Source: Candidatus Bathyarchaeota archaeon
Lineage (GTDB): Archaea; Thermoproteota; Bathyarchaeia; Bathyarchaeales; Bathycorpusculaceae
Reading direction: 5' to 3'
DNA length: 64,000 nt
NCBI GenBank assembly: GCA_963827165.1
Contig: CAWGZR010000011.1
Coordinates: 96,001 to 160,000, forward strand
Part shown: positions 1 through 64,000 of the stretch, piece after piece
Layout: each line of letters starts with the position of its first letter
Position numbering within the stretch: position 1 is the first letter of the stretch
Notes under the pieces: model-generated
Told to the model about the DNA's origin: nothing
Database searches by the model: none
Seen by the model: the letters and a program-made list of their open reading frames with translations, nothing else
Made by a program: the position numbers and the translations under genes

Positions 1-216
1 CAAATCTTTGAGGCTGTTGAAAACGAATTTAATGTTAAACGCGGCGGATCTACCGCGGATGGAAAGCTCTCTCTTCTTATCACACGATGCATCGGCGCAT
101 GCGCGATGGCTCCTAACATTGTAATTGATGATGAAGTTGTGGGAAAAGCCACTAAAGAAATAGTTATAGCGAAAATAAAGAATGTGCTTGGAGGGGTTAA
201 ACCTGAACGTCTCTGA
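1..216 (+). CDS. hoxE: HoxE/NuoE-like 2Fe-2S diaphorase subunit, C-terminal part (truncated by window edge)
   Basis: Frame 1 reads QIFEAVENEFNVKRGGSTADGKLSLLITRCIGACAMAPNIVIDDEVVGK...PERL*. It has the NuoE CxGxC(A)xAP motif and lies directly upstream of hoxF. Confidence 0.85.
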   Translation, partial: QIFEAVENEFNVKRGGSTADGKLSLLITRCIGACAMAPNIVIDDEVVGKATKEIVIAKIKNVLGGVKPERL

Positions 217-1850
217 TATCCAACGAATAGCTGAGCATGAACTTGATTTTCAAAGAGCTTACAAATACCGTATTAATGTTTGCTGCTCAAGCGGCTGCGT
301 CCCATTTGGCGCACTAAAAGTGCTCTCAGCTTTCGAGGCCGCAGTCAGAGAATTGGGCGTGGATAATGAATGCAAAGTCGCGCGTACCGGTTGCATCGGC
401 ACATGTTCCGTCGGTCCCGCCGTACTAATCGAACCTGGAGACTACCTGTACCAAAACGTAACTCCTGAATCGGTTAGACAAATAGTTCGTGACCACATAG
501 TTCTAGGATTACCTGTCAAGAACATGCTGTACAAGAACGAAGCGTACTTCAAGAAGCAGCATCGGCTTGTTTTGAGAAACGCAGGGAAAATTGACCCGCT
601 TAGAATTCAGGATTATATCTCTGCAGGTGGCTACTCTGCAATTGTTAAATGCTTAACATCCCTGAACCCCCAAGCCGTAATTGCCGAGGTGGTAGCGAGT
701 GGTCTTCGAGGCAGAGGCGGCGCTGGTTTCCCAACTGGGCAAAAATGGACGTTGGTGTCAAGGGCACTGGGAAGCCCCAAGTACATGGTAGCAAATCTTG
801 ATGAGGGGGATCCTGGTGTCTTTGCAAATAGAACTTTGGCTGAGGCTGACCCGCATGCTATAATCGAAGGCATGCTCATTGCTGCGTTCGCCATTGGCGC
901 AGAGAAAGGCTACGTTTACATTAGGTCTGAATATCCCTTAGCAATCCAAACTTTGGTGAAGGCAATTGATCAGGCGAAAGTTATGTCATTGCTCGGCGAT
1001 AACATATTGGGAACCAACTTCAAATTTGACCTTGAATTGCGTTTCGGTGCAGGCGCTTTTGTCGCAGGCGAGGAAACGGCAATTCTCAGCTTCAGTGGAA
1101 GGTCAAAGAGCAATGCCTCGTCCCCGTCCACCTTACCCAGCGAACTCTGGCTTATGGAAAAAGCCCACACTTATCCAGAACGTTGAAACATTCGCAAACA
1201 TCCCCCAAATTATACAAAATGGCGGTGCATGGTTCGCGAAAACAGGCACACAGAAATGCTCAGGAACCAAGTGCTTTTCTTTAACGGGCAAAGTCAATAA
1301 TCCAGGATTAATCGAAGTGCCCATGGGAATCACGCTCAGAGAAGTCGTTTTCGAAATCGGCGGCGGCGTTGCGAAAGACCGAAAATTCAAAGCTGTCCTA
1401 GTAGGCGGCCCCTCGGGCGGTTGCCTTCCAGAAACACTGCTGGACCTGCCGATTGACTACGAATCATTAACGAAGGCTGGAGCAATCATGGGTTCAGGAG
1501 GCATAGTTGTGCTCGACGACGAATCCTGCATGGTTGACACTGCACGGTTCTTCACCGATTTCTGCGTTGACGAATCGTGCGGCAAATGCACACCATGCAG
1601 AGCTGGCTTAGCGCGAGTCAAAGAAATATATGACCAAATTACTTCAGGCGCTGGAAAAATGGATGACATCACCAGTCTGGAGAAATCAGGAGTATTGATA
1701 CGTGATGGAAGCCTATGCGGTCTTGGGCAAACAGCACCTAATCCAGTTCTGACAACACTCAGATACTTTAAAGAAGAGTACATCGAACACATCGTCGAAA
1801 AGAAATGCGAAGCAGGTAAATGCTTCAAGAAGAATGAGGAGGAAGAATAA
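182..1850 (+). CDS. hoxF: HoxF/NuoF-like NAD(H)/FMN diaphorase subunit with N-terminal thioredoxin-like 2Fe-2S domain; split by a +1 frameshift near 1088
   Basis: GLRGRGGAGFPTG, NLDEGDPG and FVAGEETAIL lie in ORF 182-1186. The sequence continues as ASVEGQRAMPRPRPPYP...ESCGKCTPCR in ORF 966-1850, with one extra base in ATT CTC A GCT TCA. Confidence 0.9.
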
Positions 1851-1852
1851 GC

Positions 1853-2563
1853 ATGACCGCTTCAAATCTTCTTAAAATCAAAATAGACGGCGTTGAAGTC
1901 TCTGTTCCCGAAGGCATTACCATTCTGAAGGCGGCCAAATCAAACGGCATCGTTATTCCAACACTATGTTCGCTAGAAGGCTTGGCACCTTACGGCGGTT
2001 GTCGACTCTGTCTCGTTGAAATTGCTGGTTCACCAAAGCTTTTCCCAGCCTGCACAACGCCCGTGGGTCCGAACATGGAAATAACGACCAAATCAGACAA
2101 ATTAAAAGAAAGCCGCAAAATGGTTGTTCAAATGCTTCTCGCAGAGAGAACTCACATCTGCTCAGTTTGCGTCGCCAACGACCATTGCGAGTTGCAGGCC
2201 ATGGCTAAGGAGCTCGGGGTTGAACATGTGATGTTTGAGCGAAACTGGACATCTGACCCAGTTGATTCCACGCATGATTTCTTGGTTATTGACCGGAACC
2301 GATGTATCCTTTGTACTCGATGTATCCGTGTCTGCGACCAAATTGAGGGCGTTCACACGCTTGACCTTAAATTAAGAGGGAAAGATACTGAAGTAATAAT
2401 GGATCTTGACGAGAAATGGGCTAATTCTTGCAGCTGCACTTCCTGCCGAAAATGCGCAAAAGTCTGTCCGGTAGGTGCGATATACATTGAGGGAGAACCA
2501 ATAGATCACACCAAACGTAAAGATGTCGCCGAATTCGTCTTGGCAAGGAGGCAACACAAATGA
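1853..2563 (+). CDS. hoxU: HoxU Fe-S subunit of bidirectional hydrogenase
   Basis: IPTLC...CRLC, HxCxxC...CELQ and two CxxCxxCxxxC/CP motifs; operon position. Confidence 0.9.
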   Translation: MTASNLLKIKIDGVEVSVPEGITILKAAKSNGIVIPTLCSLEGLAPYGGCRLCLVEIAGSPKLFPACTTPVGPNMEITTKSDKLKESRKMVVQMLLAERTHICSVCVANDHCELQAMAKELGVEHVMFERNWTSDPVDSTHDFLVIDRNRCILCTRCIRVCDQIEGVHTLDLKLRGKDTEVIMDLDEKWANSCSCTSCRKCAKVCPVGAIYIEGEPIDHTKRKDVAEFVLARRQHK

Positions 2564-3102
2564 CCACGAATGCGAAAGTGAGAGTCGCAACCGTTTGGCT
2601 AAGCGGCTGTTCAGGCTGCCACATGTCATTCCTTGACCAAGATGAACGACTTGTCGATTTGGCAAAGGCGATCCAGCTGGTTTACAGCCCGATTGCTGAC
2701 GTCAAAGAATTCCCAGAAAACGTAGATGTTACGTTGATTGAGGGCGCCATAGCGAATGAAGAGCAGCTTCACATGCTTGAAAAGGTGAGAGCTCGAACCA
2801 AAGTTTTGATTTCTATGGGCGACTGCGCCGTAACAGGAAACGTAACTGCCTTGAGAAACTCTTGGCACCACAGTGACCAAGCCGTTCTGGAACGAGCATA
2901 CAAGGACAAAGCTGATTTGAACGCTGCAATCCCCACTGACGTACCCAAACTGCTGATTAAAGCTCGTCCTCTTCACGAGGCCGTCAAAGTCGATTTCTAC
3001 ATCCCCGGATGTCCGCCAAGTGCAGACCTGATTAACTATGTGTTAGTTGAGCTTTTGGCGGGACGAACGCCTAGAATGGAGGGTAAAACAAAATATGGTT
3101 AA
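2560..3102 (+). CDS. hoxY: HoxY small subunit of group 3d [NiFe] hydrogenase
   Basis: WLSGCSGCHMSFLD, GDCAVTGNV and IPGCPP; short single-cluster small subunit. Confidence 0.9.
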   Translation: MTTNAKVRVATVWLSGCSGCHMSFLDQDERLVDLAKAIQLVYSPIADVKEFPENVDVTLIEGAIANEEQLHMLEKVRARTKVLISMGDCAVTGNVTALRNSWHHSDQAVLERAYKDKADLNAAIPTDVPKLLIKARPLHEAVKVDFYIPGCPPSADLINYVLVELLAGRTPRMEGKTKYG

Positions 3103-4540
3103 TGCAGAAGAGAACACTAAACAAATCGTGATTAGCCCAGTTACACGAATAGAGGGGCACGCTCAAGTATCCATCTGCCTAAACTCCGATGACTCCGTGA
3201 AAGAAGCACGATTCCAAGTTACTGACTTTCGAGGCTTTGAAAAATTCACTGAGGGACGGCCGTTCTATGAAATGCCTAGTATCACGTCGAGGGCCTGCGG
3301 AATCTGCCCAGTAAGCCACTTGCTTGCTTCTGCCAAAGCCTGCGACGCAATCGTTGGAGTAACCCCGCCCCCGACCGCCATAAAGCTACGCCGCCTGATG
3401 CATATGGGCCAACTAATCCAGTCGCACGCATTGAACTTCTATCATCTCTCTGCGCCGGACCTTCTTTTTGGATTTGACTCTGATCCAGCAACAAGAAATG
3501 TTTTTGGCTTGATAGAGAAGGATCCGAAGCTCGCATTGCAAGGTGTTAAGCTTCGCAAATTCGGTCAAGAAATAATTGAGAAAGTTGCAGGTAAACGAAT
3601 TCACTCGAGCGAATGGATTCTTCCAGGCGGAGCGAAGTGGCCTCTTACTAAGGAAAAAGCTGATTATCTGAGAGCTAATTTGCCTGAGGCGTTGGAAAGT
3701 GCCCAGAAGACCTTGACTTTGTTCAAGAGCTGGCTGGGTAACTTTGATGATGAAGTGGAGAACTTTGGGAACTTCCCGAGCTATTACATGGGCCTTGTCA
3801 CAGCGGATGGCGGTCTTGAACATTACGATGGCACTTTGACTATAATGGACAATGATGGAACTGTGGTTGCAAGGTGCGTTGACCCAACAACTTACGGCGA
3901 CTTCGTCGGCGAAGCCGTCGAACCTTACTCGTTCATGAAGTTTCCGTACTTCAAAGCAGTCGGCTACCCCGAAGGCTTCTACAGAGTTGGCCCACTAGCA
4001 AGGCTTAACGTTGCGTCCCACTGCGACACTCCACTTGCAGACGAAGAATTGAAATGCTTCAAGAAACTCGGCAAAAACGGCGTCGTTCAAAGCACCTTCC
4101 ACTATCACTATGCGCGCCTTGTTGAGTTGCTGTTCTGTATTGAAAAGGCGCAGGAGCTGCTTGAAGACCCAGAAATTCTATCTGAACATGTTACTTCGAA
4201 GGCGTTGGTTAACAACTACGAGGGCGTTGGCGTCGCTGAAGCACCAAGAGGCACCTTGATCCACCACTACAAAGTTGATCCTCAAGGCATGATCACTTGG
4301 AATAATATGATTATCGCGACGGAACACAACAACATCGCCTACAACAGGGCAGTAACGCAGGTCGCCAAAAAATACGTGAAAGCAAAAACGTTGCAAGAAG
4401 GTATGCTGAATCGTGTGGAAGCTGTGATCCGGGCGTTTGATCCTTGCCTTAGCTGCGCGACCCATGCAGTCGGCCAGATGCCGCTTGACATAAAACTGTT
4501 TGATGTAGAGGGCAAACTTGTCGACCGCAAAACACGCTAA
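3095..4540 (+). CDS. hoxH: HoxH large subunit, group 3d [NiFe] hydrogenase
   Basis: TRIEGH, L1 RACGICPVSH and L2 FDPCLSCATH followed by a cleavable C-terminal extension. ATG 3095 lies downstream of GGAGG. Confidence 0.92.
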   Translation: MVNAEENTKQIVISPVTRIEGHAQVSICLNSDDSVKEARFQVTDFRGFEKFTEGRPFYEMPSITSRACGICPVSHLLASAKACDAIVGVTPPPTAIKLRRLMHMGQLIQSHALNFYHLSAPDLLFGFDSDPATRNVFGLIEKDPKLALQGVKLRKFGQEIIEKVAGKRIHSSEWILPGGAKWPLTKEKADYLRANLPEALESAQKTLTLFKSWLGNFDDEVENFGNFPSYYMGLVTADGGLEHYDGTLTIMDNDGTVVARCVDPTTYGDFVGEAVEPYSFMKFPYFKAVGYPEGFYRVGPLARLNVASHCDTPLADEELKCFKKLGKNGVVQSTFHYHYARLVELLFCIEKAQELLEDPEILSEHVTSKALVNNYEGVGVAEAPRGTLIHHYKVDPQGMITWNNMIIATEHNNIAYNRAVTQVAKKYVKAKTLQEGMLNRVEAVIRAFDPCLSCATHAVGQMPLDIKLFDVEGKLVDRKTR

Positions 4541-4550
4541 AACCCAACAA

Positions 4551-4568
4551 CTTTCTTTTTTCTTTTCA
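4551..4568 (+). terminator. Oligo-T archaeal terminator after the hox operon
   Basis: CTTTCTTTTTTCTTTTC immediately after the hoxH stop. Confidence 0.55.
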
Positions 4569-4661
4569 ATGATTAAACTGTAATCGACACAGCTACGATA
4601 ACAAAAGTACCCATCCGCAACGGACTATGTCAAATCGGAGTTGCTCTAACGGCAAAATCGG

Positions 4662-4823
4662 TTATCTTATTGCTTCGTCTATCCTTGAATCACGCCTTGT
4701 CCGCGTAACTTCCTTGAAAAGCTCCAAACACTCTTTTTTGGTGGGCGCTTCAATGCAGATGCTTCCGTAAGCTCCGATGTCAATCCTATATTTCTTTCCT
4801 TCACCCTCTTCTCCTTGAACCAT
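4662..4823 (-). CDS. Small hypothetical protein (53 aa), below the ORF-track cutoff
   Basis: MVQGEEGEGKEYRIDIGAYGSICIEAPTKKECLELFKEVTRTRRDSRIDEAIR*, with a purine-rich GAGGTAGGG upstream. Confidence 0.6.
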   Translation of the reverse strand: MVQGEEGEGKKYRIDIGAYGSICIEAPTKKECLELFKEVTRTRRDSRIDEAIR

Positions 4824-5052
4824 AATTTACCCTACCTCTTCCTTAAAGTTCCAGACTGATAATGCCCAGTTTCTTCGTGTGCGCTTATAAGCTTAATCCT
4901 TATGCACGAATATATCCAAAACAATACAGCGCCAAAACGATTACTAAAATCGCAGCTTTTTCCTCATTTTAACTTTTTTCTTGATGGTAAATTAAAAAGA
5001 GTTTATAAAATCGCTTCCTAACTTACAGAGTTGAAGGAGCGAGCGATAGGAC

Positions 5053-5244
5053 ATGAGCAGAAAAGAATCATGCGACAACACGGAATATACTTCTGGCTTC
5101 AAAATTACCCATGAAAAAGACGGTTGGTTTGTCGCTGTCAAAGGCGAATACAAGCTTAGAGCTAAATCAGCGAAAGAAATCGATGAAATGATAAAGAATT
5201 TCAATGAGCCAAAGAAAGTAGCTGGAGCAAGACGCAAACCGTAA
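5053..5244 (+). CDS. Small hypothetical protein (63 aa)
   Basis: ATG preceded by AGGA and a TTTATAA box; protein-like composition. Confidence 0.6.
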   Translation: MSRKESCDNTEYTSGFKITHEKDGWFVAVKGEYKLRAKSAKEIDEMIKNFNEPKKVAGARRKP

Positions 5245-5386
5245 CCATTATCAATTCCTCCTATAGAAAAATCGAGCTCTACCATTCCAGAGCTCATAGA
5301 TGATTTATTCCTGTTTCTCTTCGCTTTTACTCTGTGATGTCTCTGAGCGCAAGAAAAGATTTAATCATAACTTTAATATTGACCCG

Positions 5387-5596
5387 TTATTTTTGGTCGG
5401 GTTCAACTTTGACCGTAATGTTTGATCCCTTTATGCCAGCCAATGGCGGAAGGATGTGGGAGATAAATTGTTCTGCTTGCATGTTCGAACTGTGCCGTTT
5501 TGGCTGTATTCTTTCCAGCCGTCCTCTTCCTTTCGGAACTTTTTGTGTCCTCTTATCTTTCGACAGGATGTAGATAGTGCATTCTGAGTTTTTCAT
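5387..5596 (-). CDS. Small hypothetical protein, possibly with two compensating indels
   Basis: ATG with AAGGA upstream. The middle reads more naturally in a shifted frame (KFRKEEDGWKEYSQNGTVRTC). Confidence 0.5.
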   Translation of the reverse strand: MKNSECTIYILSKDKRTQKVPKGRGRLERIQPKRHSSNMQAEQFISHILPPLAGIKGSNITVKVEPDQK

Positions 5597-5633
5597 GATT
5601 ATTCCTTTTGTTGATTGGAATCGAAAATTTGGT

Positions 5634-6221
5634 TTATTGGGCTGTTCTTCTTGTGCCGCAGTTCGGGCAGGTTAGGGTGGTTTCAGGCTTTTCTGTTTGG
5701 CAGTATTGGCATGCAACGAGGCGCACTTTTGGTGGTTCGTTTTGGGGTTTTTCGTTTGGTGGGATGACTTGCAGAATAATTTCTTTGGTTGTTACGTCTG
5801 GTCTCCCGTGGACGGCAATAATCCCTTTGATTTCCCACTGGACATTGTCGGCTGCGGACATGAAGGTTGGGCGAGCGCCTGCAGGTATGGGTACTGTGAA
5901 TTGAAAGCTTTGGGTGACGCCGTTTGCAAGGTCGATGGCTTGGTTGCAGGGTGGTTTTGCTTGATAGAGGATGCGGTTTTCGGTTATTTGCCGGCTGACG
6001 ACCATTTTGAGCGCGGGGTCATACTCGGTTTTCATGATTTGCGCGGTTTCGGTGCATTTGATTTCGCAGCGGATTTCGTCTGCTTGGATTTCTTCATGCG
6101 GCGTAACTGTGATAGTTCCTTCTATGTTTTCGCCTAAGACGCCGTATTGGTCCGACAGTTGCAGGTTGACATCTGCTTTTGGAGCGATTAAGTGGCCTTC
6201 GAGTTTTTTTAGGAATCCCCT
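5634..6221 (-). CDS. SpoOM/arrestin-like beta-sandwich protein with C-terminal zinc ribbon; start codon reads AGG
   Basis: The frame is open upstream of the tracked ORF to AGG GGA TTC CTA AAA AAA ((M)GFLKKLEGHLIAPKADVNLQL...IEGTITV). It has FQFTVPIP...PTF...WEIK arrestin-like strands and CQYC...CPNCG. Confidence 0.65.
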   Translation of the reverse strand, partial: RGFLKKLEGHLIAPKADVNLQLSDQYGVLGENIEGTITVTPHEEIQADEIRCEIKCTETAQIMKTEYDPALKMVVSRQITENRILYQAKPPCNQAIDLANGVTQSFQFTVPIPAGARPTFMSAADNVQWEIKGIIAVHGRPDVTTKEIILQVIPPNEKPQNEPPKVRLVACQYCQTEKPETTLTCPNCGTRRTAQ

Positions 6222-6437
6222 GGGTACCGCATAATATTTTGAGTTGAGCGCTTAAAAGCTTTTTAGGAAATATAGGCGGCAAGAAGATTGTGTTGGACGG
6301 ATAGGCTTTTCAAAGATGGCTGTAATTGTTTCCTTTTGCGCGAAAGGCTGCCGCGGACTCCTCATAAGGTTTCACTTCTGGGGCTTGTTTTCGTCACGGT
6401 CTTCGGCTTCCACGTTAAGTCGAGGTGATGGCCGTCT

Positions 6438-6600
6438 GTTGACTTTAGTTGACGTTAATTGACTTTTGTTGACGTTAGTTGACGGTAGTCGACTTTTGCA
6501 GACGACAGTTGACGTTAGTAGACTTTAGTTGACGCAACCTGCAACCATTCCAAGCCCCATTCCAAAAAAGCAACCCAAAACACAAAGAAAATTTTTTCGC
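6438..6600 (+). repeat. Dispersed repeat copy A: ten 10-bp units (consensus GTTGAC[G/T]TTA) plus conserved tail
   Basis: GAC occurs exactly at 6441, 6451, ... 6531. It is followed by the tail TGACGCAACCTGCAACCATTCCAAGCCCCATTCCAAAAAAGCAACCCAAAACACAAAGAAAATTTT. Confidence 0.9.
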
Positions 6601-6816
6601 CCGTGTGAATAATTATATTTGCATCAAAAAACAACTAAAGATTTAAGGACTTATAATGTCAATGAGGCTTAAGTAAATCGGGAAAGGGGTATGGAAAAAC
6701 AAGATTGGCGACATGGAAGAATGATGTTTGGATTTACTGAAGATTTAAATGGTTGAGGCTGGCATTTTGGGTAAATAAGCATGTAAGGTGCTTCCTTACC
6801 AGTCAAGGCGAGTTAT

Positions 6817-7377
6817 ATGGCTGAGACAGCAGTTGTTAATCCTTCGGGTAAAGAGCCCATCAAAGCTTCTGAGATAGACCCCAAATTCAAGTATCAACTG
6901 CTAAAGATGCATGGAAGCGAGAAAATCCTCAAATGCTTCCAATGTGGAACCTGCACCTCAGACTGTCCCGTAGCAAGGTACAGTGACAGTTACCGCCCAA
7001 GAACACTTATCCACATGGCTCAACTTGGATTAAAAGACCGCGTTTTAAAAAGTGACACTTTATGGCTATGCGCAGCTTGCTTCACATGCACAGATCGATG
7101 CCCACAAGGCGTCGAAGTGGCAAGCGTAATCCGAGTTTTCCGCAATTTAGCCGTAGAAAACGGGTGCGTACCCCAAGTTTTCAAAGACCAAACCGCAAGC
7201 CTACTCGAATCAGGCTACGCCTACAAAATTCCAGATTTAAGGATTAAAAAACGCGAAGTCCAAGGGCTTCCACCTTTACCTAAAGGCAACCCAGAGAAAG
7301 TTAAGAAAGTCCTTAAAGACGTAAGGTTTATTGAATCCGTCCAGAAACCCGCAGGAGGACAAGCTGCTGGGCAGTAA
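6817..7377 (+). CDS. hdrC: Heterodisulfide reductase subunit C
   Basis: CFQCGTCTSDCP and LWLCAACFTCTDRCPQGV. Confidence 0.9.
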   Translation: MAETAVVNPSGKEPIKASEIDPKFKYQLLKMHGSEKILKCFQCGTCTSDCPVARYSDSYRPRTLIHMAQLGLKDRVLKSDTLWLCAACFTCTDRCPQGVEVASVIRVFRNLAVENGCVPQVFKDQTASLLESGYAYKIPDLRIKKREVQGLPPLPKGNPEKVKKVLKDVRFIESVQKPAGGQAAGQ

Positions 7378-8260
7378 ATACCTCATTTTCCTTGGCTGCG
7401 CTATTCCCTACCGCGTTTCAGCATATGAGATTTCCGCACGCAAAGTCCTCGCTAAACTCGACGTTGAATTGGTCGAGATGCCCGAGTTCAACTGTTGCGG
7501 CTTGCCTTTTGATCCTGTTAGCCACGAAACCATGCTTATTCTGGCTGCCAAAAACTTGGCGTTGGCAGAACAGCAAGGCTTGAATGTTCTCACGCTTTGT
7601 CCAGGCTGCGCTGGGTCTCTGAAGAAAACTAACAAAATCCTAAAAGAAGACAAAGCGCTGAAAGAGAAAATTAACCGTCACCTCAAAGAAGCGGGGTTGG
7701 AGTTCAAGGGAACCGTTGAGGCAAAGCATCTTTTGCAGGTGCTCAAAGAAGATGTGGGTATTGAAAAAATCAAAGCCTCAGTCACCAGACCACTATGTAT
7801 GCTCAAGGTCGCCGAACATAATGGCTGCCACATTTTAAGACCTAAACAATATATTGGTTTTGACGACCCGGAAGACCCGCAGACTCTCAAAACGCTAATC
7901 GAAGCAACGGGAGCTACATGCCTCGACTACATTGACGAAACTGAATGCTGCGGAGCGCCCAGCGTAGGAGTCAGCGACAAAATTGCTCTTCAACTCGCAA
8001 GAGATAAGCTCAACCACGTTAAGATGGTTGATGCACAAGCTTTAATCACGATTTGCCCGTTTTGCCACATAATGTACGATACAAATGAGCTTCGAATAGA
8101 GAAAACATTTAATGAAACCTATGGAATTCCCATACTCCACTACCCACAACTACTCGGGTTAGCAATGGGCTTAACTCCTGAAGAATTGGCCTTCGGCGAA
8201 CTCAGAGTAAACGCATCAAAAATAATAAAGCAAGTAACTGAGGAAGTATGCAAACAATGA
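7367..8260 (+). CDS. hdrB: Heterodisulfide reductase subunit B (CCG domains); probable CTG start
   Basis: FLGC, FNCCG, TLCPGC, HNGCH, ECCGA and ICPFCH motifs. GGAGG lies 8 nt before CTG 7367. Confidence 0.88.
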   Translation: MGSKYLIFLGCAIPYRVSAYEISARKVLAKLDVELVEMPEFNCCGLPFDPVSHETMLILAAKNLALAEQQGLNVLTLCPGCAGSLKKTNKILKEDKALKEKINRHLKEAGLEFKGTVEAKHLLQVLKEDVGIEKIKASVTRPLCMLKVAEHNGCHILRPKQYIGFDDPEDPQTLKTLIEATGATCLDYIDETECCGAPSVGVSDKIALQLARDKLNHVKMVDAQALITICPFCHIMYDTNELRIEKTFNETYGIPILHYPQLLGLAMGLTPEELAFGELRVNASKIIKQVTEEVCKQ

Positions 8261-9246
8261 GTAAAAACAAGTTGAAAATAGCCTTTTACTGGGCTGCAAG
8301 TTGCGGCGGCTGCGAAATAGCAGTCTTAGATTTGAACGAGAAAATCCTAGATGTGGTAGCATTAGCCGACATAGTTTTTTGGCCAGTAGCCATAGACGTC
8401 AAATACAAAGACGTCGAAAACATGCCTGACAAAGCCATCGACATCACATTCTTCAACGGATCCATCCGGAACTCAGAACAAGAACACATGGCAAAAGTGC
8501 TGAGGCAAAAATCCAAAACCCTCGTTGCCTTCGGCTCCTGCGCTCATCAAGGAAGCGTACCCGGACTAGCAAACCTGAACGACAAAAACGAGATTTTCGA
8601 GCAAGTCTACGTTAAAGACAAATCAAACGTTAATCCGCAGCTAACCATGCCTAAAACCCAAACCCAAGTGAAGGAAGGCACCCTCAAAATCCCCGAGTTC
8701 TACGACACAGTAAAAACTTTGGCCCAAACAGTCGACGTCGACTATTACCTTCCAGGTTGCCCACCTCCAGTCAAACTAATCGCGAGCGCAGTTGACGCTA
8801 TCGCAAGCGGCAAGCTACCGCCAAAAGGCTCAGTACTCGCCCCACTCAAAGCAGTATGCGACGAATGCCCACGAAAACGCGAAAACAAGAAAATCGACAA
8901 AATCTACCGTGTCTACGAGAAAACTCCTGAACCCGAAAAATGCCTGCTTGAACAGGGCATTCTCTGTATGGGACTTGCTACCAGAAGCGGCTGCGGCGCA
9001 CAATGCTTGAAGGTTGACATGCCTTGCACAGGCTGCGGTGGACCAGCTCCGAATGTGCCTGAACAAGGTGCAGCGATGATTTCTGCTTTAGCTTCGATTC
9101 TAGGGTACGAAGGTGAACCGGGAAAAACTACATATACTGAAAAAGAGATTGAACAGTTGCTTAGCCAAGTGAAAGATACCGTTGGCACATTTTATATGTA
9201 CAGTTTACCAGCGTCGATCTTGAAGAGAAAGGTGATTAAGAAATGA
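8257..9246 (+). CDS. mvhG: MvhG small subunit of group 3c [NiFe] hydrogenase
   Basis: WAASCGGCE, FGSCA, LPGCPP, VCDEC and CLLEQGILCMG...CGAQC...PCTGCGG. Confidence 0.9.
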   Translation: MSKNKLKIAFYWAASCGGCEIAVLDLNEKILDVVALADIVFWPVAIDVKYKDVENMPDKAIDITFFNGSIRNSEQEHMAKVLRQKSKTLVAFGSCAHQGSVPGLANLNDKNEIFEQVYVKDKSNVNPQLTMPKTQTQVKEGTLKIPEFYDTVKTLAQTVDVDYYLPGCPPPVKLIASAVDAIASGKLPPKGSVLAPLKAVCDECPRKRENKKIDKIYRVYEKTPEPEKCLLEQGILCMGLATRSGCGAQCLKVDMPCTGCGGPAPNVPEQGAAMISALASILGYEGEPGKTTYTEKEIEQLLSQVKDTVGTFYMYSLPASILKRKVIKK

Positions 9247-10698
9247 AAGAAATAATCATAGACCCGATAACTACGGCTTGAAGGACACGGAAACGTATCC
9301 ATATTCTTAAACGACAAAGGCGAAGTTGAAAACGCATACCTCAAAATCCCAGAGTTGAGAGGTTTCGAGAAATTCTGCATCGGCAGAAAAGCCGAGCTCA
9401 TGCCACAACTCACCACAAGAATCTGCGGTGTCTGCCCAGTTGCACATCACTTCGCAGCTACCAAAGCCCTGGACGCAGCTTTCCATGTTGAACCACCCGA
9501 ACCAGCAAAGAAACTTCGGGAACTCATGTACACCGCTTACTTCATCTACGACCACATCCTACACTTCTACTACCTCGGCGGACCAGACTTCATAGTTGGA
9601 CCAGACGCACCGCCAGAAAAACGCAACATTCTAGGAGTAATCGAAAAAGTCGGAATGCCCATCGCCAAAGAAGTCATAAAACACCGCGCTTACGGTCAAA
9701 AAATGACTGAGATCATTGGTGGTAAAGCCACTCACCCCGTCTGCGGCCTACCCGGAGGAATCAGCAAGCCTCTGAGCGAAGAAAACAGGAAAGAAATAGA
9801 GACAATGGCGGCTTCATGCGTAGATTTCGCGCAGTTCACACTAAAAATCTTTCATGACATCGTGTTGGGTAACACAAAATATGTTGAATTAATCAAAAGC
9901 CAAGCCTATACAATGCCAACCTACTATATGGGCACAGTAGACAATAACAACAAAGTCAACTTTTACGACGGCAAAATCCGCGTAGTTGACCCATCAGGAA
10001 AAGAATTCCTCAAATTCGACTCGCAAGACTACCTCAAACATATCGCTGAACACGTTGAAGAATGGACCTACAGCAAATTCCCGTACCTTAAAGCAGTCGG
10101 CTGGAAAGGACAAATCCCCGGCAAAGACAGCGGTGTCTACCGCGTTGGTCCACTGGGACGATTGAACGCTTCAAACGGCATGGCGACACCCTTGGCCCAG
10201 GCAGAATACGAAGTCATGTACAAGACCTTGGGCGGCAAACCAGTACACAGCACGTTGGCTTTCCATTGGGCACGTTTGATTGAGTTGCTCTACGCTACTG
10301 AACGAACCATGGAGCTCGTTAAGGACCCAGAAATCACCAGCACAAACGTCCGCAACAAGCCCGGAGAACCAGGCGAAGGAGTAGGCATCGTAGAAGCGGC
10401 GCGCGGCACATTGATCCACCACTACGTCTTAGACAAAGATGCGCTCGTTAAAGACGTAAACCTGATTGTTGCTACAACCAATAATTACCCAGCGATCTGC
10501 ATGAGCATTCGCGACGCGGCAAAAGGCTTAATCCACGAAGGCAAAGTCGACCAAGGCATACTGAACATGGTTGAAATGGCTTTCAGAGCATACGACCCGT
10601 GTTTCGGATGCGCAACACACGCTGCAGTCGGGCAAATGCCTCTAACTGTAGAAGTCTTCAACGCCGACAAACAGCTAATCGACTCTGTCAGCCGGTAA
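9243..10698 (+). CDS. mvhA: MvhA large subunit of group 3c [NiFe] hydrogenase; +1 frameshift at about 9273
   Basis: MKEIIIDPIT (ATG 9243), then an extra A, then RLEGHG. L1 is RICGVCPVAH and L2 is YDPCFGCATH. Confidence 0.9.
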
Positions 10699-10808
10699 AC
10701 CAAACCCTATTTTTAAAGGGCAAAATTTTTTCTCTTTAGTTAAGCTAAATTCCACTAGACAAATCTTATAAGCGCTTGCTATCGAATAATCTTTTGGCTG
10801 GACGGAAA

Positions 10809-11282
10809 ATGAAGAGTCTTATAGTTTTTTATTCGCGAACGGGTAACGCGCGTTTCGTTGCTCAAACAATAGCTGCTCAAATAGGCGCTGACACCGAAGA
10901 AATCGTGGACCTAAAAAAGCGGGGTGGTGCACTTGGTTTCATAGGCAGCGGATCCGACGCTAGACGTGGCAAAGAAACTGAAATAGCCCCAACCCAGAGG
11001 TCACCAGCCGACTATGATCTTGTAATCGTGGGAACTCCAATATGGGCTGGAAGACCAACCCCTGCGATAACGTCTTACCTTAAGAAAAATGATCTTAGCG
11101 GAAAGAAGGTAGCGGTTTTTTATGTTCAGGGCGGAAAGAAACCTCAAGGCATGGAGCAAACTAAAGCGTTGATTCCCAATTCCACCTACCTGGGTGACCT
11201 GATGCTAATTGACGCCTTAAAACACAAAGCGGCCTCGGAAAAACAAATCATTGAATGGTGCAAAACCCTCACCTCCGCATAG
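10809..11282 (+). CDS. Flavodoxin family protein
   Basis: IVFYSRTGNA FMN loop and VGTPIWAG. Confidence 0.85.
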   Translation: MKSLIVFYSRTGNARFVAQTIAAQIGADTEEIVDLKKRGGALGFIGSGSDARRGKETEIAPTQRSPADYDLVIVGTPIWAGRPTPAITSYLKKNDLSGKKVAVFYVQGGKKPQGMEQTKALIPNSTYLGDLMLIDALKHKAASEKQIIEWCKTLTSA

Positions 11283-11375
11283 GCAGTGTCCACAGGCCTT
11301 TGTGCAGCTTACCCCTTACCTTTGAGGGTAAACCCTTATGTGCATTCTCGAACTTCTCTTTTGATTTGATTTGGA

Positions 11376-11729
11376 ATGCAACCTCAGCCTCCTAACCCGG
11401 AACATAAACGGATGAAGCGTGAAAAGAAAACCATAGGATACATGGTTGAGATCTACTGCAAAAACCATCATGGAACCGACGGCGGACTCTGCCCCGAATG
11501 CGGACAATTCGAAGAATATGCTTTTCTGCGGCTTGACAAATGTCCGTTTCAAGACAAAAAAAGCACTTGCGGCAAATGCCTAATCCATTGTTATCGACCC
11601 GACATGAAAGAAAAAGTCAAGCAAGTCATGCGGTATTCAGGACCACGAATGCTCCTTCATCACCCCACTCTAGCGCTACATCATGTATGGGACAGCCACC
11701 GAAAACCGCCAAAACTGGCAAAAAAGTAA
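11376..11729 (+). CDS. YgbA / nitrous-oxide-stimulated promoter family Cys-rich protein
   Basis: REKKTIxxMVxIYCxxHH...LCPEC...RLDKCPF...CGKCLIHCY...VMRYSGPRM. Confidence 0.85.
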   Translation: MQPQPPNPEHKRMKREKKTIGYMVEIYCKNHHGTDGGLCPECGQFEEYAFLRLDKCPFQDKKSTCGKCLIHCYRPDMKEKVKQVMRYSGPRMLLHHPTLALHHVWDSHRKPPKLAKK

Positions 11730-11788
11730 ACTAGCGCTATCGGCAAGCTTTTTCAAGCTACAAGTTTATTCCTTTGGCAGGTGCCTAA

Positions 11789-12273
11789 GTGGGTTCATTT
11801 ATTGAAAAAGACCTTAAAACCTGGTTGGTTAATGCCGAGAAAATCGTTTTGGCCGGAGTAGGTAACCCTATTCGATCAGACGATTACGTTGGGTTAAAAC
11901 TCGTTGAAGACCTCAAAGGCAAGCTGCCTCCCAAGGTTCTTCTTATTGAGGCTGAGACCGTTCCCGAAAGCTACCTCTCCGACATAGAAGCGTTCCACCC
12001 CTCGCACGTTCTGCTGATTGACGCTGCTTTTTTGGGGTTAAAGCCGGGGACGCTAGTCTCGTGGATGCGGAAAGAATCGTGGAAACCTCGGCAGTAACAA
12101 CACACCTATTGCCTCTGAGGGTTTTCTGCGAGTTCGTTAAGCAGTCGACTGGCGCTAAAATTGGTTTGCTCCTGGTTGAGCCGATGAGCATGGAGTTCAG
12201 TGAAGGTTTGACCGCTCCTGTTCAAGCCACGGTGGAACGATTGATAAAAGTTTTGCTTATGGTGCTGGGTTAG
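11789..12273 (+). CDS. hycI: Hydrogenase maturation protease (HycI-like); -1 frameshift in the G-run near 12046-12049
   Basis: GVGNPIRSDDYVG, ETVPE and LIDAA lie in 11789-12097. TTHLLPL and F(S)EGLT lie in 12061-12273. One G is missing in CCG GGG (G)AC. Confidence 0.82.
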
Positions 12274-12739
12274 TTTCTTTTCTTTTGAAAACGTAGTCTA
12301 TTGTGAATCTTTCTTTTCCCAGTGAATAATTGGTTTCTTTGAGTTCGATCTGGTCTTTTGTAACCCACTTTGCGATTATGTACTCTTCTAATTCTTGGTC
12401 CTCGAAGGTGCCTCTCCACTTGAGTTCAAGGGTTTTGTCATCCTTCCAGTTGCCGATATGGTCATGTGCTTCGCCCTCAGAAGTCATGCCGAAAAGATGT
12501 ACTTTCTGAGTGAGTTGATCAAAACTCCACAGGTCATTCTCATAGAAGTCATCGTAGCCTTCGATGTGAGTATCTATTTCAGAGTTTACTCCCACAGGAG
12601 GAATTTCCACAGCGGTCATTTCGCCGCAGCCGCTTACAATTTTGCCGTCAGCTGTCCGCAATGCTATGCCTACGCTCCATTCTCCGATGAGTTGCCTGAT
12701 CAACTCGAGCTCTTTGGGGGTTTGAACGCTTTCCGTCAT
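12257..12739 (-). CDS. Hypothetical beta-barrel protein (DUF1579-like)
   Basis: PKELELIRQLIGEW start and a beta-rich pattern; family call tentative. Confidence 0.6.
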   Translation of the reverse strand: MTESVQTPKELELIRQLIGEWSVGIALRTADGKIVSGCGEMTAVEIPPVGVNSEIDTHIEGYDDFYENDLWSFDQLTQKVHLFGMTSEGEAHDHIGNWKDDKTLELKWRGTFEDQELEEYIIAKWVTKDQIELKETNYSLGKERFTIDYVFKRKETNPAP

Positions 12740-12868
12740 AAAACCAAAACCAACAATCAAAAGCAGTCGCTGAAACGTAATAAAGAGATGTGGTTGCTTC
12801 CCTACAACAACTCGATGCGAGTTACGTTAATTAGCAGGTTTCCAATTAGCTATAGAAAGGTATGTTTT

Positions 12869-13348
12869 ATGGCTGGAAAAGCAGTTATTGTAATGGGTTC
12901 AGAACGGGATCTGGATTTTTCCCGTGGAATAGCCAAATACCTCAAAATGCTGGGTGTGAGCTACGAGTTTCGAGTTGCGTCTGCACATAAGACCCCCGAG
13001 AAAGTTCTGGAGTTAATCAGGGAATTCGAAGCTGAAAAAGTCGTCTATGTAACAGTTGCAGGACGCTCAAACGCCCTCAGCGGCTTCATCGACGGAAACT
13101 CATCCAAACCCGTAATCGCGTGTCCACCCTACTCAGAAACCTTCAGCGGCGCAGACATTTTTTCTTCACTTAGAGTTCCAAGCGGAATAGGTTCCGTCGT
13201 CACAATCGAAGCTGAAGGAGCAGCAATTGCAGCAGCAAAAATTCTTGGCTTAGAAGACAGCGTTGTAGCTGAAAACGTCAAGCAATATCAGGGATCAAAG
13301 AAGAAAGAACTCGAGAAAGCCAACGAATCAGTGAAAAAACTTAAATAA
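12869..13348 (+). CDS. purE: N5-CAIR mutase / AIR carboxylase PurE
   Basis: VIVMGSERD, VASAHKTPE, VAGRSNALSG and PVIACPP. The true start is ATG 12869; the longer ORF is read-through. Confidence 0.92.
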   Translation: MAGKAVIVMGSERDLDFSRGIAKYLKMLGVSYEFRVASAHKTPEKVLELIREFEAEKVVYVTVAGRSNALSGFIDGNSSKPVIACPPYSETFSGADIFSSLRVPSGIGSVVTIEAEGAAIAAAKILGLEDSVVAENVKQYQGSKKKELEKANESVKKLK

Positions 13349-13476
13349 ACAAGCCCTTTCCTTTTCCCGTTGGATTTTAACCTTATTTCTTGCCCTTCTT
13401 TTTGTTAGTTAACGGTAAGGTTAAATGAGATAGCGATAAACGGATACTGTAACAGAATCAGAATAGCCGAGGGACA

Positions 13477-14550
13477 TTGGGATTGGGAAGCGTGAAAGAC
13501 CTAGAACTAATAAAGAAACCAACAGCCGAGGCGATGGGAGTTGGCAGATTCCACTTTTCAGACCGTTACAGCGTCTTTGATTGGGGGGAAATGCCTGATC
13601 AAATAGGCGGCAAAGGCGCCGCGCTCTGCCTCATGGGCGCGCTCTGCTTTGAACAACTGGAGCGCAAAGGCGTGAAATCCCATTATCGGGGTTTAGTCGG
13701 CTTTAATGGCAATGGCAAAGCCGTAAGAATTAAAGAGATTAAACAACCTTCAAACGTCATGGAAGTCAGTTTAGTTAACGTTTACAAACCTAGAACAAGC
13801 GTTGCCGGCGGCAGACTAATGCATGACTACAGCATGTACACGCCTGAGTTGAAGAACTGCCTGATCCCGCTGGAAATCATCTACAGAAATGGTCTGCCCG
13901 AAGGTTCATCTGTTTTCAAAAGGCTTGAAGAGGGAAAAATCAAACTTTCTGATTTAGGCTTAGACCATTCTCCCACGTCCGGCGAGCAATTTGCTAAACC
14001 CATTTTCGATGTTAGCACCAAACTCGAGGAGACGGATCGCTACTTGACTTGGCAAGAAGCGCAAAAAATTGCGGGTTTGACCGACTTGGAACTTGAGAAA
14101 ATCCAGGCGATTCTACTCAAAGTGGATGAAACAATAACTGAAATCGCCTTGAAGGCTGGATTGAAAAATGAGGATGGAAAAATTGAGTTAGCCTTCGACG
14201 AAAACAGAGAATTGATGGTTATCGACGTTGTTGGGACGCTTGATGAGTGCCGATTTACCTATGAAGGTGTGCATGTAAGCAAGGAGGTTGCAAGGCAGTT
14301 TTACAAGAAGACACGTTGGTACACGGATTTGGAGCAGGCAAAGAAGGAGGCGGAAGCCAAAGGTATACTAGATTGGCAGTCACTTTGCAAGTCGAAGCCG
14401 CCTAAGCTGGAGCCTAAACTTAAGACCCTGATCAGCGAAATGTATATGGCTGCTGCTAACGAGATGACGGGGCATAAACTGTTTAACGCGCCCCTGCTTT
14501 CCCAAGTTATAGCCGAATACAAAGAGTCAATGAAGGGACAAAAATGTTAA
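13477..14550 (+). CDS. purC: SAICAR synthetase (archaeal long type)
   Basis: GSVKD, FSDRYSVFDWG, IPLEIIYRN, STKLEETDRY and DGKIE...DVVGTLDECRF. Confidence 0.92.
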   Translation: MGLGSVKDLELIKKPTAEAMGVGRFHFSDRYSVFDWGEMPDQIGGKGAALCLMGALCFEQLERKGVKSHYRGLVGFNGNGKAVRIKEIKQPSNVMEVSLVNVYKPRTSVAGGRLMHDYSMYTPELKNCLIPLEIIYRNGLPEGSSVFKRLEEGKIKLSDLGLDHSPTSGEQFAKPIFDVSTKLEETDRYLTWQEAQKIAGLTDLELEKIQAILLKVDETITEIALKAGLKNEDGKIELAFDENRELMVIDVVGTLDECRFTYEGVHVSKEVARQFYKKTRWYTDLEQAKKEAEAKGILDWQSLCKSKPPKLEPKLKTLISEMYMAAANEMTGHKLFNAPLLSQVIAEYKESMKGQKC

Positions 14551-15641
14551 GCGACAGCATCAAGCAAATAATAAAGAAATATGATTCTAACATGATTCGC
14601 ATAGGCGTTTTGGGTTCACATTCCGCGCTAGAGATTGCTTCAGGTGCAAAACAGGAAGGCTATGAAACAGTTGTAGTCTGCCAAAAAGGAAGAGAAAAAA
14701 CCTACACCAAGTATTACCGAAACCTGTTCGACCACGTCATTATGCTTGATAAATTCTCGCAAATAACCAATGAAGCAACGGTGAAGCGACTCACTGACTT
14801 GAACACCGTTTTTGTTCCCAACCGTTCCTTCTCCGTGTATGCTGGCTACGATGACATTGAGAAAAAGTTTGCCGTGCCACTGATGGGAAACCGTTCGATG
14901 CTGCGAACAGAAGAACGCAACACACCGAGAAACCAGCTTTACCTTCTGCAAAAGGCTGGGATAGCGACGCCGAAGACGTTCGAGACAGCGGAAGAAATTG
15001 ACCGCTTAGTAATTGTGAAAGTTCCAGAAAAAAAACGTGCAATTGAACGCGCCTTTTTCTTTGCGTCTTCTCCTGAAGAATATGTTAAAACCTCTCAAAA
15101 ACGAATAATGCAAGGAATAATAACTTGTGACGCGTTGGAAAAAGCGATTATAGAAGAATATGTCATAGGGGCTAAATTTAACGCTAATCTGTTTTGGTCG
15201 TCATTAACCGACGAAATCGACCTATTGGGTTTTGACAGGCGAATCCAAACAGACCTCGACGGAGTGCTGGATCTGCCCGCGTTGGAACAGCTAGAGTTAG
15301 GCATCCCCACTCAGAACATCGAAATCGGCCACATGGGCGCCACCATGCGGGAAAGTCAAATAGAAAAAATCTTTGAAGCCGCAGAAAAGTTCGTGGATAC
15401 CTGCAAGAAAGAATATCCGCCAGGCATGATCGGTTTGTTCGCTTTGCAGGGCGCCGTGACCAAGGATTTGGAATTCTTTGTTTTCGACGTTAGCCCCCGT
15501 GTTCCCGGATGCCCCTGCGTGGAGCCAACTTCGCCTTACATGAAATACAAATATGGAATGGAAGTCGGCCCCGGTAGACGCGTCGCCATGGAAGTTAAGC
15601 GGGCAATCAAGGAAGGAAGGCTTGCGGAAGTGGTTACGTGA
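14544..15641 (+). CDS. purP: PurP-family ATP-grasp protein (PurP paralogue)
   Basis: LGSHSAL, FVPNRSF, GNRxML and FDVSPRVPG. Confidence 0.85.
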   Translation: MLSDSIKQIIKKYDSNMIRIGVLGSHSALEIASGAKQEGYETVVVCQKGREKTYTKYYRNLFDHVIMLDKFSQITNEATVKRLTDLNTVFVPNRSFSVYAGYDDIEKKFAVPLMGNRSMLRTEERNTPRNQLYLLQKAGIATPKTFETAEEIDRLVIVKVPEKKRAIERAFFFASSPEEYVKTSQKRIMQGIITCDALEKAIIEEYVIGAKFNANLFWSSLTDEIDLLGFDRRIQTDLDGVLDLPALEQLELGIPTQNIEIGHMGATMRESQIEKIFEAAEKFVDTCKKEYPPGMIGLFALQGAVTKDLEFFVFDVSPRVPGCPCVEPTSPYMKYKYGMEVGPGRRVAMEVKRAIKEGRLAEVVT

Positions 15642-16723
15642 TAACAGAGGCGGACATTGGCAAAATCCTCGAAAAATACGATGAGAAAAAACTATCAATC
15701 GGCACTTTAGGTTCTCACAGTTCACTTAACATTTTCAAGGGCGCCAAAGAAGAAGGCTTCCGCACGGTCTGCGTCTGCAAAGAAAAAGACGCAATAATGT
15801 ACCGGAAGTACCCGCTCGTAGACGACCTGATCATAGTGAAAGACTTCACGGAACTCTTGAGCGAAAAGTTGCAAGAGAAACTTCGCAGCTTAAACGTCAT
15901 CTTGATTCCACACGGCTCCTTCACCGCTTACCTTAGCACTGAAGAGTTAACCGACAGCCTCTTCGTGCCCATGTTCGGAAACCGCCAGCTACTCCAATGG
16001 GAAGCAAACCGCAAATCCCAAGAAGAATGGCTACGACAGGCAGGGCTCCTGTTGCCGGCAACATTCAAAACGCCAGAGGACATCGACCGTTTGATCATCG
16101 CCAAACTGCCCGGCGCCAAAGGCGGAAGAGGATACTTCTTGGCGAATTCGCCGAAAGCCTTCCACAAAAAATTCAGCGAACTCGTAAAACGCGGCTTGCT
16201 CAAAAACGAGGATTTGCCTCTGATTCATTTGCAGGAGTACGCTCTTGGAGTCAACGTTTACCCAAGCTATTTTAGCTCCATTATAAATGATGACGTTGAA
16301 CTGCTTGCTATGGACAGACGTTATGAATCAGCGGTGGACTCTATTGGCAAAATCCCCGCAGCCGAACAACTCGAGATCGACGTTAACCCAACCTACACCG
16401 TTGTCGGCAACTTCCCGATTGTGCTTCGAGAATCTTTGCTTCCTGAAATCATGCGAATGGGAGACAACGTGCATAAAAAAGCCAAAGAGCTTGCACCGCC
16501 TGGAATCATAGGACCCTTCTGCTTGGAAACCGTTATAACCGATGACCTCAAAATCTTAACGTTCGAAATCTCCGCACGTATAGTTGCGGGAACAAACGTT
16601 GGCATCGGCACTTCACCCTACGCTTACCTCAAATACGGAGAAAACATGTACATGGGCAGACGCATCGCCAAGGAAATAAAAGAGGCATTAAAAAAGAATA
16701 GGCTGCAAGAAATCTCAGCTTAA
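15638..16723 (+). CDS. purP: FAICAR synthetase PurP
   Basis: LGSHSSL, IPHGSF, GAKGGRGYF, DRRYES and FEISARIVAGTN. Confidence 0.9.
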   Translation: MITEADIGKILEKYDEKKLSIGTLGSHSSLNIFKGAKEEGFRTVCVCKEKDAIMYRKYPLVDDLIIVKDFTELLSEKLQEKLRSLNVILIPHGSFTAYLSTEELTDSLFVPMFGNRQLLQWEANRKSQEEWLRQAGLLLPATFKTPEDIDRLIIAKLPGAKGGRGYFLANSPKAFHKKFSELVKRGLLKNEDLPLIHLQEYALGVNVYPSYFSSIINDDVELLAMDRRYESAVDSIGKIPAAEQLEIDVNPTYTVVGNFPIVLRESLLPEIMRMGDNVHKKAKELAPPGIIGPFCLETVITDDLKILTFEISARIVAGTNVGIGTSPYAYLKYGENMYMGRRIAKEIKEALKKNRLQEISA

Positions 16724-16731
16724 AACATTGG

Positions 16732-17499
16732 CTAAGACAGGCAAGTCTTCAACAGATTCTCAAAGTCGCTTCTCAACCCGCTTTTCTTGTAAGCCCTCAA
16801 AACCCCCATCAACTCCCATTTGTCCTTTCCCCCCAGCGTTTCAGCTAAAATCTTTGATGCGGAGCTATTGCCACTGAAAAGATACTGGCAAACCGCAGTA
16901 ACATTAGCCACTCTTCGTTCTACGCTGGCAGTTTCAAAATCAACAATAAAAGGATTCCCCGCCTTATCCACAAGCAAATGCTTAGGGGCCTTGCTTAGCT
17001 CACCGTGATCCAACCCCGCCTGATCCAGCCTATAGCACTGGTCCAAAATTTCTCCCAAAACCCGCTTAACCTTCAATTGATCCATGTTTGTTTCCAGCCA
17101 TTTTGAAATCACGCTTCCATCGATGAGCTGCATCAGAAGAAAATTCTTGCTTGCCGTTATCAGCCGAGCACCCACGTTTGCGGAGTTTGCCACCGAGAGC
17201 ATCTGGGCTTCGTGGAGCAGGTCGACTCGGTCAGCGTCTGTCCTTCGGATTTTAAGGGCAACTCTCTTCCCATTCAGGTGCGCGACTACAACAACTCCGA
17301 CAAAACCTTTACCCAACACTGGAACCCCAACTCCGAAGAGGCTGGATGATCCCGAAAACTCAAGAGCTGAGACACCGAGGCTACACAATTCTTGAACCCG
17401 ATTTTGCAGTTCGTTATCGTTGGGTTTTGGGAAGCACAGGACCAACGGGTAAGGCTCTTGGCTTAGTTGCTCAACTGGAACGATTATGGGATTCTTCAC
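16732..17499 (-). CDS. Archaeal Ser/Thr protein kinase (RIO/Bud32-like)
   Basis: LGKGFVGVV, VALKIRR, DHGELS and IVDFE. Confidence 0.85.
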   Translation of the reverse strand: MKNPIIVPVEQLSQEPYPLVLCFPKPNDNELQNRVQELCSLGVSALEFSGSSSLFGVGVPVLGKGFVGVVVVAHLNGKRVALKIRRTDADRVDLLHEAQMLSVANSANVGARLITASKNFLLMQLIDGSVISKWLETNMDQLKVKRVLGEILDQCYRLDQAGLDHGELSKAPKHLLVDKAGNPFIVDFETASVERRVANVTAVCQYLFSGNSSASKILAETLGGKDKWELMGVLRAYKKSGLRSDFENLLKTCLS

Positions 17500-17630
17500 C
17501 TGTCGGTTCCTTCTATGGCACGATTAGTGGACCGCCGGATTATAAGTTTAACATCGGGACGCGAAAAAGCCTCTTCACTTCGAACTCAAAAGCTATCATA
17601 TGATCAAAGGACATTAAGTTCAAGTGGCGC

Positions 17631-18100
17631 ATGGATTTGGTTAGAACCCTTCTTATAGTCTATCATTTAAAGACGGAAAAACCAAGAAGATGGCTTCCAG
17701 AATAGGTGAATGACCGCGCAAGTCTGGTGTAAACGTGGTTTTGAGAACAGTCGAAAACTGAACCATGGATAACTTGGCTTCTGCAGACGGTTTGGTTGTA
17801 GGTTCGCCAACGCATTACAGCAACATTGATTGGCAAATTAAGCGCTTCATGGATGAGACTGTTCTGGCTTTCTGCTCAAAGGGGAACTCGCTTGGAAACA
17901 AAGTATGCGGCTGCTTTACATCCACAGGAGCATACGCCGATGGGAAAGAGTGCCTCAGAATACTGGAGTTGGCGTTTGGAGTTGCCCTGAAGATGAAAAT
18001 TGCTCCGGGAATAATTCTTGAATCAAAAGACATGGATACAGGCAATATCACTTTATGTTTCGAGTTTGGGCAAAAAATTTCGCGAGAAATAACGCAGTGA
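17631..18100 (+). pseudogene. Degraded WrbA-like flavodoxin/NAD(P)H:quinone oxidoreductase
   Basis: MDLVRTLLIVYH, then a frameshift, then GKTKKMA. In-frame TGA stops occur at 17711 and 17759, followed by ADGLVVGSPTHY. An intact paralogue lies at 26076-26549. Confidence 0.75.
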
Positions 18101-18151
18101 AGGGCACTTCTTGCCTTTGTCATGTGAATGCACATAAGCCACATAGCCTGT

Positions 18152-18358
18152 ATGGCTGGAATGGAACGTAATCAGCAGAGAAGCCAAATCAAATCGGGCA
18201 TCCGCGTAAAAATCGTTTTGAAGCAGGATCAGCAAAGCGGCAAATTAACCGAAGGCGTCGTCAAGGATATTCTCACTAACAGCTCAACTCATCCGCACGG
18301 TATCAAGGTGCGGCTTACGGACGGCAAAGTCGGCAGAGTGCAAACAATATTAAAATAA
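18152..18358 (+). CDS. YwbE family protein
   Basis: IVLKQDQQSGKLTEGVVKDILTNSSTHPHGIKVRLTDGKVGRV. Confidence 0.88.
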   Translation: MAGMERNQQRSQIKSGIRVKIVLKQDQQSGKLTEGVVKDILTNSSTHPHGIKVRLTDGKVGRVQTILK

Positions 18359-18427
18359 CGAGTCGCCTGAAGAATTATAAATTTAATAGGGTGACGGCAA
18401 TATCTGGATTCTGTTTGGTTATTAGCT

Positions 18428-20533
18428 ATGCCGAGGTTCAAGCAGACAGCGCAGGTTCAACAGCTTATGAGCAGCAAGGAGCTTATCCGAAACATCGGCA
18501 TAATCGCGCACATTGACCATGGAAAAACCACTCTTTCCGATTCCCTGCTGGCTGGTGCAGGATTGATTTCGACCGCTATGGCTGGAACAGCCAGAGTGCT
18601 GGATTACCTTGATGAAGAGCAAAAACGAAAAATCACAATCAAAACAGCAAACATAACACTGCTCTATCAAACCGCCGAAAACCCCTTCATAATCAACCTT
18701 GTCGATACTCCCGGGCACGTGGATTTCACAGGCAAGGTAACGAGGTCTCTTCGCGTTATTGACGGCGCTGTCGTGGTTGTGGACGCGGTTGAGGAGATTA
18801 TGGCTCAAACCGACATCCTAACTCGTCAAGCGCTTGAGGAACGTGTTTGCCCCGTACTCTTTATCAATAAAGTAGACAGGCTGATTACTGAGCTGCAGCT
18901 AAATGAGGCGCAAATTCAAAAAAAACTTGACCATATAATCAGCAGCTTCAACGATCTGATAGAACTCTACGCCCAAGAACCCTTCAGAAATCGATGGAAG
19001 GTCAGTGCAAATCTGGGTAACGTGGCTTTCGGCGCAGCACTGTACGGCTGGGGCTTCACTTTGAACATGGCAAAGCAGAAGGCCATAAAGTTTTCAGACA
19101 TAATAAAAGCCTGTCAGCAAGGCAAGGGCGAAAAACTGCAGAAGAAACTGCCCGTTTACGAAGCCATTTTTGAAATGGCCATCAACAAAGCTCCTAACCC
19201 TCGGGAAGCCCAAGCCTATAGAGTTGAGGCAATTTGGGATGGGCAGGTTAACTCGCCGATTGGGAAAGCTCTGGTCGAATGCAGCGACGATGGACCCGCG
19301 GTTTTCTGCGTGACTAACATGCACTCCAACGGAGACGAAGGCACAGTTGCAACTGGAAGACTGTTCTCAGGTAAACTTGAGAAAGGCATGCGGCTGCATC
19401 TTGTCGACGCCCTAACTGAAACAGTCGTCAATCAGATTACTGTAGATATGGGTTCACTCAGAGAAGAGGTAAGCTGGATTTCAGCGGGCAACTTGGCATC
19501 TTTAAATCTGACTGGGAAAGTGGCAGCTGGTGAAACCCTCGTGGACATAGCTCACAAAGCCGAAATGGTTCCTTTCGAAGGCATAAGCTATGTTTCCGAC
19601 CCTGTAGTCACTTTGGTGGTTGAACCTAAGAACCCGAAAGACATTCCCATTTTACTTGAGGCGCTGGAGAGGCTTGCAAGCGAAGACCCTAACTTTAAGG
19701 TGGCTGCCGACAACCAAACCGGGGAGTATCTTCTAAGCGGCATGGGCGAGCTACATTTGGAAGTCGCAATTAACCAGCTGAAAAACAACGTGGGCCTAGA
19801 TGTTACAGTGTCTTCACCCAGGGTTGTTTATATGGAGACTGTTGAGAAAGGAGGTGTCGCTGCATTGGCGAAGAGCCCAGATAAGCAAAGCAGTTTCTGG
19901 GTGGCGGTTGCTCCTGATGGGCGGGAGATTGAAGAGCAAGTGGATGTTCTATCAGTTGATGAGCACCGCAACGTCTTGTTGGATTGCAGCGGAAAAACCG
20001 AGCCTCTGCCCGAAGAGGTTTTGGAAGCTTTAATCGGCGGGTTCGAGTTCGCGTGCAAAGCTGGTCCATTGTGCGGGGAACCGGTGCGTCATTTGAAGGT
20101 TAGCTTGGTTGATTTCCAACTGAGCAGCGAATTTAACTGTGACGAGGTTATGCGCGGTGTTGGAAAGGCAATCTTCGGCTCTTTCCTCTCTGCACAACCT
20201 GTCCTTCTTGAACCAATCTATAAAATAATACTTACCGTTTCATCAGAACTTGCCAGTGAATCCTCAAGAATCCTCAGTAGCAGACGCGGAAAAGTCACTT
20301 TGTTTGAACAGAAAGGGTTGCAAACAGTGATCAGCGGTTTTATCCCGGTTTCTGAAACATTTGGCTTCTCAAAAGAACTTCGCTCGGCGACTTCGGGCAG
20401 GGCTTTTTGGCAATCTTTCTTTGATCACTGGGAGAAAATGCCTCAAAAGTTGGATTCACAGGTCGTAGCTGATTTGCGCCACTGCAAAGGTCTCTCGCCC
20501 GAAGTGCCAAAACCAGAAAAGTTCATGGAGTGA
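18428..20533 (+). CDS. Translation elongation factor EF-2 paralogue (aEF-2p) lacking the diphthamide His
   Basis: AHIDHGKTT, DTPGH, NKVD, GMGELHLE and GPLCGEP. The domain IV loop reads LSSEFNCDEV instead of LHEDxxHRG; switch I reads RKITIK. Confidence 0.88.
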   Translation: MPRFKQTAQVQQLMSSKELIRNIGIIAHIDHGKTTLSDSLLAGAGLISTAMAGTARVLDYLDEEQKRKITIKTANITLLYQTAENPFIINLVDTPGHVDFTGKVTRSLRVIDGAVVVVDAVEEIMAQTDILTRQALEERVCPVLFINKVDRLITELQLNEAQIQKKLDHIISSFNDLIELYAQEPFRNRWKVSANLGNVAFGAALYGWGFTLNMAKQKAIKFSDIIKACQQGKGEKLQKKLPVYEAIFEMAINKAPNPREAQAYRVEAIWDGQVNSPIGKALVECSDDGPAVFCVTNMHSNGDEGTVATGRLFSGKLEKGMRLHLVDALTETVVNQITVDMGSLREEVSWISAGNLASLNLTGKVAAGETLVDIAHKAEMVPFEGISYVSDPVVTLVVEPKNPKDIPILLEALERLASEDPNFKVAADNQTGEYLLSGMGELHLEVAINQLKNNVGLDVTVSSPRVVYMETVEKGGVAALAKSPDKQSSFWVAVAPDGREIEEQVDVLSVDEHRNVLLDCSGKTEPLPEEVLEALIGGFEFACKAGPLCGEPVRHLKVSLVDFQLSSEFNCDEVMRGVGKAIFGSFLSAQPVLLEPIYKIILTVSSELASESSRILSSRRGKVTLFEQKGLQTVISGFIPVSETFGFSKELRSATSGRAFWQSFFDHWEKMPQKLDSQVVADLRHCKGLSPEVPKPEKFME

Positions 20534-21405
20534 CCGAAATGCGGATGACCCTGGCTGTCCCGTTTGATTTGGATTTTTCTCTTTGTTGTGGCCAGGTTTT
20601 TCGTTGGAGGAAAATCGAGGGTTGGTGGTATGGCGTCGTCGGAGCAAAAGTGTTAAAGATTCGCCAATGCGGCGCCGAATTAGAGTTCGAGGGAGTCGAC
20701 GCTGACTTTGTTAGCCGTTACTTTGGTTTAACCGACGATTTAGGGCAAATCAGCCGATGGATCGACAGGGACCGATACATCCACAAGGCACTGTGCCGTT
20801 TTGAAGGGCTACGTATTGTTCGGGAGGACCCCTGGGAATGCCTCATCAGTTTCATCTGTGCAACCTACAAAAGCATAGCAGCGATTGAGCAGATGGTCCA
20901 CAAGATTTCCGCGAAATTTGGCGAGAAGAAAGCGTTCGAGGGGAAGGATTTTTACGTTTTCCCATCTGTCGATAAGTTGGCTTTGGCAAGTGAAAACGGG
21001 CTGAAAGAATGCGGCTTAGGCTACAGAGCGAAGTACGTGCAAGCGACGGCGCGGAGAATTCATGAAGAAAAAATAGACCTTGAAACCCTAAAATCCATGC
21101 CTTACCTTGACGCTAGAAAGGTCCTTGTTGAGTTTCCCGGCGTTGGGTTAAAGGTCGCTGATTGCGTGCTGCTGTTTTCGCTTGAGAAAACAGAGGCGTT
21201 CCCAGTGGATGTTTGGGTCAAACGCATACTGCTTAGGCACTACGCGAATGAACTTCCAGAAGAACTTCTAAAGAAGGTTTCGGCGCACACTTCATTAAGC
21301 AACAGGGACTACGAAAAACTAAACGCGTTTGGAAGAAACTACTTCGGCAGATACGCAGGTTACGCCCAAGAATACCTCTTCCATTACGAGCGAACACAGC
21401 GCTAG
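20530..21405 (+). CDS. ogg: 8-oxoguanine DNA glycosylase/AP lyase (OGG1 type)
   Basis: L.CGQVFRW, GLRIVREDPWECLISFIC, GLGYRAKY, HhH PGVGLKVADC...FPVDVWV and YAGYAQEYLF. Confidence 0.88.
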   Translation: MTEMRMTLAVPFDLDFSLCCGQVFRWRKIEGWWYGVVGAKVLKIRQCGAELEFEGVDADFVSRYFGLTDDLGQISRWIDRDRYIHKALCRFEGLRIVREDPWECLISFICATYKSIAAIEQMVHKISAKFGEKKAFEGKDFYVFPSVDKLALASENGLKECGLGYRAKYVQATARRIHEEKIDLETLKSMPYLDARKVLVEFPGVGLKVADCVLLFSLEKTEAFPVDVWVKRILLRHYANELPEELLKKVSAHTSLSNRDYEKLNAFGRNYFGRYAGYAQEYLFHYERTQR

Positions 21406-21474
21406 GATGCGTTGGCCATAAGAAAGATTCAAATAATAAACGGTGTTAATCAAGCAATTCCTAACTGAAATAAG

Positions 21475-21744
21475 GTGTTTGGAATGGCGGCTGAAGAAGG
21501 CAAGATTAAGCAGTTGATTAGGCAAAAAAGGGTTTTTCTCAGGGAAACTTTGAAGGATTATTCTGCGGGCGGCACCGATATGCTTGATGATGTCGAAAGA
21601 TACCTTGAAGAGGCAAAAGAGGAACTTACCCATCGTTTGCAAGTCGTTAGCTGCTTGGGGGAAGACGAGGGAGAAGCTGCTTGGCGCAAGGAATGCCTCC
21701 AACTGTATACACAATGGTTTGAAAAATGGTTTGGCAAACCCTAG
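21475..21744 (+). CDS. Hypothetical protein
   Basis: 89-aa helical ORF with coding-like composition. Confidence 0.55.
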   Translation: MFGMAAEEGKIKQLIRQKRVFLRETLKDYSAGGTDMLDDVERYLEEAKEELTHRLQVVSCLGEDEGEAAWRKECLQLYTQWFEKWFGKP

Positions 21745-21834
21745 CTTCTTTCGGCGCTATCCAATCAGCTGCTTAGGCGGAAGCGGAAAATGTTTAAATG
21801 GGGTATGAAACAGCAATATTAAACGAAAGCTCGC

Positions 21835-21908
21835 GGGCCCGTAGCTCAGTTAGGTAGAGCGCCAGACTCATAATCTGTTGGTCAGGAGTTCAAATCTCCT
21901 CGGGCCCA
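21835..21908 (+). tRNA. tRNA with CAT anticodon, most likely tRNA-Ile2 (agmatidine type), intronless
   Basis: Cloverleaf with GGGCCCG/CGGGCCC-A acceptor, GCTC/GAGC D stem, CAGA-CTCATAA-TCTG anticodon arm and AGGAG-TTCAAAT-CTCCT T arm. The GGGCCC acceptor is typical of archaeal Ile tRNAs. CCA is not encoded. Confidence 0.9.
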
Positions 21909-21912
21909 CATC

Positions 21913-21942
21913 AAAGCAACTCAAAACACACAAATTATTTGC
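21913..21942 (+). repeat. Partial tail of the dispersed repeat
   Basis: AAAGCAACTCAAAACACACAAATTATTTGC vs copy A AAAGCAACCCAAAACACAAAGAAAATTTT. Confidence 0.4.
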
Positions 21943-22027
21943 AATAATAGACGCTCTAAAATGGTAAATGCCGCTGTTTCTTAGTCCGCAATCTCGCCTA
22001 AAAGACCAAAAAGCTTAATGATGGATT

Positions 22028-23338
22028 TTACGGAGTTATTGTTAGTTGGGGGTCGGCGAACCATGCTGTTCCATGTTCATTTGAGCCTTGCGAGTCACTC
22101 CAAACTTGACACCAAGGAATACAGAATGATGGAGTAAAAAGTGTACCTACCGGCTGTCCATTTGTTACTTGATTAGCTGTATAAGTTGATGACAGAACGA
22201 AAGTCATCGTTACTTGTGTCCACACATTAGTTCCAAACTTAACATAAGTATTAAATGAATCTGAAATTTGAGAGGAGATACCGTTTGGTGTTACACTGCC
22301 GTAAGATGCCCCATTAACACCATAAATATCTATACCTAAACGACCTCCCGCTTGAGGATTTCCGGAGTCAGCCGAAAGAGTTGCCGCTGAAGTCTGAATC
22401 CAACAACTGAAAACAACCGTATCCCCTGGTGAAATGTTTATCCCACCGTGGTCCACTCCCGAGTTCATCGATGAAAGTGCAACTTCCCAAGATGGTGAAT
22501 CTGCATAAGTGTCGGTCGTGTCAAGCACAACGTTGAGGGCAGGACACTTGAGCCACTGAGAATCAGTGTACCAGTCACCATCGTCAATTGAAATTAAACT
22601 GTTTCCGGCGGGGGCGGATGTTGGCGCAGGTGTTGCTGTTTGAGTCGGCGTTGGCATAAGTGCTGGTGGATTAATCGAAGAATAAGCTGATGTTGAATCA
22701 CGCGTTTGTATGTCGCTTGTACCAGTTGAGGTTGTTGCTGTGTATGCTTGAACATTACATTCTGAATAGTATGTTGCTTGTGAAGTGAACACTGTTACTC
22801 CAACAGTTAGACCTATGTCATTAACCGTGATGCTATCTGGGTTGTTGATGTAAACAATTAAAGTGTTGCCTGATTTGGGAGTGATTTCGCCGTTGGCTTG
22901 AGTTAATGCGGACCCTTGAGTTAGCGTGTCGCCTGAACTGATAAAGGTATAAGCGTCATTTTCTGTCAGCTCAGATGAATATCCAAGATCAGTGGTAACT
23001 GAGCCCACTACGGTAAATACGTCCGTCCAACCAACAGATTGACCTCTGATAGTAATTTTGTTTATAACTAAGTCTCGACCGCCAGTGTTAATCATCATGA
23101 ACGCCGCTTGAGCTGCTCCGGCACCACTACCGCCAGTTGGATCGTACCACACGTGTAGCATCGTTATGGAGAGGCTTTCTTGTTGAATTTGAGTGCTAGT
23201 AACGTTGATGGCATAGTAAGTTACGGTTCCTGCGAGAAGCACTGAAACAACCAGAATAATCAGCGAAGTAACGACGGTGGCTAGAGCGCGCCTGCTACGT
23301 GGAAATTGCATCAATCTATCGACTGATCGATTTTTCAA
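22028..23338 (-). CDS. Type IV pilin/archaellin-like protein with T/P-rich linker and C-terminal putative carbohydrate-binding domain
   Basis: Class III signal RRA|LATVVTSLIILVVSVLLAG; pilin motif MINTGGRDLVINKITIRG; PTPTQTATPAPTSAP linker; Trp-rich beta domain ending GTAWFAD. Confidence 0.75.
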   Translation of the reverse strand: MKNRSVDRLMQFPRSRRALATVVTSLIILVVSVLLAGTVTYYAINVTSTQIQQESLSITMLHVWYDPTGGSGAGAAQAAFMMINTGGRDLVINKITIRGQSVGWTDVFTVVGSVTTDLGYSSELTENDAYTFISSGDTLTQGSALTQANGEITPKSGNTLIVYINNPDSITVNDIGLTVGVTVFTSQATYYSECNVQAYTATTSTGTSDIQTRDSTSAYSSINPPALMPTPTQTATPAPTSAPAGNSLISIDDGDWYTDSQWLKCPALNVVLDTTDTYADSPSWEVALSSMNSGVDHGGINISPGDTVVFSCWIQTSAATLSADSGNPQAGGRLGIDIYGVNGASYGSVTPNGISSQISDSFNTYVKFGTNVWTQVTMTFVLSSTYTANQVTNGQPVGTLFTPSFCIPWCQVWSDSQGSNEHGTAWFADPQLTITP

Positions 23339-23606
23339 GCCCTGTCAACGATTAACCCTTGGCTCAAAATAATTAGTACCTGTGTGCATAATCTTTAAGA
23401 CATAATGGATTCCAACAAGACAACTTGTGCAATCAAATTCTAAGATGTTATTCATGGGATGCGAACGTTGCGCGATATTGAGTTTTTTGTGAATACCATG
23501 GGAGTAGGCATGCCCCTTGTACAATCAAAGAAATAAATTTATGTGATCTAGCGTCAAATTCATTAAAGAGCCATGAGTAAAACATTATGGGCTCTATGCT
23601 CCAGAC

Positions 23607-23650
23607 AATCTGCTGGTCAGGAGTTAAAATCTCCTCGGGCCCACATCAAA
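23607..23650 (+). repeat. att-like copy of the tRNA 3' half
   Basis: AATCTGCTGGTCAGGAGTTAAAATCTCCTCGGGCCCACATCAAA. Confidence 0.9.
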
Positions 23651-23673
23651 AATTTAATTAGCGTCGGGTACGG

Positions 23674-24192
23674 GTGAAGCCTGCTCTGAAAACAAATCCA
23701 GCCTATGAGGCAGCGTCGTTTGTTAAGGGTCACCAGTTGATAATCGGCTTGCTGCTGGTTTTCTTCGGAGTCAGCGATGTTTGGTTTGTTATGCCTAATC
23801 TCTACGGCACTTTCCACGGGTTTTATTTGAACTGGCAAGTCTTCTATTTCTACATGCCTGAATGGCGCTTTACGATCCCGACCCTTCTAGTTATGGCGCT
23901 GATTGGAACTTTAATGCTGACGGTTTACTGCATAAGAGATATTGAGGCTGAGAGAGTTGACAATAAGGAGCACGCTGCCGTGTTGGTGACAGCGCTCGGA
24001 TTCGCGTATCTGATACTAGGGGCTTGGCCGCTGTGGACACAATCGTACCCTTGGGCATGGCAGCAGGAAATTGCAAACTACGGAAACCTGCTAGTTTTGC
24101 CGCTTTTCGCAGGCAGCCTCATAGCGCTAATTGCAGGTTCGGTTTCGCTATACATTCACAGCAGAATTTACCATCAAAAACACCCTGAATGA
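23674..24192 (+). CDS. Hypothetical membrane protein (about 4 TM)
   Basis: Hydrophobic segments throughout. Confidence 0.7.
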   Translation: MKPALKTNPAYEAASFVKGHQLIIGLLLVFFGVSDVWFVMPNLYGTFHGFYLNWQVFYFYMPEWRFTIPTLLVMALIGTLMLTVYCIRDIEAERVDNKEHAAVLVTALGFAYLILGAWPLWTQSYPWAWQQEIANYGNLLVLPLFAGSLIALIAGSVSLYIHSRIYHQKHPE

Positions 24193-24214
24193 CCTCTTTT
24201 TTTTCAAACATGAA

Positions 24215-24340
24215 GCAAATTTTTTTGTTTGTATTTTAGGTTGCTTTCTTGTAAAGAAGCTTGAATCATTGGCAGGTTGAGTCTGAAAAAGACACTAAAA
24301 TATACTATTATACAATTTTAGACATTATTAGACAATTTTA
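24215..24340 (-). repeat. Dispersed repeat copy D with six degenerate 10-bp units
   Basis: Reverse complement is ...AGACTCAACCTGCCAATGATTCAAGCTTCTTTACAAGAAAGCAACCTAAAATACAAACAAAAAAATTTGC. On the + strand GTCT/GACA/TATA/TACA/GACA/GACA fall at 24281, 24291, ... 24331. Confidence 0.8.
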
Positions 24341-24432
24341 AAATTAAACCGGATGATCCGTACGCCGAACTCGAAAAGTAACCCTTTATAGGAATGCTCC
24401 AGTGGAAAAAACGCCGCGAGAAGAAAGTATTT

Positions 24433-24503
24433 TTCGCTTTTTTCGATTTGGGTTGCGTTTCTGGTGGGGCTTGAATTGGTGGCAAATCACGACCCAATTT
24501 GTC
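24433..24503 (-). repeat. Dispersed repeat copy F
   Basis: Reverse complement TGCCACCAATTCAAGCCCCACCAGAAACGCAACCCAAA vs copy A TGCAACCATTCCAAGCCCCATTCCAAAAAAGCAACCCAAA. Confidence 0.72.
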
Positions 24504-24563
24504 TCTCTTCTGAGCCAAAATCACTCTTTACGTTCATTTTTGACTTTTGCCCTTGCTTCCTAT

Positions 24564-25049
24564 TTATTTTTGACCTGCTGTTTGCCCAACCGCTGTCACT
24601 TCTCTTCGAGGGGGCTTGGGGTTCAGTTTTTTCTGAAGCAGCACCCCTTCTATGAGGAAAAGAACCATAGCTACTCCAGTCATGCCTGTTAAGAAAAAGA
24701 AGCTGACTTGAATCACTAAACCGTTTATTAGGGTGCTCAGCAATATTATTGCTATCTCGGCTGCGAAAGCGCCAAGAAAAAAGAAGGAGTAGAACATCAA
24801 GCGCGGTACGAGGTTTCGGCCAACCCAGACGTGCCCGTTGATGTTTGTTTTCTCCTTTAAGATGTAGTCGCCATAACTGTTTCTTTCGATTAAACCCATG
24901 TCCTCAAGTTTCTGCAGATGCCTGAATGCGACGCTTGTGCTGCTTAGGTTTGCGCCTCTGGTTACGTCCCGTGTTCCCACTGGCTTTGCTGTGTGGACGA
25001 TGTATGCGTAGACGTTTAATGTGTTGCCTTCAAGTTCGTCGTTAGCCAC
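24564..25049 (-). CDS. Membrane-anchored winged-helix transcription regulator
   Basis: N-terminal wHTH (VGTRDVTRGANLSSTSVAFRHLQKLEDMGLI) plus two C-terminal TM helices. Confidence 0.8.
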   Translation of the reverse strand: MANDELEGNTLNVYAYIVHTAKPVGTRDVTRGANLSSTSVAFRHLQKLEDMGLIERNSYGDYILKEKTNINGHVWVGRNLVPRLMFYSFFFLGAFAAEIAIILLSTLINGLVIQVSFFFLTGMTGVAMVLFLIEGVLLQKKLNPKPPRREVTAVGQTAGQK

Positions 25050-25063
25050 TTTATGCCAACAAC

Positions 25064-25960
25064 CTATGGGTATGTTGTTTGCATAGCTCCAGTGGGGTTT
25101 GATGGATTCTCGATTGGCACTGGGAACGTTGGGTTACATGTTCCGTAAATAAATGCATTGCCATCTTTTGTAAGCACTATATGTTGCAGGACTTGGTTGC
25201 TTGGTCCCATGTTGACCGTGACGTTGCCGTTGTAGCTGACTGAGCCTATTCTGGTTACGTCGATGCTTAATGTTTTAGCGTTTCTAAGTTCAGATACTAC
25301 TTGGTTTTGGTTTCCGTTGTAGCTTGCTATGTATGAGCTGATGAATCCTTGAGTAGAGGTTTGGTTGGTTGGTCCTCCTGGCAGACTGGTGGTGTTATAT
25401 ACGAATTCAGTAAAGCCTCCTGATCCACCGGGGTAGCCGTTGTAGTTTGGAATACCGTTGTATGTGACACCGTTTGCAAAGGTATAGCTGGTGCCTGGAC
25501 CATAACCTGTTATAGCCATATAGCCTCCGCCTTGAATGCCTGGAATGTTGTTTATGCTTCCATAAGAGCCTATTTCCTCGATGGTTGAGCAGACAGAGTA
25601 GGTTACGTTGGCGATTGGTCCTTGGTCAGAGGAGATCTGGAACTGGTAGTATTCTATTTTTGCGTCTGCACCTTTGAGAGCCATGCCTGCAGAGGTCAAT
25701 GTGACGTTTGCAAGCCCATTGAGTTCAACGCCGTCCCATGACGCAGTGCCGTTTGAGCCACTTTGGTCAAGGTTAACATAGGCGTATGTAACATTGACGT
25801 TGAACCAGGGCGTTGATACAACTTGAGCGTTAGCCATTTCAGTATTTGCTTTTGTTTGGGCCGCCATCAGGTATTCTATTGGTATTACTGTTGCGATTCC
25901 GATCGCTATGGCGAGTATTCCGCAAAGTATCAGTTTCTTTTCGATCATTTGGTTTTTCAC
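25064..25960 (-). CDS. Hypothetical exported protein with N-terminal membrane anchor
   Basis: KKLILCGILAIAIGIATVIP anchor followed by an N/G/S/T/Y-rich extracellular-type region. Confidence 0.75.
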   Translation of the reverse strand: MKNQMIEKKLILCGILAIAIGIATVIPIEYLMAAQTKANTEMANAQVVSTPWFNVNVTYAYVNLDQSGSNGTASWDGVELNGLANVTLTSAGMALKGADAKIEYYQFQISSDQGPIANVTYSVCSTIEEIGSYGSINNIPGIQGGGYMAITGYGPGTSYTFANGVTYNGIPNYNGYPGGSGGFTEFVYNTTSLPGGPTNQTSTQGFISSYIASYNGNQNQVVSELRNAKTLSIDVTRIGSVSYNGNVTVNMGPSNQVLQHIVLTKDGNAFIYGTCNPTFPVPIENPSNPTGAMQTTYP

Positions 25961-26001
25961 TGTTCAGCTAAGAAGCTAAGCGCCTAATAATTCTCATCTA
26001 A

Positions 26002-26038
26002 GAACAGAACTGTTCCCTCACTGTTCTCAAAGAGAACA
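26002..26038. promoter_or_regulatory. Tandem palindromic operator candidates (GAACAG-N2-CTGTTC; TGTTCTC-N3-GAGAACA)
   Basis: Two perfect inverted repeats sharing the TGTTC half-site, about 40-80 bp upstream of the 25960 start. Confidence 0.55.
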
Positions 26039-26075
26039 CCGCTGAATCGGCGAAAAATAAGGGGTTTGTTTAAGC

Positions 26076-26549
26076 TTACAGTTTCTTAACTAGTAAAGCG
26101 ATATTTCTTCCAAGCGTTTCGCAGTCTTCAAGGTCTTTTTTCTTAGGTGACCCCGTTACAGCCACTCCATAGTGCCTCTCGTCTGCTCTTCCCTGCACAA
26201 TCATCCCGTGAACAAGCATTGCCTGCACGATGGACAGCAACGTGGTTTCGCCTCCTGAAGCGGTTCCTCCGCTGCTTGTGAAAGCTCCGCCGACTTTCCC
26301 AGTTAGCTGCTGATGAATCTGCACTGAATCATCGATTAACTTCTTGAGTTTGGCTGACATTAGCCCATAATAAGTTGGCGACCCCATAATTATGCCGTCT
26401 GCGGCAAGAAGGTCGCTGTTTTTTGTTTGCTCAACCCTTTTGACAGTGACTTCGATGCCGCCTGCTTTTTCGGCGCCTTTCGCTACGGCTAAGGCCATCG
26501 CTTCAGTGTTTCCCGATTTTGAATCGAAAACAATAAGGATTTTCGGCAT
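26076..26549 (-). CDS. WrbA-like flavodoxin/NAD(P)H-dependent oxidoreductase
   Basis: FDSKSGNTEAMA, GSPTYYG and KVGGAFTSSGGTASGGE. Confidence 0.88.
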   Translation of the reverse strand: MPKILIVFDSKSGNTEAMALAVAKGAEKAGGIEVTVKRVEQTKNSDLLAADGIIMGSPTYYGLMSAKLKKLIDDSVQIHQQLTGKVGGAFTSSGGTASGGETTLLSIVQAMLVHGMIVQGRADERHYGVAVTGSPKKKDLEDCETLGRNIALLVKKL

Positions 26550-26553
26550 ACTC

Positions 26554-27117
26554 TCACCTTACAAGCTCCCATATTACTTCATCAACATTAAGCACTTTTG
26601 CACCGTAAACGTACTCAAGATACTTTAAAGTCTGCTCTTGCTCTTCCTTGGTAAACGCTTCCACTCCGTCTTTGGCGACAATTATTCGGTATCCTCTGAA
26701 AAATGCGTCTGCAGCGGTGTGGCGCACACAGAGTTGGGTATGCAGCCCGCCCAGGACGACGGTTTTCACTCCTTCACCCTTGTAGAGGTTCCGCAGAAGC
26801 GAGTCTAATCCTGTCTCGAAAAAACCGCTATACGTCCGCTTCTCCACAACATAATCTTTAGTTTCGTCGGGTTTCATCTCGGGGATGACTTGGGCACCTT
26901 CGGTGCCTTTTATAGCGTGGTTTCCCCATTTCCTCGTGACTTCCACGTCTTGAGGGTAGTGCGAATCGACACAGTAGATGACTGGAATATTGTTTAGGTG
27001 AGCAGTAGTTATGAGCCTTTGCAACGCTGGAACGACGGCTTTGGCACGTTCGACTTTCATGGGTCCGGAAACGAAATCGTTCTGTAAATCTATAAGCAAG
27101 AGGGCTGGTCTATCCAA
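26554..27117 (-). CDS. Isochorismatase-family cysteine hydrolase (nicotinamidase-like)
   Basis: IDLQNDF, EKRTYSGF and GLHTQLCVRHT (D-K-C triad). Confidence 0.88.
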   Translation of the reverse strand: MDRPALLLIDLQNDFVSGPMKVERAKAVVPALQRLITTAHLNNIPVIYCVDSHYPQDVEVTRKWGNHAIKGTEGAQVIPEMKPDETKDYVVEKRTYSGFFETGLDSLLRNLYKGEGVKTVVLGGLHTQLCVRHTAADAFFRGYRIIVAKDGVEAFTKEEQEQTLKYLEYVYGAKVLNVDEVIWELVR

Positions 27118-27166
27118 AATTTCACGCTCAGAAAATAGAAAGAGGCAGACTCTTTTTAGCTTTGCC

Positions 27167-28231
27167 TCAAGGCTCAGTTATCAGACTGTACTGTCCAATG
27201 GTGAGTCGTTCAGCGCCATCTTTCGCAACAAAAACAGTGTCTTCTATTCTTACGCCACCATAACCTGGCAGGTAAATTCCAGGCTCATCCGTTACTACGT
27301 TTCCAGTAACCAAGATATCTTTGCTATCGGGGCTCAAAACAGGCGCTTCATGAATTTCCAAGCCGACGCCATGGCCGAGGTTATGGACAAAATAATCGCC
27401 GAAACCAGCGGTTTCAATCACTCGCCTCCCCGCTGCATCAACTTCCATTGTTGGAATGTTTGGTTTTATTGTTTCGAAGGCTTTGTGTTGCGCCTGCTTA
27501 ACTGTTTCATAGATTTTTATCTCCTTATCATTGGGTTTCCCTGCGACAAATGTTCGAGTCATGTCTGAGCGGTAAAACCTGTGGGTTGCGCCTAAGTCAA
27601 CCACTACCAATTCTCCTTCGCGGATTATTCTATTTGAGCAGGAACCGTGTGGATATGCTGAGCTGACTCCTGAAGCAATGATTGTGTCGAAGCTTGTTCC
27701 ATCGGAGCCATTTTTCCGCATCGCGTATTCAACTTCAGCCGCCACTTGCATCTCAGACACCCCTGGGCGAATAAATTCAGAAGCCACTTTCATACCTAAA
27801 GACGCCAACTTGCACGCCTCACGAATCAATAGCGCTTCATCTTCATCTTTGATGCTACGCAGCTTAAGGACAAGGCTGCTTGCTGGCATCAATTTTTCTT
27901 CTCCACCTATTTCTTTGGCAAGGGCGCGCCAACCCTCAATCGCCAACGTGTCCACGGCGTACTTTTCGGTTGGCGCCAATTTGGGGATTTTTTCCATCAG
28001 GTTCTCGCCTCGTTTTAACAGTTCGACGGCTAAGCCCTTGGTTTCTTTATTGGCTTGCTCATAGTTGACTCCTCCAACAAAAAGCACGTTTTCGCCTTTT
28101 TTGGGGATGAGGAGCGCGGAAGCGCCTGAAAAACCCGTGAAGTATAATATATTGTATGGGTTGAAGATGAGGAAATTGCATGATAAGCCTTGTTTGGCTG
28201 CTGCCTGTTTTAGCGAGTCGGATCTTTTCAT
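27167..28231 (-). CDS. Xaa-Pro aminopeptidase (M24B)
   Basis: VDLG...YRSDMTRT, HNLGHGVGLEIHE and EPGIY...GVRIED. Confidence 0.92.
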   Translation of the reverse strand: MKRSDSLKQAAAKQGLSCNFLIFNPYNILYFTGFSGASALLIPKKGENVLFVGGVNYEQANKETKGLAVELLKRGENLMEKIPKLAPTEKYAVDTLAIEGWRALAKEIGGEEKLMPASSLVLKLRSIKDEDEALLIREACKLASLGMKVASEFIRPGVSEMQVAAEVEYAMRKNGSDGTSFDTIIASGVSSAYPHGSCSNRIIREGELVVVDLGATHRFYRSDMTRTFVAGKPNDKEIKIYETVKQAQHKAFETIKPNIPTMEVDAAGRRVIETAGFGDYFVHNLGHGVGLEIHEAPVLSPDSKDILVTGNVVTDEPGIYLPGYGGVRIEDTVFVAKDGAERLTIGQYSLITEP

Positions 28232-28399
28232 TTTTTTCGCCTGCTTGTGGAGAAGATGGCTTTAGGTTGCTTTAAGTTTTCGCTTCTTTTTTGCGTTATG
28301 TATGGAAAAACAAGTCGTTTTCAGCCGTGAATTTTTAAATGAATTATCCATTAACTTAATATACTTTTTAATCGCCTCGGTAAACAGGGAAGAAAAATC

Positions 28400-30295
28400 A
28401 TGTTTGCTTATGCGGGAAAAATCTTATACGTAAATCTCACAACCGGAGAGATTAAAACAACTGCGTTATCTGAGCAGATGGCGAAAGATTACATTGGAGG
28501 CATAGGCTTAGGGATCCGTTTACTTTTTGACAATTCAAAACCAGGAACCGATGCTTACCACCCAGATAACCCTATAATCTATTTAACAGGTCCACTTAGC
28601 GGCACAATGGGACCCACCGGCGGAAATAGTTACGCCGTAGTATCCAAATCTCCCGCAACAGGAGGCATCGGCAATGCTGAAGCCCATGGCTTCTTCGGTC
28701 CAGATCTGAAACGTGCAGGATACGATGCCGTCGTCATCACCGGTAAAGCTCCAAAACTTTCTTACCTATGGTTGGACGATGACAAAGTTGAGATCCGCAA
28801 CGCAGAGTACCTAAAGAATGCGACCGTTAAGGAAACTGACGATAAAATCCGCGCTGAACTCGGCGACTTCTACATTCGCGTTTCAGCGATAGGCGAAGCG
28901 GGAGAAAAACTGTGCAGGTTCGCAGCCATAATAAATGATGAGTTCCGTGCTATCGGAAGGAGCGGCATGGGCGGAGTCATGGGCTCTAAGAACCTCAAAG
29001 CAGTTGCTGTGCGGGGAACTCATGACGTTGACGTAGCAAACCTCGAGGGGTTCAAAGAATTTGTCAAACTAATTTATGAACGTATGAAAGGTCCCTCAAC
29101 CAAGAAATACAAAACCTTGGGAACACCCGAAAACGTTCTTGTCCTCAACTCGCTCTCAGCCTTGGCAACCCGGAACTGGACGAATGCAACTTTTGAAGGC
29201 GCAGAAAAAGTCAGTGGAGAATACTTCAACGAGCATTATGTTAAAAAAATCGTGGGATGCGCCACATGTGGCATGCGTTGCGACCATATCGGCGTTGTTC
29301 CCGAAGGGCCGTACAAAGGCTCAACCTCTCGACTTGAGTTCGAGTGCCTCTGGAGCATGGGACCGCTCTGCGGCATCGACAGGTTAGACGCAATTATCGA
29401 AGCTATGCGCATAGTAAACGAGTACGGCATGGACGGCATATCCATCGGTGTCGTGGTAGCCTTCGCAATGGATCTCTATGAACACGGCATAATTACAAAA
29501 GAACAAACTGACGGAATCGACCTCAAATTTGGAAACGCAGAAGCGTTGATTGCGGAAATCCATAAAATCGGCAAACGCGAAGGCTGGTTGGGAAATGCAT
29601 TAGCTGAGGGAGTAGCTAAAGCCGCTGAAATCATCGGCGGAGACGCTTACAAGTACGCATGTCACATCAAAGGCTTGGAGTTGCCCGGATATGACCTGAG
29701 AACCCTAAAGACCGCTGCTTTGGGCTTCAGTGTCTCGTTCCGTGGGGCATGTCATCTTAGAAACGGCGCTTACTCGCCCGATGTTAAAGGCAAAGTAAAC
29801 CGCTTCAAGATTGAGAAAGGAAGAGGCAAAATGATCACTGAAGAAAGCTACATGTACAACATCATCGATTCACTCATCGTTTGCAAATTCAGCAGAGGCA
29901 CATACTACGACGGCTGGAAAGACCTCACTAACTACTACACACTGGCAACAGGCATCCCAATTACACCTGAAGAAATGATCCGTGACGGAGACAGAATCGA
30001 AAACCTCGCAAGACTCTTCAACATACGAGAAGGCAAAGGCACACGCAAATACGACGACGTACCCTACAAGATAAAGCACTTCCCAGTTCCAGACGAAGGA
30101 CCCGCCAAAGGCGTCTGCGTAAACGACGAAGAAATGGCAGTTGGCTTAGATGACTATTACGCTTCCAGAGGATGGACAGTTGACGGCATACCAACAGTTG
30201 AACAACTACAAAAAGTCGGTTTAAGTGACTTAGCCTACATCGCCGAGAACGCCATGCAAGCAGCAAAAGAGGCAAAACCTCAAGGAGGCAACTAA
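28400..30295 (+). CDS. aor: Tungsten-dependent aldehyde:ferredoxin oxidoreductase family protein
   Basis: KSPATGG, LKRAGYDA, GRSGMGGVMGSKNLKA, CATCGMRC, GMDGIS and RGACH. Confidence 0.92.
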   Translation: MFAYAGKILYVNLTTGEIKTTALSEQMAKDYIGGIGLGIRLLFDNSKPGTDAYHPDNPIIYLTGPLSGTMGPTGGNSYAVVSKSPATGGIGNAEAHGFFGPDLKRAGYDAVVITGKAPKLSYLWLDDDKVEIRNAEYLKNATVKETDDKIRAELGDFYIRVSAIGEAGEKLCRFAAIINDEFRAIGRSGMGGVMGSKNLKAVAVRGTHDVDVANLEGFKEFVKLIYERMKGPSTKKYKTLGTPENVLVLNSLSALATRNWTNATFEGAEKVSGEYFNEHYVKKIVGCATCGMRCDHIGVVPEGPYKGSTSRLEFECLWSMGPLCGIDRLDAIIEAMRIVNEYGMDGISIGVVVAFAMDLYEHGIITKEQTDGIDLKFGNAEALIAEIHKIGKREGWLGNALAEGVAKAAEIIGGDAYKYACHIKGLELPGYDLRTLKTAALGFSVSFRGACHLRNGAYSPDVKGKVNRFKIEKGRGKMITEESYMYNIIDSLIVCKFSRGTYYDGWKDLTNYYTLATGIPITPEEMIRDGDRIENLARLFNIREGKGTRKYDDVPYKIKHFPVPDEGPAKGVCVNDEEMAVGLDDYYASRGWTVDGIPTVEQLQKVGLSDLAYIAENAMQAAKEAKPQGGN

Positions 30296-30296
30296 A

Positions 30297-30809
30297 ATGG
30301 TTCGACCACAAGACAGAAAATTCGTAACTGCTGATCCAGAGAAATGCATAGGCTGCTGTGTCTGCGAGTACGCTTGCAGCATGGTTAACGAGAAAACCTT
30401 CAACCCGACAAAATCACGCATCCGCGCTATGAGACTGGGGCCACTGGTAAACATGGCCGTTACTTGTCGACACTGCGAAGACCCTGCATGCGTAGCCGCT
30501 TGCCCAAGAAACGCCTTAAACCAAGAAGACAACTCAGGAATAGTCCGCGTGGACGAGGACGCTTGCAACGGATGTGGATGGTGCATCAGCGCATGCCAAT
30601 TCGGCGCAATGAACATGCATCCGGACAAAAAAATCGTTTTCACATGCAACAGCTGCACAGACAACGAAACCAAAGAGCCGCAATGCGTCCAATGGTGTCC
30701 AGAAGAAGCCTTAACGTATGTTACCGCCGAAACACTCGCGCAGAAATATCGGCAGAAAGCCGTCAAAAACCTGTTTCAAACATTAGAATCGGAAGCCAAA
30801 TCAAAATAA
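30297..30809 (+). CDS. 4Fe-4S dicluster electron-transfer subunit of AOR (DmsB/CooF-like)
   Basis: Four Cys clusters (CIGCCVCEYACS, CRHCEDPAC...CP, CNGCGWCISAC, CNSC...CVQWCP). Confidence 0.88.
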   Translation: MVRPQDRKFVTADPEKCIGCCVCEYACSMVNEKTFNPTKSRIRAMRLGPLVNMAVTCRHCEDPACVAACPRNALNQEDNSGIVRVDEDACNGCGWCISACQFGAMNMHPDKKIVFTCNSCTDNETKEPQCVQWCPEEALTYVTAETLAQKYRQKAVKNLFQTLESEAKSK

Positions 30810-30958
30810 AACCAATCTGGAAATCTTCCAGTCTTCTCTTATTTGTTAATGATGTGACTCGCTTCTGTATTCTGGATTACTATTTTTGAAATAACTTTAG
30901 CAAAACGTTTTTTACTTTGTTTCTCCAATATTTCAATATGTGAGACGTTGTGGTTTCA

Positions 30959-31024
30959 CTTGTTTTTAGGTTAGTAAGACGGGCTGAGAAGGCTCTGATT
31001 TAAATCACGATTCAGATTGCGACA
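30959..31024 (-). repeat. Degenerate dispersed repeat copy E
   Basis: Reverse complement TGTCGCAATCTGAATCGTGATTTAAATC...TAACCTAAAAACAAG. Confidence 0.45.
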
Positions 31025-31087
31025 GTCGTGTTTTAGGTTTTTGCATTTTTTCTTTCTCCTTTTGTTTAGAGCCTCAGCACACCGTCA

Positions 31088-33145
31088 CTAACTAGCCTTA
31101 TCAGAAATAGTTCCTTTGGTGTAGGGTACAAACTCTCTGATTTGCTCAATCGAGGTTTTTCCAGTTTTTTCCCGCTGTTCCTTAGATAACTTCAGAATAA
31201 GAGACCTGAGAACCCGTTGAAGAAATTCCTTGCCCGCGTAATCACCCGGAACAAGAATAATGTAAGCTTTGGTTTTCGCCTTCACCGCATCCACGGGTCC
31301 CCCAACAAAACCCGTAACGTCTTCGGCGACTACGCCTACAGCGACCTTGAGTGGTACACTTCTTATCCAGTTGCGTTTTCCGACCACTGCGAAGGCGCCG
31401 TGGGGAACAGATTCTCCTGAAGGACCGCTTTTGCTAAGCTGGTCAACCTTAACCCAGTAAACGTCAGCTGATCCCGCGTTTTCACGCCAAGCACGGGAAA
31501 AGGAAGCTGCGAATTCGCCGGCTTCATGAAGCGTAGGTTCAGGTATAGTTTTGCCTTCCGCCTTTACAACGGTGAATGGGGCTCCTGAGATTTCAGCGTG
31601 GAAAACAACGTCTTCCTGGATAGTGTATTTTTTTATGAGCACTTCGTTGCTGACCGTGTCTTTGCCCGCGACAACTAGGAACCCGTCGGAAGATTTGAAC
31701 CAGCGGAATTTTTCGTACCACTCCTTACTCTCGCGTTCAACCTTACGCTTGGCAAGGGCCTCCATAATCTCCATCGGCTTAAGACTCTTCAGCTCCTCCG
31801 CTCTGCTTAGCTCCTTCTCAATTTGTTCTAAACGTTTTTTCGACTCTTCAAGCGCGACTTGAGCACCAGCAATTTTCTGCTTCGCCTTTTTTCCGAGCTC
31901 ATAGTATTCGTTGGCGTTTTCGTAAATCGAGCGGCGCAAGTTAATGCTGAACCGCAAGTTGTCAAGGAACATGTTCAATGCCAAGTTGCGTCCGTCGAAA
32001 GATTCAACGTAAGCCTGAGGGGTTTTCCCACTTTCTTTTGCTAGCAAAACCTCTGCCACGACGGTGTTCCAGTTTTTTCCTTCTCTGTTCGCTTTCAGCA
32101 GCGATTCCGTGAAGGTTTGAAGTTCGTTTAGGCGGCTGTAGATTGTGTTGCCAATTGTTTTGTCGTATTCCGCTTTTTTCTCTTCTTCACTTATGGATTT
32201 TTCTTGATCAGCGACTACTCGTTTGAGCCTTTCAGATTCCTGCGTGAGCTTTTCAACTTCGACGCTGGCAAGCGCTTTCTCAGCCGCTTTGACCTGAAGG
32301 AAAAACTCGTCTGCCGCCTCATTGAAGGTCTTGTAATCCTGAGTTTTGAAGCTTTCATAACGAACCATTTTAAGAGGAACAACATCAAGGTAGCTTCCGT
32401 CTATATCCAGAACAATATTGGGTTCCAAGACACTTTCCGTCAACTTTGAAAGCAAACCTTTCAGGGCGTCGAAAATCCCTTGGTTTTCTTCATCGGTTAA
32501 GTTTTTGCATGGCTTAGATTTTTCTACCCCTGCTCTAAGCAGCATCTCTTCCGCGTAGACTCCGCCGATGCCCAAAAAACGCGATGTTGCTCTCACCACT
32601 TCGGCTTGAGCCGCCTTCACGAGACTTTCCTGCAGTTCAGGTAGAGAAATCTTGAGTGGATTTTTGCCGCTTGGTGGAGGAAACACTAGTGTTTCGTTTC
32701 GCAGAATATTTCTGTCTCGCATGCGTTTGTAAAAAAGAGCTTGGAGAATCTGGTTTTTCTCGTTTGTCAAAATTATGTTGCCTTCTCCGAAAAGTTCAAC
32801 GACAAGCCTGAGCAAGCCCTCTCCAGTCTTGAAGGTAACTGTTACGATTCTTTCAAACTCAAACTGATCAATCCCAAGTAGCCATGCCCCACGCAGCTGC
32901 CTCCTAAGCGCCATGCAAAACTCGGGCGGTGATGCGGGGCTCTCTGGAGCATAAACGGTGGAGTGCAATCTTCTGCCAGCTTCCACGACAAGCTTGATTG
33001 GTGGGACGTCCATTTTGTGAAGTTTGAACACTAAGGTTTTCTCGTCTAGCTGGTAGATGTTGTTCACTCGAGAGTTGCTAATTGTCGGTTTTAATTCTTT
33101 GGTAGCGGCTGCAATGTCAAAGCTTGTGAATTCTTTTTTGCGCAT
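31088..33145 (-). CDS. rqcH: Ribosome quality-control factor RqcH/Rqc2 (NEMF/FbpA family)
   Basis: TSFDI, FCMALR, ERIV, ELFGEGNIIL, coiled coil, WYEKFRWF.SSDGFLVVAGKD and HAEISGAP. Confidence 0.9.
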   Translation of the reverse strand: MRKKEFTSFDIAAATKELKPTISNSRVNNIYQLDEKTLVFKLHKMDVPPIKLVVEAGRRLHSTVYAPESPASPPEFCMALRRQLRGAWLLGIDQFEFERIVTVTFKTGEGLLRLVVELFGEGNIILTNEKNQILQALFYKRMRDRNILRNETLVFPPPSGKNPLKISLPELQESLVKAAQAEVVRATSRFLGIGGVYAEEMLLRAGVEKSKPCKNLTDEENQGIFDALKGLLSKLTESVLEPNIVLDIDGSYLDVVPLKMVRYESFKTQDYKTFNEAADEFFLQVKAAEKALASVEVEKLTQESERLKRVVADQEKSISEEEKKAEYDKTIGNTIYSRLNELQTFTESLLKANREGKNWNTVVAEVLLAKESGKTPQAYVESFDGRNLALNMFLDNLRFSINLRRSIYENANEYYELGKKAKQKIAGAQVALEESKKRLEQIEKELSRAEELKSLKPMEIMEALAKRKVERESKEWYEKFRWFKSSDGFLVVAGKDTVSNEVLIKKYTIQEDVVFHAEISGAPFTVVKAEGKTIPEPTLHEAGEFAASFSRAWRENAGSADVYWVKVDQLSKSGPSGESVPHGAFAVVGKRNWIRSVPLKVAVGVVAEDVTGFVGGPVDAVKAKTKAYIILVPGDYAGKEFLQRVLRSLILKLSKEQREKTGKTSIEQIREFVPYTKGTISDKAS

Positions 33146-33642
33146 GCCTGTATCAGGTGGTTTTAGTAGTTAACTTAGTTATAAAGAAACCTTTTCGCGT
33201 AGGCATAATCTGCGATCTGCGTTGCCGCAAGGTTTTCGCGATCAACAAACTCTTGAAGAATTACTCGCCGGATGCATAATATTTCAGTTTTTTTAACATT
33301 AGTGAATATGAAATCTCCTTTAAATTCAGTCGAAACTGTGATTACATAGGGGATAGGAGACGGCTAGTAATAAGGCCAAAATGGACGAACCATCGATTGC
33401 TCTGCACAAGGTCTTCTGTGACCACGCACGGGCACAAGAACAGCACATTCATCAGGAGAAGCCATGATAGATAGTTTGAAAGTTTGAGATGAAATTCCTC
33501 AGCTTTCCACCACAGATAGCGCATTTTAAGGAAACCTGTTTGAATATTAATTAACTCAGAATACGGAAAGCAGAAGTAAATTTGATCTTTTGGGCAACGC
33601 TCTAAGCGAAAATGGCGTGCGGGTCTTGGCAGTAATTGTTGT

Positions 33643-34050
33643 TTATTTTGGATTAATTTTGCGGTCAGACGCGTGAGGTCTAGCTATTTTTGCTTCCACC
33701 TCCGGCTTCATTTCGCAGAATATTTTTGTAGTAGCACCTCTTTGCTCAGTTTTGTAGGCACAAAGAAAAAGACCAAAGGCAGAAGGGCAAACTTCAAAGT
33801 GTTTCATTCCTACCACCGCAGCCATCTTTACCATCTTTTGATTGCAATATATGCAGTGGTTTGGTTTGATTTTTGGAAGAGGCGCTTTGGATCCGTTTGA
33901 AGGAGCGCAGTAGATTTCGCTTCCGTGGTTAATGTAGATGGACCAAAGGGATTGGTAAAGGCTGGGGCACACGCGATAATTGCTGTATGATTGAAGATTA
34001 AGGATGTGAATAAACTGTTTCCCACATTTCTTGCAGTTTTCCGCAAACAT
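33643..34050 (-). CDS. Cys-rich hypothetical protein (internal duplication)
   Basis: CKKC...VCPS repeated as CIYC...VCPS. Confidence 0.55.
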   Translation of the reverse strand: MFAENCKKCGKQFIHILNLQSYSNYRVCPSLYQSLWSIYINHGSEIYCAPSNGSKAPLPKIKPNHCIYCNQKMVKMAAVVGMKHFEVCPSAFGLFLCAYKTEQRGATTKIFCEMKPEVEAKIARPHASDRKINPK

Positions 34051-34228
34051 TTCTGTATCCTCGGTTATTGTGGGTTCCAGTCAAGCGCCCGTGCAATCAA
34101 ATGCTATTTAGAACTTGGCAGAGCCCGGCTACTGTGAACAAGAACTATGCTGAATAATTTAACTAAATATATAACGAATACCTTATTAAAGTAAGGGTAA
34201 AATATAGTTTGCCAAGGTTACGTGGAAC

Positions 34229-34520
34229 ATGTCGCCTATTGTTCAGCTTTACTGGATTCGAGTTTCGTTGGGAGTAGTTGCAGCGGTCATAAGTGCATTC
34301 TTAGCACTGTATCTGCCTCTGCATGATTTGAGCAGTTTAATTGACAGTTTCACAGTTGCCCTTCTGATATACTTGGCATCTTATTACCCGCTAAAAGCAA
34401 TTTACTCGAAGAAAATAGAGAAACAATCCAAAGTACTAAGCACAGCCGTACTAGGCATATTTCTTCGCCTGGTTACCCTTCTTCGTGCTGTTCTTCACGA
34501 TATTCAAAATCTATGGTTAA
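34229..34520 (+). CDS. Small 3-TM membrane protein; +1 frameshift near 34454
   Basis: LYWIRVSLG...; after STAVL the shifted frame gives YFFAWLPFFVLFFTIFKIYG* (TAA 34518), which removes a 226-bp overlap with the convergent gene. Confidence 0.65.
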
Positions 34521-34536
34521 CCTTTATTGAAAAAAT

Positions 34537-34995
34537 TTATTCTTCGCCTTTTTTAAGAAAATTGGCGATTGTAGCTTGGCTTTTGTCGCTTCGCAGGGTT
34601 TCGATTTTCTCTTCCTCGCTTGCCTTCACGCTTCCGTTCTGTGGCGGCGCAATTTCCATGCGAGTCAGGATGCGCATGCAATCTGCCCAAGCTGAAAAGT
34701 ATCCGCGGTCAAAATCTCCGTGTAAGCCGTTCCCCATGTGTTCAAGGAACTCTTTTCGATAGTTGTGCAAGGCGACCTTGTCACTCAAATCGATTTTTGA
34801 CAGAAACGCGTAGTCGTCGGTGGCGCTGTTTTTGCGTGCGAGGTATATGCCGTAAAGCGCTCGGAAATATCCTCTGTTCCAATCGGTTTTCTGCATTTTC
34901 TGCTTTACTCGTTCCAACTCACGTTCTGCTTCGCTGAATTGCCTTGCCACAATGAGCTGGAAGTACCGTGTTACGAGAGCTTGTGAAATCGGCAT
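34537..34995 (-). CDS. Conserved hypothetical archaeal protein cotranscribed with radA
   Basis: Starts 2 nt after the radA stop; WNRGYFRALYG and FDRGYFSAW repeats. Confidence 0.75.
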   Translation of the reverse strand: MPISQALVTRYFQLIVARQFSEAERELERVKQKMQKTDWNRGYFRALYGIYLARKNSATDDYAFLSKIDLSDKVALHNYRKEFLEHMGNGLHGDFDRGYFSAWADCMRILTRMEIAPPQNGSVKASEEEKIETLRSDKSQATIANFLKKGEE

Positions 34996-34997
34996 GT

Positions 34998-36059
34998 TTA
35001 CCGTCCGCGGGTTTTAGTTGCTTTCTCCTCTTCAGAGACATCTTCTATTCCGTTCTCGGTTACTTTAAGTATTTCCTCTCCCTCAGGCAAATACGGACTT
35101 GAAACTAACCTAGCAATCCGGATCGGGCCATGCGGAGCCTTTCGAAGGTAAATTCGTGTGTGGCTCGTGTGGCCCACGATGTTTCCTCCGATGGGGTGAA
35201 TTGCGTCGCCGAAGAACTGATCGGGCTTGGCCATCACCTGGTTAGTTACAACTGCAACGGCGTTGAATGCTCGAGCTAACGCGATTAGTTTATGCATGTG
35301 TTTGTTGAGTTTCTGCTGTCTTGAAGCAAGCATTTCCCTTCCGAGGTATTCGCTTCGGAAATGTGCGGTTAGGGAGTCAACTATTATTAGTTTGATGTTG
35401 TTTGCCTTGATTATTTCATCGGCGTTTTCCAGAAGGAACATTTGATGATCAGAAGTGTATGCTTCAGCGTAAATGATGTTTTTAACCACTGTGTCAGGGT
35501 CTAAGCCTAAAAAATTGGCCATCTGCACAATGCGTTCTAGTCTGAAAGTGTTTTCAGTGTCAACATACAGGGCTGCGCCGTTGAGACCACCTCTTTCAGG
35601 CGGCAACTGGACGTTAACGCAAAGTTGATGGCACATCTGGCTTTTCCCACTGCCGTATTCACCATAAAACTCCGTGATCGTTTGGGTTTCTAATCCACCG
35701 TCGACGACTTTATCTAAGGCTTTGCTCCCCGTTGTTAGGCGTAGGACGCTCTTTCGCATCTTGAAAAGCTCGTCAGCACGAATAAAGGAGACGCCGAGAG
35801 ATGAACGGGCAGCTTGTATGATTTGGAAGGCTTTTTTCTCGCTTACTCCAACTGGCTCTAGCTCTCGCGCAGTTGCCATGGCCAAGGATTCTACTTGATG
35901 GTATCCAAGTTCTCGGAGTTTTTGCGCGGTTGCTGGTCCGACTCCTGGCAAGTCTTCTATGAACTCGTATTTTGGCTTGGCTGATTCATTTTGCTTCACT
36001 GAGGTTCTTTGTTGTTCTTCAGCTTCTTGGCTTTGGTCGTCTTCATTTTCTTCAGACAT
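34998..36059 (-). CDS. radA: DNA repair and recombination protein RadA
   Basis: HhH LPGVGPATA, Walker A GEYGSGKSQ, YVDTENTFR and IIVDSLTAHFRSEYLGR. Confidence 0.96.
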   Translation of the reverse strand: MSEENEDDQSQEAEEQQRTSVKQNESAKPKYEFIEDLPGVGPATAQKLRELGYHQVESLAMATARELEPVGVSEKKAFQIIQAARSSLGVSFIRADELFKMRKSVLRLTTGSKALDKVVDGGLETQTITEFYGEYGSGKSQMCHQLCVNVQLPPERGGLNGAALYVDTENTFRLERIVQMANFLGLDPDTVVKNIIYAEAYTSDHQMFLLENADEIIKANNIKLIIVDSLTAHFRSEYLGREMLASRQQKLNKHMHKLIALARAFNAVAVVTNQVMAKPDQFFGDAIHPIGGNIVGHTSHTRIYLRKAPHGPIRIARLVSSPYLPEGEEILKVTENGIEDVSEEEKATKTRGR

Positions 36060-36175
36060 TGCTTTTCACGCTTTGCATCATGATGTCATGTTTGGGGTAT
36101 TTAAAACAACCGAACATTAGGACAAGTTGAAGAGTGGAGGGGTGAGTGAAAGTGAAGTTCTAAGCCGGCTAAATG

Positions 36176-36229
36176 TTAGTCAAGGAACCTTGACTAAAAA
36201 ATGGGTGGTTAGTCAAGAAACGTTGAGAA
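36176..36229. promoter_or_regulatory. Palindromic operator TTAGTCAAG-N4-CTTGACTAA plus second imperfect copy
   Basis: Perfect 9-bp inverted repeat at 36176-36197 and TTAGTCAAG-AAAC-GTTGAGAA at 36209, in the radA divergent intergenic region. Confidence 0.55.
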
Positions 36230-36273
36230 CAAAGCTTTTATCAACAGAACCCGCCCGTAAGATTGGTGGAAAA

Positions 36274-36552
36274 ATGAAGAAGCCCATAGTTGCGCTGCTT
36301 ATTTTCCTCTTTGTCGCCGTAGTAGCCGCCACGTTTGTTGCCGGCGGGTGTTTGACCTCTAATCCATACGAACTGCCCCAGACTACGCTTACAGTGAGAT
36401 CGCCGTCTTTGCCATCGCCTCTTACAGTTGCCGCATGGATCGTTGGCTTAGTTGCTGTTTTCGGCGCACTTCTCTCGCTTGCCCTACGTGGGCGACATAC
36501 AAATCAAGCTAACCCTAAAAGGGTGGGTGAACGCTTCTGGGCCATCGACTAA
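36274..36552 (+). CDS. Small 2-TM hypothetical protein
   Basis: MKKPIVALLIFLF... ATG downstream of the AAAGCTTTTAT promoter. Confidence 0.55.
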   Translation: MKKPIVALLIFLFVAVVAATFVAGGCLTSNPYELPQTTLTVRSPSLPSPLTVAAWIVGLVAVFGALLSLALRGRHTNQANPKRVGERFWAID

Positions 36553-36599
36553 TAAGGCGTATGCTTCTCACGGTATGTATCCCCAAAAAGGGTTAAACC

Positions 36600-36881
36600 T
36601 TATTCTTTGCATTGTTTTAGGTCGCGCAGTTCAGAGATGGATTTGTTTAGGAATGCACTGTCCTGAACTGTTTTGACGGTGGACACTGGAAGGCAAACGG
36701 TGACTTTTCCGAGGAATGGTCTTTTAAAACCCAATGCCTTGGTAGCCTCATCTGTTAATGCAACGTAGAGGCTCGTTATTTGCCAATTACTCGTGTCTAC
36801 TTCAGCGCTTTCTATTTCGCCTAATAAAACGGCGTCTGACGTGAAAGCTTTCTTCCAAAAGAACCTGGTGATTTCAACCAT
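36600..36881 (-). CDS. PRC-barrel domain protein
   Basis: KKAFTSDAVLLGEIESAEVDTSNWQITSLYV...LPVSTVKTVQD. Confidence 0.8.
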   Translation of the reverse strand: MVEITRFFWKKAFTSDAVLLGEIESAEVDTSNWQITSLYVALTDEATKALGFKRPFLGKVTVCLPVSTVKTVQDSAFLNKSISELRDLKQCKE

Positions 36882-36991
36882 TGTAAAAACCAATATGCTA
36901 ATTTGTATTCGCCTATATTTGCTTGTCGGCAACAGGCGTTTGCAGAAGCCTTTTTACCCGCCTAAACCATATTTTTTAATTGGCGATTTTT

Positions 36992-37372
36992 ATGTCTACT
37001 TCTCAAAATCAAAGTAAGCTGACTTCCCAAGAGAAACGTGTCATAGAGGACAAAGGCACCGAGGCACCGTTCACGGGCAAATACTTCGCGTTTTGGGACA
37101 AAGGCACCTACGTCTGCAAACGCTGCCACACTCCATTATACCGTTCAGAAAACAAGTTTGAAGCCAACTGCGGCTGGCCAAGCTTCGACGAAGAAATCCC
37201 TGGAGCTGTTAAACGTGTTCCTGATCCAGACGGCGTTCGTATCGAGATAGAGTGTGCCAACTGCGGCGCTCACCTTGGACACGTTTTCATGGGCGAGCAC
37301 TTCACCGAAAAAGACACAAGACACTGTGTCAACTCGATCTCGATGGATTTCATACCTGACAAAAAAGAGTAA
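36992..37372 (+). CDS. msrB: Peptide methionine-R-sulfoxide reductase
   Basis: GTEAPFTG, CKRC, CGWPSF, CANCGAHLGHVF and RHCVNS. Confidence 0.94.
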   Translation: MSTSQNQSKLTSQEKRVIEDKGTEAPFTGKYFAFWDKGTYVCKRCHTPLYRSENKFEANCGWPSFDEEIPGAVKRVPDPDGVRIEIECANCGAHLGHVFMGEHFTEKDTRHCVNSISMDFIPDKKE

Positions 37373-37509
37373 GCCTCCTTTTCCATTTTTGTGTTTGGTT
37401 CTGGTCACAGGCAATTGATCCTCTCATTGGCCTTTTTGGGACCATTTTTACAATGAAATTTTGACGTACATAAGGTGTACCCCTATCGGTTTCACTGTGG
37501 CGATCTGCG

Positions 37510-37550
37510 CTTGTTTTGCGTTGCTTTTTTGGTTGAGGGTTTGAATTCGG
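37510..37550 (-). repeat. Dispersed repeat copy C (tail only)
   Basis: Reverse complement ATTCAAACCCTCAACCAAAAAAGCAACGCAAAACAAG. Confidence 0.7.
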
Positions 37551-37670
37551 CTCAAATGAAGAGTGGAAATCGAAAGTTATGAAAAGCGGATCCATATTGG
37601 CTAGTTGTAAATGTAGCCCGCAAATGGTTAAGTTGCAGTTTTCCCATATTTGAAAGTCTGTGGCCAATTT

Positions 37671-38006
37671 ATGAGCAAAAAAGAATCTTCTAAACTTGCA
37701 GGCAAGGCATCAAGCCTTCCGGGCCTGATCGATTATCAGGAGGGCTCAGTGGTTAGCCGTACTTTAATCGACAAGAAAACGGGAACAGTTACCCTTTTCG
37801 CATTTGACCAGAATCAAGGCTTAAGCGAACACACCGCCCCCTACGATGCATTGGTTTACATAATCGAAGGAGAAGTTGGCATCACCATATTAGGTAAGCT
37901 GCTGACGCTAAAGCAGGGCGAAGTAACCATCTTGCCCGCCAATGAGCCTCATGCCTTATCGGCGAAAACAAAGTTCAAAATGCTCTTAACAATGATAAAA
38001 TCCTAA
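37671..38006 (+). CDS. Cupin domain protein
   Basis: TLFAFDQNQGLSEHTAP...EGE...PANEPHAL. Confidence 0.88.
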   Translation: MSKKESSKLAGKASSLPGLIDYQEGSVVSRTLIDKKTGTVTLFAFDQNQGLSEHTAPYDALVYIIEGEVGITILGKLLTLKQGEVTILPANEPHALSAKTKFKMLLTMIKS

Positions 38007-38620
38007 CCAAATTTGGTGCCCCACCTGTCCCTGAAACAGTACTCGCCAACCTGTTTTCTCTCTGGCGTCGGTGGCTCTTCATCTGGGTAACCCAACGCGA
38101 TGAGCGCCTCAGGTTCGACTTCGCTTGGAATTTCAAGTGTTTCCCGAACCGTCTCTTTGCAGAAACTGGGTGCACAAAACCAGCACGCCCCCAACCCAAC
38201 AGAATGCGCCGCCAACAGCATGTTCTGCAAAGATGCGGCAAGGCTCTGCATAGCTAAATCCCGCTCCAGCTTCTGCCGCTCAACTTCGGTAAACCTCGCC
38301 ATCCCATCCATGCTTAGACACGCAAGTATCAATGCAGGCGAGTCTGCGAATCTTTCAACCCGGAACTTAACCGTTTCAGGCTCAACGGAGACGCCGTCTC
38401 TTGCCCTGTCGGCAGCCCACGCCTTCGCCATAGCCTCCGCCAGCCGCCTCTTAACCTTGGGATCCGCCAAAACGATGAACCGCCACGGTTGAGCATTATG
38501 CGCTGAAGGCGCCCAACCAGCAGCCTCCAAAACCTCATTGATTAAGTCCCTTGATACAGGTCGGGCTTGATATTTCCTTACGCTCCGCCTCTCCCTAAGC
38601 ACACTCAACAAGTTTGACAT
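38003..38620 (-). CDS. Nitroreductase family protein (FbiB C-terminal-like)
   Basis: RRSVRKY, WAPSAHNAQPWRF and QNMLLAAHSVGLGACW. Confidence 0.88.
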   Translation of the reverse strand: MSNLLSVLRERRSVRKYQARPVSRDLINEVLEAAGWAPSAHNAQPWRFIVLADPKVKRRLAEAMAKAWAADRARDGVSVEPETVKFRVERFADSPALILACLSMDGMARFTEVERQKLERDLAMQSLAASLQNMLLAAHSVGLGACWFCAPSFCKETVRETLEIPSEVEPEALIALGYPDEEPPTPERKQVGEYCFRDRWGTKFG

Positions 38621-38670
38621 GAAAGATTGTATGTAGGTTTTTCTTTTTATCTCTTAAGCAAAAAAGCAAT

Positions 38671-39975
38671 TCAATTTTCAGCCTTATGTTTCTTGAAGTA
38701 AAGCAGAAAGCCAGCTGTCCCGACGATCACTGCTATTGCTCCTGATATGGTTGCAACTGTTACTGTTGGGAACGGCTGCTCTGGACTCGCAACGTCGAAA
38801 ATAATGGTCTGTGAAGCGCTAACATTTCCAAAGGTGTCGTTAGCATAGACTGTAATATTGTGCAAACCTTTGGAAAGCGAAGTTATGGTGGTATTACCAG
38901 TTACGGTCACGTTTTGTTGTCCATCCAAACTGTAGCTACTCCAACTAACAGTTTTAACCGGCGACAAAACGTTCACGTTGAAAACTAATGAAACACTGGA
39001 TTTGTCATATGTTTGGTTCAGCGGAGACAAAAGCGATATTTCTGGTGAAGCCGTCTGCATTGCATAAAACGTACTGTTGAAAGGCTCCATTAGCGGGTAA
39101 TAGTCAGAATTATTCAAAAAAGAAGAATTTTCATCTGGTCCATCTATGACGTATGGTTTGTTACCTATTCCTGACTTGCCTATTTCCTGGGCGTGATAGT
39201 TCACCCAAAAGTTTCCGCCAGAAGGATAACCGTTATCCCAAATGTTCAGAGAGCCAGAATAGGAATCTTGAGCCTGCACTCCCTGGTCGATTTCGAAATT
39301 ATTATGGTAAATGGTATTGTTCGAGGATTCGTCAAAATAAATGCCTGAAGGATAGTCATACACATATCCACGTGCCTTCTGAGCAGCCGAAGTGAAAATT
39401 ATTGTGTTATCGACCAGTAAATTGTATGCAGTATCGCTGAATTGAATATTCTGATCATTATTTACCAAATTATTTCCAATTATGATATTTGAATGTCCGC
39501 CCACAACAATTATTCCAGCAAAGCTATCATAATATACGAAAACCCCTACAAAATCTGATGCCGCTGTGACCTCTTTTATTGTATTGTTAGAAACAAAACT
39601 ATTTGATGCGCCACTCAAATAGAGACCACAGAAAAAACCTCTTGAGTCATCTCCAAATCGTCCACCGCCATTAATGGCAAAATTTTTTATGGCAACCCTT
39701 GACATGCCGTCAACCAGAATTCCTCCTGACAAAGTTTTTCCGTTTCCATCAAGCGTTATGTTGCTTTTTTCGACCAATATGTTTCCGGTTGTGTCACTTT
39801 CCAAAACGTATGAGTTGCCAGTTTGCTGTATTTGTGAATTTTCAGGATTTACCTTACCGTCAGCGCCTATGGTGATGTTGCTTGATGATGCCTGAGCTTT
39901 AGTTTGTAGAAAAGAGTAAATACTCAACGCCAATAGGCAAAGAAGGGCCAAGGCGAAGAGAATTGTTTTTCTCAT
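38671..39975 (-). CDS. Secreted NosD/CASH beta-helix protein with Ig-like domain and C-terminal membrane anchor
   Basis: Signal peptide; SNNTIYHNNF and WDNGYPSGGNFW; YSLDGQ.N; PEQPFPT-TM-YFKKH tail. Confidence 0.85.
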   Translation of the reverse strand: MRKTILFALALLCLLALSIYSFLQTKAQASSSNITIGADGKVNPENSQIQQTGNSYVLESDTTGNILVEKSNITLDGNGKTLSGGILVDGMSRVAIKNFAINGGGRFGDDSRGFFCGLYLSGASNSFVSNNTIKEVTAASDFVGVFVYYDSFAGIIVVGGHSNIIIGNNLVNNDQNIQFSDTAYNLLVDNTIIFTSAAQKARGYVYDYPSGIYFDESSNNTIYHNNFEIDQGVQAQDSYSGSLNIWDNGYPSGGNFWVNYHAQEIGKSGIGNKPYVIDGPDENSSFLNNSDYYPLMEPFNSTFYAMQTASPEISLLSPLNQTYDKSSVSLVFNVNVLSPVKTVSWSSYSLDGQQNVTVTGNTTITSLSKGLHNITVYANDTFGNVSASQTIIFDVASPEQPFPTVTVATISGAIAVIVGTAGFLLYFKKHKAEN

Positions 39976-40133
39976 CCCAATCTGCCCACTCTGCGTTTCT
40001 TAAAGTAAGCCTGCGAACCATCAACCATCACAAACTCTGGACCTCCAAACACCGTGAATATTGTTGAGGTTAGGAACGGCGCAGGGTTAGCAACGACGAA
40101 AATGATTGTTTCTGATGCCCCAACGTTTCTCAT
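39972..40133 (-). pseudogene. Orphan degenerate C-terminal anchor module of a secreted-protein gene
   Basis: MRNVGASETIIFVVANPAPFLT...YFKKRR resembles the tail GNVSASQTIIFDVASPEQPFPT...YFKKH of the adjacent gene. Confidence 0.55.
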
Positions 40134-40393
40134 GCTTTTCCCATGAAGTGCAGTGGCGCTCTTTGTTGATTAAAGGGTTTTTGTCAATGTTTATGAACTA
40201 AGCGTTTGGGTTTAGTCAAGATTTGAGAGTGTGTGAAAACTCAAATTTCTCCGAAGAAGTTGAGTCGTATTTGTGTAAATCCCTTTACAATACAACTATT
40301 TTTCACATAAAACAATCATTTTTCTGAAATTGAAAATAGTTTTTATACAACCTCATTTCTCGACAAAGAGCATAGCGAACCATTTAGGTTGAG

Positions 40394-41422
40394 TTAAGTT
40401 CTGTTAGGCTCAAGAATGACTTTAAGTGATTGTCCTGCTTCAGCCATCAATCGAAACCCTTCCTGCGCCTCGCTCAAAGGAAGCATATGCGTGATCATGT
40501 CGTTAACATCCAGCCGCTTCGTCGCCAGAATCCGCAGGGAATCCTCCAGGTCGTTTGGGGCGGCGCCGTAGCTGGTTTGCATCTTGATTTCGTTTCTCCA
40601 GAATTGGTTAATCGGCACGGGCAGCTTCACGGTTGGGTCGGGAACCGCGAAGAACAGGATGGTTCCACCATTGTCTATGCAGTCCATAGCTGACAGCGAC
40701 GCGGATGTGGCTCCTGTGCAGACTATGACTTGGTCGGCTAAGTGCCCATCGTTTATTTCTTTGAGCCTAGCTGGTAGGTTGTCCTTGGCATTTAAGCCGT
40801 GGGTTGCGCCGAATTTTTTGGCAAGCCCCAGCCTGTATGGGTTAATGTCGGAGACAAAAATATTTTTTAAGCCTTTGAATTTGGCAAGTTGCGTGTGTAG
40901 AATTCCTGCGATGCCGCTGCCGATAATCAGAACGGTGTCGTCTTTTTGCAAGTTCGCTAATCGTTGACCGCGGGAAACACATGCCAATGGCTCAATGAAA
41001 GTGCCCTCTTCAAAGGACATGTCGTCGGGGAGCTTGTAGATACCAAAGTCGATGTTGATTTTTGGAACCCGAATGTACTGCGAGAAGCCGCCAGGGTAAT
41101 AATTCGTTGTGTGAAGTGTGTGGCATGCAGTATGGTAGCCTTTCTTGCAATACCGGCACCTGTTGCAAGGGACATGGTGGGAAACGAAAACTCGATCGCC
41201 GACATTGAGGTTTTCAACTTTATCACCGACTTTGTCGATGATGCCCGTTGCTTCATGACCTAAAACAATCGGCGCCTTTGGCACACGATACCACTCGATG
41301 ACGTCACTGCCACAGATACCGCTTGCCATAACCTTAAGCAATGCCTCATCCTCTCCGATTTCAGGAACGGGCACATCTTGGATACGGACGTCGTGGTTGT
41401 TGTAGTAGACGGCGGTTTGCAC
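40394..41422 (-). CDS. Zn-dependent dehydrogenase (sorbitol/threonine dehydrogenase-like MDR)
   Basis: GICGSD, GHE, CNRCRYC...C and IIGSGIAG. Confidence 0.9.
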   Translation of the reverse strand: MQTAVYYNNHDVRIQDVPVPEIGEDEALLKVMASGICGSDVIEWYRVPKAPIVLGHEATGIIDKVGDKVENLNVGDRVFVSHHVPCNRCRYCKKGYHTACHTLHTTNYYPGGFSQYIRVPKINIDFGIYKLPDDMSFEEGTFIEPLACVSRGQRLANLQKDDTVLIIGSGIAGILHTQLAKFKGLKNIFVSDINPYRLGLAKKFGATHGLNAKDNLPARLKEINDGHLADQVIVCTGATSASLSAMDCIDNGGTILFFAVPDPTVKLPVPINQFWRNEIKMQTSYGAAPNDLEDSLRILATKRLDVNDMITHMLPLSEAQEGFRLMAEAGQSLKVILEPNRT

Positions 41423-41454
41423 GCGATTTCACCGAGAAAAAGGAAATTAGCTGG

Positions 41455-42249
41455 TTAAGCTTTGCCAGCTTTTACCTGTTCAAAGAGGTCATTTGCTTCT
41501 TGCGAAGTGTAACTGTCGTGGACGATAGCTCTGATGGCTCTAATTGCCGCCACTGGGCTTTCAGTTTGCCAGACGTTTCGGCCTAAGTTAACGCCGATGG
41601 CTCCTGCTTGCATGCCGTCATAAACGAAGTCGAACACTTGCTTTTGAGTTTCTGTCTTTGGTCCACCTGCAATCACGACGGGGACTGGGCATCCGTCAAC
41701 GACTTTTCGGAAGTTATCGCAATAATAAGTCTTAACCACGCGTGCACCGATCTCGGCTGAAACACGGGCAACCAACGCCAAATATCGAGCTTCCCTCTTT
41801 TCCAGTTCTCTCCCAACAGAAGTTACAGCCATCACTGGCACCCCGTATTCCTCGCAATCGTCAACGAGCTTAGCCAGATTGGTTAGGCTTTTGTTTTCGC
41901 ATTTAGTTCCTACGAAAACTGACATGGAAACCGCCATGGCGTTGAGGCGTAGGATTTCCTGGATGGATGTGACGACGCTTTCGTTGGCCAAGTCTTCGCC
42001 TGCCAATGTTACAGCGCCTGAAACCCGCATGATAATTGGCTTCTCGATGGCTGGGTCTATGCAGTTTCTGAGGACTCCGCGCGTTAGCATAAGCGCGTCG
42101 GCGTACTCGTAGATTGGTTTGATTGTTTCGCCGGGCTTCTCAAGACAATGGATTGGTCCTTGGAAGTAGCCGTGGTCAACGGGTAAAAAGACTGCTTTTC
42201 CATCTTTTTGGATAAGACGGCTTAACCTGTTTTTCATACCCCACTCCAT
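41455..42249 (-). CDS. lsrF: LsrF-like class I aldolase/thiolase
   Basis: MEWGMKNRLSR, DHGYFQGP, VVKTYYC and VPVVIAGGPK. Confidence 0.85.
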   Translation of the reverse strand: MEWGMKNRLSRLIQKDGKAVFLPVDHGYFQGPIHCLEKPGETIKPIYEYADALMLTRGVLRNCIDPAIEKPIIMRVSGAVTLAGEDLANESVVTSIQEILRLNAMAVSMSVFVGTKCENKSLTNLAKLVDDCEEYGVPVMAVTSVGRELEKREARYLALVARVSAEIGARVVKTYYCDNFRKVVDGCPVPVVIAGGPKTETQKQVFDFVYDGMQAGAIGVNLGRNVWQTESPVAAIRAIRAIVHDSYTSQEANDLFEQVKAGKA

Positions 42250-42370
42250 AACGATTACTCCGAGTGGACTTCTTTGGCTTCAGGATTAAATAACCTTATC
42301 CTTCAATTATGCCAAATTTAATTTTGCCGCGAGCATTTGATTAATTCAAGTTTTCTTAAAACAAAGTGCG

Positions 42371-42703
42371 CTATTTTTTTGTCGGGGCTTGCGGGTCATA
42401 GGGCTTTAGTTTTCCATTTTCGTCTGTTATGAACAATTGAAAGTCATATTCTCTGCAGTAGTTCTTGAAATCTCTCCACTGCACCTTGTCGCCTTCAAAA
42501 TCTTTTTCACTTACAATTTGGCAAATACGTTTCAGACAACCTTTATGCGCCAAAACATCAGGTATGACGCCACCGACCTCGCTTGGTTTTTCCCAGCCTT
42601 CAGTGTTCGCTTTTACCAGCCAGTTCTCTTTTTTGAGGTCTTCAGCAATAGTTCTAACACAAGAATCATGTGAATTTAGTTCTTTAGATTTTTTCGTTTC
42701 CAC
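42371..42703 (-). CDS. Hypothetical protein with possible degenerate PD-(D/E)xK fold
   Basis: H..CV..IA..L...W.V...IPDVLAHK pattern. Confidence 0.6.
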   Translation of the reverse strand: METKKSKELNSHDSCVRTIAEDLKKENWLVKANTEGWEKPSEVGGVIPDVLAHKGCLKRICQIVSEKDFEGDKVQWRDFKNYCREYDFQLFITDENGKLKPYDPQAPTKK

Positions 42704-42903
42704 AATAACACCCTGCTGATTGTTGTTTTAAGATTGTTTTCTAGAGATTTAAAGTTGAACCTTTGGGGCGCTCTTCTCCCAAGGTTATGATTTTGGTCCT
42801 TAATAATGAATCCTCCTCCTTGCCAAAGAAACATGGCGCTCTGAGGTTTTAAGCGGATTTCGTAAACGAAATATTACTAAACAAAATACTAAATACTCCT
42901 TTT

Positions 42904-43473
42904 TTAGGCGTAATAGTTTGGGTTTTCAATCAGGTTTGCCATCGCGAACCTTTCCGCGAGGACGCTATCAACAAACGAACTATTTTGCTTCATCCTTCTT
43001 ATTTCCCTGTTTGTTCCATGTTTTAGTCTCCGCGTGGAAATTTTGGTTTCTGGTCTTGGAAACCCGCATGACTGCATTTTCAAGGGGTCAACATGGGTTC
43101 TTATTGAGACGTTTTTGTACCAATTTTCTGCTGCATTCTTCGGCTTCGCCTTTTGCCATGCGATTTTTTCATGCTTTATTTCCTCTTCGAACTCTGGGAA
43201 AGCAGGCGAGTTTTCGTCAAGGATGTGCCCGAGTTCATGCCTCACTATGAGTTTGGTTGTGTTTGTAAGTTTGCCAGCGTTTATGTCTCGTTTGACAGCT
43301 ATTTTGACATATTTTTCTGTTGCTTCTGAAATGCCTCCCGAATCGTAAGCATCGACGGCTAATAAGTCAAGTCCCTTCAGTTTCTTGAGCGTTTGTTCGC
43401 CGTACTGCGTTTTCAAAAAGTTTTCTGCATATTCCCTTATCTGTGCCCCGATACATTTCGTAGTCGTTTCCAA
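42904..43473 (-). CDS. Hypothetical protein with HExxH zincin motif
   Basis: IVRHELGHILD...HEKIAW. Confidence 0.65.
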   Translation of the reverse strand: METTTKCIGAQIREYAENFLKTQYGEQTLKKLKGLDLLAVDAYDSGGISEATEKYVKIAVKRDINAGKLTNTTKLIVRHELGHILDENSPAFPEFEEEIKHEKIAWQKAKPKNAAENWYKNVSIRTHVDPLKMQSCGFPRPETKISTRRLKHGTNREIRRMKQNSSFVDSVLAERFAMANLIENPNYYA

Positions 43474-43639
43474 TGTGCCTTCTCCTTCCTCAAGTCACAT
43501 GAAAGGAGAAATGGTTTAATGGCGCTTGTTCTAACCTTAGGAATATTCTGGATTTCGAAATATCCCCTTAAAACCAACGCTTGGAGGCAGCCGGTTGTTC
43601 ACGCCCTTTGGTTGCCCATTTACCGGCTGTTTTGCAGAT

Positions 43640-43999
43640 TTACTTGTTTTCTTCTGACTTGTATTTAGCCATGGCAGCCTGGATCAGTTGGTTTCGGTCT
43701 TTGAACTTCCCCGCTTTGACTTGCTTATCCGCCCAGTCGAGGAACGCCTTGTCCAAGTTAACCAGAACCGTCTGTTCGCAGTCTTTCAGTTCTTTGCTGA
43801 TTAGTATCAAGTAGCCTTTTTCGATGAGCCAGTGGTGAAACTGCCAGGTAGTGCAAAGACATGCGTTGTTGCACTTCTTCCTTGTCTCTTCGTATTCAGG
43901 TGAACCTTCCGAAAGTCCGTCGAGTTTCACCTGAACGGGGCATTTTACTTCTTTGCAGAATTCTCTTCGCTTATACTCAGCGAACCCTTCGACAGCCAT
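43640..43999 (-). CDS. Cys/His metal-binding domain fused to C-terminal ribbon-helix-helix domain
   Basis: FCKEVKCP...CNNAC.C..WQFHHWL, then VLVNLD...WADKQVKAGKFKDRNQLIQAAM. Confidence 0.65.
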   Translation of the reverse strand: MAVEGFAEYKRREFCKEVKCPVQVKLDGLSEGSPEYEETRKKCNNACLCTTWQFHHWLIEKGYLILISKELKDCEQTVLVNLDKAFLDWADKQVKAGKFKDRNQLIQAAMAKYKSEENK

Positions 44000-44103
44000 C
44001 TTACATCGCGCCTAACTTTGCATTTAAAACTAAATAAGTGTTGTTTTGATCATTGGAAAAATTTGGGATGCACTTTTAAGGCAGTTTTTTGATTTGTTGA
44101 TGT

Positions 44104-44742
44104 ATGCCCCTGCTCTATCTCTTAGGTGGAGAAAACGTTGTTAAGCGAAGTGCATCTGAAATTAACGAGCAGGCGCTCCAAGACGCAAAGGCGCCCCGTT
44201 CCGTCGCGGTTCTTCCTTGGGCGCGAGCGTCGTTTGACCGAAAATACGAGAAAAGAAAAATCTTCACCGACTACTTCATCAGCCTCGGTGCTGGCGCCGT
44301 AGATTTTGTGGAATACTCCGATGCAACCGAATCAATTGCAGAAAAAATTTCTTCGTCAAACCTGATTTATTTGACCGGTGGCTACGTCAACGCTTTAGTT
44401 GAACGCCTTAGAAAAAGGCATGTAGACGATCTGCTTCGCATATACAGTGGAGTCATTGTGGGCAGAAGCGCAGGCGCATTGGCTCTTTGCAAAAAATGTG
44501 TCATAACTTGCCGTAGCAACCAAAAAATCCGTTTAGTCGAGGGTCTAGGTTTAGCCGATTTAACCCTTAAGGCTCACTACAAACCTCAAAAAGACGCTGC
44601 GCTTCTGGTTCTTTCGAAAGGCGAGAAAATCTATGCGGTTCCCTCCCGTTCTGCAATCGTTTACGACACGGGTGTGTGCTCACTCATGGGAGAAGCTTAC
44701 CTGTTTGAGGACGGCAAAAAGAAATCTGTAACAACTTTCTGA
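44104..44742 (+). CDS. Peptidase E / S51 family
   Basis: IYLTGG, GRSAGA nucleophile and KAHY. Confidence 0.85.
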   Translation: MPLLYLLGGENVVKRSASEINEQALQDAKAPRSVAVLPWARASFDRKYEKRKIFTDYFISLGAGAVDFVEYSDATESIAEKISSSNLIYLTGGYVNALVERLRKRHVDDLLRIYSGVIVGRSAGALALCKKCVITCRSNQKIRLVEGLGLADLTLKAHYKPQKDAALLVLSKGEKIYAVPSRSAIVYDTGVCSLMGEAYLFEDGKKKSVTTF

Positions 44743-44765
44743 ATTATTTTTGAAGCCTAGACGAT

Positions 44766-44987
44766 TTATCTGTGGTACTTTGTTGCCCAGACAACTCCTG
44801 TTAAAACAAGAAATAGAAGAGCTACTCCGAAAACTGCGAGGGGAATCTTGAAAGCCAGTTCATTGTGCAGAACCGTTGTGGTAGGCAACCCGCCTAGGTA
44901 AGCTGCCAAGAAAACAACTACGAAAACTGCGCCTGCTCCCTCGAAAGAATACAATAATGCGGTTAATTTTTTGTCAGGTGAGGTCAT
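44766..44987 (-). CDS. Small 2-TM membrane protein
   Basis: Two hydrophobic helices; ATG with AAGGAG upstream. Confidence 0.65.
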   Translation of the reverse strand: MTSPDKKLTALLYSFEGAGAVFVVVFLAAYLGGLPTTTVLHNELAFKIPLAVFGVALLFLVLTGVVWATKYHR

Positions 44988-45125
44988 GCCGGGCTCCTTC
45001 TTTGGCTCGATTAATGATTAAGTTCAGTTTGTATTTAACGTTACCTCATTCCTTTCCAGCAGCAACGCCGAACCGCAAATGTAATATAGTTTAAGACACG
45101 ATTTTTGATACGTCGCGGTAAAGTT

Positions 45126-46076
45126 ATGGGTACAGAAAAATTCTATTCGCCTCTCAAAATTGGGCTATTCTTGGTAGTCTTATCATATTTCTTGTTTGCG
45201 CTGCATGACACTTTTACGCTGTCATGGTTCGGCGAATGGAACCGCATATATCCAGGGCATTTCCTCTTCGAAGTTTTCGCTGAAGACCTCATTGGCTTCG
45301 TCGGGACAATTTCAAGATTCATAGCTGGAATCGTGGCGTTCACCGTAATCATCTATTACTTCGCCAAAAAAGATATCCTAAAACCCGCGGCGTTCAATGC
45401 TGTCAGGTTGATTCTGATTCTTGAGGGAATCTACTGGGCGCTGGCGTTTCTCCCAACAGCATACTTTGCAGTCAAAGACACGTTTTTTACAAATATGTAC
45501 AGCCATTATTCCTTATCGGCATTTCTGAACTTATTTGCAACAGGTACATTGCCCGTGCTAGTTGAATCCATAGCTACTCCTATCATGCTTTTTGTTTTTG
45601 TTTACAAACTGAACCCCGGCAAACCCTTGAAGGCAGCGTTGAGGTGGGGCATGATCACTGGTACATTTTACGTTTTCCTGTTTTGGCTGCTTAACACGAC
45701 CATCTGGGTTTCAGTGATAGGCGAGAAAGGAAAAGGATGGGGATTCCTAACCTCTAACCCGCAGTACCTTCTAAGTTTCGTTTTGACAGCGTTTGGACTG
45801 CTGCTTTTGGGATTTTACGCAGCGGGCTTCACTTTAAAATCGAGAAGAATAGAAACTATGCAAGAGTTGAACCTCAAAAAAGTCGGCGTCATAGTTTTGG
45901 CTCTCGGCCTGTATTTCCTGTGGAATTATTTAACGTGGATTTTCTTCGGAGGCTGGAACGATTGGTACGCCTGGTTCCTCGGACACAACGAAGACCTCTG
46001 GGCACTGTCGCTTCCTCTGCTCGGGCTGCCACTGATGTTTTCCCGCAAGCCTCAGGAAAAAGACGGTTCCACATAG
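45126..46076 (+). CDS. Polytopic membrane protein, unknown function
   Basis: About 8 hydrophobic segments. Confidence 0.75.
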   Translation: MGTEKFYSPLKIGLFLVVLSYFLFALHDTFTLSWFGEWNRIYPGHFLFEVFAEDLIGFVGTISRFIAGIVAFTVIIYYFAKKDILKPAAFNAVRLILILEGIYWALAFLPTAYFAVKDTFFTNMYSHYSLSAFLNLFATGTLPVLVESIATPIMLFVFVYKLNPGKPLKAALRWGMITGTFYVFLFWLLNTTIWVSVIGEKGKGWGFLTSNPQYLLSFVLTAFGLLLLGFYAAGFTLKSRRIETMQELNLKKVGVIVLALGLYFLWNYLTWIFFGGWNDWYAWFLGHNEDLWALSLPLLGLPLMFSRKPQEKDGST

Positions 46077-46206
46077 ATTTCTTGGTTTTGGATTCCCGTT
46101 CCACAAGCCAAAGTTCGCATCTCTGAACGGAACTTTGCGAAGGTGGAACTGCTGAGATTATGGTAACTTTTTTTAAACAGTTTCGCGGAATACAGTTTGA
46201 TTTGCT

Positions 46207-46905
46207 ATGCGTAGATTTGCTTTTCTCGTAGTTGCTATAGCTTTGTTGGCGGTTAGCCCGCTACTGGGTGCAGTTTGCGCTCAGAGCAGTGTGGTGGGTG
46301 TTAAGGCAGGCGACTGGATACGCTACGACGTTGCCGAAACAGGCAATCCGATATCCGAGTACAATATTACCTGGGCGACAATGAACATCACAGCCGTCAA
46401 CGGCAAAGTCATAACCGTAAACGTTCTAACCCAATACGGCAACGGAACCCTCCTTGCAGAACCCGGAATAAACCTCAACGTTGCAACTGGTGCAATCGGA
46501 GACGGCTTCTTCGTCCCGACAAACCTCAAAGCAGGCGACCGATACTCCACAGAATACGAAGGCATAATAAACATAACCAGCGTCGAGCAAACTCAAGCCG
46601 GTGGCGCGACACGGTCCGTGCTCGTCGGCGTGACTAGTCAAAGCATCTACAACTGGGATAAACAAACCGGCATCATGGTTTCCGCGACCTCAAACCTGCC
46701 AGGTTGCGTGATGCACACTACGACAAGCTCGACCAACCTTTGGGCACCACAGAACCAAGCATCCAAAATTCTAGGCTTAAACCAAACCCTGTTCTACGCG
46801 CTTGTAATTACGATAGTCGGGGTTGTGGCGGTTTCGGCGGGCGCTGTTTTGCGGATTGTTCAAAGCAGGAAAAGGCTTCTGCTGTTTCCGCTTCATGAAA
46901 GGTGA
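46207..46905 (+). CDS. Secreted membrane-anchored protein (VGVKxGDW family)
   Basis: Signal peptide, VGVKAGDWIRY, WDKQTGIMV and C-terminal TM. Confidence 0.75.
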   Translation: MRRFAFLVVAIALLAVSPLLGAVCAQSSVVGVKAGDWIRYDVAETGNPISEYNITWATMNITAVNGKVITVNVLTQYGNGTLLAEPGINLNVATGAIGDGFFVPTNLKAGDRYSTEYEGIINITSVEQTQAGGATRSVLVGVTSQSIYNWDKQTGIMVSATSNLPGCVMHTTTSSTNLWAPQNQASKILGLNQTLFYALVITIVGVVAVSAGAVLRIVQSRKRLLLFPLHER

Positions 46906-47009
46906 CTTCAAACTCTAAGGTAAGGCAAGAAGCTTGAGGTAAATGATAAGTATCTCTTGCTAACAATGCAATAAAAAAGTGACAATAAAGGTGCTTGGAA
47001 GGGAACTTA

Positions 47010-47420
47010 ATGAGAAGTGCAAATAGAATTCTCTTGCTTAGAATAAGCTTCTGGCTAGGCGTAGTCATTGACGGCTTTGTCGCAGTGCAACTATTACTGC
47101 CCAACTTCTGGGCTTCCTTCGACGGTTTGAAGCCATATGCGCCATCGACTACCCTCAATTTCGGCTTAGGCATCGCCAGCGCGTTAATGTTTGGCTGGAC
47201 TTTTTTGTTGATTTGGGCTGACAGAAAACCGCTTGAAAGAAAGGGCGTCCTGCTGTTAACGGTGGTTCCAGTGATTTTGGGTCTTGCTATGAATAACGTG
47301 TTCGCTGCCACGTCGGGATTGCGATCGCTTCAAACAGTGCTTCCCGAACTTGCACTCCAAACGGGACTCGCTGCCCTATTCACCTTCAGCTACATCAACG
47401 CCCGACAAGCAACTAAATGA
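47010..47420 (+). CDS. Membrane protein (4 TM)
   Basis: ASALMFGWTFLLIWADRKPLERKG. Confidence 0.7.
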   Translation: MRSANRILLLRISFWLGVVIDGFVAVQLLLPNFWASFDGLKPYAPSTTLNFGLGIASALMFGWTFLLIWADRKPLERKGVLLLTVVPVILGLAMNNVFAATSGLRSLQTVLPELALQTGLAALFTFSYINARQATK

Positions 47421-47588
47421 TTCGTTGGAAGACTGTTTATTACAGGACAGAAGTTTAGGTTCAATTCAGTTTTTGAACCTCAATTATTGCGGCCTCAGGA
47501 TTAGAGTCTTCGAAAAACTATCTTAGTAGTTTTTGACTAATCCCAAAGCTTATAGGTATCTTGCTTAATAGCCCAAAGTAGAGAAAAC

Positions 47589-48944
47589 TTGTTGAAACAT
47601 AAAGCGAGAATCCTTCGGGTCTCCATCTTAAGCTTTGTTTGTACACTGCTTTTCTTGCTTGCTGCTGGCTGCTTCCAGGGCGCGACAGCGACCGCGTCCA
47701 ATCAGCCCATGGCCTCAGAGAGCGGATCCGTCATCATAGCCAACTTCAACTTTCCCGTCGACCCCGGGTCATCCACTTTTATGGCGCGTGTTGTCTCAAC
47801 CGCTCAGGGCGACCATGCAGCTGCCATAGTCATCGAAATGAATACGCCCGGCGGGCTCGTCAGTGATATGCAATCGATTGTTAACTCCATAAAAGCTGCG
47901 AATTCAACCGATATTCCAACTTACACTTTTATCGTGCCAGATGGTTTTGGTGCTTCCGCGGGCAGCTACATAGCTATGGCGTCAAACAGGATTCTTATGG
48001 CTCCAGGATCGGCTATTGGTCCCAGCACACCCATCGTGGTGGGCGGAACAGCGCTGGAGCAGAATCACACCCAAGCCTTTTTCCTCAGTTACATGCAAGC
48101 CTTGGCGTCGGAGTGGGGACGCAACACCACCGCCGTTTACTACATGGTTCAATCTGACGAGGCATTTTCAGCGACTCAAGCGATCCAATATCACGTAGCC
48201 GACGGCTCAGCAAACTCGTTGTCCAACGCGATTAATCAGCTTGGTTTATCTGGGAACTCGCAAACTACGCTTGGCGAAAACTTTTATGAGCAGCTACTCA
48301 GCGCGCTAAGCAATACACTTCTTGACGGCATCCTATTCCTTATTGGGATTATTGCGATCGTAATTGACTTTTTCCATCCAACCATCATACTGACTATTCT
48401 TGGCATCATCGCGATAGTGGCGAGTCTAGTGGGAGCTGAAGTTGTTGGCGCGTCGTTTTTAGGGATCATAATATTAATCGTGGCGGCAGCACTGATTGTT
48501 TTGGAGTTGAAGCTTGGGCACGGCTTTGCACTTATCGCAGGCGTCGTTCTCGGTGCCATCGGAATATACTTCCTGTCCTTTAACCTTCAGTATTCACCCT
48601 CACCGATCGGCGACTTGACAATCCTTTGGCTTAGCTTACTTGTTGCATTTGGGGTACTCGCAGGTCTTTACATCAGGTGGGTGATTGGTCCGATTAGGCG
48701 GCGTTCCAAACTAACAGGTGCCGAAGCCTTAATAGGTAAAACAGGCATAGTCGTCAACGACCTCAATCCCAAAGGCGAAGTCAGGGTTGAAGGAGTAATC
48801 TGGCGGGCCGAATCATTGTCAGGTGACATCGTTAAAGGGGAGCGGGTCACCGTTAAAGCAATGAAAGGACTCACCTTAACAGTTGAGAAAGCTCAAGAAC
48901 CCGAGAGCCAAACTCCGGCAAATGCGGAAACGGATAAAAAATAG
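47589..48944 (+). CDS. nfeD: Long-form NfeD (ClpP-like protease domain + TM domain + OB fold)
   Basis: MNTPGG, GASAGSYI, MAPGSAIG, GRN and LIGKTG...P.GEVRVEGVIW.A. Confidence 0.88.
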   Translation: MLKHKARILRVSILSFVCTLLFLLAAGCFQGATATASNQPMASESGSVIIANFNFPVDPGSSTFMARVVSTAQGDHAAAIVIEMNTPGGLVSDMQSIVNSIKAANSTDIPTYTFIVPDGFGASAGSYIAMASNRILMAPGSAIGPSTPIVVGGTALEQNHTQAFFLSYMQALASEWGRNTTAVYYMVQSDEAFSATQAIQYHVADGSANSLSNAINQLGLSGNSQTTLGENFYEQLLSALSNTLLDGILFLIGIIAIVIDFFHPTIILTILGIIAIVASLVGAEVVGASFLGIIILIVAAALIVLELKLGHGFALIAGVVLGAIGIYFLSFNLQYSPSPIGDLTILWLSLLVAFGVLAGLYIRWVIGPIRRRSKLTGAEALIGKTGIVVNDLNPKGEVRVEGVIWRAESLSGDIVKGERVTVKAMKGLTLTVEKAQEPESQTPANAETDKK

Positions 48945-49073
48945 CTTTCTAAACATTATTCCCTCACCGAATTCAAATAGATTTTTGGAATTCTCAAGAA
49001 AATCTTTTTCGCCAAGTTATTCCTCAAATTTCGGATAGCCTAATATACTCTACCCTCAGGTATAATTTTTTTA

Positions 49074-50357
49074 TTGATGCAGATGAAAAAGCATGTTTGG
49101 CTGCTGATTGCCCTTGTAACTATAATTCTAGTTCTCTCATGCTTTACGTCGGCAAACTCAAATGTAACATCAGGTTTCAGCAACGATGCCTGGAGCAGTT
49201 TTCTGCACGATGCAAGCCACGGTAGCACGGCAAACGGCGAAGGTTCCGAGAATTCTGCCACGCTATTGTGGAATGCAACAATGATGGATGAAGTTGTGTC
49301 TTCTCCGGCTGCAATTGACGGCAAAGTCTTCGTCGGCTGCAACGATGGCGCCGTTTACTGCCTTAACCCAACCAACGGTAAACTATTGTGGTTTTTTTAC
49401 GAGAACAAAACTGAAATGATGTCTTCACCCGCCGTCAGCGATGGCTCAGTTTTCATCGGATCCAACAACGGCAACATTTATGCATTGAACGAGAGCAACG
49501 GGCACCAACTTTGGAATTATACGACCGGCGGCTGGGTTGGTTCCTCTCCGGCTGTTGTAGCCGGCGTGGTCTATGTTGGTTCACGCGACGGAAACCTCTA
49601 CGCCCTGAACGCCGAAAGCGGGGCGAAGGTGTGGAGTTATCAAACAGGCAATGAGGTTGAATCGTCCCCTGCAGTTTCGGATGGCGTGGTTTATTTTGCA
49701 TCTGACAATTTTTACGCTTATGCCCTCAATGCATCCACGGGGCAAATGCTTTGGCAAACTCACACTGGAACCACGATTTCCTCTCCCTGTGTTTCTGGCG
49801 GATATGTTTACGTGGGTTCGTATGACGGTTGGGTTTGCTGCTTGAACGCTTCGTCAGGGGCTCATGTTTGGAGTTATTTGACCCCTGACTCCGTGGTTTC
49901 TTCCCCCGCCGTAGCCCATGGCTGCGTCTTCATCGGTTGCGAAGACAACAATGTTTATTGCTTTAACGCAACGTCGGGCGTTAAAATTTGGCAAAGCTCT
50001 ACCGGATACTGGGTGACATCTTCTCCAGTGGTTTTAGGCGGCAACATTTACGTTGGCTCAGAAGACGACAACATCTACTGCTTAAACGCGAGCAATGGAG
50101 CCAAAGAATGGATTTACCAAACTGGAAACTACGTGGAGTCATCCCCCGCAATCGTAAACAGCACCCTTTACGTAGGATCCGATGACTTCCACCTCTACGC
50201 ATTTTCCCTAATCAACTCGAGCGTTGAAACCCTGCCGATGCAAACCACGAATTCCATGTTCGTAAGTACAATTGTCATTGACGTGGGCGCCGCTGCGGTA
50301 GTAGTCATTATCGTTTTGGCAGGCATCCTCTTCTTTCGTTCAACTAGACAAGTCTAG
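49074..50357 (+). CDS. PQQ-like (BamB-type) beta-propeller exported protein; probably the N-terminal part of a fusion
   Basis: Eight SSPAV...VYVGS.DG..YALNA..G...W repeats, a signal peptide and a C-terminal TM. Confidence 0.88.
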   Translation: MMQMKKHVWLLIALVTIILVLSCFTSANSNVTSGFSNDAWSSFLHDASHGSTANGEGSENSATLLWNATMMDEVVSSPAAIDGKVFVGCNDGAVYCLNPTNGKLLWFFYENKTEMMSSPAVSDGSVFIGSNNGNIYALNESNGHQLWNYTTGGWVGSSPAVVAGVVYVGSRDGNLYALNAESGAKVWSYQTGNEVESSPAVSDGVVYFASDNFYAYALNASTGQMLWQTHTGTTISSPCVSGGYVYVGSYDGWVCCLNASSGAHVWSYLTPDSVVSSPAVAHGCVFIGCEDNNVYCFNATSGVKIWQSSTGYWVTSSPVVLGGNIYVGSEDDNIYCLNASNGAKEWIYQTGNYVESSPAIVNSTLYVGSDDFHLYAFSLINSSVETLPMQTTNSMFVSTIVIDVGAAAVVVIIVLAGILFFRSTRQV

Positions 50358-50436
50358 GCGAGAAGAAAAAATATCAAATGTTTCTGGAGAAAATTCATCT
50401 TGGCTGTCAAGGCACATTGACGCAGTTTGTGTCCTG

Positions 50437-51477
50437 TTGATTCTGGCTTTTTCCACATTATTTTTCGTTAATTTGGGGAGTGGTCATCTTGTGGCTGCCG
50501 ACGAGCAAACTTATTCGCAGTGGACGTTCCATATGCTCAAAACCGGTGATTACATTACTCCTTGGGCTTTTGGCAGCGTTTTCTGGCTTGGCAAGCCGCC
50601 GCTTGTCATGTGGCTAATGTCTCTGTCTTTTCAAATCTTTGGCGTGAACAATTTTGCCGCACGATTCTGGAGCCCCATATTTGGCGCGCTGTCGCTGGTT
50701 CTCGTCTACTATTTGGGAAAGAAACTGTACAACCCCTATGTCGGATTCATGTCGGCCTTCGTTTTGGGGACGCTTACAACATTTTATGTTTATTCACGAC
50801 TCGCCATGACCGACGTTCCCTTAATCTTCTTCAGCTTGGGAACAATTTACTTCTTTGTTTTAACCGAGAAAACAGAAAAAACCACCCGATACGCCATCCT
50901 CAGCGGGTTATTCTTCGGGTTAGCCCTGATGACCAAGCAGATTGAAGCTCTCTTGGTTCTGCTGATCCTGATTTTGTATCTTGCGGCGACGAGGAAGACC
51001 TTGCGGTTTTTCTTTTCAAAAGGCTTTACTCTTTTCTGGACCATCGGGCTTCTTGTTTTTTCTCCCTGGTTAATCTACATGGCAGTTCATTTTGGCTCTC
51101 CATTTTGGCAATGGTATTTTGTTTACGACGTTCTTAATCGATCAGTAGGCGTAGTTGAGAATCACGCTGGAAACTACATATACTACTTCAACTTCCTTGC
51201 ACACAACGAAAGTTTGGTTTATCTGATACTCTTGCCAATAGGCGCGGCCCTGTGCCTTTTCAACGCGGTTTTCAAGCGGTTAAAAGCGGACACGCTGATT
51301 TTTCTGTGGATTGTCGTTGTTCTACTGGTGTTCACAATCGCTCAATCGAAACTTGACTGGTATATCCTGCCGGCTTTTCCAGCATTCGCGCTCGCCATCA
51401 GCAGTCTCCTCTATCAACTTGGAAAGAAAACTTATGGACTCCTAAAGAAAGTGCCACTTCGCAGGCTGCGCAAGTAG
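50437..51477 (+). CDS. ArnT/PMT-like GT-C glycosyltransferase (family 39/83)
   Basis: ADEQTY, KPPLVMW, ARFWSPIFG, RLAMTD, LMTK and KLDWYILPAFP. The frame is open back into the propeller gene. Confidence 0.85.
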   Translation: MILAFSTLFFVNLGSGHLVAADEQTYSQWTFHMLKTGDYITPWAFGSVFWLGKPPLVMWLMSLSFQIFGVNNFAARFWSPIFGALSLVLVYYLGKKLYNPYVGFMSAFVLGTLTTFYVYSRLAMTDVPLIFFSLGTIYFFVLTEKTEKTTRYAILSGLFFGLALMTKQIEALLVLLILILYLAATRKTLRFFFSKGFTLFWTIGLLVFSPWLIYMAVHFGSPFWQWYFVYDVLNRSVGVVENHAGNYIYYFNFLAHNESLVYLILLPIGAALCLFNAVFKRLKADTLIFLWIVVVLLVFTIAQSKLDWYILPAFPAFALAISSLLYQLGKKTYGLLKKVPLRRLRK

Positions 51478-52416
51478 CTAAAAGCTTCTGGGTTTACGAT
51501 TGTAAAGCACAGTCACTATCTCAAGTATCGATAACGCTGCAATCGCATAGAGCGGAATCCAATCATACAGGTACATCTGTGACACTGTTCCGGCATTAGT
51601 CTCCGTTGACAAAAACGCGAAGCCTACCCCGTTGTAGAGGAAGAATGGGAGATTTGTAGCTGCGAGAAAGGCGAAGGACCCGCCGATGAACTTCCGCAGC
51701 GAACCTCGGTTATACCATAGCAGAAGGGGCAAGGCAAACAGTGCAACCCGTGGGTCAAAAGCCCCAAAAGCAAAAAGCAGCGCCGACAGCCACGGTTTTT
51801 TGGAGAACCCAAAATAGATGGCGCCTACTAAAAGGACAGTTTGGAGTATGTGGGCGTTTGCTAAGAGGTATCCGCAGTAATAGCTGGGCGAGAAAGTTTG
51901 CACGTGGAGACTAAGCATGCGGTAATGCAGAAACCCAGCGATGGAGTAGCTCGCTGAAGGAGCAATTAGAATTGGATCAACTAGTACAATTACGGCTGCT
52001 GCTGCTCCGACGAAGAGGTTTTTGCTTGCAACTATTTTGTAGACGAAAAAAGCTAGGACCAAAATTAAGATGGCTTGAACTATGTCGAAGGCGTTAAGTG
52101 CGTCCTGGTAGCCTAAGCTAAGGAAAGGCGCAAAAAGTATCAGAAAAGACGGCGTGTACTTGAACGGTTGTGGCTGCGGCTGAATTGGGTAGTCGCCTGG
52201 TTGAACGCTGGCGGAGTAGATTTGGGTCGGGTTATGGATTAGCCGCCATTCCCCGATGTAGTACGCTGAGAAATCCCTCGCCAAAGTGGGTGCTTCAGGC
52301 TTGAAAGTCTGTGGGTAAGCGTATAGGAAGATGCTCAAATTCAAGAAAACCAATACACCGATGAGTAATATGATTCCCGTTTTTCTGGACAAGACAAGTT
52401 TCATTGGCTTTCCCAT
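51478..52416 (-). CDS. GT87/DUF2029-like membrane glycosyltransferase
   Basis: RDFSAYY...IY...FKYTPSFLILFAPF; multi-TM. Confidence 0.7.
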   Translation of the reverse strand: MGKPMKLVLSRKTGIILLIGVLVFLNLSIFLYAYPQTFKPEAPTLARDFSAYYIGEWRLIHNPTQIYSASVQPGDYPIQPQPQPFKYTPSFLILFAPFLSLGYQDALNAFDIVQAILILVLAFFVYKIVASKNLFVGAAAAVIVLVDPILIAPSASYSIAGFLHYRMLSLHVQTFSPSYYCGYLLANAHILQTVLLVGAIYFGFSKKPWLSALLFAFGAFDPRVALFALPLLLWYNRGSLRKFIGGSFAFLAATNLPFFLYNGVGFAFLSTETNAGTVSQMYLYDWIPLYAIAALSILEIVTVLYNRKPRSF

Positions 52417-52634
52417 GGATAGGTGCGACGAATCTGTTTGAAACACGATTTATTCTTTGCGGTAAATCCCTCTAAACTCGAAAACCAGCGAAAAAGGGAT
52501 TATCGGCTGAAGTGCTGAAACTTTCGAGTTTTGACTAAAGAAAAGGGCAACTCGACATGATAGTCGATTTATAGAAACCCTTTAATTGGCGGTGATTTCA
52601 GTTCCATCTAAGCCTTAAAGGAGAAAAATTTGGA

Positions 52635-52796
52635 ATGTCTACTTCACAAGAGTCAAGTGCTTTGCCGAATGAGTCCAGCAGCGATCAACAAGCGCGGTTA
52701 GCGAGGGCAGTGCGTCGGGTTGAATTGCTAAGCTACGCGGCGGCAGCTCTCGGAATAACTCTACTCGCAGTCATAATCGCAATTTCCTTACTTTAG
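52635..52796 (+). CDS. Small tail-anchored protein (53 aa)
   Basis: MSTSQESSALPNESSSDQQARLARAVRRVELLSYAAAALGITLLAVIIAISLL*, with AAGGAG upstream. Confidence 0.5.
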   Translation: MSTSQESSALPNESSSDQQARLARAVRRVELLSYAAAALGITLLAVIIAISLL

Positions 52797-52842
52797 AAAT
52801 GCGCTACAAAGAAAGCGGCTTTGAGGGAGGTTCAAGAAAAAA

Positions 52843-52947
52843 TTGGAAGAAATCATTGAACAAACAATCAAGAAACTGGAACGATTAAGCAGAATCCTCA
52901 CGGTCATAGTCATCGTTGAGCTTGTGGCTTTGCTGCTATTCTTGTAG
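52843..52947 (+). CDS. Small tail-anchored peptide (34 aa)
   Basis: TTG start; EEIIEQTIKKLERLSRILTVIVIVELVALLLFL*; GGAGG upstream. Confidence 0.4.
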   Translation: MEEIIEQTIKKLERLSRILTVIVIVELVALLLFL

Positions 52948-53057
52948 ATTCAAAGTTTCCTCTTCTTTTAAGAATCGCATAACGCTCGACGCCTTCAAAC
53001 AGATAAGCAAAATATATAGGCAACGAGTTAAGTAAGCGAAATGATGGATCTGGGAAA

Positions 53058-53387
53058 ATGGTTTTTGAAAAGGTCGCTGAAACAACGGAGATATCTCCTG
53101 GAAAAACTAAAATCGTTAATTTTGGTTCGGAAGAAGTTTTGCTTGCAAACGTCGACGGAAATTTCTATGCTATCGGGAACGTCTGTACGCACGAAGGCGG
53201 AAAACTTTCCAAAGGAACCCTGCAGGGAACCACCGTTACTTGCCCCAGGCACAAGGCACAGTTCGACGTAAAAACCGGCGGAGTAGTGACTTCACCAAAA
53301 ATCCTTTTCATGCATCCTAAAATCAATAACGCACCCATATATGCAGTCAAAGTTGAAGGAACAGCTATTCTGATTGAACATGAATAA
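53058..53387 (+). CDS. Rieske-type [2Fe-2S] ferredoxin
   Basis: CTHEGG...TCPRHKAQFD. Confidence 0.9.
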   Translation: MVFEKVAETTEISPGKTKIVNFGSEEVLLANVDGNFYAIGNVCTHEGGKLSKGTLQGTTVTCPRHKAQFDVKTGGVVTSPKILFMHPKINNAPIYAVKVEGTAILIEHE

Positions 53388-53510
53388 GACTCGATCGGCA
53401 GCAACTTTTCGGCTTTTGAAGAAGAAATTACATGAAGTGAACGTTGGTCGAGAACTCAAGTTTATCAGAGTGAAATACTTTTATTTCTGAACTTGAAGTG
53501 GTCTGGAGAA

Positions 53511-54272
53511 ATGGAAGTTTCCAAAATATCCAGTGCGTCTGAGCTCGAATTCGTCTTCCCAGACGGCTTCTCATTCTTTGAGCCTTATATTCAATACTTC
53601 GTCAAAGAAATTCTCGAGGTAGGCGGCGAGGCGTATGTCTCGAGAACTTCTGAGGGCGAGGTTTCGGGCATATTCATGTATGACCTGTCTGAGAATCAAG
53701 GAACAATTTACACGAGGTCAAGAGAAGTCTTCGACCACTTTTACGCCTTAAAACCGTTCAATTTCTTGTTCGCGGAGTTGAAAACTGAGCTCGAAAATGA
53801 AATCTACGATATTTACGGTGTACAATTTGAGAACATACCTGTTGATCATCGCTTTAGCTACGAGATTTCCATGGCGGATAAGGATCGAGTTGGTGAGATT
53901 GAGCAATTCATGTCTGCAACCCATCCTGGGATAAACAAAAAGTGGGTAGGCGTGGCGCTTAAGAATGGCCAACGGTGCTTTGTTGTCAGCTTAAACCACG
54001 AAATTGCAGGGTTAGGCTGGGCTACGATTGTGAATGGCGTTGGAAGATTGCATACTCTCTATGTGAAACCCCAGTTAAGGCGAATAGGCATAGGGGAAGA
54101 TATTTTGAATGCCCGTCTTCTCTGGCTTAAGGCAAATCACGCCAATTCTGCATTCTGCGAGATTTCCCGTTACAACGTGGCTTCAGCTGGGAATGTTATG
54201 AAAGCGCATATGCGGGTGTCTGGACAGGTTTTCCAGTATTTTAGGAAAGACTTCGATAAAAATAAGAAATAA
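53511..54272 (+). CDS. GNAT family N-acetyltransferase
   Basis: LYVKPQLRRIGIG acetyl-CoA motif in the C-terminal domain. Confidence 0.8.
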   Translation: MEVSKISSASELEFVFPDGFSFFEPYIQYFVKEILEVGGEAYVSRTSEGEVSGIFMYDLSENQGTIYTRSREVFDHFYALKPFNFLFAELKTELENEIYDIYGVQFENIPVDHRFSYEISMADKDRVGEIEQFMSATHPGINKKWVGVALKNGQRCFVVSLNHEIAGLGWATIVNGVGRLHTLYVKPQLRRIGIGEDILNARLLWLKANHANSAFCEISRYNVASAGNVMKAHMRVSGQVFQYFRKDFDKNKK

Positions 54273-54289
54273 AAACTTAGGGTTCGAAC

Positions 54290-55312
54290 CTATGTTCTGG
54301 GCGCTCCGCAAATGGGACAAGTTTCTGCGGTGGAGTCTATTAGTGCTCCGCAGTAGCGGCATTTTACTTTTACAACCTCTTTAATCACGATCTGCTGCAC
54401 TTGCGGCTGCTTCGGAGTCAAATCAATTTGGGGTACAGGCGGCGGCGAAGTCGGCGGGGAATATTCTTGTTGGGGGCTATGCTTTGGAAGGCTTCTTCTC
54501 CTGGAAATAGCGATAATGATGATGATGACTATGATTACAATGATAACAAGCGCTATTGCCGCGATGAGGCCAACATTTAGGGTTGCACTCGAATTTCCTC
54601 CAGTTGCCGTCGTCAGCGAATAGCTGCTTGAGGTCACATATAGGTTGTCGGTCCATGTGAACCCGTCGCCTGAAGGGTTGGTATCGTGTTCAACGTATTC
54701 ATATCCGATTATGTACCCCGTGGTCGGGTCAAAGTAGGCTTTCCACGTGTAGGCGGCGGTGAATTGTCCGTAGTTATCGTTGCGTTCATAGCTTGAGGTT
54801 CCTTGGGCAGAAATCGCGTTGACGTTCCTGTTCTGGGAGGAAAGATAGTAGCTGTAGCTAGTGGATTCGACGGTCATTTGGGTGTTTAGAATGGTGAAGG
54901 CGCCTCCATTCTGGATTGAGTTATCCATCAGGAACCAGACTGTTGGGTTGACATAGCCTGTTTGGTCGTCTGTCCCATCGATGTAATAGTAGTCGGCGGA
55001 TGAGAAAGTATAGCTTCCTGATTGGCTGCCGGTTTCGGTTGAGCTTGAGGAGCTGTTGCTGTAAGTCCAAGAGTAGTCATATGAGGCAGAAACGACTCCG
55101 CTCGCATCAACGCTGTTCATCGTTTCCTTTCCATCCACAACTGTCTGCTCAGTGTAACCAGAATAGCTACCTGTGCCGCTTCCAAGGCTTTCAACCTCGT
55201 GATAGTTGAAGTGGTCGCCTTGATGGGGCACGTAGGTTGCCGCGGCAATGACTGGAGAAGCTGCTATGAAAAGCGAAAGGACGATGATAAGAAACAGGGA
55301 TTTCGAGGTCAA
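54290..55312 (-). CDS. Single-pass membrane protein: extracellular S/T/Y-rich domain, TM, Pro-rich linker, cytoplasmic zinc ribbon
   Basis: Signal peptide, YFDPTTGYIIG, IIVIIVIIIIIAISRRR and CRYCG...CPICGA. Confidence 0.8.
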   Translation of the reverse strand: MTSKSLFLIIVLSLFIAASPVIAAATYVPHQGDHFNYHEVESLGSGTGSYSGYTEQTVVDGKETMNSVDASGVVSASYDYSWTYSNSSSSSTETGSQSGSYTFSSADYYYIDGTDDQTGYVNPTVWFLMDNSIQNGGAFTILNTQMTVESTSYSYYLSSQNRNVNAISAQGTSSYERNDNYGQFTAAYTWKAYFDPTTGYIIGYEYVEHDTNPSGDGFTWTDNLYVTSSSYSLTTATGGNSSATLNVGLIAAIALVIIVIIVIIIIIAISRRRSLPKHSPQQEYSPPTSPPPVPQIDLTPKQPQVQQIVIKEVVKVKCRYCGALIDSTAETCPICGAPRT

Positions 55313-56868
55313 CCCATGAACCCTCCGACTCCGTGTACGTGTGCAGGATGGAAGCCTCCGATGGAACTGAACGTAGAGTAATAGTATGAATGTGCGACTA
55401 TCAGCGGTGCGTAGTAGAGGAAGAATATGTTTGATGGAATATATGTGAATTGCATCGGGGTGTTGGTGAGTTTTGCGGTTGGATCAAGTTCCTTTACCAG
55501 TTCGTTTTTGACTCCGTGAATCATTCTGACTGAGAGACTCAGAAGTTCAGGGGGAAAGAGGTCTTTAGCGTATGTTCCAAGCAGAGAATAGGCTTTCTGC
55601 ATCAAGTCAAGGGTCTCGTTGGCTTCGAGCGTTGATATAGACGCAAGGATCGCGGAGGCAACAAGTGGATACTCAAGATAGTTTTTGAGTGCATCGACAA
55701 TTATTGTCAACTTCGTGTTCACTTCACCAGGTGCTAAATCGGCGATCGACAGATACGCAGAAGCAAGTTCGGTATCCTCCGACACCTGATATCCCCAGGA
55801 ATTAAACATCGATCTGAAAGACTGGAATTTATCGGTCAACTGGTCAAAAGGAACATTTACAACAGCGAGGATTGCAGCTGATTCACTCGAAGAGGTCATT
55901 TTGGAAAATTGCGCAAATCTATCAGTTGGAAATGTCCCGTCAAATCTTTTTCCGAACATGATGATGGCTGCGACACCGACTGACAGCTCTTTTGGAACCT
56001 TATCATGCCTGACTTCCTTGTCAAGGTTTCCCAAGGAAGCTAACAGGTTTTGCAAGTCGGAATCACTAGACGACTGAGTTTGGCCATCCGCAAAGCTGGT
56101 AATAATCTCTGCCGCCATCATCTTGTTTTCGATGGTGGATTTGAAATGCTGAAGACTGTTTGTGGCCAGAAGAAATCTTTGGGAGATTTGATTAGGGTCG
56201 CCCTGAAGCTTTCCTAAGCCCACTGAGACGCTCCACAGCTGGGAAAGGTCTGCCCCTGGAAATTCAGCGATGAACCGATTGGCGTAGAAGGCAGCTTTGT
56301 ATGCTATGTTCCTTAGTTCATCGGACGTTTCCTTTGTTTCTTCGATGAAGTCTGAGAACTCGTTGCCAGAAACCCTGTAGTTTCTGACGTTGAGATCATT
56401 CAGTGTCACTACTCCGAGCCCAGTTAATGACAGATATACGCCGCTGTAAGGCACCATTCGATCAGTCACGGATTTCTTCTGAATTAACTCGTTAATTTTA
56501 GCGTCTTTTTCTGCTATTTCACCGTCAATTTTCGAAACAGCCGACTTTTCACTTTCAACTTTTTCGCGTTCCGCTTCCTTAACCTCTTTTCCTTCAAAAA
56601 GAAACTTGATCGAATGAGTTTTGCCCTCATCTTCTTGAAGCGCGCTTTTTGCGCCCCTATCTGCATTCTCCTCATTCGCCAAATCTATGCTCATTTGCGT
56701 CAAACTTGAAACTTCAGCCACAGCCTGATCGTAAGCTTCTTTCTGCATAACAGAAAGGTAGCCATTATCGCGTAGAAAATCAATGTCAGGTTGGGAAATT
56801 TGCATTGAAATTGATTTTTCAGCTATTTGGGAAAAAAATGTTCTAGCGTCGTTGCAGCGCATATTCAT
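55309..56868 (-). CDS. Hypothetical 519-aa protein: coiled coil inserted in a wHTH-like domain, helical repeats (DUF4003-like), Gly/His-rich tail
   Basis: FLRDNGYL...coil...YLSLTGLG; repeated [A/S]AIL[A/S] helices; GGFHPAHVHGVGGFMG. Confidence 0.75.
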   Translation of the reverse strand: MNMRCNDARTFFSQIAEKSISMQISQPDIDFLRDNGYLSVMQKEAYDQAVAEVSSLTQMSIDLANEENADRGAKSALQEDEGKTHSIKFLFEGKEVKEAEREKVESEKSAVSKIDGEIAEKDAKINELIQKKSVTDRMVPYSGVYLSLTGLGVVTLNDLNVRNYRVSGNEFSDFIEETKETSDELRNIAYKAAFYANRFIAEFPGADLSQLWSVSVGLGKLQGDPNQISQRFLLATNSLQHFKSTIENKMMAAEIITSFADGQTQSSSDSDLQNLLASLGNLDKEVRHDKVPKELSVGVAAIIMFGKRFDGTFPTDRFAQFSKMTSSSESAAILAVVNVPFDQLTDKFQSFRSMFNSWGYQVSEDTELASAYLSIADLAPGEVNTKLTIIVDALKNYLEYPLVASAILASISTLEANETLDLMQKAYSLLGTYAKDLFPPELLSLSVRMIHGVKNELVKELDPTAKLTNTPMQFTYIPSNIFFLYYAPLIVAHSYYYSTFSSIGGFHPAHVHGVGGFMG

Positions 56869-58037
56869 TACCGATCCATTATTGGGAATTTCTTAGTTAA
56901 AGATTGCTCTCCCATGATGTTACCGACGACCAGCTTAAGGCTTTGCCCCTCACTTGCAAGGTCAACAACTTCATCATCTTTGAGGGCTTCTTTGAGGAAA
57001 TATTCAAACTGCGCTTTCCTATCCGCGATAACCTCGAACCTTGCACATCGTTCCCGTTCTATCTGCTCGTAAGCATACATAAACTCATACAAGGATCTGT
57101 AAATCTGATCATCTATCTTTTCCGAAACTTTCTTTTCCTCAACGGTTATCCATTCCAAGCCCTCAAGATCCACAAAATAAATAGTGCCGTCCGGAGCGAG
57201 CACTGCGTCCTTGTCCAGCCACACATCATAGAAATCTAGTCCACTGAAAGTTCCGTTGCCATTGCTTTTTATTGACCTAGTAAACAGGGTTAGAAATGCG
57301 ATTCCGCTCTTAACAAAGTTCTTCAGGAACTCCAACGCTTTGTCATTGCTGTTTATTTCAAAAAGATCAAAAACCGAACGCGTGTTTCCGCCGATTGTGC
57401 TCCCGGAATGAAAATAAATCCTAATGTTAGACGGAACCAACCTTATCTCCTGAACCATCCTGCCGCCAAACCTGCGGTACCAAAACAATTTTTTTGCTTC
57501 ATCTTCGAGTTTTTTGGGAAGAAAGACTATTTTCACAACCGGCGCAATTCGGAATCCGTGAATGGAAGTGAGATCGGCCATTTCTGAAACTCTCATCGAA
57601 GTGACTGCATGCTCCAAGCCTTGTCCCCCATATGGCGAACCCCTTAGCCACAATTCTCCAGTCAGGTATCGTGGCGATTTTTCTTCAAAATTAATGATTG
57701 CGTCTTTGAGTTTGGAATCTTTAAGCAGACTGCATATTTCGGCTTTTCCTAGGAGCTGGTGGGAAAACGGGTTGGTCGTAGAACCTATTCCTTTAACTGA
57801 AAAGTAAAAGTCAGTGCCATCTAACTTCACGAAAGGCGAAGTGGCGACTGCTCCGCGGTTATCGTCAACAATAAACTCTTTTGAACCCGACGGGGTGCCG
57901 TCCAAGAAAGGTCTCATGCTCTCGGGAACGTAAATTTTTTCAAAATCTGGCATCTTGAACTCTTTAAAATGCTTGTTTGTCAAAAACTCAGAAACTTCGT
58001 AAGTGTCAAGAGTGAGAGGTAAACCTTTCAGCTTCAT
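56868..58037 (-). CDS. Divergent protein-kinase-like protein resembling SelO/YdiU AMPylases
   Basis: DNRG, SVKGIGS...PFS, PYGGQ, IRLVPSNIRI and WLDKDAV...YFVDLE. Confidence 0.6.
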   Translation of the reverse strand: MKLKGLPLTLDTYEVSEFLTNKHFKEFKMPDFEKIYVPESMRPFLDGTPSGSKEFIVDDNRGAVATSPFVKLDGTDFYFSVKGIGSTTNPFSHQLLGKAEICSLLKDSKLKDAIINFEEKSPRYLTGELWLRGSPYGGQGLEHAVTSMRVSEMADLTSIHGFRIAPVVKIVFLPKKLEDEAKKLFWYRRFGGRMVQEIRLVPSNIRIYFHSGSTIGGNTRSVFDLFEINSNDKALEFLKNFVKSGIAFLTLFTRSIKSNGNGTFSGLDFYDVWLDKDAVLAPDGTIYFVDLEGLEWITVEEKKVSEKIDDQIYRSLYEFMYAYEQIERERCARFEVIADRKAQFEYFLKEALKDDEVVDLASEGQSLKLVVGNIMGEQSLTKKFPIMDR

Positions 58038-58270
58038 GGGCAGTTCACATTTCGTTATGATGGTTTAACTCTTAAATCTAATGCAACTATAATCAGTTTA
58101 ACCTATTCTCTACAGGGCCTTGCGACATGCGGATTAGTATTTGAATTAATAAAACGGAATTTTGAAAACTCTATGGAGCACGGTGTAATAGTTTTGAGCT
58201 AAAACATGTTGAGATGTGACACTGCGACTTTTATTGTTGTTAATTGGGGGTAATGTATGCTTTTTGGCTT

Positions 58271-58360
58271 TGTGACGTTTAGTGACGTTTCATGACGCAA
58301 CCTGAAGACGATTCAAACCCTGATGCAAAAAACCAATCTAAAACAAAGAAAAAATTGTGC
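58271..58360 (+). repeat. Dispersed repeat copy B with three 10-bp units
   Basis: GTGACGTTTA GTGACGTTTC ATGACGCAACCTGAAGACGATTCAAACCCTGATGCAAAAAACCAATCTAAAACAAAGAAAAAATT. Confidence 0.85.
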
Positions 58361-58379
58361 GAAAAACCGGATTAATCCA

Positions 58380-58934
58380 CTATTTCACTGTCACTTTGTG
58401 TTTTTTCGGCGCGGGTACGATTGTCTTCTTTGGTACGCTGACTTTAAGTAATCCATCTTTAAATGTTGATTCTGCTTGTTCTGGGATTACTTCTTCAGGG
58501 AAGTCTAGCTGTTTGTGTATGTGTGAGTATAAGCGTTCTCTGACTACATAGTTCTTCTCTGTATCTTCTGTTTCAATGTCTGTTTCAGCCGAGATTTCAA
58601 TACTATCAGTTGTCAACGCTACGTCTATATTGTCTTTGGCTACTCCGGGCATCTCAGCATGTACCACAAACTTGTTTCCTTCATCAACCAGATCTACAGT
58701 TGCTTCTCGAACGGGAACACCAGGTTCAACGCTTATCCATTCAAATGGGAAAGCTATGCTTTCGATGAAGTTTTCGCGAAAATCTTCCATTAAATTGTCA
58801 AAGGTTGTAAGGACATGTATTGCTGGAACTTGCTTGTTGGGTATGCGTTTGGCGGGAACATGCTTTACAGGCTTTATAGTTTTTTCAGATTTTACTATCG
58901 CCTTAATCGACGCCTTTTTTTGTATTTCAGTCAT
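58380..58934 (-). CDS. hsp20: Small heat-shock protein Hsp20
   Basis: VDLVD...AEMPGV.K..I...ER.Y...P...A...DGLLKVSVPK. Confidence 0.9.
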   Translation of the reverse strand: MTEIQKKASIKAIVKSEKTIKPVKHVPAKRIPNKQVPAIHVLTTFDNLMEDFRENFIESIAFPFEWISVEPGVPVREATVDLVDEGNKFVVHAEMPGVAKDNIDVALTTDSIEISAETDIETEDTEKNYVVRERLYSHIHKQLDFPEEVIPEQAESTFKDGLLKVSVPKKTIVPAPKKHKVTVK

Positions 58935-59174
58935 TTCTTTTCACCTCAATTAATCTCATGTTATTAGAATTCTGATTTGCCAGCTCTCTTTTTGCAGCTC
59001 CTACTGCTTCTGTTTCTTTGGAGATTTTTTAGCATCATTTTCTTGACGGGCGGACCTCAGCCTTAGCCCTTGCGCGATATTCCCCTTTCAAGCGTTGTTG
59101 GCTAGCTGGCTTTCCCTTATGTTTTTTCTAAGGACTTCAAAATGGAGTTATTGGACTTAATGGGGGGCGTGCGT

Positions 59175-59318
59175 TTACTCTTTTTTGGTTATCCATGTTT
59201 CTATTGCTTCTTCGACTGCGCGGGATAGGTCGCCTTTTTTGCCCCCGAATCTTTCTACTGTTTTTATTCTGAGCTGCTTTTCGAGCTCATCTGGTATGTC
59301 CACGCTGATTCGACCCAT
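59175..59318 (-). CDS. Ribbon-helix-helix DNA-binding protein (47 aa), below the ORF-track cutoff
   Basis: MGRISVDIPDELEKQLRIKTVERFGGKKGDLSRAVEEAIETWITKKE*. Confidence 0.85.
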   Translation of the reverse strand: MGRISVDIPDELEKQLRIKTVERFGGKKGDLSRAVEEAIETWITKKE

Positions 59319-59607
59319 GCTTACTCACATATTTTTTTGATTTTTTTGTGCACGTTTGATACGTGTCAGGTGTTTTTCCATTGAGCGAACTGCTTGGCGC
59401 ATAATTTTGTTTTTGTTGATGCGGTCGTTTTTTATTCGCTCCAATTCGCTTATTAACATAAGGTATTATGTACTTAGTAGCTTATAAACATATGTGCTTA
59501 TATGCTTAATTCTGTTGAAGAAACTCGCATTCTCAACCTCCTGAACACCGGCAAACCAAGGTTTTGGCCCAGCGAAGGAATGGCTTTTATAATCATTGAG
59601 TTGATTT

Positions 59608-60894
59608 ATGGCAGAACATAAATTGCCATTAGAATACGTCTGCAGGAAATGCAACAAAACCTATTCAAACCTGGAGTATGAGGAGAGTAGGTTTTGCAAG
59701 GCTTGCGGTTCTTTTCTTTTGCGCAATTTTAGAGATGACCGTTATGCAGAGATGTTGGCTCAAAAAAGCTTTCGCAACCAAGCATCCACAACTGTCGCAA
59801 ATAGTTCTTTCAAAGAGAAAATCGCACTGACACGGGCAGCCGAAAGTTTAAGCGGAAGAATAGGACGTTCGAAAGAGTATGAGGTAATTTCTGAAACAGA
59901 AAAAAACATGGAGCGCCCTGCTGAATCTGTGGTTGAAAGCTGGATTTGGAGCAGCGAATACGATGAGGCACTTAAACTTGAACAAGAACTCATCAAACAA
60001 TATGAAGGCAAAAACCTTCAAAACTCAATAGCTGGAGAGGTTGTTTCAAACCAACAGGGAGAATGCTACCAGATCTCAGCTTCATGCATTTCCACTTTCA
60101 AAAAAGCAACTTACCAAGAAAGTAGACAACAAATCATCTCTGATTTGAAAGCTCTTCCTGGAATAGGACCCGCACGCGAACAAACTCTGAAACAGCAAGG
60201 CTACATGACAATAGAAGACCTTGAAAATCACCCCCTTTGGAAAAAACAAGCCCACGACTTCATGAAAGTAATAGATAAAAAAGAAATCCCCTTGATTCAA
60301 AATTGGCTTTGGCAACGCTTTCCAAAATCTCATCCTCTGCTTCATTATTTAGCTGGTTTCTGCCAAGATCAAGACTTCGCTATCGTGGACATTGAAACTT
60401 TGGGGCTCTCCGAGCGGCCTATAATTTTGCTCGGCGTAGCCACACCAACCAAGACTCATGTTTGTACGAGTCAGTTTTTGCTAAGAGATATTCAAGATGA
60501 ACCAGGTGCTATTTGGGCTCTTGTTTCGCGGCTTGAACCCAACTTGTCACTCATAACTTATAATGGCAGGAGCTTTGATATTCCATACATTAGGCAAAGA
60601 TTAGCTTATTATGGTTTAGATGCGCCGTTGGATAATCCACATTTTGATGTTTTGCACTTCACCAGGCGGGCTCTTCGTCATAAACTGTCAGATTGCAAAC
60701 TGGAAACCGTGGAGAAATACATCGGAATAAAAAGAGACATCAACATTCCAGGTGCTTTAGTTCCCCACTTTTACGAGACTTATTTGAGAACCAAAAATGC
60801 AGGACCGCTCGTCGCCATAGTTGAGCACAACCGGCAAGACCTGCTAACCCTTGGAACATTATTCTCCAAGCTTTATGAGGAATGGAACCTTTGA
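59608..60894 (+). CDS. YprB/MrfB-like DEDD exonuclease (RNase_H_2) with N-terminal zinc ribbon and HhH
   Basis: CRKC...CKACG; LPGIGPARE; DIETLGL, YNGRSFD and HNRQD. Confidence 0.85.
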   Translation: MAEHKLPLEYVCRKCNKTYSNLEYEESRFCKACGSFLLRNFRDDRYAEMLAQKSFRNQASTTVANSSFKEKIALTRAAESLSGRIGRSKEYEVISETEKNMERPAESVVESWIWSSEYDEALKLEQELIKQYEGKNLQNSIAGEVVSNQQGECYQISASCISTFKKATYQESRQQIISDLKALPGIGPAREQTLKQQGYMTIEDLENHPLWKKQAHDFMKVIDKKEIPLIQNWLWQRFPKSHPLLHYLAGFCQDQDFAIVDIETLGLSERPIILLGVATPTKTHVCTSQFLLRDIQDEPGAIWALVSRLEPNLSLITYNGRSFDIPYIRQRLAYYGLDAPLDNPHFDVLHFTRRALRHKLSDCKLETVEKYIGIKRDINIPGALVPHFYETYLRTKNAGPLVAIVEHNRQDLLTLGTLFSKLYEEWNL

Positions 60895-63167
60895 TTGACG
60901 ATTTTATTCAAAGCATAAAGCATATGCAAGGCTACAAAAAACAGATTGTGCACATACAAGAGATTCCTCCACAGGAAGCATGTTTTGGTGAGCTAGAGAA
61001 GTCTCTGCAGGCGAGCATCCAGGATTGCCTCTTGAACCGCGAAATTCATCTTTATTCGCATCAGGCAGAAGCCATAAATAAAGCAAGGGCGGGCAAGAAC
61101 GTGGCGATTGTTACTCCGACGGCTTCAGGAAAAACCTTAGCTTTTAACATTCCTGTTTTGGACGCTCTTGCCAAAGACGCCAAAGCAACGGCGCTTTACC
61201 TTTACCCGACTAAGGCGCTTACAAACGATCAGCTAAAGGTTCTAAGAGAGCTGGAGAAAGAAACGGGGATTCAAGCCTACCCTAACGTTTACGATGGTGA
61301 TACTCCTCAAAGTCAAAGGGCAAGGATACGCGAAAACAGTAAAATCATCTTAAGCAACCCTTATGGGCTTCACCAGTATCTTCCGTGGCATTATAAGTGG
61401 CGGAGCTTTCTTGGGAACCTTAAATTCGTGATAATTGATGAAGCGCACGTTTATCGAGGAGTCTTTGGCTCAAACGTAGCTATGCTTCTGAGGCGGCTAA
61501 TTAGAGTATGCAATTATTATCATGCTGACCCCCAAATCATCCTCTCGTCAGCCACCATCGCAAATCCAGGTGAGCACGCCAAGAGATTGACGGGTAAAGA
61601 CTTTGAAATAGTTTCGAACGACGGCGCGCCCCGAGGAAAAAAATCATTCGTGTTCTGGAACCCGCCGTTCATCGGCAGCACCCAAACCACTCGAAGATCT
61701 ACTCATCAAGAAACAAAAGACCTTCTAACCATAAACATCACAAAGAACCTGCAAACCCTATGTTTCACAACATCTCGCCAGATGGCTGAGCTTATAACAA
61801 GATGGACCAAAGAAGACCTGAAAAAGCGGTCGCCAAAACTGGTCAACTCCGTTACAGCTTACAGGGCGGGCTATCTGCCTCAAGAACGGCGCGAGATAGA
61901 GAACCGACTGAAAACAAAAAGTTTGATCGGGGTTGTTTCAACCAATGCGCTTGAGTTGGGTATCGATATTGGTTCTTTGGATTCAGTGATCATTTCTGGT
62001 TACCCGGGAACGGTCATATCGACTTGGCAGCAGGCGGGGAGAGCTGGCAGGACAAATGCAGATTCTCTTGTTACGTTGGTTGCTTTTCAAAACCCGCTTG
62101 ATCAATACTTCATGAAGCATCCCAAAGACTTCTTTGGACGGCCACATGAGCAAGCCATTATTGATTTGCATAATCGCTACATTTCTCTGGGGCACATTAT
62201 GTGTGCGGCAAGCGAGCTGCCACTGACAGAGGCAGACAAAAAATATTTCCCCGAACTATTCCAAGAGAGTATTCAAGCTCTTGAACAACAAAACCTGGTC
62301 CGCAAAACGCCCCGGGGATATGTCTATTCGGGAACTGCAAGACCTGTCGAGGTTGTGACGTTGGAGAGCATCTCAGACAAAACTGTCACCGTAACCTGCA
62401 ACGGAAACATACTTGAAACGCTCACGTTAAACAAGGCTTACGAAGAAGCTCATGAAGGTGCAGTCTTGCTTCATCAGGGCGAAACATACATCTCTGAAGA
62501 ATTGGATCTCAACAAATTAACGGCTAAAGTCACGCAAGAAAACGTCAACTACTACACGGAAGCGCTGAAAACCGTTGATGTCGCAATAAAGAAAATTCAT
62601 GAAGAAAAACAAATCGGCATCCAAGTTGGCTTGGGCGAATTAATTACAACTGAATTTTACCACACTTACCTAACCAAATCATATGATGCGGTTGTTGAGA
62701 GAAAACCGCTTAATCTTCCGCCGTTATCGTTTTCGACTGTCGGAATGTGGTTTATAATTCCGGAGGAAATAAAAAAAGAAATCGAAGATAACGGTCTCGA
62801 TTTTGACGGGGGAATACATGCGGCGGAGCATGCGATGATTGCGATGTCGCCTATGTTTGCGATGTGTGACAGATGGGATATTGGAGGGTTATCGACTCCA
62901 CTGCATCCAGACACTGGGAACCCGACGATTTTCATTTATGATGGCTTTGAAGGTGGGATTGGAATTTCAGAAAACCTCTACCAAAACATAAAACCGCTTT
63001 TCGAAAAAACTCTTGAGCTGATCGAGAATTGCGAGTGTAAGGACGGTTGCCCCTCATGCATTTACTCGCCTAAATGCGGAAATGAAAATAAACCATTGGA
63101 CAAGAAGGCGGCAAGCATAATTCTTCAGAGGATTTTAGTGAGGCTGGAAAGCAATCATTCCTCGTAA
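60882..63167 (+). CDS. YprA/MrfA/Hrq1-like DEAH helicase with DUF1998 zinc domain
   Basis: TPTASGKT, DEAH, SAT, TNALELGIDIG, QQAGRAGR and C.C.DGCPSCI.SPKC. Confidence 0.92.
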   Translation: MEPLIDDFIQSIKHMQGYKKQIVHIQEIPPQEACFGELEKSLQASIQDCLLNREIHLYSHQAEAINKARAGKNVAIVTPTASGKTLAFNIPVLDALAKDAKATALYLYPTKALTNDQLKVLRELEKETGIQAYPNVYDGDTPQSQRARIRENSKIILSNPYGLHQYLPWHYKWRSFLGNLKFVIIDEAHVYRGVFGSNVAMLLRRLIRVCNYYHADPQIILSSATIANPGEHAKRLTGKDFEIVSNDGAPRGKKSFVFWNPPFIGSTQTTRRSTHQETKDLLTINITKNLQTLCFTTSRQMAELITRWTKEDLKKRSPKLVNSVTAYRAGYLPQERREIENRLKTKSLIGVVSTNALELGIDIGSLDSVIISGYPGTVISTWQQAGRAGRTNADSLVTLVAFQNPLDQYFMKHPKDFFGRPHEQAIIDLHNRYISLGHIMCAASELPLTEADKKYFPELFQESIQALEQQNLVRKTPRGYVYSGTARPVEVVTLESISDKTVTVTCNGNILETLTLNKAYEEAHEGAVLLHQGETYISEELDLNKLTAKVTQENVNYYTEALKTVDVAIKKIHEEKQIGIQVGLGELITTEFYHTYLTKSYDAVVERKPLNLPPLSFSTVGMWFIIPEEIKKEIEDNGLDFDGGIHAAEHAMIAMSPMFAMCDRWDIGGLSTPLHPDTGNPTIFIYDGFEGGIGISENLYQNIKPLFEKTLELIENCECKDGCPSCIYSPKCGNENKPLDKKAASIILQRILVRLESNHSS

Positions 63168-63248
63168 ACGCAGACGCAGTTTCTCAACAAGTTCTTCCTC
63201 GCTTACGTCTGGAAGCTGTCTCTATTTTCGTCAGCGCAAATCCGACGA

Positions 63249-63902
63249 CTAATGGGGTACTTTTTGGTTCTTCTTGTGTGGTCTGTGAGCGGGCCAGCAT
63301 TTCTTGCAGTATATCGGTCGGTCTTGACGGGGCTGAAACGGCACTTCGCATTCAGATCCGCAGTCACTGCATACGGCAACATGAAGTGGAGTTGAATGGA
63401 ACTTTTGGAAAATATTATAATTCTTAAGGCGCGGCCATCCCGTCTTAGCAAAATGCATCATTTCAGGATTATCTTTTAGCCAACGCATCATATGAAAGAA
63501 GCTTTTACCTCTTTTTTCTTCCCGCTCTGCTAATGGTTCATAACCTAAATTGCGAATCTCATCCAAATACGCGATTTCGACTAGCCGCTGGGCCTCGCCG
63601 ACGACTCTCACTCGCTTAACTCGGTCTTCCCCGTAGACTTTGCGTAGTTCCTCTGCTGCCACATCGAAGATGCAGCCTTGGCATATGTGGACTTCTTCGT
63701 CCGGTTTTAGGTTGAATCCCTCTACAAGTTTGGAAACGATGCGCGAAGACTCTTGCAAGTATTCTTTTTCACGGAAAATCTCTTGATAGAATCGCACGTC
63801 TATCATGTCATACTTGAATTGATCTGTCTCTTCCCGGTAGGCGCCGACTACGACGCCATAAAGCAAGTCGCCGCTGCCCGCGTCATCAACGATAACTGTC
63901 AA
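63249..63902 (-). CDS. RNase H-like fold protein with C-terminal CxxC-x17-CxxC domain
   Basis: VIVDDAGSGDLLYGVVVG resembles the RNase HII N-terminus; CSDCGSECEVPFQPRQDRPIYCKKCW. Confidence 0.7.
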   Translation of the reverse strand: MTVIVDDAGSGDLLYGVVVGAYREETDQFKYDMIDVRFYQEIFREKEYLQESSRIVSKLVEGFNLKPDEEVHICQGCIFDVAAEELRKVYGEDRVKRVRVVGEAQRLVEIAYLDEIRNLGYEPLAEREEKRGKSFFHMMRWLKDNPEMMHFAKTGWPRLKNYNIFQKFHSTPLHVAVCSDCGSECEVPFQPRQDRPIYCKKCWPAHRPHKKNQKVPH

Positions 63903-64000
63903 ATTGCAGGTTTTCCCTTCTATTTGTCACACTCCAATGTTTAACGCGTGTATAAATATAATGCTCTAAAAGAAACAATCTGAAGGCGAAAACTCTTCAG

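Follow-up and report, generated by a model that had tools for sequence, protein, structure and literature searches.

A dispersed A/C-rich intergenic repeat of Bathyarchaeia, probably MITE-like, with a variable 10-bp minisatellite

In typical MITE families the ends are common to the copies and the interior is variable, and BOX elements follow the layout boxA-boxB(n)-boxC. The BrickBuilt MITE of Porphyromonas gingivalis has a ‘leader’ and a ‘tail’ subunit, separated by a minisatellite whose units have no spacers (Klein et al. 2015, PMC4596501). BOX was judged to be parasitic, slow to transpose and to affect neighbouring transcripts (Croucher et al. 2011, PMC3049150). Here we analyze a repeat predicted in a 64,000-nucleotide stretch of a Bathyarchaeota contig, the whole of which we call the window. 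The original prediction knew of no described element with this architecture, which was too strong, given that MITEs with a minisatellite between leader and tail are on record (PMC4596501). The family itself is undescribed, but of a known kind; our literature search found no paper on repeats in Bathyarchaeia, nor a description of their non-coding DNA. We conclude that the five copies in the window are probably decayed members of a MITE-like family that carries a 10-bp minisatellite in its interior and can be compared with BrickBuilt or BOX, and that the pattern can be explained without invoking a host function.

The conserved tail had been reported at five dispersed sites of the 64-kb window, and all of them were borne out: A (6529-6595, +), B (58293-58358, +), C (24217-24284, -), D (24431-24495, -) and E (37504-37563, -). 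When each copy in turn was withheld from the nhmmer profile, it came back as the best non-training match (leave-one-out E 3.8e-9 to 1.1e-3), and a profile made only from 63 loci of other genomes retrieved the same five copies with E-values from 1.3e-9 to 8e-4, the next match in the window being at 0.64. Copy A begins with a 10-bp minisatellite (6438-6529, +) of about 9-10 units, with consensus GTTGACGTTA and a 30-bp higher-order period; over 6438-6534, TRF gave period 10, 9.7 copies, 70% matches and 0 indels, and scored period 30 above period 10. The linker TGACGCAACCTGCAACC (6530-6546, +), whose first 10 nt double as the last array unit, agrees with the family linker (G)ACGCAACCTGCAAAC. It is followed by the A/C-rich core ATTCCAAGCCCC-ATTC-CAAAAAAGCAACCCAAAACA (6547-6582, +), with one C more than the family consensus, and by the A-rich tail CAAAGAAAA and six T (6583-6597, +), as read from the sequence. 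This tail type, CAAAGAAAAAAATT, is common to L022, L069 and L080 (L-numbers denote related loci in other genomes). The other-genome profile matched copy A at 6529-6583 with E 6.4e-9, and the leave-one-out value was 3.8e-9.

Copy B shows a short array of 2-3 units, GTGACGTTTA GTGACGTTTC ATGACGCAAC (58272-58301, +), the last of which overlaps the linker (TRF 58272-58297, period 10, 1.9-2.5 copies). The rest of the linker, the core (58311-58345) and the A-rich tail occupy 58302-58356 (+; nhmmer 58293-58345, E 1.3e-9), and the copy is flanked by hsp20 (58380-58934, -; Pfam HSP20) and an unknown 389-aa gene (56868-58037, -). Copies A and B form an 84-nt direct repeat with 70% identity. The array of copy C (24285-24334, -) has about 5 units of the TGTCTAATAA type, unlike those of A and B; TRF reported 3.5 copies of period 10 at 24306-24340, and by eye 5-6 units lie in 10-bp register. 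Its linker AGACTCAACCTGCCAATG, core (24232-24266) and A-rich tail span 24217-24284 (-; nhmmer 24233-24284, E 8e-4; leave-one-out E 2.1e-6). Homology of copy C to the right part of the full-length relative L031 extends to around 24108, with positions 364-549 of that element aligning to 24298-24108 of the window (E 7e-5). Copy D (24428-24495, -) consists of a linker-like stretch, a 33-nt core (24444-24476) and an A-rich tail, and was matched at 24444-24493 with E 3.2e-5 by the other-genome profile and with E 3.5e-5 when left out. C and D lie in tandem in the same orientation with about 210 bp between them, and same-orientation pairs at 170-280 bp were also found in L001, L011, L031, L048 and L082. 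Regarding copy E (37504-37563, -), it has a core (37512-37546) and a short tail with no clear linker (nhmmer 37509-37558, E 2.6e-9 with the other-genome profile; leave-one-out E 1.1e-3), and it sits between msrB (36980-37372, +; Pfam SelR) and a cupin gene (37650-38006, +; Pfam Cupin_2). The 10-bp units noted ahead of three copies were confirmed by TRF at A, B and C, and no array was detected in the window at D or E. By eye, copies B, C and D deviate from the consensus at roughly 6-9 of the 35 core positions, as expected of decaying copies. The intergenic position of all copies also holds: only two ORFs overlap them, 24402-24692 (+) over D and 37350-37667 (-) over E, the latter with no Pfam match, and we judged both to be spurious.

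Two weaker sites had been listed as well, and neither stood up to the profile searches. The degenerate copy at 30959-31024 gave E=15 with the window-derived profile and was outside the top 20 matches of the other-genome profile, while the partial copy at 21913 is a 15-mer match with 1 mismatch, whose site scored E 0.008-0.6 in leave-one-out searches and 2.9 with the other-genome profile. A tRNA-derived or att-site origin, considered for a tail-like 15-mer directly 3' of tRNA-Met, was rejected, the match not being significant. The 3' half of tRNA-Met is duplicated 1.7 kb off, enclosing a 436-aa ORF. Searches of Pfam, NCBIfam and PDB gave no match for this ORF, which is not an integrase and whose N-terminus, by our own reading, looks pilin-like and hydrophobic. 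Allowing up to 3 mismatches, the 15-mer by itself shows no enrichment in the window (9 occurrences vs 4.1 expected; 4 of 100 shuffles reach 9), as a chance resemblance of A/C-rich intergenic DNA would have it. We give chance virtually no credence, however: it is refuted by the leave-one-out searches, by the other-genome profile, with E-values down to 1.3e-9, and by 63 related loci with the same linker and 35-nt core.

These loci come from a single exact-pattern scan of 185,579 species genomes, which returned 88 matches: 63 are the element and the remaining 25 are chance matches, mostly in bacteria. The further copies in other Bathyarchaeia that the original prediction proposed to look for by genome scan do exist, as 54 of the 56 element loci on titled contigs fall in 19 Bathyarchaeia MAGs. 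Up to 7 exact-core matches were found per MAG, at unrelated loci, and these counts are lower bounds because the scan demanded an exact core. On sequence grounds, the repeat family is real and, as far as one exact-pattern scan shows, confined to a clade of Bathyarchaeia; searches in ‘distant’ mode of a phage and a plasmid record collection gave no homologue in either. The segment common to all copies measures about 85 bp and comprises the linker, a 35-bp A/C-rich core, ATTCAARCCCTAAACCAAAAAAGCAACCCAAAACA, which is nearly invariant among the retrieved loci because the exact search pattern required it, and the A-rich tail; the composition of linker, core and tail is A 47%, C 29%, G 12% and T 12%. 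Three architectures can be distinguished (an array type, a 272-bp MITE type and a promoter-proximal ‘type 3’).

The absence of terminal inverted repeats and of target duplications, noted in the original prediction, stands for the five window copies, whose ends are undefined, but not for the family. Six related units that contain the shared segment (L014, L017, L023, L031, L039 and L077) are non-coding and 272-557 bp long, compared with 60-160 bp for the window copies, and in all six the left end matches the reverse-complemented right end over ~11-13 nt, of the type GTGTATTTAGSC. In three of them, exact direct repeats of 9-10 nt abut both ends (CTTAATAGG, TTTAACTTG and TAGTAATTAT), and at the other three the flank repeats are degenerate and no longer than 5-6 nt; in control pairs of 18-nt windows at the same spacing, the chance of a shared word of at least 9 nt was P=5e-4. 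With inverted repeats of ~12 bp and target duplications of 9-10 bp, the best-preserved units look like MITEs. Besides, one MAG holds three near-identical units of 272-274 bp at unrelated loci. Among the 63 related loci, inverted-repeat ends at up to 2 mismatches were present in only 6-8, and end-like motifs in 11, with both ends in only 4. A left-end profile retrieved L017 and L031 in addition to its five training loci, a right-end profile gave no loci beyond its five training loci, and our search of the window found neither MITE end motifs nor other family modules near the copies.

Orthologous sites differing in occupancy, another of the checks suggested at the outset, were found in three comparisons, the junctions being too diverged to show a single-copy target. 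The intergenic region 43999-44104 of the window (105 bp) is empty, vs ~430 bp with a full unit in L023; a 60-bp module lies directly 3' of the core in L059 and is missing from the orthologous L044, L075 and L066; and the 3' flank of a helicase gene has two elements in L048 and none in the window. A non-autonomous mobile element, one of the readings first offered, is supported by the inverted repeats and target duplications of intact relatives, by the near-identical copies at unrelated loci and by these filled and empty sites. No transposase or integrase family was found among 108 flanking proteins (E<=1e-8) or among the 68 window ORFs scanned, nor did we find an autonomous element with matching ends. 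Most of these 108 flanking proteins are products of unrelated housekeeping genes, which rejects a gene family shared beside the elements. According to the mechanism that we propose, the ~12-bp inverted repeats would be bound by a transposase encoded elsewhere in the genome, and the unit would be moved in trans. Minisatellite units would be gained and lost by slipped-strand mispairing in register, which would keep all periods at multiples of 10; the 10-bp period may have been inherited from one ancestral array, whose unit sequences would have drifted and been homogenised within arrays. Old copies would shed their ends, leaving the internal segment, the state presumed for the window.

An upstream tandem array is present in 33 of the 63 loci, 5-45 nt ahead of the shared part, and no array was found upstream at the other 30. 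Its unit sequence varies between subfamilies, and near-identical copies may have as few as 2 units or at least 12: in one array subfamily, with five copies in a second MAG, we counted 1.9, 4.6, 6.6 and at least 12.2 units, the fifth being cut by a contig end. Indels affect 10 of the 31 arrays with a period of 10, 20 or 30, which weakens the case for selection on exact helical phase, and the array behaves as a neutral minisatellite. We also rejected the possibility that the units are amplified target-site duplications of local flanks: units of a single type are found at multiple loci within a genome, which means that the array moves together with the element. In L050, one similarity to the flank is suggestive. 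The arrays are not coding repeats, since 10 nt is not divisible by 3, and they differ from CRISPR arrays in having head-to-tail units of period 10 with no spacers.

The proposal of a polar chromosome-structuring site fared poorly. Element orientation runs +, -, -, -, + along the window, and opposite orientations are found on single long contigs, such as L019 (+) and L069 (-), 8 kb apart; one orientation per replichore, as in Chi/KOPS-like polar motifs, was not observed, and the GC skew of the window is weak with no single switch. One could argue instead that the core is a cis-site for a host DNA-binding protein (a chromatin protein, an SMC loader or a ParB/SegB-like protein), with the array as a helically phased platform for spreading or bending, and that MITEs merely spread the core. 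In line with this, linker and core are the sole segment common to the array, 272-bp MITE and ‘type 3’ architectures, four MAGs retain an element at the orthologous TFE locus despite divergence of the intergenic DNA around it, 31 of the 33 arrays hold a period of 10, 20 or 30, and by eye their units share an xAC plus pyrimidine-rich pattern. Yet both orientations occur as just described, the array is missing from about half of the family loci and from two of the five window copies, indels break the 10-bp register in 9 of 17 diverged arrays, units differ strongly between copies of one genome, the apparent invariance of the core came from the search pattern, and orthologous sites are sometimes empty, so we regard this reading as quite unlikely. 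Nevertheless, against the MITE norm, it is the interior and not the ends that the three architectures share, which could mean that the core itself is selected or that it is the active site of spread. An unlikely but wider reading is that the 35-bp core is more than passive MITE cargo: a putative conserved cis-site for a lineage-specific recombinase or transposase or for a chromatin factor, the elements forming a landing-pad or regulatory system. It would explain why the core alone is common to all three architectures, why units are always gained at one place just 5' of the linker, why the 60-bp module was inserted exactly 3' of the core, and why one variant is kept upstream of information-processing genes, e.g. 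TFE, in four species.

Independence from gene orientation, claimed for the window, extends to the family: over 51 loci, element orientation does not track that of the neighbours, the flanks being (+,-) in 16, (+,+) in 14, (-,+) in 13 and (-,-) in 8, counts that rest on crude greedy ORF gene calls. This bears on a regulatory module, promoter-proximal in ‘type 3’ or acting as a terminator or insulator through T-runs of the complementary strand. T-runs are the archaeal termination signal. The complementary strand of the element has several of them (T6, T4 and T7 in the reverse complement of core and tail), and they lie just 3' of a gene at window copies B (hsp20), C and E (msrB). The ‘type 3’ subfamily combines two direct boxes with a TATA-like TTAAAAAT upstream of genes, in that a second AAAGTCGCAAC box is followed by a TTAAAAAT-like sequence. 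Of 11 ‘type 3’ loci, 9 are followed downstream by a gene in the same orientation, which starts at a distance of 160-280 nt in 8 of these 9 (716 nt in L074). Across the family, however, the downstream gene is co-oriented at 27 of 51 loci and convergent at 24, so no orientation rule emerges; the genes around the elements may be divergent, convergent or tandem, and in L048 one element, in non-terminator orientation, starts at the upstream gene's stop codon. We thus hold a regulatory module to be distinctly improbable, and its terminator-only form, which fitted the window, failed over the 51 loci. Under the preferred MITE-like reading, side effects on neighbouring genes are likely.

The small-RNA reading of the original prediction also lost ground. 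A small unstructured RNA family, with the array at its 5' end and a CA-rich conserved 3' part, serving for example as a protein or RNA sponge, could draw on the canonical-looking TATA (CTTTATATACC) that ends ~33 nt ahead of the core in the 272-bp subfamily, and on T-runs 20-55 nt past the core in L017, L031, L067 and window copy A. We consider it highly improbable, as the arrays are not preceded by any conserved promoter-like motif and the unit sequence is not conserved between copies. A structured RNA was rejected: over the 77-nt linker-core-tail of 62 loci, folding was no better than in shuffles on either strand and the segment was predicted to have less structure than they do, with a mean MFE of -4.1 kcal/mol and a mean z of +0.47 on the forward strand, and of -12.6 kcal/mol and +0.36 on the reverse. 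The suggested comparison with Rfam gave no match to the element at gathering thresholds, with tRNA-Met as the only hit in the window and an SRP RNA and two tRNAs, none on the element, in 20 loci.

Bathyarchaeia are abundant uncultured archaea of sediment and peat. Defining the family allows its copies to be annotated and masked. Short-read assemblies are interrupted by the arrays, with L030, L011 and L049 terminating within an element or next to one. The arrays can also serve directly as VNTR markers for tracking strains, and the repeat, as a marker of the lineage, can expose mis-binned contigs, e.g. L051 and L071. Should the core prove to bind a protein or to act as a promoter, it would offer a first entry point to cis-regulation in this clade of Bathyarchaeia.

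Finally, we compared the family with known systems. REP/BIME elements with RAYT (Nunvar et al. 2010, PMC2817692) are likewise abundant short intergenic repeats that build mosaic composites and may bind host proteins. However, REPs are imperfect palindromes in alternating orientation (PMC2817692), whereas the bathyarchaeal element has no palindrome and its tandem pairs share one orientation; no stem-loop palindrome was found in linker, core and tail over the 62 folded loci, nor a Y1 transposase among the 108 flanking and 68 window proteins scanned. BOX of Streptococcus pneumoniae is also modular and intergenic with a variable internal tandem number, but its modules are 45-59 bp long with extensive secondary structure (PMC3049150), in contrast to an A/C-rich element predicted to be unstructured. 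Archaeal MITEs of Sulfolobus, Halobacterium and Haloquadratum are likewise non-autonomous and intergenic, and have inverted-repeat ends and target duplications as do the best-preserved units here (PMC10969869); among those that the used sections of this review describe, none comes from Bathyarchaeia or has an internal 10-bp minisatellite, a distinction made by description and not by sequence. BrickBuilt is bacterial with a 23-nt unit (PMC4596501), and the bathyarchaeal family is archaeal with a 10-nt unit whose sequence varies by subfamily; most copies of the bathyarchaeal family, including all five in the window, are without recognisable ends, and its core is also present without an array. 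BrickBuilt has small inverted-repeat ends, as do the best-preserved bathyarchaeal units, and both families are always intergenic and occur in tens of copies within a limited host range (PMC4596501).

The dispersed repeat first described from the sequence alone lies in the window in five main copies, at the positions originally read: A (6529-6595, +), B (58293-58358, +), C (24217-24284, -), D (24431-24495, -) and E (37504-37563, -), all confirmed by sequence and by nhmmer profiles. In leave-one-out searches the omitted copy was always the top non-training match (5 of 5), with E-values of 3.8e-9, 4.2e-6, 2.1e-6, 3.5e-5 and 1.1e-3 for A to E, respectively. A second profile, trained exclusively on 63 loci from other genomes, found the same five copies (E-values from 1.3e-9 to 8e-4), the next match having an E-value of 0.64. 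Two further copies of the original prediction did not hold: the 'degenerate' one at 30959-31024 gave an E-value of 15 with the window-derived profile and was not recovered by the other-genome profile, and the 'partial' one at 21913, after tRNA-Met, is a 15-mer with one mismatch whose E-values (2.9 with the other-genome profile, 0.008-0.6 in leave-one-out) are not significant. Regarding the period-10 arrays upstream of three copies, TRF bore them out, with 9.7 units, no indels and a 30-bp higher order in copy A, 1.9-2.5 units in copy B and 3.5 units in copy C (5-6 by eye). Copy C is homologous to the right part of L031, a full-length element from another genome, and this homology extends down to 24108. 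It covers the last ~85 nt (24108-24192) of ORF 23674-24192 (+, 172 aa, no Pfam match); either the element supplies the end of this ORF or the ORF is spurious.

The window has a GC content of 45.7% and, by Pfam, an archaeal gene content (RadA, aEF-2, two PurP, aldehyde:ferredoxin oxidoreductase, Hdr/Mvh-type and NiFe-hydrogenase subunits), and two of its genes show 74-78% nucleotide identity to contigs titled Bathyarchaeia. A NuoF/HoxF-like gene (182-1850) is divided between two ORFs that overlap and are read in different frames, 182-1186, with 2Fe-2S_thioredx and the first 119 of 150 positions of Complex1_51K, and 966-1850, with SLBB and NADH_4Fe-4S; a frameshift or sequencing error near 1090-1190 is the likely cause. 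The 52-nt direct repeat with 77% identity between 4219-4270 and 10374-10425 lies in two NiFe-hydrogenase large-subunit genes (3047-4540 and 9355-10698) and stems from the two paralogous hydrogenase modules that the window contains. We also noted a second copy, 95% identical and at 23607-23650, of the 3' 44 nt of tRNA-Met (21872-21915); the pair flanks a single 436-aa ORF (22028-23338, -) whose hydrophobic N-terminus is like an archaeal pilin signal. This ORF has no match in Pfam, NCBIfam or PDB and no integrase is present at the site (21835-23650); the arrangement resembles a scar left by a past integration, or else a local duplication.

The repeat is dispersed and lineage-restricted. A single scan of genome contigs with a degenerate pattern that required an exact core, satisfied by three of the five window cores, yielded 88 stretches. 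Judging by the 4-6 nt between the pattern halves and by shared flanks, the element accounts for 63 of them; the other 25 are chance matches, mostly in bacterial coding DNA. All family loci come from genomes other than the window's own, which is outside the returned scan records, since no locus is identical to the window. Among the 56 titled loci, 54 belong to contigs of 19 MAGs titled Bathyarchaeia or Bathyarchaeota, and the remaining two to contigs titled 'Candidatus Acidoferrum' and 'Limnocylindrales'. The copies on bacterial-titled contigs, L051 (DATIXS010000308.1) and L071 (DATHCJ010000005.1), are typical, and these contigs are possibly mis-binned. Copies per genome reach at least 7, counts that the exact-core pattern makes lower bounds; the same demand partly imposes the near-invariance of the core among the retrieved loci.

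All family loci have in common a linker, (G)ACGCAACCTGCAAAC(A/G), a 35-nt core, ATTCAARCCCTAAACCAAAAAAGCAACCCAAAACA, and an A-rich tail that comes either as CAAAGAAAAAAATT or as ACTTGAACAAAAAA. Around them, alignments read by eye define three types. Type 1 has a tandem array adjoining the linker. A tandem repeat ends 5-45 nt before the core in 33 of the 63 loci, with a period of 10, 20 or 30 in 31 of them, the other two being 2-copy 11-mers in non-array loci. Subfamilies differ in the array unit (e.g. CGACACATCC, TAGGACATTC, CTTCCTTGTC, TGACGTGTAG and TAGCCTTTTTGCACCTTTTC), and an xAC-plus-pyrimidine pattern, also read by eye, is common to the units. Type 2 is devoid of an array and carries, directly after the core, a 60-nt 'module 2' ending CTACTATTTGTG/AC...AAAAAACCAACA, of which L003 has four copies in tandem; the boundaries of this module were likewise drawn by eye. 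The ends of this module (...CCTACCCTACTATTTGTG...) are each similar to one half of the core, so the module may be a duplicated core carrying an insert. In type 3, AAAGTCGCAAC boxes flank the core on both sides and TTAAAAAT comes after the last one, giving the layout GAAAGTCGCAACTTTCAC-N8-AAAGTCGCAAC-TTAAAAAT after the core. Left and right parts combine freely, L062 and L084 joining a left-hand array to a right-hand module 2. As with C and D in the window, tandem pairs of one orientation, separated by 170-280 bp, occur in L001, L011, L031, L048 and L082.

Intact relatives of the element have inverted-repeat ends and, in half of the units examined, exact 9-10 bp duplications, and the element is present or absent at orthologous loci. 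We examined six units bounded by terminal inverted repeats of the GTGTATTTAGSC type: L014, L023, L039 and L077 (272-274 bp), L017 (371 bp, containing an array) and L031 (557 bp, containing two cores and two arrays). The left end is GTGTATTTAGG/CC in all six, and the right end, in reverse complement, is GTGTGTATTTAGC, or GTGAATATTCAGCC in L017. Exact direct repeats of 9-10 bp (CTTAATAGG, TTTAACTTG and TAGTAATTAT) abut both ends of three units, while the flanks of the other three share only 5-6 nt. Among 17,873 control pairs (18-nt windows, same spacing), a shared word of at least 9 nt had P=5e-4 and none reached 10 nt. One MAG carries three nearly identical units at unrelated loci. Empty orthologous sites, which the original prediction had proposed to look for, were also seen: the 105-bp divergent intergenic region at 43999-44104 of the window corresponds to ~430 bp with a full unit in L023, and the 3' side of a helicase gene has two elements in L048 and none in the window. 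Besides, in L059 a module 2 of 60 bp sits precisely at the junction of core and CAAAAAGC; it is absent from the orthologous TFE loci L044, L075 and L066. In most loci homology is limited to positions 160-280 of the 376-nt L017 query, and it is longer in L011, L019, L022, L033, L055, L068 and L077, as would be expected if copies had decayed or been truncated.

The copy number of the internal 10-bp minisatellite changes fast. Another MAG has five copies of the CGACACATCC subfamily, four of them with 1.9, 4.6, 6.6 and at least 12.2 units. In one MAG, three contigs terminate within or right next to an element (L030 and L011 at the start, L049 at the end), one of them in at least 12 perfect 10-bp units; arrays thus appear to break short-read assemblies.

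According to these results, we consider it probable that this is a MITE-like family with an internal minisatellite, moved in trans, whose ends have decayed in old copies. A transposase encoded by another sequence would mobilise the element, array units would be gained and lost via slipped-strand mispairing, ends would decay in old copies such as those of the window, and neighbouring transcription would be affected incidentally. Some observations do not fit a simple MITE. The window copies have no terminal inverted repeats, as first stated, and a search near A-E found no end motifs, which few family loci show; no transposase or integrase family was detected among 108 flanking proteins (E<=1e-8) or, with Pfam, among the 68 window ORFs. 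What the three architectures have in common is an internal core, not ends, and the TFE locus keeps the element in four MAGs in which the surrounding intergenic DNA has diverged. Together these points keep a host function in play, and one could argue for a platform that binds a host protein. We hold this to be unlikely. Indels in 10 of 31 arrays, and in 9 of 17 diverged ones, weaken helical-phase selection, and the constant period is more simply explained by inheritance from one ancestral array, kept by in-register slippage.

The gene context agrees with the independence from gene orientation first reported, all four flank configurations occurring by crude greedy ORFs: (+,-) 16, (+,+) 14, (-,+) 13 and (-,-) 8; a further 12 loci were incomplete. 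The proteins on either side come from unrelated housekeeping genes, their few homologous clusters being orthologous loci. The polar chromosome-structuring site once proposed is not supported: orientation flips twice in the window, where GC skew is weak, and is mixed on single contigs. In type 3 loci (TFE loci L044, L059, L066 and L075, and L002, L035, L040, L043 and L074 among them), the next downstream gene is co-oriented in 9 of 11 and starts 160-280 nt away in 8 of these 9; in four MAGs it is TFE. This variant may be a shared promoter or regulator site, and the family as a whole is quite unlikely to be a regulatory module. A small-RNA family, also suggested originally, is highly improbable: the 77-nt conserved part (A 47%, C 29%, G 12%, T 12%) is predicted to fold no more stably than dinucleotide-shuffled sequence, whichever strand is taken, which speaks against a structured RNA. 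Rfam at gathering thresholds gave nothing on the element in the window or in 20 family loci. In L069 (oriented 2126-2440), an array-type element lies ~100 nt upstream of an SRP RNA gene in the same orientation (RF01857, 154.9 bits).

Regarding known systems, REP/BIME membership fails because the element has no palindrome. BOX elements have the layout boxA-boxB(n)-boxC. In pneumococci, they are a second analogue of the Bathyarchaeia element, judging by the available part of the source (PMC3049150). Archaeal MITEs are listed, in the portion at hand, only from Sulfolobus, Halobacterium, Haloquadratum, Desulfurococcus and 'several other' genomes (PMC10969869), and Bathyarchaeia are absent from the main text, as far as available, of two large surveys (PMC13343696 and PMC11602168). 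Our full-text literature search found no description of this Bathyarchaeia family, so we file it as new, of a known MITE-like kind. The original prediction knew of no described element with this architecture; it has a comparable layout, and its nearest described counterpart, in BrickBuilt of P. gingivalis. The accessible text presents BrickBuilt as a MITE whose ends are small inverted repeats and whose leader and tail subunits enclose a minisatellite with a 23-nt unit (PMC4596501).

Follow-up and report, generated by a model that had tools for sequence, protein, structure and literature searches.

The stretch of DNA analysed here, in the following called the window, comprises 64,000 nucleotides from a Candidatus Bathyarchaeota archaeon (GCA_963827165.1, CAWGZR010000011.1:96001-160000) and contains a four-gene module, which is a new observation that goes beyond the original prediction. 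Gene A (56868..58037, minus strand) is an ATG-started ORF of 389 amino acids coding for an atypical protein-kinase-like enzyme that remotely resembles SelO/YdiU. The ORF listing returned exactly the coordinates that had been predicted for it. Gene B (55309..56868, minus strand), whose start overlaps the stop of gene A or lies directly next to it, encodes an all-helical protein of 517/519 amino acids, which belongs to no known family and combines a coiled coil with an alpha/alpha-toroid-like repeat. A 100 %-identical database entry of 517 amino acids suggests that translation begins at the second ATG (56862). None of the 677 homologues of gene B is named, and neither a Pfam search with 18 members nor a PDB profile search revealed a natural relative. 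The AF2 model of B has a pLDDT of 78.7, which drops below 50 for residues 453-519, and Foldseek retrieved designed toroids only, with no natural PDB fold at E<=1e-3. The C-terminal tail of the protein (...AHSSYYSTFSGIGGFHPAHVHGVGGFxG) is predicted to be disordered, rich in Ser/Tyr/Thr and His and highly conserved to the last residue, which is Gly in 64 of the 69 ORFs.

Gene C (54290..55312, minus strand) overlaps with gene B by 4 nt and encodes a single-pass membrane protein of 340 amino acids. According to its hydropathy, the protein consists of a signal or transmembrane segment (residues 1-29), a Ser/Thr/Tyr-rich outer domain, a transmembrane segment at about 245-272 and a Pro-rich cytosolic tail. 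The tail ends in a conserved zinc ribbon (IDLTPKQPxVQQIVIKEVVKVKCxYCGxLIxSTAxTCPxCGAPR), as indicated by Pfam Zn-ribbon matches; a PDB profile search with protein C gave no match. Gene G (53493..54272, plus strand) is convergent with gene C and codes for a GNAT acetyltransferase of 259 amino acids, of which the C-terminal half is RimI-like and the N-terminal half is conserved and of unknown type. The protein matches PF00583 (4e-7) and, below the cut-off, TIGR01575 rimI (5.2e-6), and the R-x-x-G-x-G motif is present in the alignment. An assignment of the GNAT to the HlyC/MchD-type acyltransferases was rejected, given its PF00583/RimI-like character and an hhalign probability of 0.2 % against MchD.

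A locus scan with a 15-sequence alignment of A confirmed 237 loci, of which the best 80 were evaluated; all of them are at least 52 % identical, and the distant relatives of A (20-38 % identity, bacterial ones included) lie outside the scan. Among these best 80 loci, tblastn detected B in 73, C in 70 and the GNAT gene in 74. All four genes are present in each of the 47 loci from this set with at least 4.5 kb on both sides, which belong to Bathyarchaeia, Nitrososphaerota and Thermoplasmatota; of the 12 incomplete loci, 11 are cut off by the end of their contig. Two gene orders occur, namely A-B-C followed by the convergent G (33 complete loci) and B-C-A-G (23 complete loci). On a quick tree, the loci with the latter order group in a single clade (29 rows, SH-aLRT 100), and therefore the linkage of the module has survived a rearrangement. 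It is very likely that A functions together with B, C and the GNAT.

Homology searches with gene A retrieved 1381 proteins at E<=1e-3 (90 % clusters), all of which are annotated as hypothetical, and 122 representatives at the same threshold after clustering at 50 % identity. The family occurs in Bathyarchaeia, non-ammonia-oxidising Nitrososphaerota, Thermoplasmatota and a few bacteria. Some distant relatives are labelled Deltaproteobacteria, and the family is thus not strictly archaeal as had been proposed. Protein A matches no Pfam family at E<=1 and no NCBIfam model, and PDB sequence searches gave no match, either with the single sequence or with a 41-sequence family profile. A weak PADLOC match to Csm3 (E 0.006) was dismissed, as A has a kinase fold and lies outside any CRISPR context. 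A search for longer proteins with A as a fused part (682-2000 aa) found none, which is weak evidence, and tblastn against plasmids and phages gave no match at E<=1. Literature searches, which did not extend to subscription-journal papers and bioRxiv supplements, found no prior description of the family.

SelO-type enzymes bind ATP upside down in a kinase fold and transfer AMP; SelO/YdiU, the MchC branch and the viral NiRAN domain are known to be of this type. The original prediction that A adopts a kinase-like fold was supported by structure modelling. The AF2 model of A (pLDDT 93.9, pTM 0.92) is kinase-like, and its nearest solved structures are YdiU/SelO rather than canonical kinases. Ranks 1-7 of the Foldseek search against the PDB are all YdiU/SelO proteins (E 5.6e-4 to 2.1e-3, prob 0.99-1.00, TMq 0.34-0.45), with the top match being 9jym, described as 'YdiU complexed with NAD and Mn2+'; P. 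syringae SelO (6eac_A) reaches a TMq of 0.44, whereas the canonical kinases score between 0.19 and 0.28. However, the best TM-score of about 0.44-0.45 lies under the usual same-fold line of 0.5, and the E-values against YdiU are only about 5-fold better than those against haspin. Ordinary kinases fill the remainder of both Foldseek lists (PDB and BFVD), and in BFVD only weak generic kinase matches were found. The C-terminus of the model consists of two helices and a three-stranded sheet that ends in ...FPIMDR, forming a small beta-sheet domain (358-388). A shows the features of the PKL superfamily, namely a bilobal kinase fold, the conserved residues K82, D277 and D290 and a PKA-like spacing. 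We consider it highly probable that A is a kinase-fold enzyme remotely related to SelO.

At the level of sequence profiles, the relationship is far less apparent. Not one of 41 proteins (A and 40 relatives) matches PF02696 at E<=1. In control searches, this profile recognised E. coli SelO (9.3e-154) and a Photobacterium MchC-like protein (2.1e-7), and E. coli MchC gave no match at E<=0.01. Comparison of the A family (41 sequences) with 8 SelO proteins by hhalign, which was run with this small SelO alignment and no secondary-structure scoring, gave a probability of 4.2 % (P 0.0099), and local reruns gave 5.5 %, 2.9 % and 1.1 %. The probability is 0.6 % against 7 MchC-like proteins and 0.15 % against E. 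coli MchC alone, while the positive control, SelO against the MchC-like proteins, reached 97.3 % (E 1.8e-11). Every hhalign run pairs DNRG...VKGIG of A with GDGR...LKGAG of SelO (P 0.007, 0.016 and 0.047). In the permissive run, the C-lobe motifs of A were not aligned to SelO in the proposed register. A protein-language-model search in the ESM atlas identified a cluster named 'MchC protein' as the nearest named cluster of A (score 0.93, 183/256 shared features), and 35 % of the members of this cluster have PF02696. The likeness to SelO is weakly above chance by sequence and convincing only through the predicted fold. The original assignment of A to the SelO/UPF0061 family was therefore not upheld: with PF02696 matching none of 41 proteins and the PDB profile search without a match, A founds an unannotated family of kinase-like proteins that stands apart from SelO and resembles it remotely, because its fold is nearest to SelO and yet the profile comparisons with SelO and MchC are non-significant.

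All five motifs named in the original prediction are found in the translation of A in the predicted order, and they form the conserved core of an alignment of 117 sequences (the window protein, 76 locus ORFs and 40 representatives), which reaches down to about 20 % identity. The SelO consensus given in the original prediction also agrees with the alignment of 8 SelO proteins (LGDGRA, QLKGSGRTPYSR, RVAxSHLRVG and HGVMNTDN...DYGP). The first motif of A, DNRG (residues 59-62, 57852..57863, minus strand), contains the invariant R61 (117/117) and is paired by hhalign with the SelO GDGR stretch in all three profile versions. The second, FSVKGIGSTTNPFS (residues 79-92, 57762..57803, minus strand), contains the presumed beta3 lysine K82 (116/117) in strand 75-82 of the model, followed by G83 (117/117) and G85 (114/117). 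In every hhalign run, this V-K-G-x-G element is aligned with the LKGxG element of SelO and K82 with K107 (E. coli numbering). The GSPYGGQ loop (residues 133-139, 57621..57641, minus strand; P135 115/117, G137 117/117, Q139 111/117) precedes the presumed alphaC helix, which is helical in the model (141-153). This helix has no invariant Glu, E142 and E152 being conserved in 68 and 81 of the 117 sequences, respectively; E128 (106/117) and E197 (107/117) are conserved and lie outside the helix.

The fourth motif, EIRLVPSNIRI (residues 197-207, 57417..57449, minus strand), contains R199 and R206 in the arrangement R-x-x-P-S-x-x-R. Q196, R199, P202 and R206 are each invariant (117/117), S203 is found in 116 sequences, and R199 is located in strand 194-201 of the model. 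The two arginines are seven residues apart, which is also the spacing of R170 and R177 in the R-V-A-P-S-x-x-R stretch of SelO (E. coli numbering); the region of A (QEIRLVPSNIRI) was aligned to MLMRVAPSHLRF of SelO in the permissive hhalign run only. The catalytic loop and the metal site, DVWLDKDAV...YFVDLE (residues 271-292, 57162..57227, minus strand), are composed of DVWLDKDAV (residues 271-279, 57201..57227) and YFVDLE (residues 287-292, 57162..57179), both of which are present in the translation. D277 occurs in 115 sequences and is replaced by Asn in two, D290 is invariant (117/117), L291 is found in 113 and E292 in 114 sequences, with Asp in the other three. Judging from the sequence, V272 presumably occupies the position of the HRD Asp, D277 that of Asn171 and D290 that of the DFG Asp; the placement of V272, five residues before D277, depends on the register in which D277 equals Asn171. 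Position 272 is Val in 108 sequences, Ser in 3 and Ala in 2 and is never Asp. Between D277 and D290, the model contains the strands 278-280 and 286-288, and the distance of 13 residues equals the N171-D184 spacing of PKA. The acidic loop residues D271 (102/117) and D275 (105/117) are conserved as well.

SelO/YdiU (PF02696; PDB 6EAC, 6K20, 6LNA and 9JYM), the best structural match of A, thus has in common with it the bilobal kinase-like fold, the Val at the position of the HRD Asp (HGV in SelO) and the order of motifs, in which [DG]-[GN]-R...[LV]-K-G-x-G is followed by R-x-x-P-S-x-x-R, then by a metal-binding residue and, at a distance of 9-13 residues from it, by an invariant Asp. The replacement of the HRD motif by HGV in SelO is described in an earlier study (PMC3281104). 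According to a review (PMC8097203), K113, R176 and R183 of P. syringae SelO hold the gamma-phosphate of the flipped ATP, N253 and D262 bind Mg, and the enzyme is active despite the HRD defect. However, SelO has Asn at the first metal position and a strictly conserved D-[YF]-G, whereas A has D277 and D-L-E, in agreement with the remodelled catalytic loop of the original prediction. The acidic, metal-binding function at D277/D290 has probably been kept, unlike the SelO signature. Furthermore, A has an insertion of about 45 residues, comprising two helices, behind its K-G-x-G loop. In SelO, the alphaC Glu (E136) pairs with the lysine, and no invariant alphaC Glu was found in A. With 389 vs 478 aa, A lacks the C-terminal helical domain of SelO, as had also been predicted, and the CxxC/U motif in which this domain often ends. 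The genomic context differs as well, since A resides in a four-gene module.

AMP transfer by A is plausible, because a Val occupies the HRD-Asp position and the R-x-x-P-S-x-x-R pair resembles the gamma-phosphate clamp of SelO. The nucleotide would be bound in the SelO manner, with its gamma-phosphate buried against K82 and clamped by R199 and R206 and with Mg2+ on D277/D290. In that case, A would transfer not the gamma-phosphate but a nucleoside monophosphate, most probably AMP with release of PPi; we give this chemistry, as opposed to phosphorylation, slightly less than an even chance. The AMPylase activity and the different nucleotidyl-transfer chemistry of the original prediction are putative. 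The target would be a hydroxyl residue of a module partner, and this combination of a SelO-like kinase fold with nucleotidyl transfer onto a partner is the best explanation overall, albeit one that we hold with reservation.

The strongest competitor, which we nevertheless regard as unlikely, is that A is a conventional kinase with atypical motifs, acting on proteins or small molecules, that transfers the gamma-phosphate to B, C or a metabolite and uses D271 or D275 in place of the HRD Asp. The canonical and eukaryotic-like kinases haspin, ACVR1, GAK and WaaP indeed share with A the general fold, the beta3 Lys, the catalytic-loop metal residue, the DFG-type Asp and the spacing of 13, and ordinary kinases make up the rest of both fold-search lists. 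K82, D277 and D290 are universal ATP/Mg residues, acidic residues are conserved in the catalytic loop and no link between A and SelO emerges from sequence profiles. Choline/aminoglycoside-type kinases also have a D-x-E metal motif, which compares with D-L-E of A. However, A lacks the HRD Asp, the residue five positions before D277 being Val or in some members Ser and never Asp, and it has no GxGxxG Gly-rich loop. Moreover, the invariant residues R61, R199 and R206 have no canonical counterpart, R199 and R206 match the SelO clamp in spacing and strand position, and the TM-score of YdiU/SelO is about twice that of any kinase.

It is improbable that A acts like MchC/MceJ in the maturation of siderophore-microcins, i.e. 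that it activates a C-terminal carboxylate with ATP and ligates it together with the GNAT, for which the invariant C-terminal Gly of B would be the candidate. MchC represents a distant SelO subfamily and works in a complex with an HlyC-type acyltransferase on the C-terminal serine carboxylate of microcins (PMC3281104, PMC7680869). Among the loci examined, 6 of 7 MchC-like genes are annotated beside such an acyltransferase, and A is likewise always linked to an acyltransferase-superfamily gene. A and MchC are both divergent SelO-like proteins often missed by PF02696, both contain a VKGIG(S)-NP stretch, and the 'MchC protein' cluster is the nearest named neighbour of A. The conserved, disordered tail of B with its terminal Gly would also fit such a role. 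On the other hand, the profile comparison with the MchC-like proteins remained at 0.6 %, MchC keeps a kinase-like H-G-x-L-x-S-S-N...D-F-G loop, unlike A, and its partner is of the HlyC type (PF02794), whereas that of A is a RimI-like PF00583 GNAT. MchC resides in bacteriocin export clusters of Proteobacteria, whereas no bacteriocin, export or siderophore genes were found in the module of A, and B is a cytosolic protein of 517 amino acids rather than a secreted peptide.

Still less probable is that A hydrolyses or transfers from another nucleotide, by UMPylation as described for YdiU or by NAD+ cleavage as described for SelO, rather than by AMPylation from ATP. The NAD and Mn2+ in the top Foldseek match and the altered metal site of A (D277, D-L-E) are compatible with this, as is a 2026 commentary that reports SelO as an NADase yielding NMN and AMP (PMC13391479). 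However, no residue-level support for a base specificity exists, and this reading would modify the best explanation without contradicting it. Finally, it is very improbable that A is a pseudokinase without catalytic function, which would bind nucleotides and act as a scaffold or switch bringing B and the cytosolic C tail together at the membrane. The missing HRD Asp, the lack of any known activity and the tight linkage of A to both a membrane protein and a large helical one would fit such a role. However, the invariant residues K82, R61, R199, R206, D277, D290 and E292 are precisely the expected phosphate and metal binders, in a pattern typical of active enzymes, and SelO is active with the same HRD defect (PMC8097203).

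Returning to nucleotidyl transfer onto a module partner, the best candidate target would be the disordered, Ser/Tyr/Thr-rich tail of B, although it is doubtful that this tail is the substrate; the conserved cytosolic tail of C would come second. C may hold the assembly at the membrane, and the GNAT may add, or compete with, a second modification by acetylation. A is constantly accompanied by three other uncharacterised genes and is nearest to SelO, and the module therefore probably marks an undescribed protein-modification system. One version of it, which we regard as speculative, is an archaeal system in which the invariant disordered tail of B is nucleotidylated, or adenylated and ligated, by the SelO-like A at the expense of ATP. 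The reaction would take place on the cytosolic zinc-ribbon tail of C, which would be a membrane receptor, and the GNAT would serve as a second writer. If true, this would constitute a pathway of membrane-coupled AMPylation or C-terminal tagging that differs from microcin maturation as well as from stress signalling by SelO.

A further SelO-type branch would add to the sequence space in which AMP-transfer chemistry is known. The branch represented by A escapes sequence profiles, is widespread among archaea of soil and peat (Bathyarchaeia, Nitrososphaerota, Thermoplasmatota) and has an altered metal site, and its three fixed partner genes provide concrete candidate substrates, which have long been lacking in SelO research. 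The module also offers a first functional handle on four families annotated only as hypothetical proteins or not at all (about 1400 homologues of A and about 680 of B in the searched collections). Nothing suggests a medical or safety relevance of the module. The NiRAN domain of the nidovirus RdRp, which is termed a 'SelO-like' NMP transferase in the literature, also has a kinase-like fold in common with A and uses it for nucleotidyl transfer; in the BFVD search with the model of A, nidovirus replicase fragments appeared at ranks 13-14 only, with a TMq of 0.26.

Gene A of the window (56868-58037, minus strand) is real and conserved. It is an ATG-started open reading frame (ORF) of 389 amino acids, whose product had been proposed from the sequence alone to be a highly divergent SelO/YdiU-like pseudokinase and candidate AMPylase. 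All motifs of the original prediction were found in the translated ORF in the order proposed, namely DNRG (residues 59-62), FSVKGIGSTTNPFS (residues 79-92), GSPYGGQ (residues 133-139), EIRLVPSNIRI (residues 197-207), DVWLDKDAV (residues 271-279) and YFVDLE (residues 287-292). Homology searches identified 1381 proteins at E ≤ 1e-3 among 5866 candidates (90 % clusters), and the best 120 homologues, which share 76-100 % identity, are designated, if at all, as "hypothetical protein" of Bathyarchaeia. Moreover, when 1.84 billion representatives were searched exhaustively with phmmer, 122 relatives reached E ≤ 1e-3, and the full-length relatives extend down to about 20 % identity. An alignment of 117 sequences, consisting of the window protein, 76 ORFs from the fetched loci and 40 representatives, revealed that R61, G83, G137, P166, Q196, R199, P202, R206 and D290 are invariant (117/117). 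K82 and S203 are each present in 116, D277 in 115 (the remaining two have Asn) and E292 in 114 of the 117 sequences. The motifs quoted originally are the conserved core of the A family. Residues 206-353 also gave a weak PADLOC match to the Csm3 model (E 0.006, 15.8 bits), which was judged to be spurious because the protein has a kinase fold and a CRISPR context is absent.

Sequence-based identification of the A protein fails. Searches of Pfam, NCBIfam and PDB sequences gave no match, the PDB searched with a 41-sequence profile of the A family gave none either, and none of the 41 family members matched PF02696 at E ≤ 1. For profile comparisons, E. coli SelO was aligned with seven diverse plasmid-borne SelO genes (eight sequences; one fetched gene with an internal stop was left out), and MchC from E. 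coli CFT073 was combined with six MchC-like genes. The A family was matched by hhalign to SelO with a probability of 4.2 % (5.5 % in local reruns) and to the MchC-like proteins with 0.6 %, whereas SelO and the MchC-like proteins, which served as positive control, were matched with 97.3 % (E 1.8e-11). Thus, hhalign detects a relationship at 12 % identity, yet none for A. The sole recurrent local alignment is weak and places DNRG...VKGIG of A over GDGR...LKGAG of SelO, with pairwise P values of 0.007-0.01 for the full A family, 0.016 for a distant and 0.047 for a middle sub-profile. A permissive run added QEIRLVPSNIRI of A over MLMRVAPSHLRF of SelO and did not reproduce the C-lobe register that had been proposed. 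In a protein-language-model search with A, unnamed archaeal clusters ranked first; the nearest named cluster was "MchC protein" (score 0.93, 183/256 features), 35 % of whose members carry PF02696.

The AlphaFold2 model of A, for which the 41-sequence alignment was used as input, has a pLDDT of 93.9 and a pTM of 0.92. A Foldseek search of the PDB with this model placed YdiU entries at ranks 1-7 (9jym, 6iii, both chains of 6lna, 6k20, 9l29 and 9jyn), with E-values from 5.6e-4 to 2.1e-3, probabilities of 0.99-1.00 and TMq values of 0.34-0.45; the SelO structure 6eac from P. syringae had a TMq of 0.44. The remaining PDB matches listed were ordinary kinases and kinase-like proteins (TMq 0.19-0.28), and the viral library yielded only weak kinase matches. 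Thus, the model neither lacks the kinase-like fold nor groups with canonical kinases. The proposed SelO/YdiU-like identity holds in that YdiU/SelO is the nearest fold, but it does not extend to family membership. Because of the TM of 0.44 and the marginal E-values, we refer to SelO as the nearest known relative of A and not to A as a member of the SelO family.

According to the AlphaFold2 secondary structure, D271-V-W-L-D-K-D277, the strands 278-280 and 286-288 and V-D290-L-E are arranged like the catalytic loop, β7, β8 and DFG motif of a kinase. D277 and D290 are 13 residues apart, as are N171 and D184 in PKA. With D277 in the register of N171, V272 occupies the position of the HRD Asp; it is Val in 108 of the 117 sequences and Asp in none, and SelO similarly has H-G-V at this site. 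In SelO, as summarised in a review, the γ-phosphate of the flipped ATP is held by K113, E136, R176 and R183, and N253 and D262 are Mg ligands (PMC8097203). The A proteins share with SelO the near-invariant Lys (K82) in V-K-G-x-G, an invariant Arg pair in R-x-x-P-S-x-x-R with the same seven-residue spacing, and the invariant Arg of a [DG]-[GN]-R motif, which hhalign places over G-D-G-R of SelO. However, the catalytic loop is remodelled, as had been noticed originally: position 277 is Asp instead of Asn, and D-L-E replaces the strictly conserved D-[YF]-G of SelO. Furthermore, no invariant αC Glu was found in A, about 45 additional residues follow its K-G-x-G loop, and its C-terminus is shorter, of another type and without the Cys motif. 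Precisely the positions that bind phosphate and metal are retained in relatives with as little as about 20 % identity, which speaks for A being an active enzyme; an inactive scaffold is a possible alternative. Since the SelO-like arginines are present and the HRD Asp is absent, NMP transfer is our best guess for the reaction, and it is also possible that A is an ordinary phosphotransferase.

The main new result of the analysis is the four-gene context of A. When one genome per species was scanned for A, 237 loci were confirmed, and the analysis continued with the best 80 of them. By a hand count of titles, these 80 belong to Bathyarchaeota/-ia (42), Nitrososphaerota-type archaea (20), Thermoplasmatota (12) and unclassified archaea (3), and three have bacterial bin labels. 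Among the same best 80 loci, tblastn detected B, the 519-aa ORF downstream of A, in 73, C, the 340-aa ORF after B, in 70, and G, a GNAT of 259 aa, in 74. The complete set is present in 68 of the 80 loci and in all 47 loci where A is flanked by 4.5 kb or more on both sides; 11 of the 12 incomplete loci stop at a contig edge, and one locus (L054) has no detectable C. The order A-B-C with a convergent G occurs in 33 complete loci and the order B-C-A-G in 23. When 76 A proteins were placed in a quick maximum-likelihood tree, the B-C-A-G loci formed one clade (29 rows, SH-aLRT 100), which indicates a single rearrangement after which the four genes would have stayed linked. On the other side of A, an Hsp20 small heat-shock gene (58380-58934, minus strand, 340 bp upstream of A and on the same strand) is followed by genes for a 428-aa RNase_H_2/RecB-like nuclease containing an HhH motif and a 761-aa DEAH helicase (59608-63167, plus strand, 13-nt overlap). 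These three genes were found beside A in 0, 0 and 1 of the best 80 loci, respectively, and Hsp20 therefore lies outside the module. The helicase matches TIGR03817 ("helicase/secretion neighborhood") with E 4.6e-240, just short of the cut-off.

B (55309-56868, minus strand; start region 56862-56868) has 677 homologues, none of which is named or carries a Pfam domain. Its start is probably the second ATG (56862) because a 517-aa database entry is 100 % identical; this form begins with MRC, the orthologues begin with MKC, and the Cys at position 3 is invariant in 18 aligned orthologues. The B model (pLDDT 78.7) is all-helical up to residue 452, with a small N-terminal domain, long coiled-coil helices (56-84 and 94-136) and a helical repeat. 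Foldseek retrieved no related natural protein at E ≤ 1e-3 and matched B only to designed α/α toroids, with partial coverage. Residues 453-519 have a pLDDT below 50, and the most conserved part of B is the predicted disordered tail ...AHSSYYSTFSGIGGFHPAHVHGVGGFxG. Of 69 ORFs, 64 have Gly as the terminal residue; two of the others appear to be truncated and three form a tail-less subgroup (L049, L054 and L066), in which B stops at ...RMIYGQ and the conserved His/Gly tail is missing. In this subgroup, the C-terminal zinc ribbon of C differs or, at L054, C was undetectable by tblastn. The natural tail-less variant could inform on the role of the tail. In C, a signal/TM segment is followed by an outer domain rich in Ser, Thr and Tyr, a single TM helix and a cytosolic tail that is rich in Pro and has a strongly conserved zinc ribbon at its end. 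The G protein is an ordinary GNAT (PF00583; rimI match below cut-off) with a conserved N-terminal half, and no relation to HlyC/MchD was found.

Going beyond fold, conservation and synteny, we infer that the four genes may encode a membrane-associated modification module. C would anchor the assembly via its cytosolic tail, A would modify a partner by SelO-type nucleotidyl transfer, with the hydroxyl-rich flexible tail of B as the most plausible target, and the GNAT might contribute acetylation. Alternatively, A and the GNAT could act on the near-invariant C-terminal Gly of B. For this reading there is a genuine precedent: the SelO-family proteins MchC/MceJ of microcin maturation activate and esterify the C-terminal carboxylate of a peptide together with an acyltransferase (PMC3281104, PMC7680869), and a HlyC-type acyltransferase is annotated adjoining the MchC-like gene in six of the seven fetched cases. 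However, we rate this MchC-like reading lower because MchC is no nearer to A than SelO is, and because the GNAT belongs to another family than the HlyC-type acyltransferases.

Kinase-like families new to science turn up regularly. A represents a new protein kinase-like family with SelO-like features and a new genetic context, and no prior description of the family or the module was found in the literature searched. A 2012 survey places archaeal SELO in a few Euryarchaeota only. The A family comes with defined candidates for its substrates and could widen the range of the flipped-ATP chemistry.

A side observation concerns three plasmid loci from Photobacterium and Vibrio (L094, L095) and Klebsiella (L091), where MchC-like SelO-family genes are paired with HlyC-type acyltransferases and adjoin glycosyltransferase-2, radical SAM and methyltransferase genes. 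These loci point to uncharacterised clusters for bacteriocin maturation unlike the H47/E492 type.

Elsewhere in the window (50437-52446), the gene for a 346-aa PMT_2-type glycosyltransferase has as its immediate next neighbour, on the opposite strand, one for a 322-aa multi-pass membrane protein, which has no family match and was seen again close to the module in just 2 of the best 80 loci. PurE- and PurC-like genes (12395-14550) stand ahead of two tandem DUF1246 + DUF1297 paralogues (14544-16723, plus strand), which are presumably of the archaeal PurP type. A NuoF/HoxF-like subunit with 2Fe-2S thioredoxin-like, FMN-binding 51K, SLBB and NADH_4Fe-4S domains is encoded by two overlapping plus-strand ORFs in different frames (182-1186 and 966-1850), and this split could be genuine or could stem from a frameshift or a sequencing error. 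Two pairs of small and large subunits that resemble those of [NiFe]-hydrogenases (Oxidored_q6 and NiFeSe_Hases; 1853-4540 and 6817-10698, both plus strand), the second of which is preceded by 4Fe-4S and CCG (HdrB-like) proteins, suggest Mvh/Hdr-type or soluble bidirectional hydrogenase modules.
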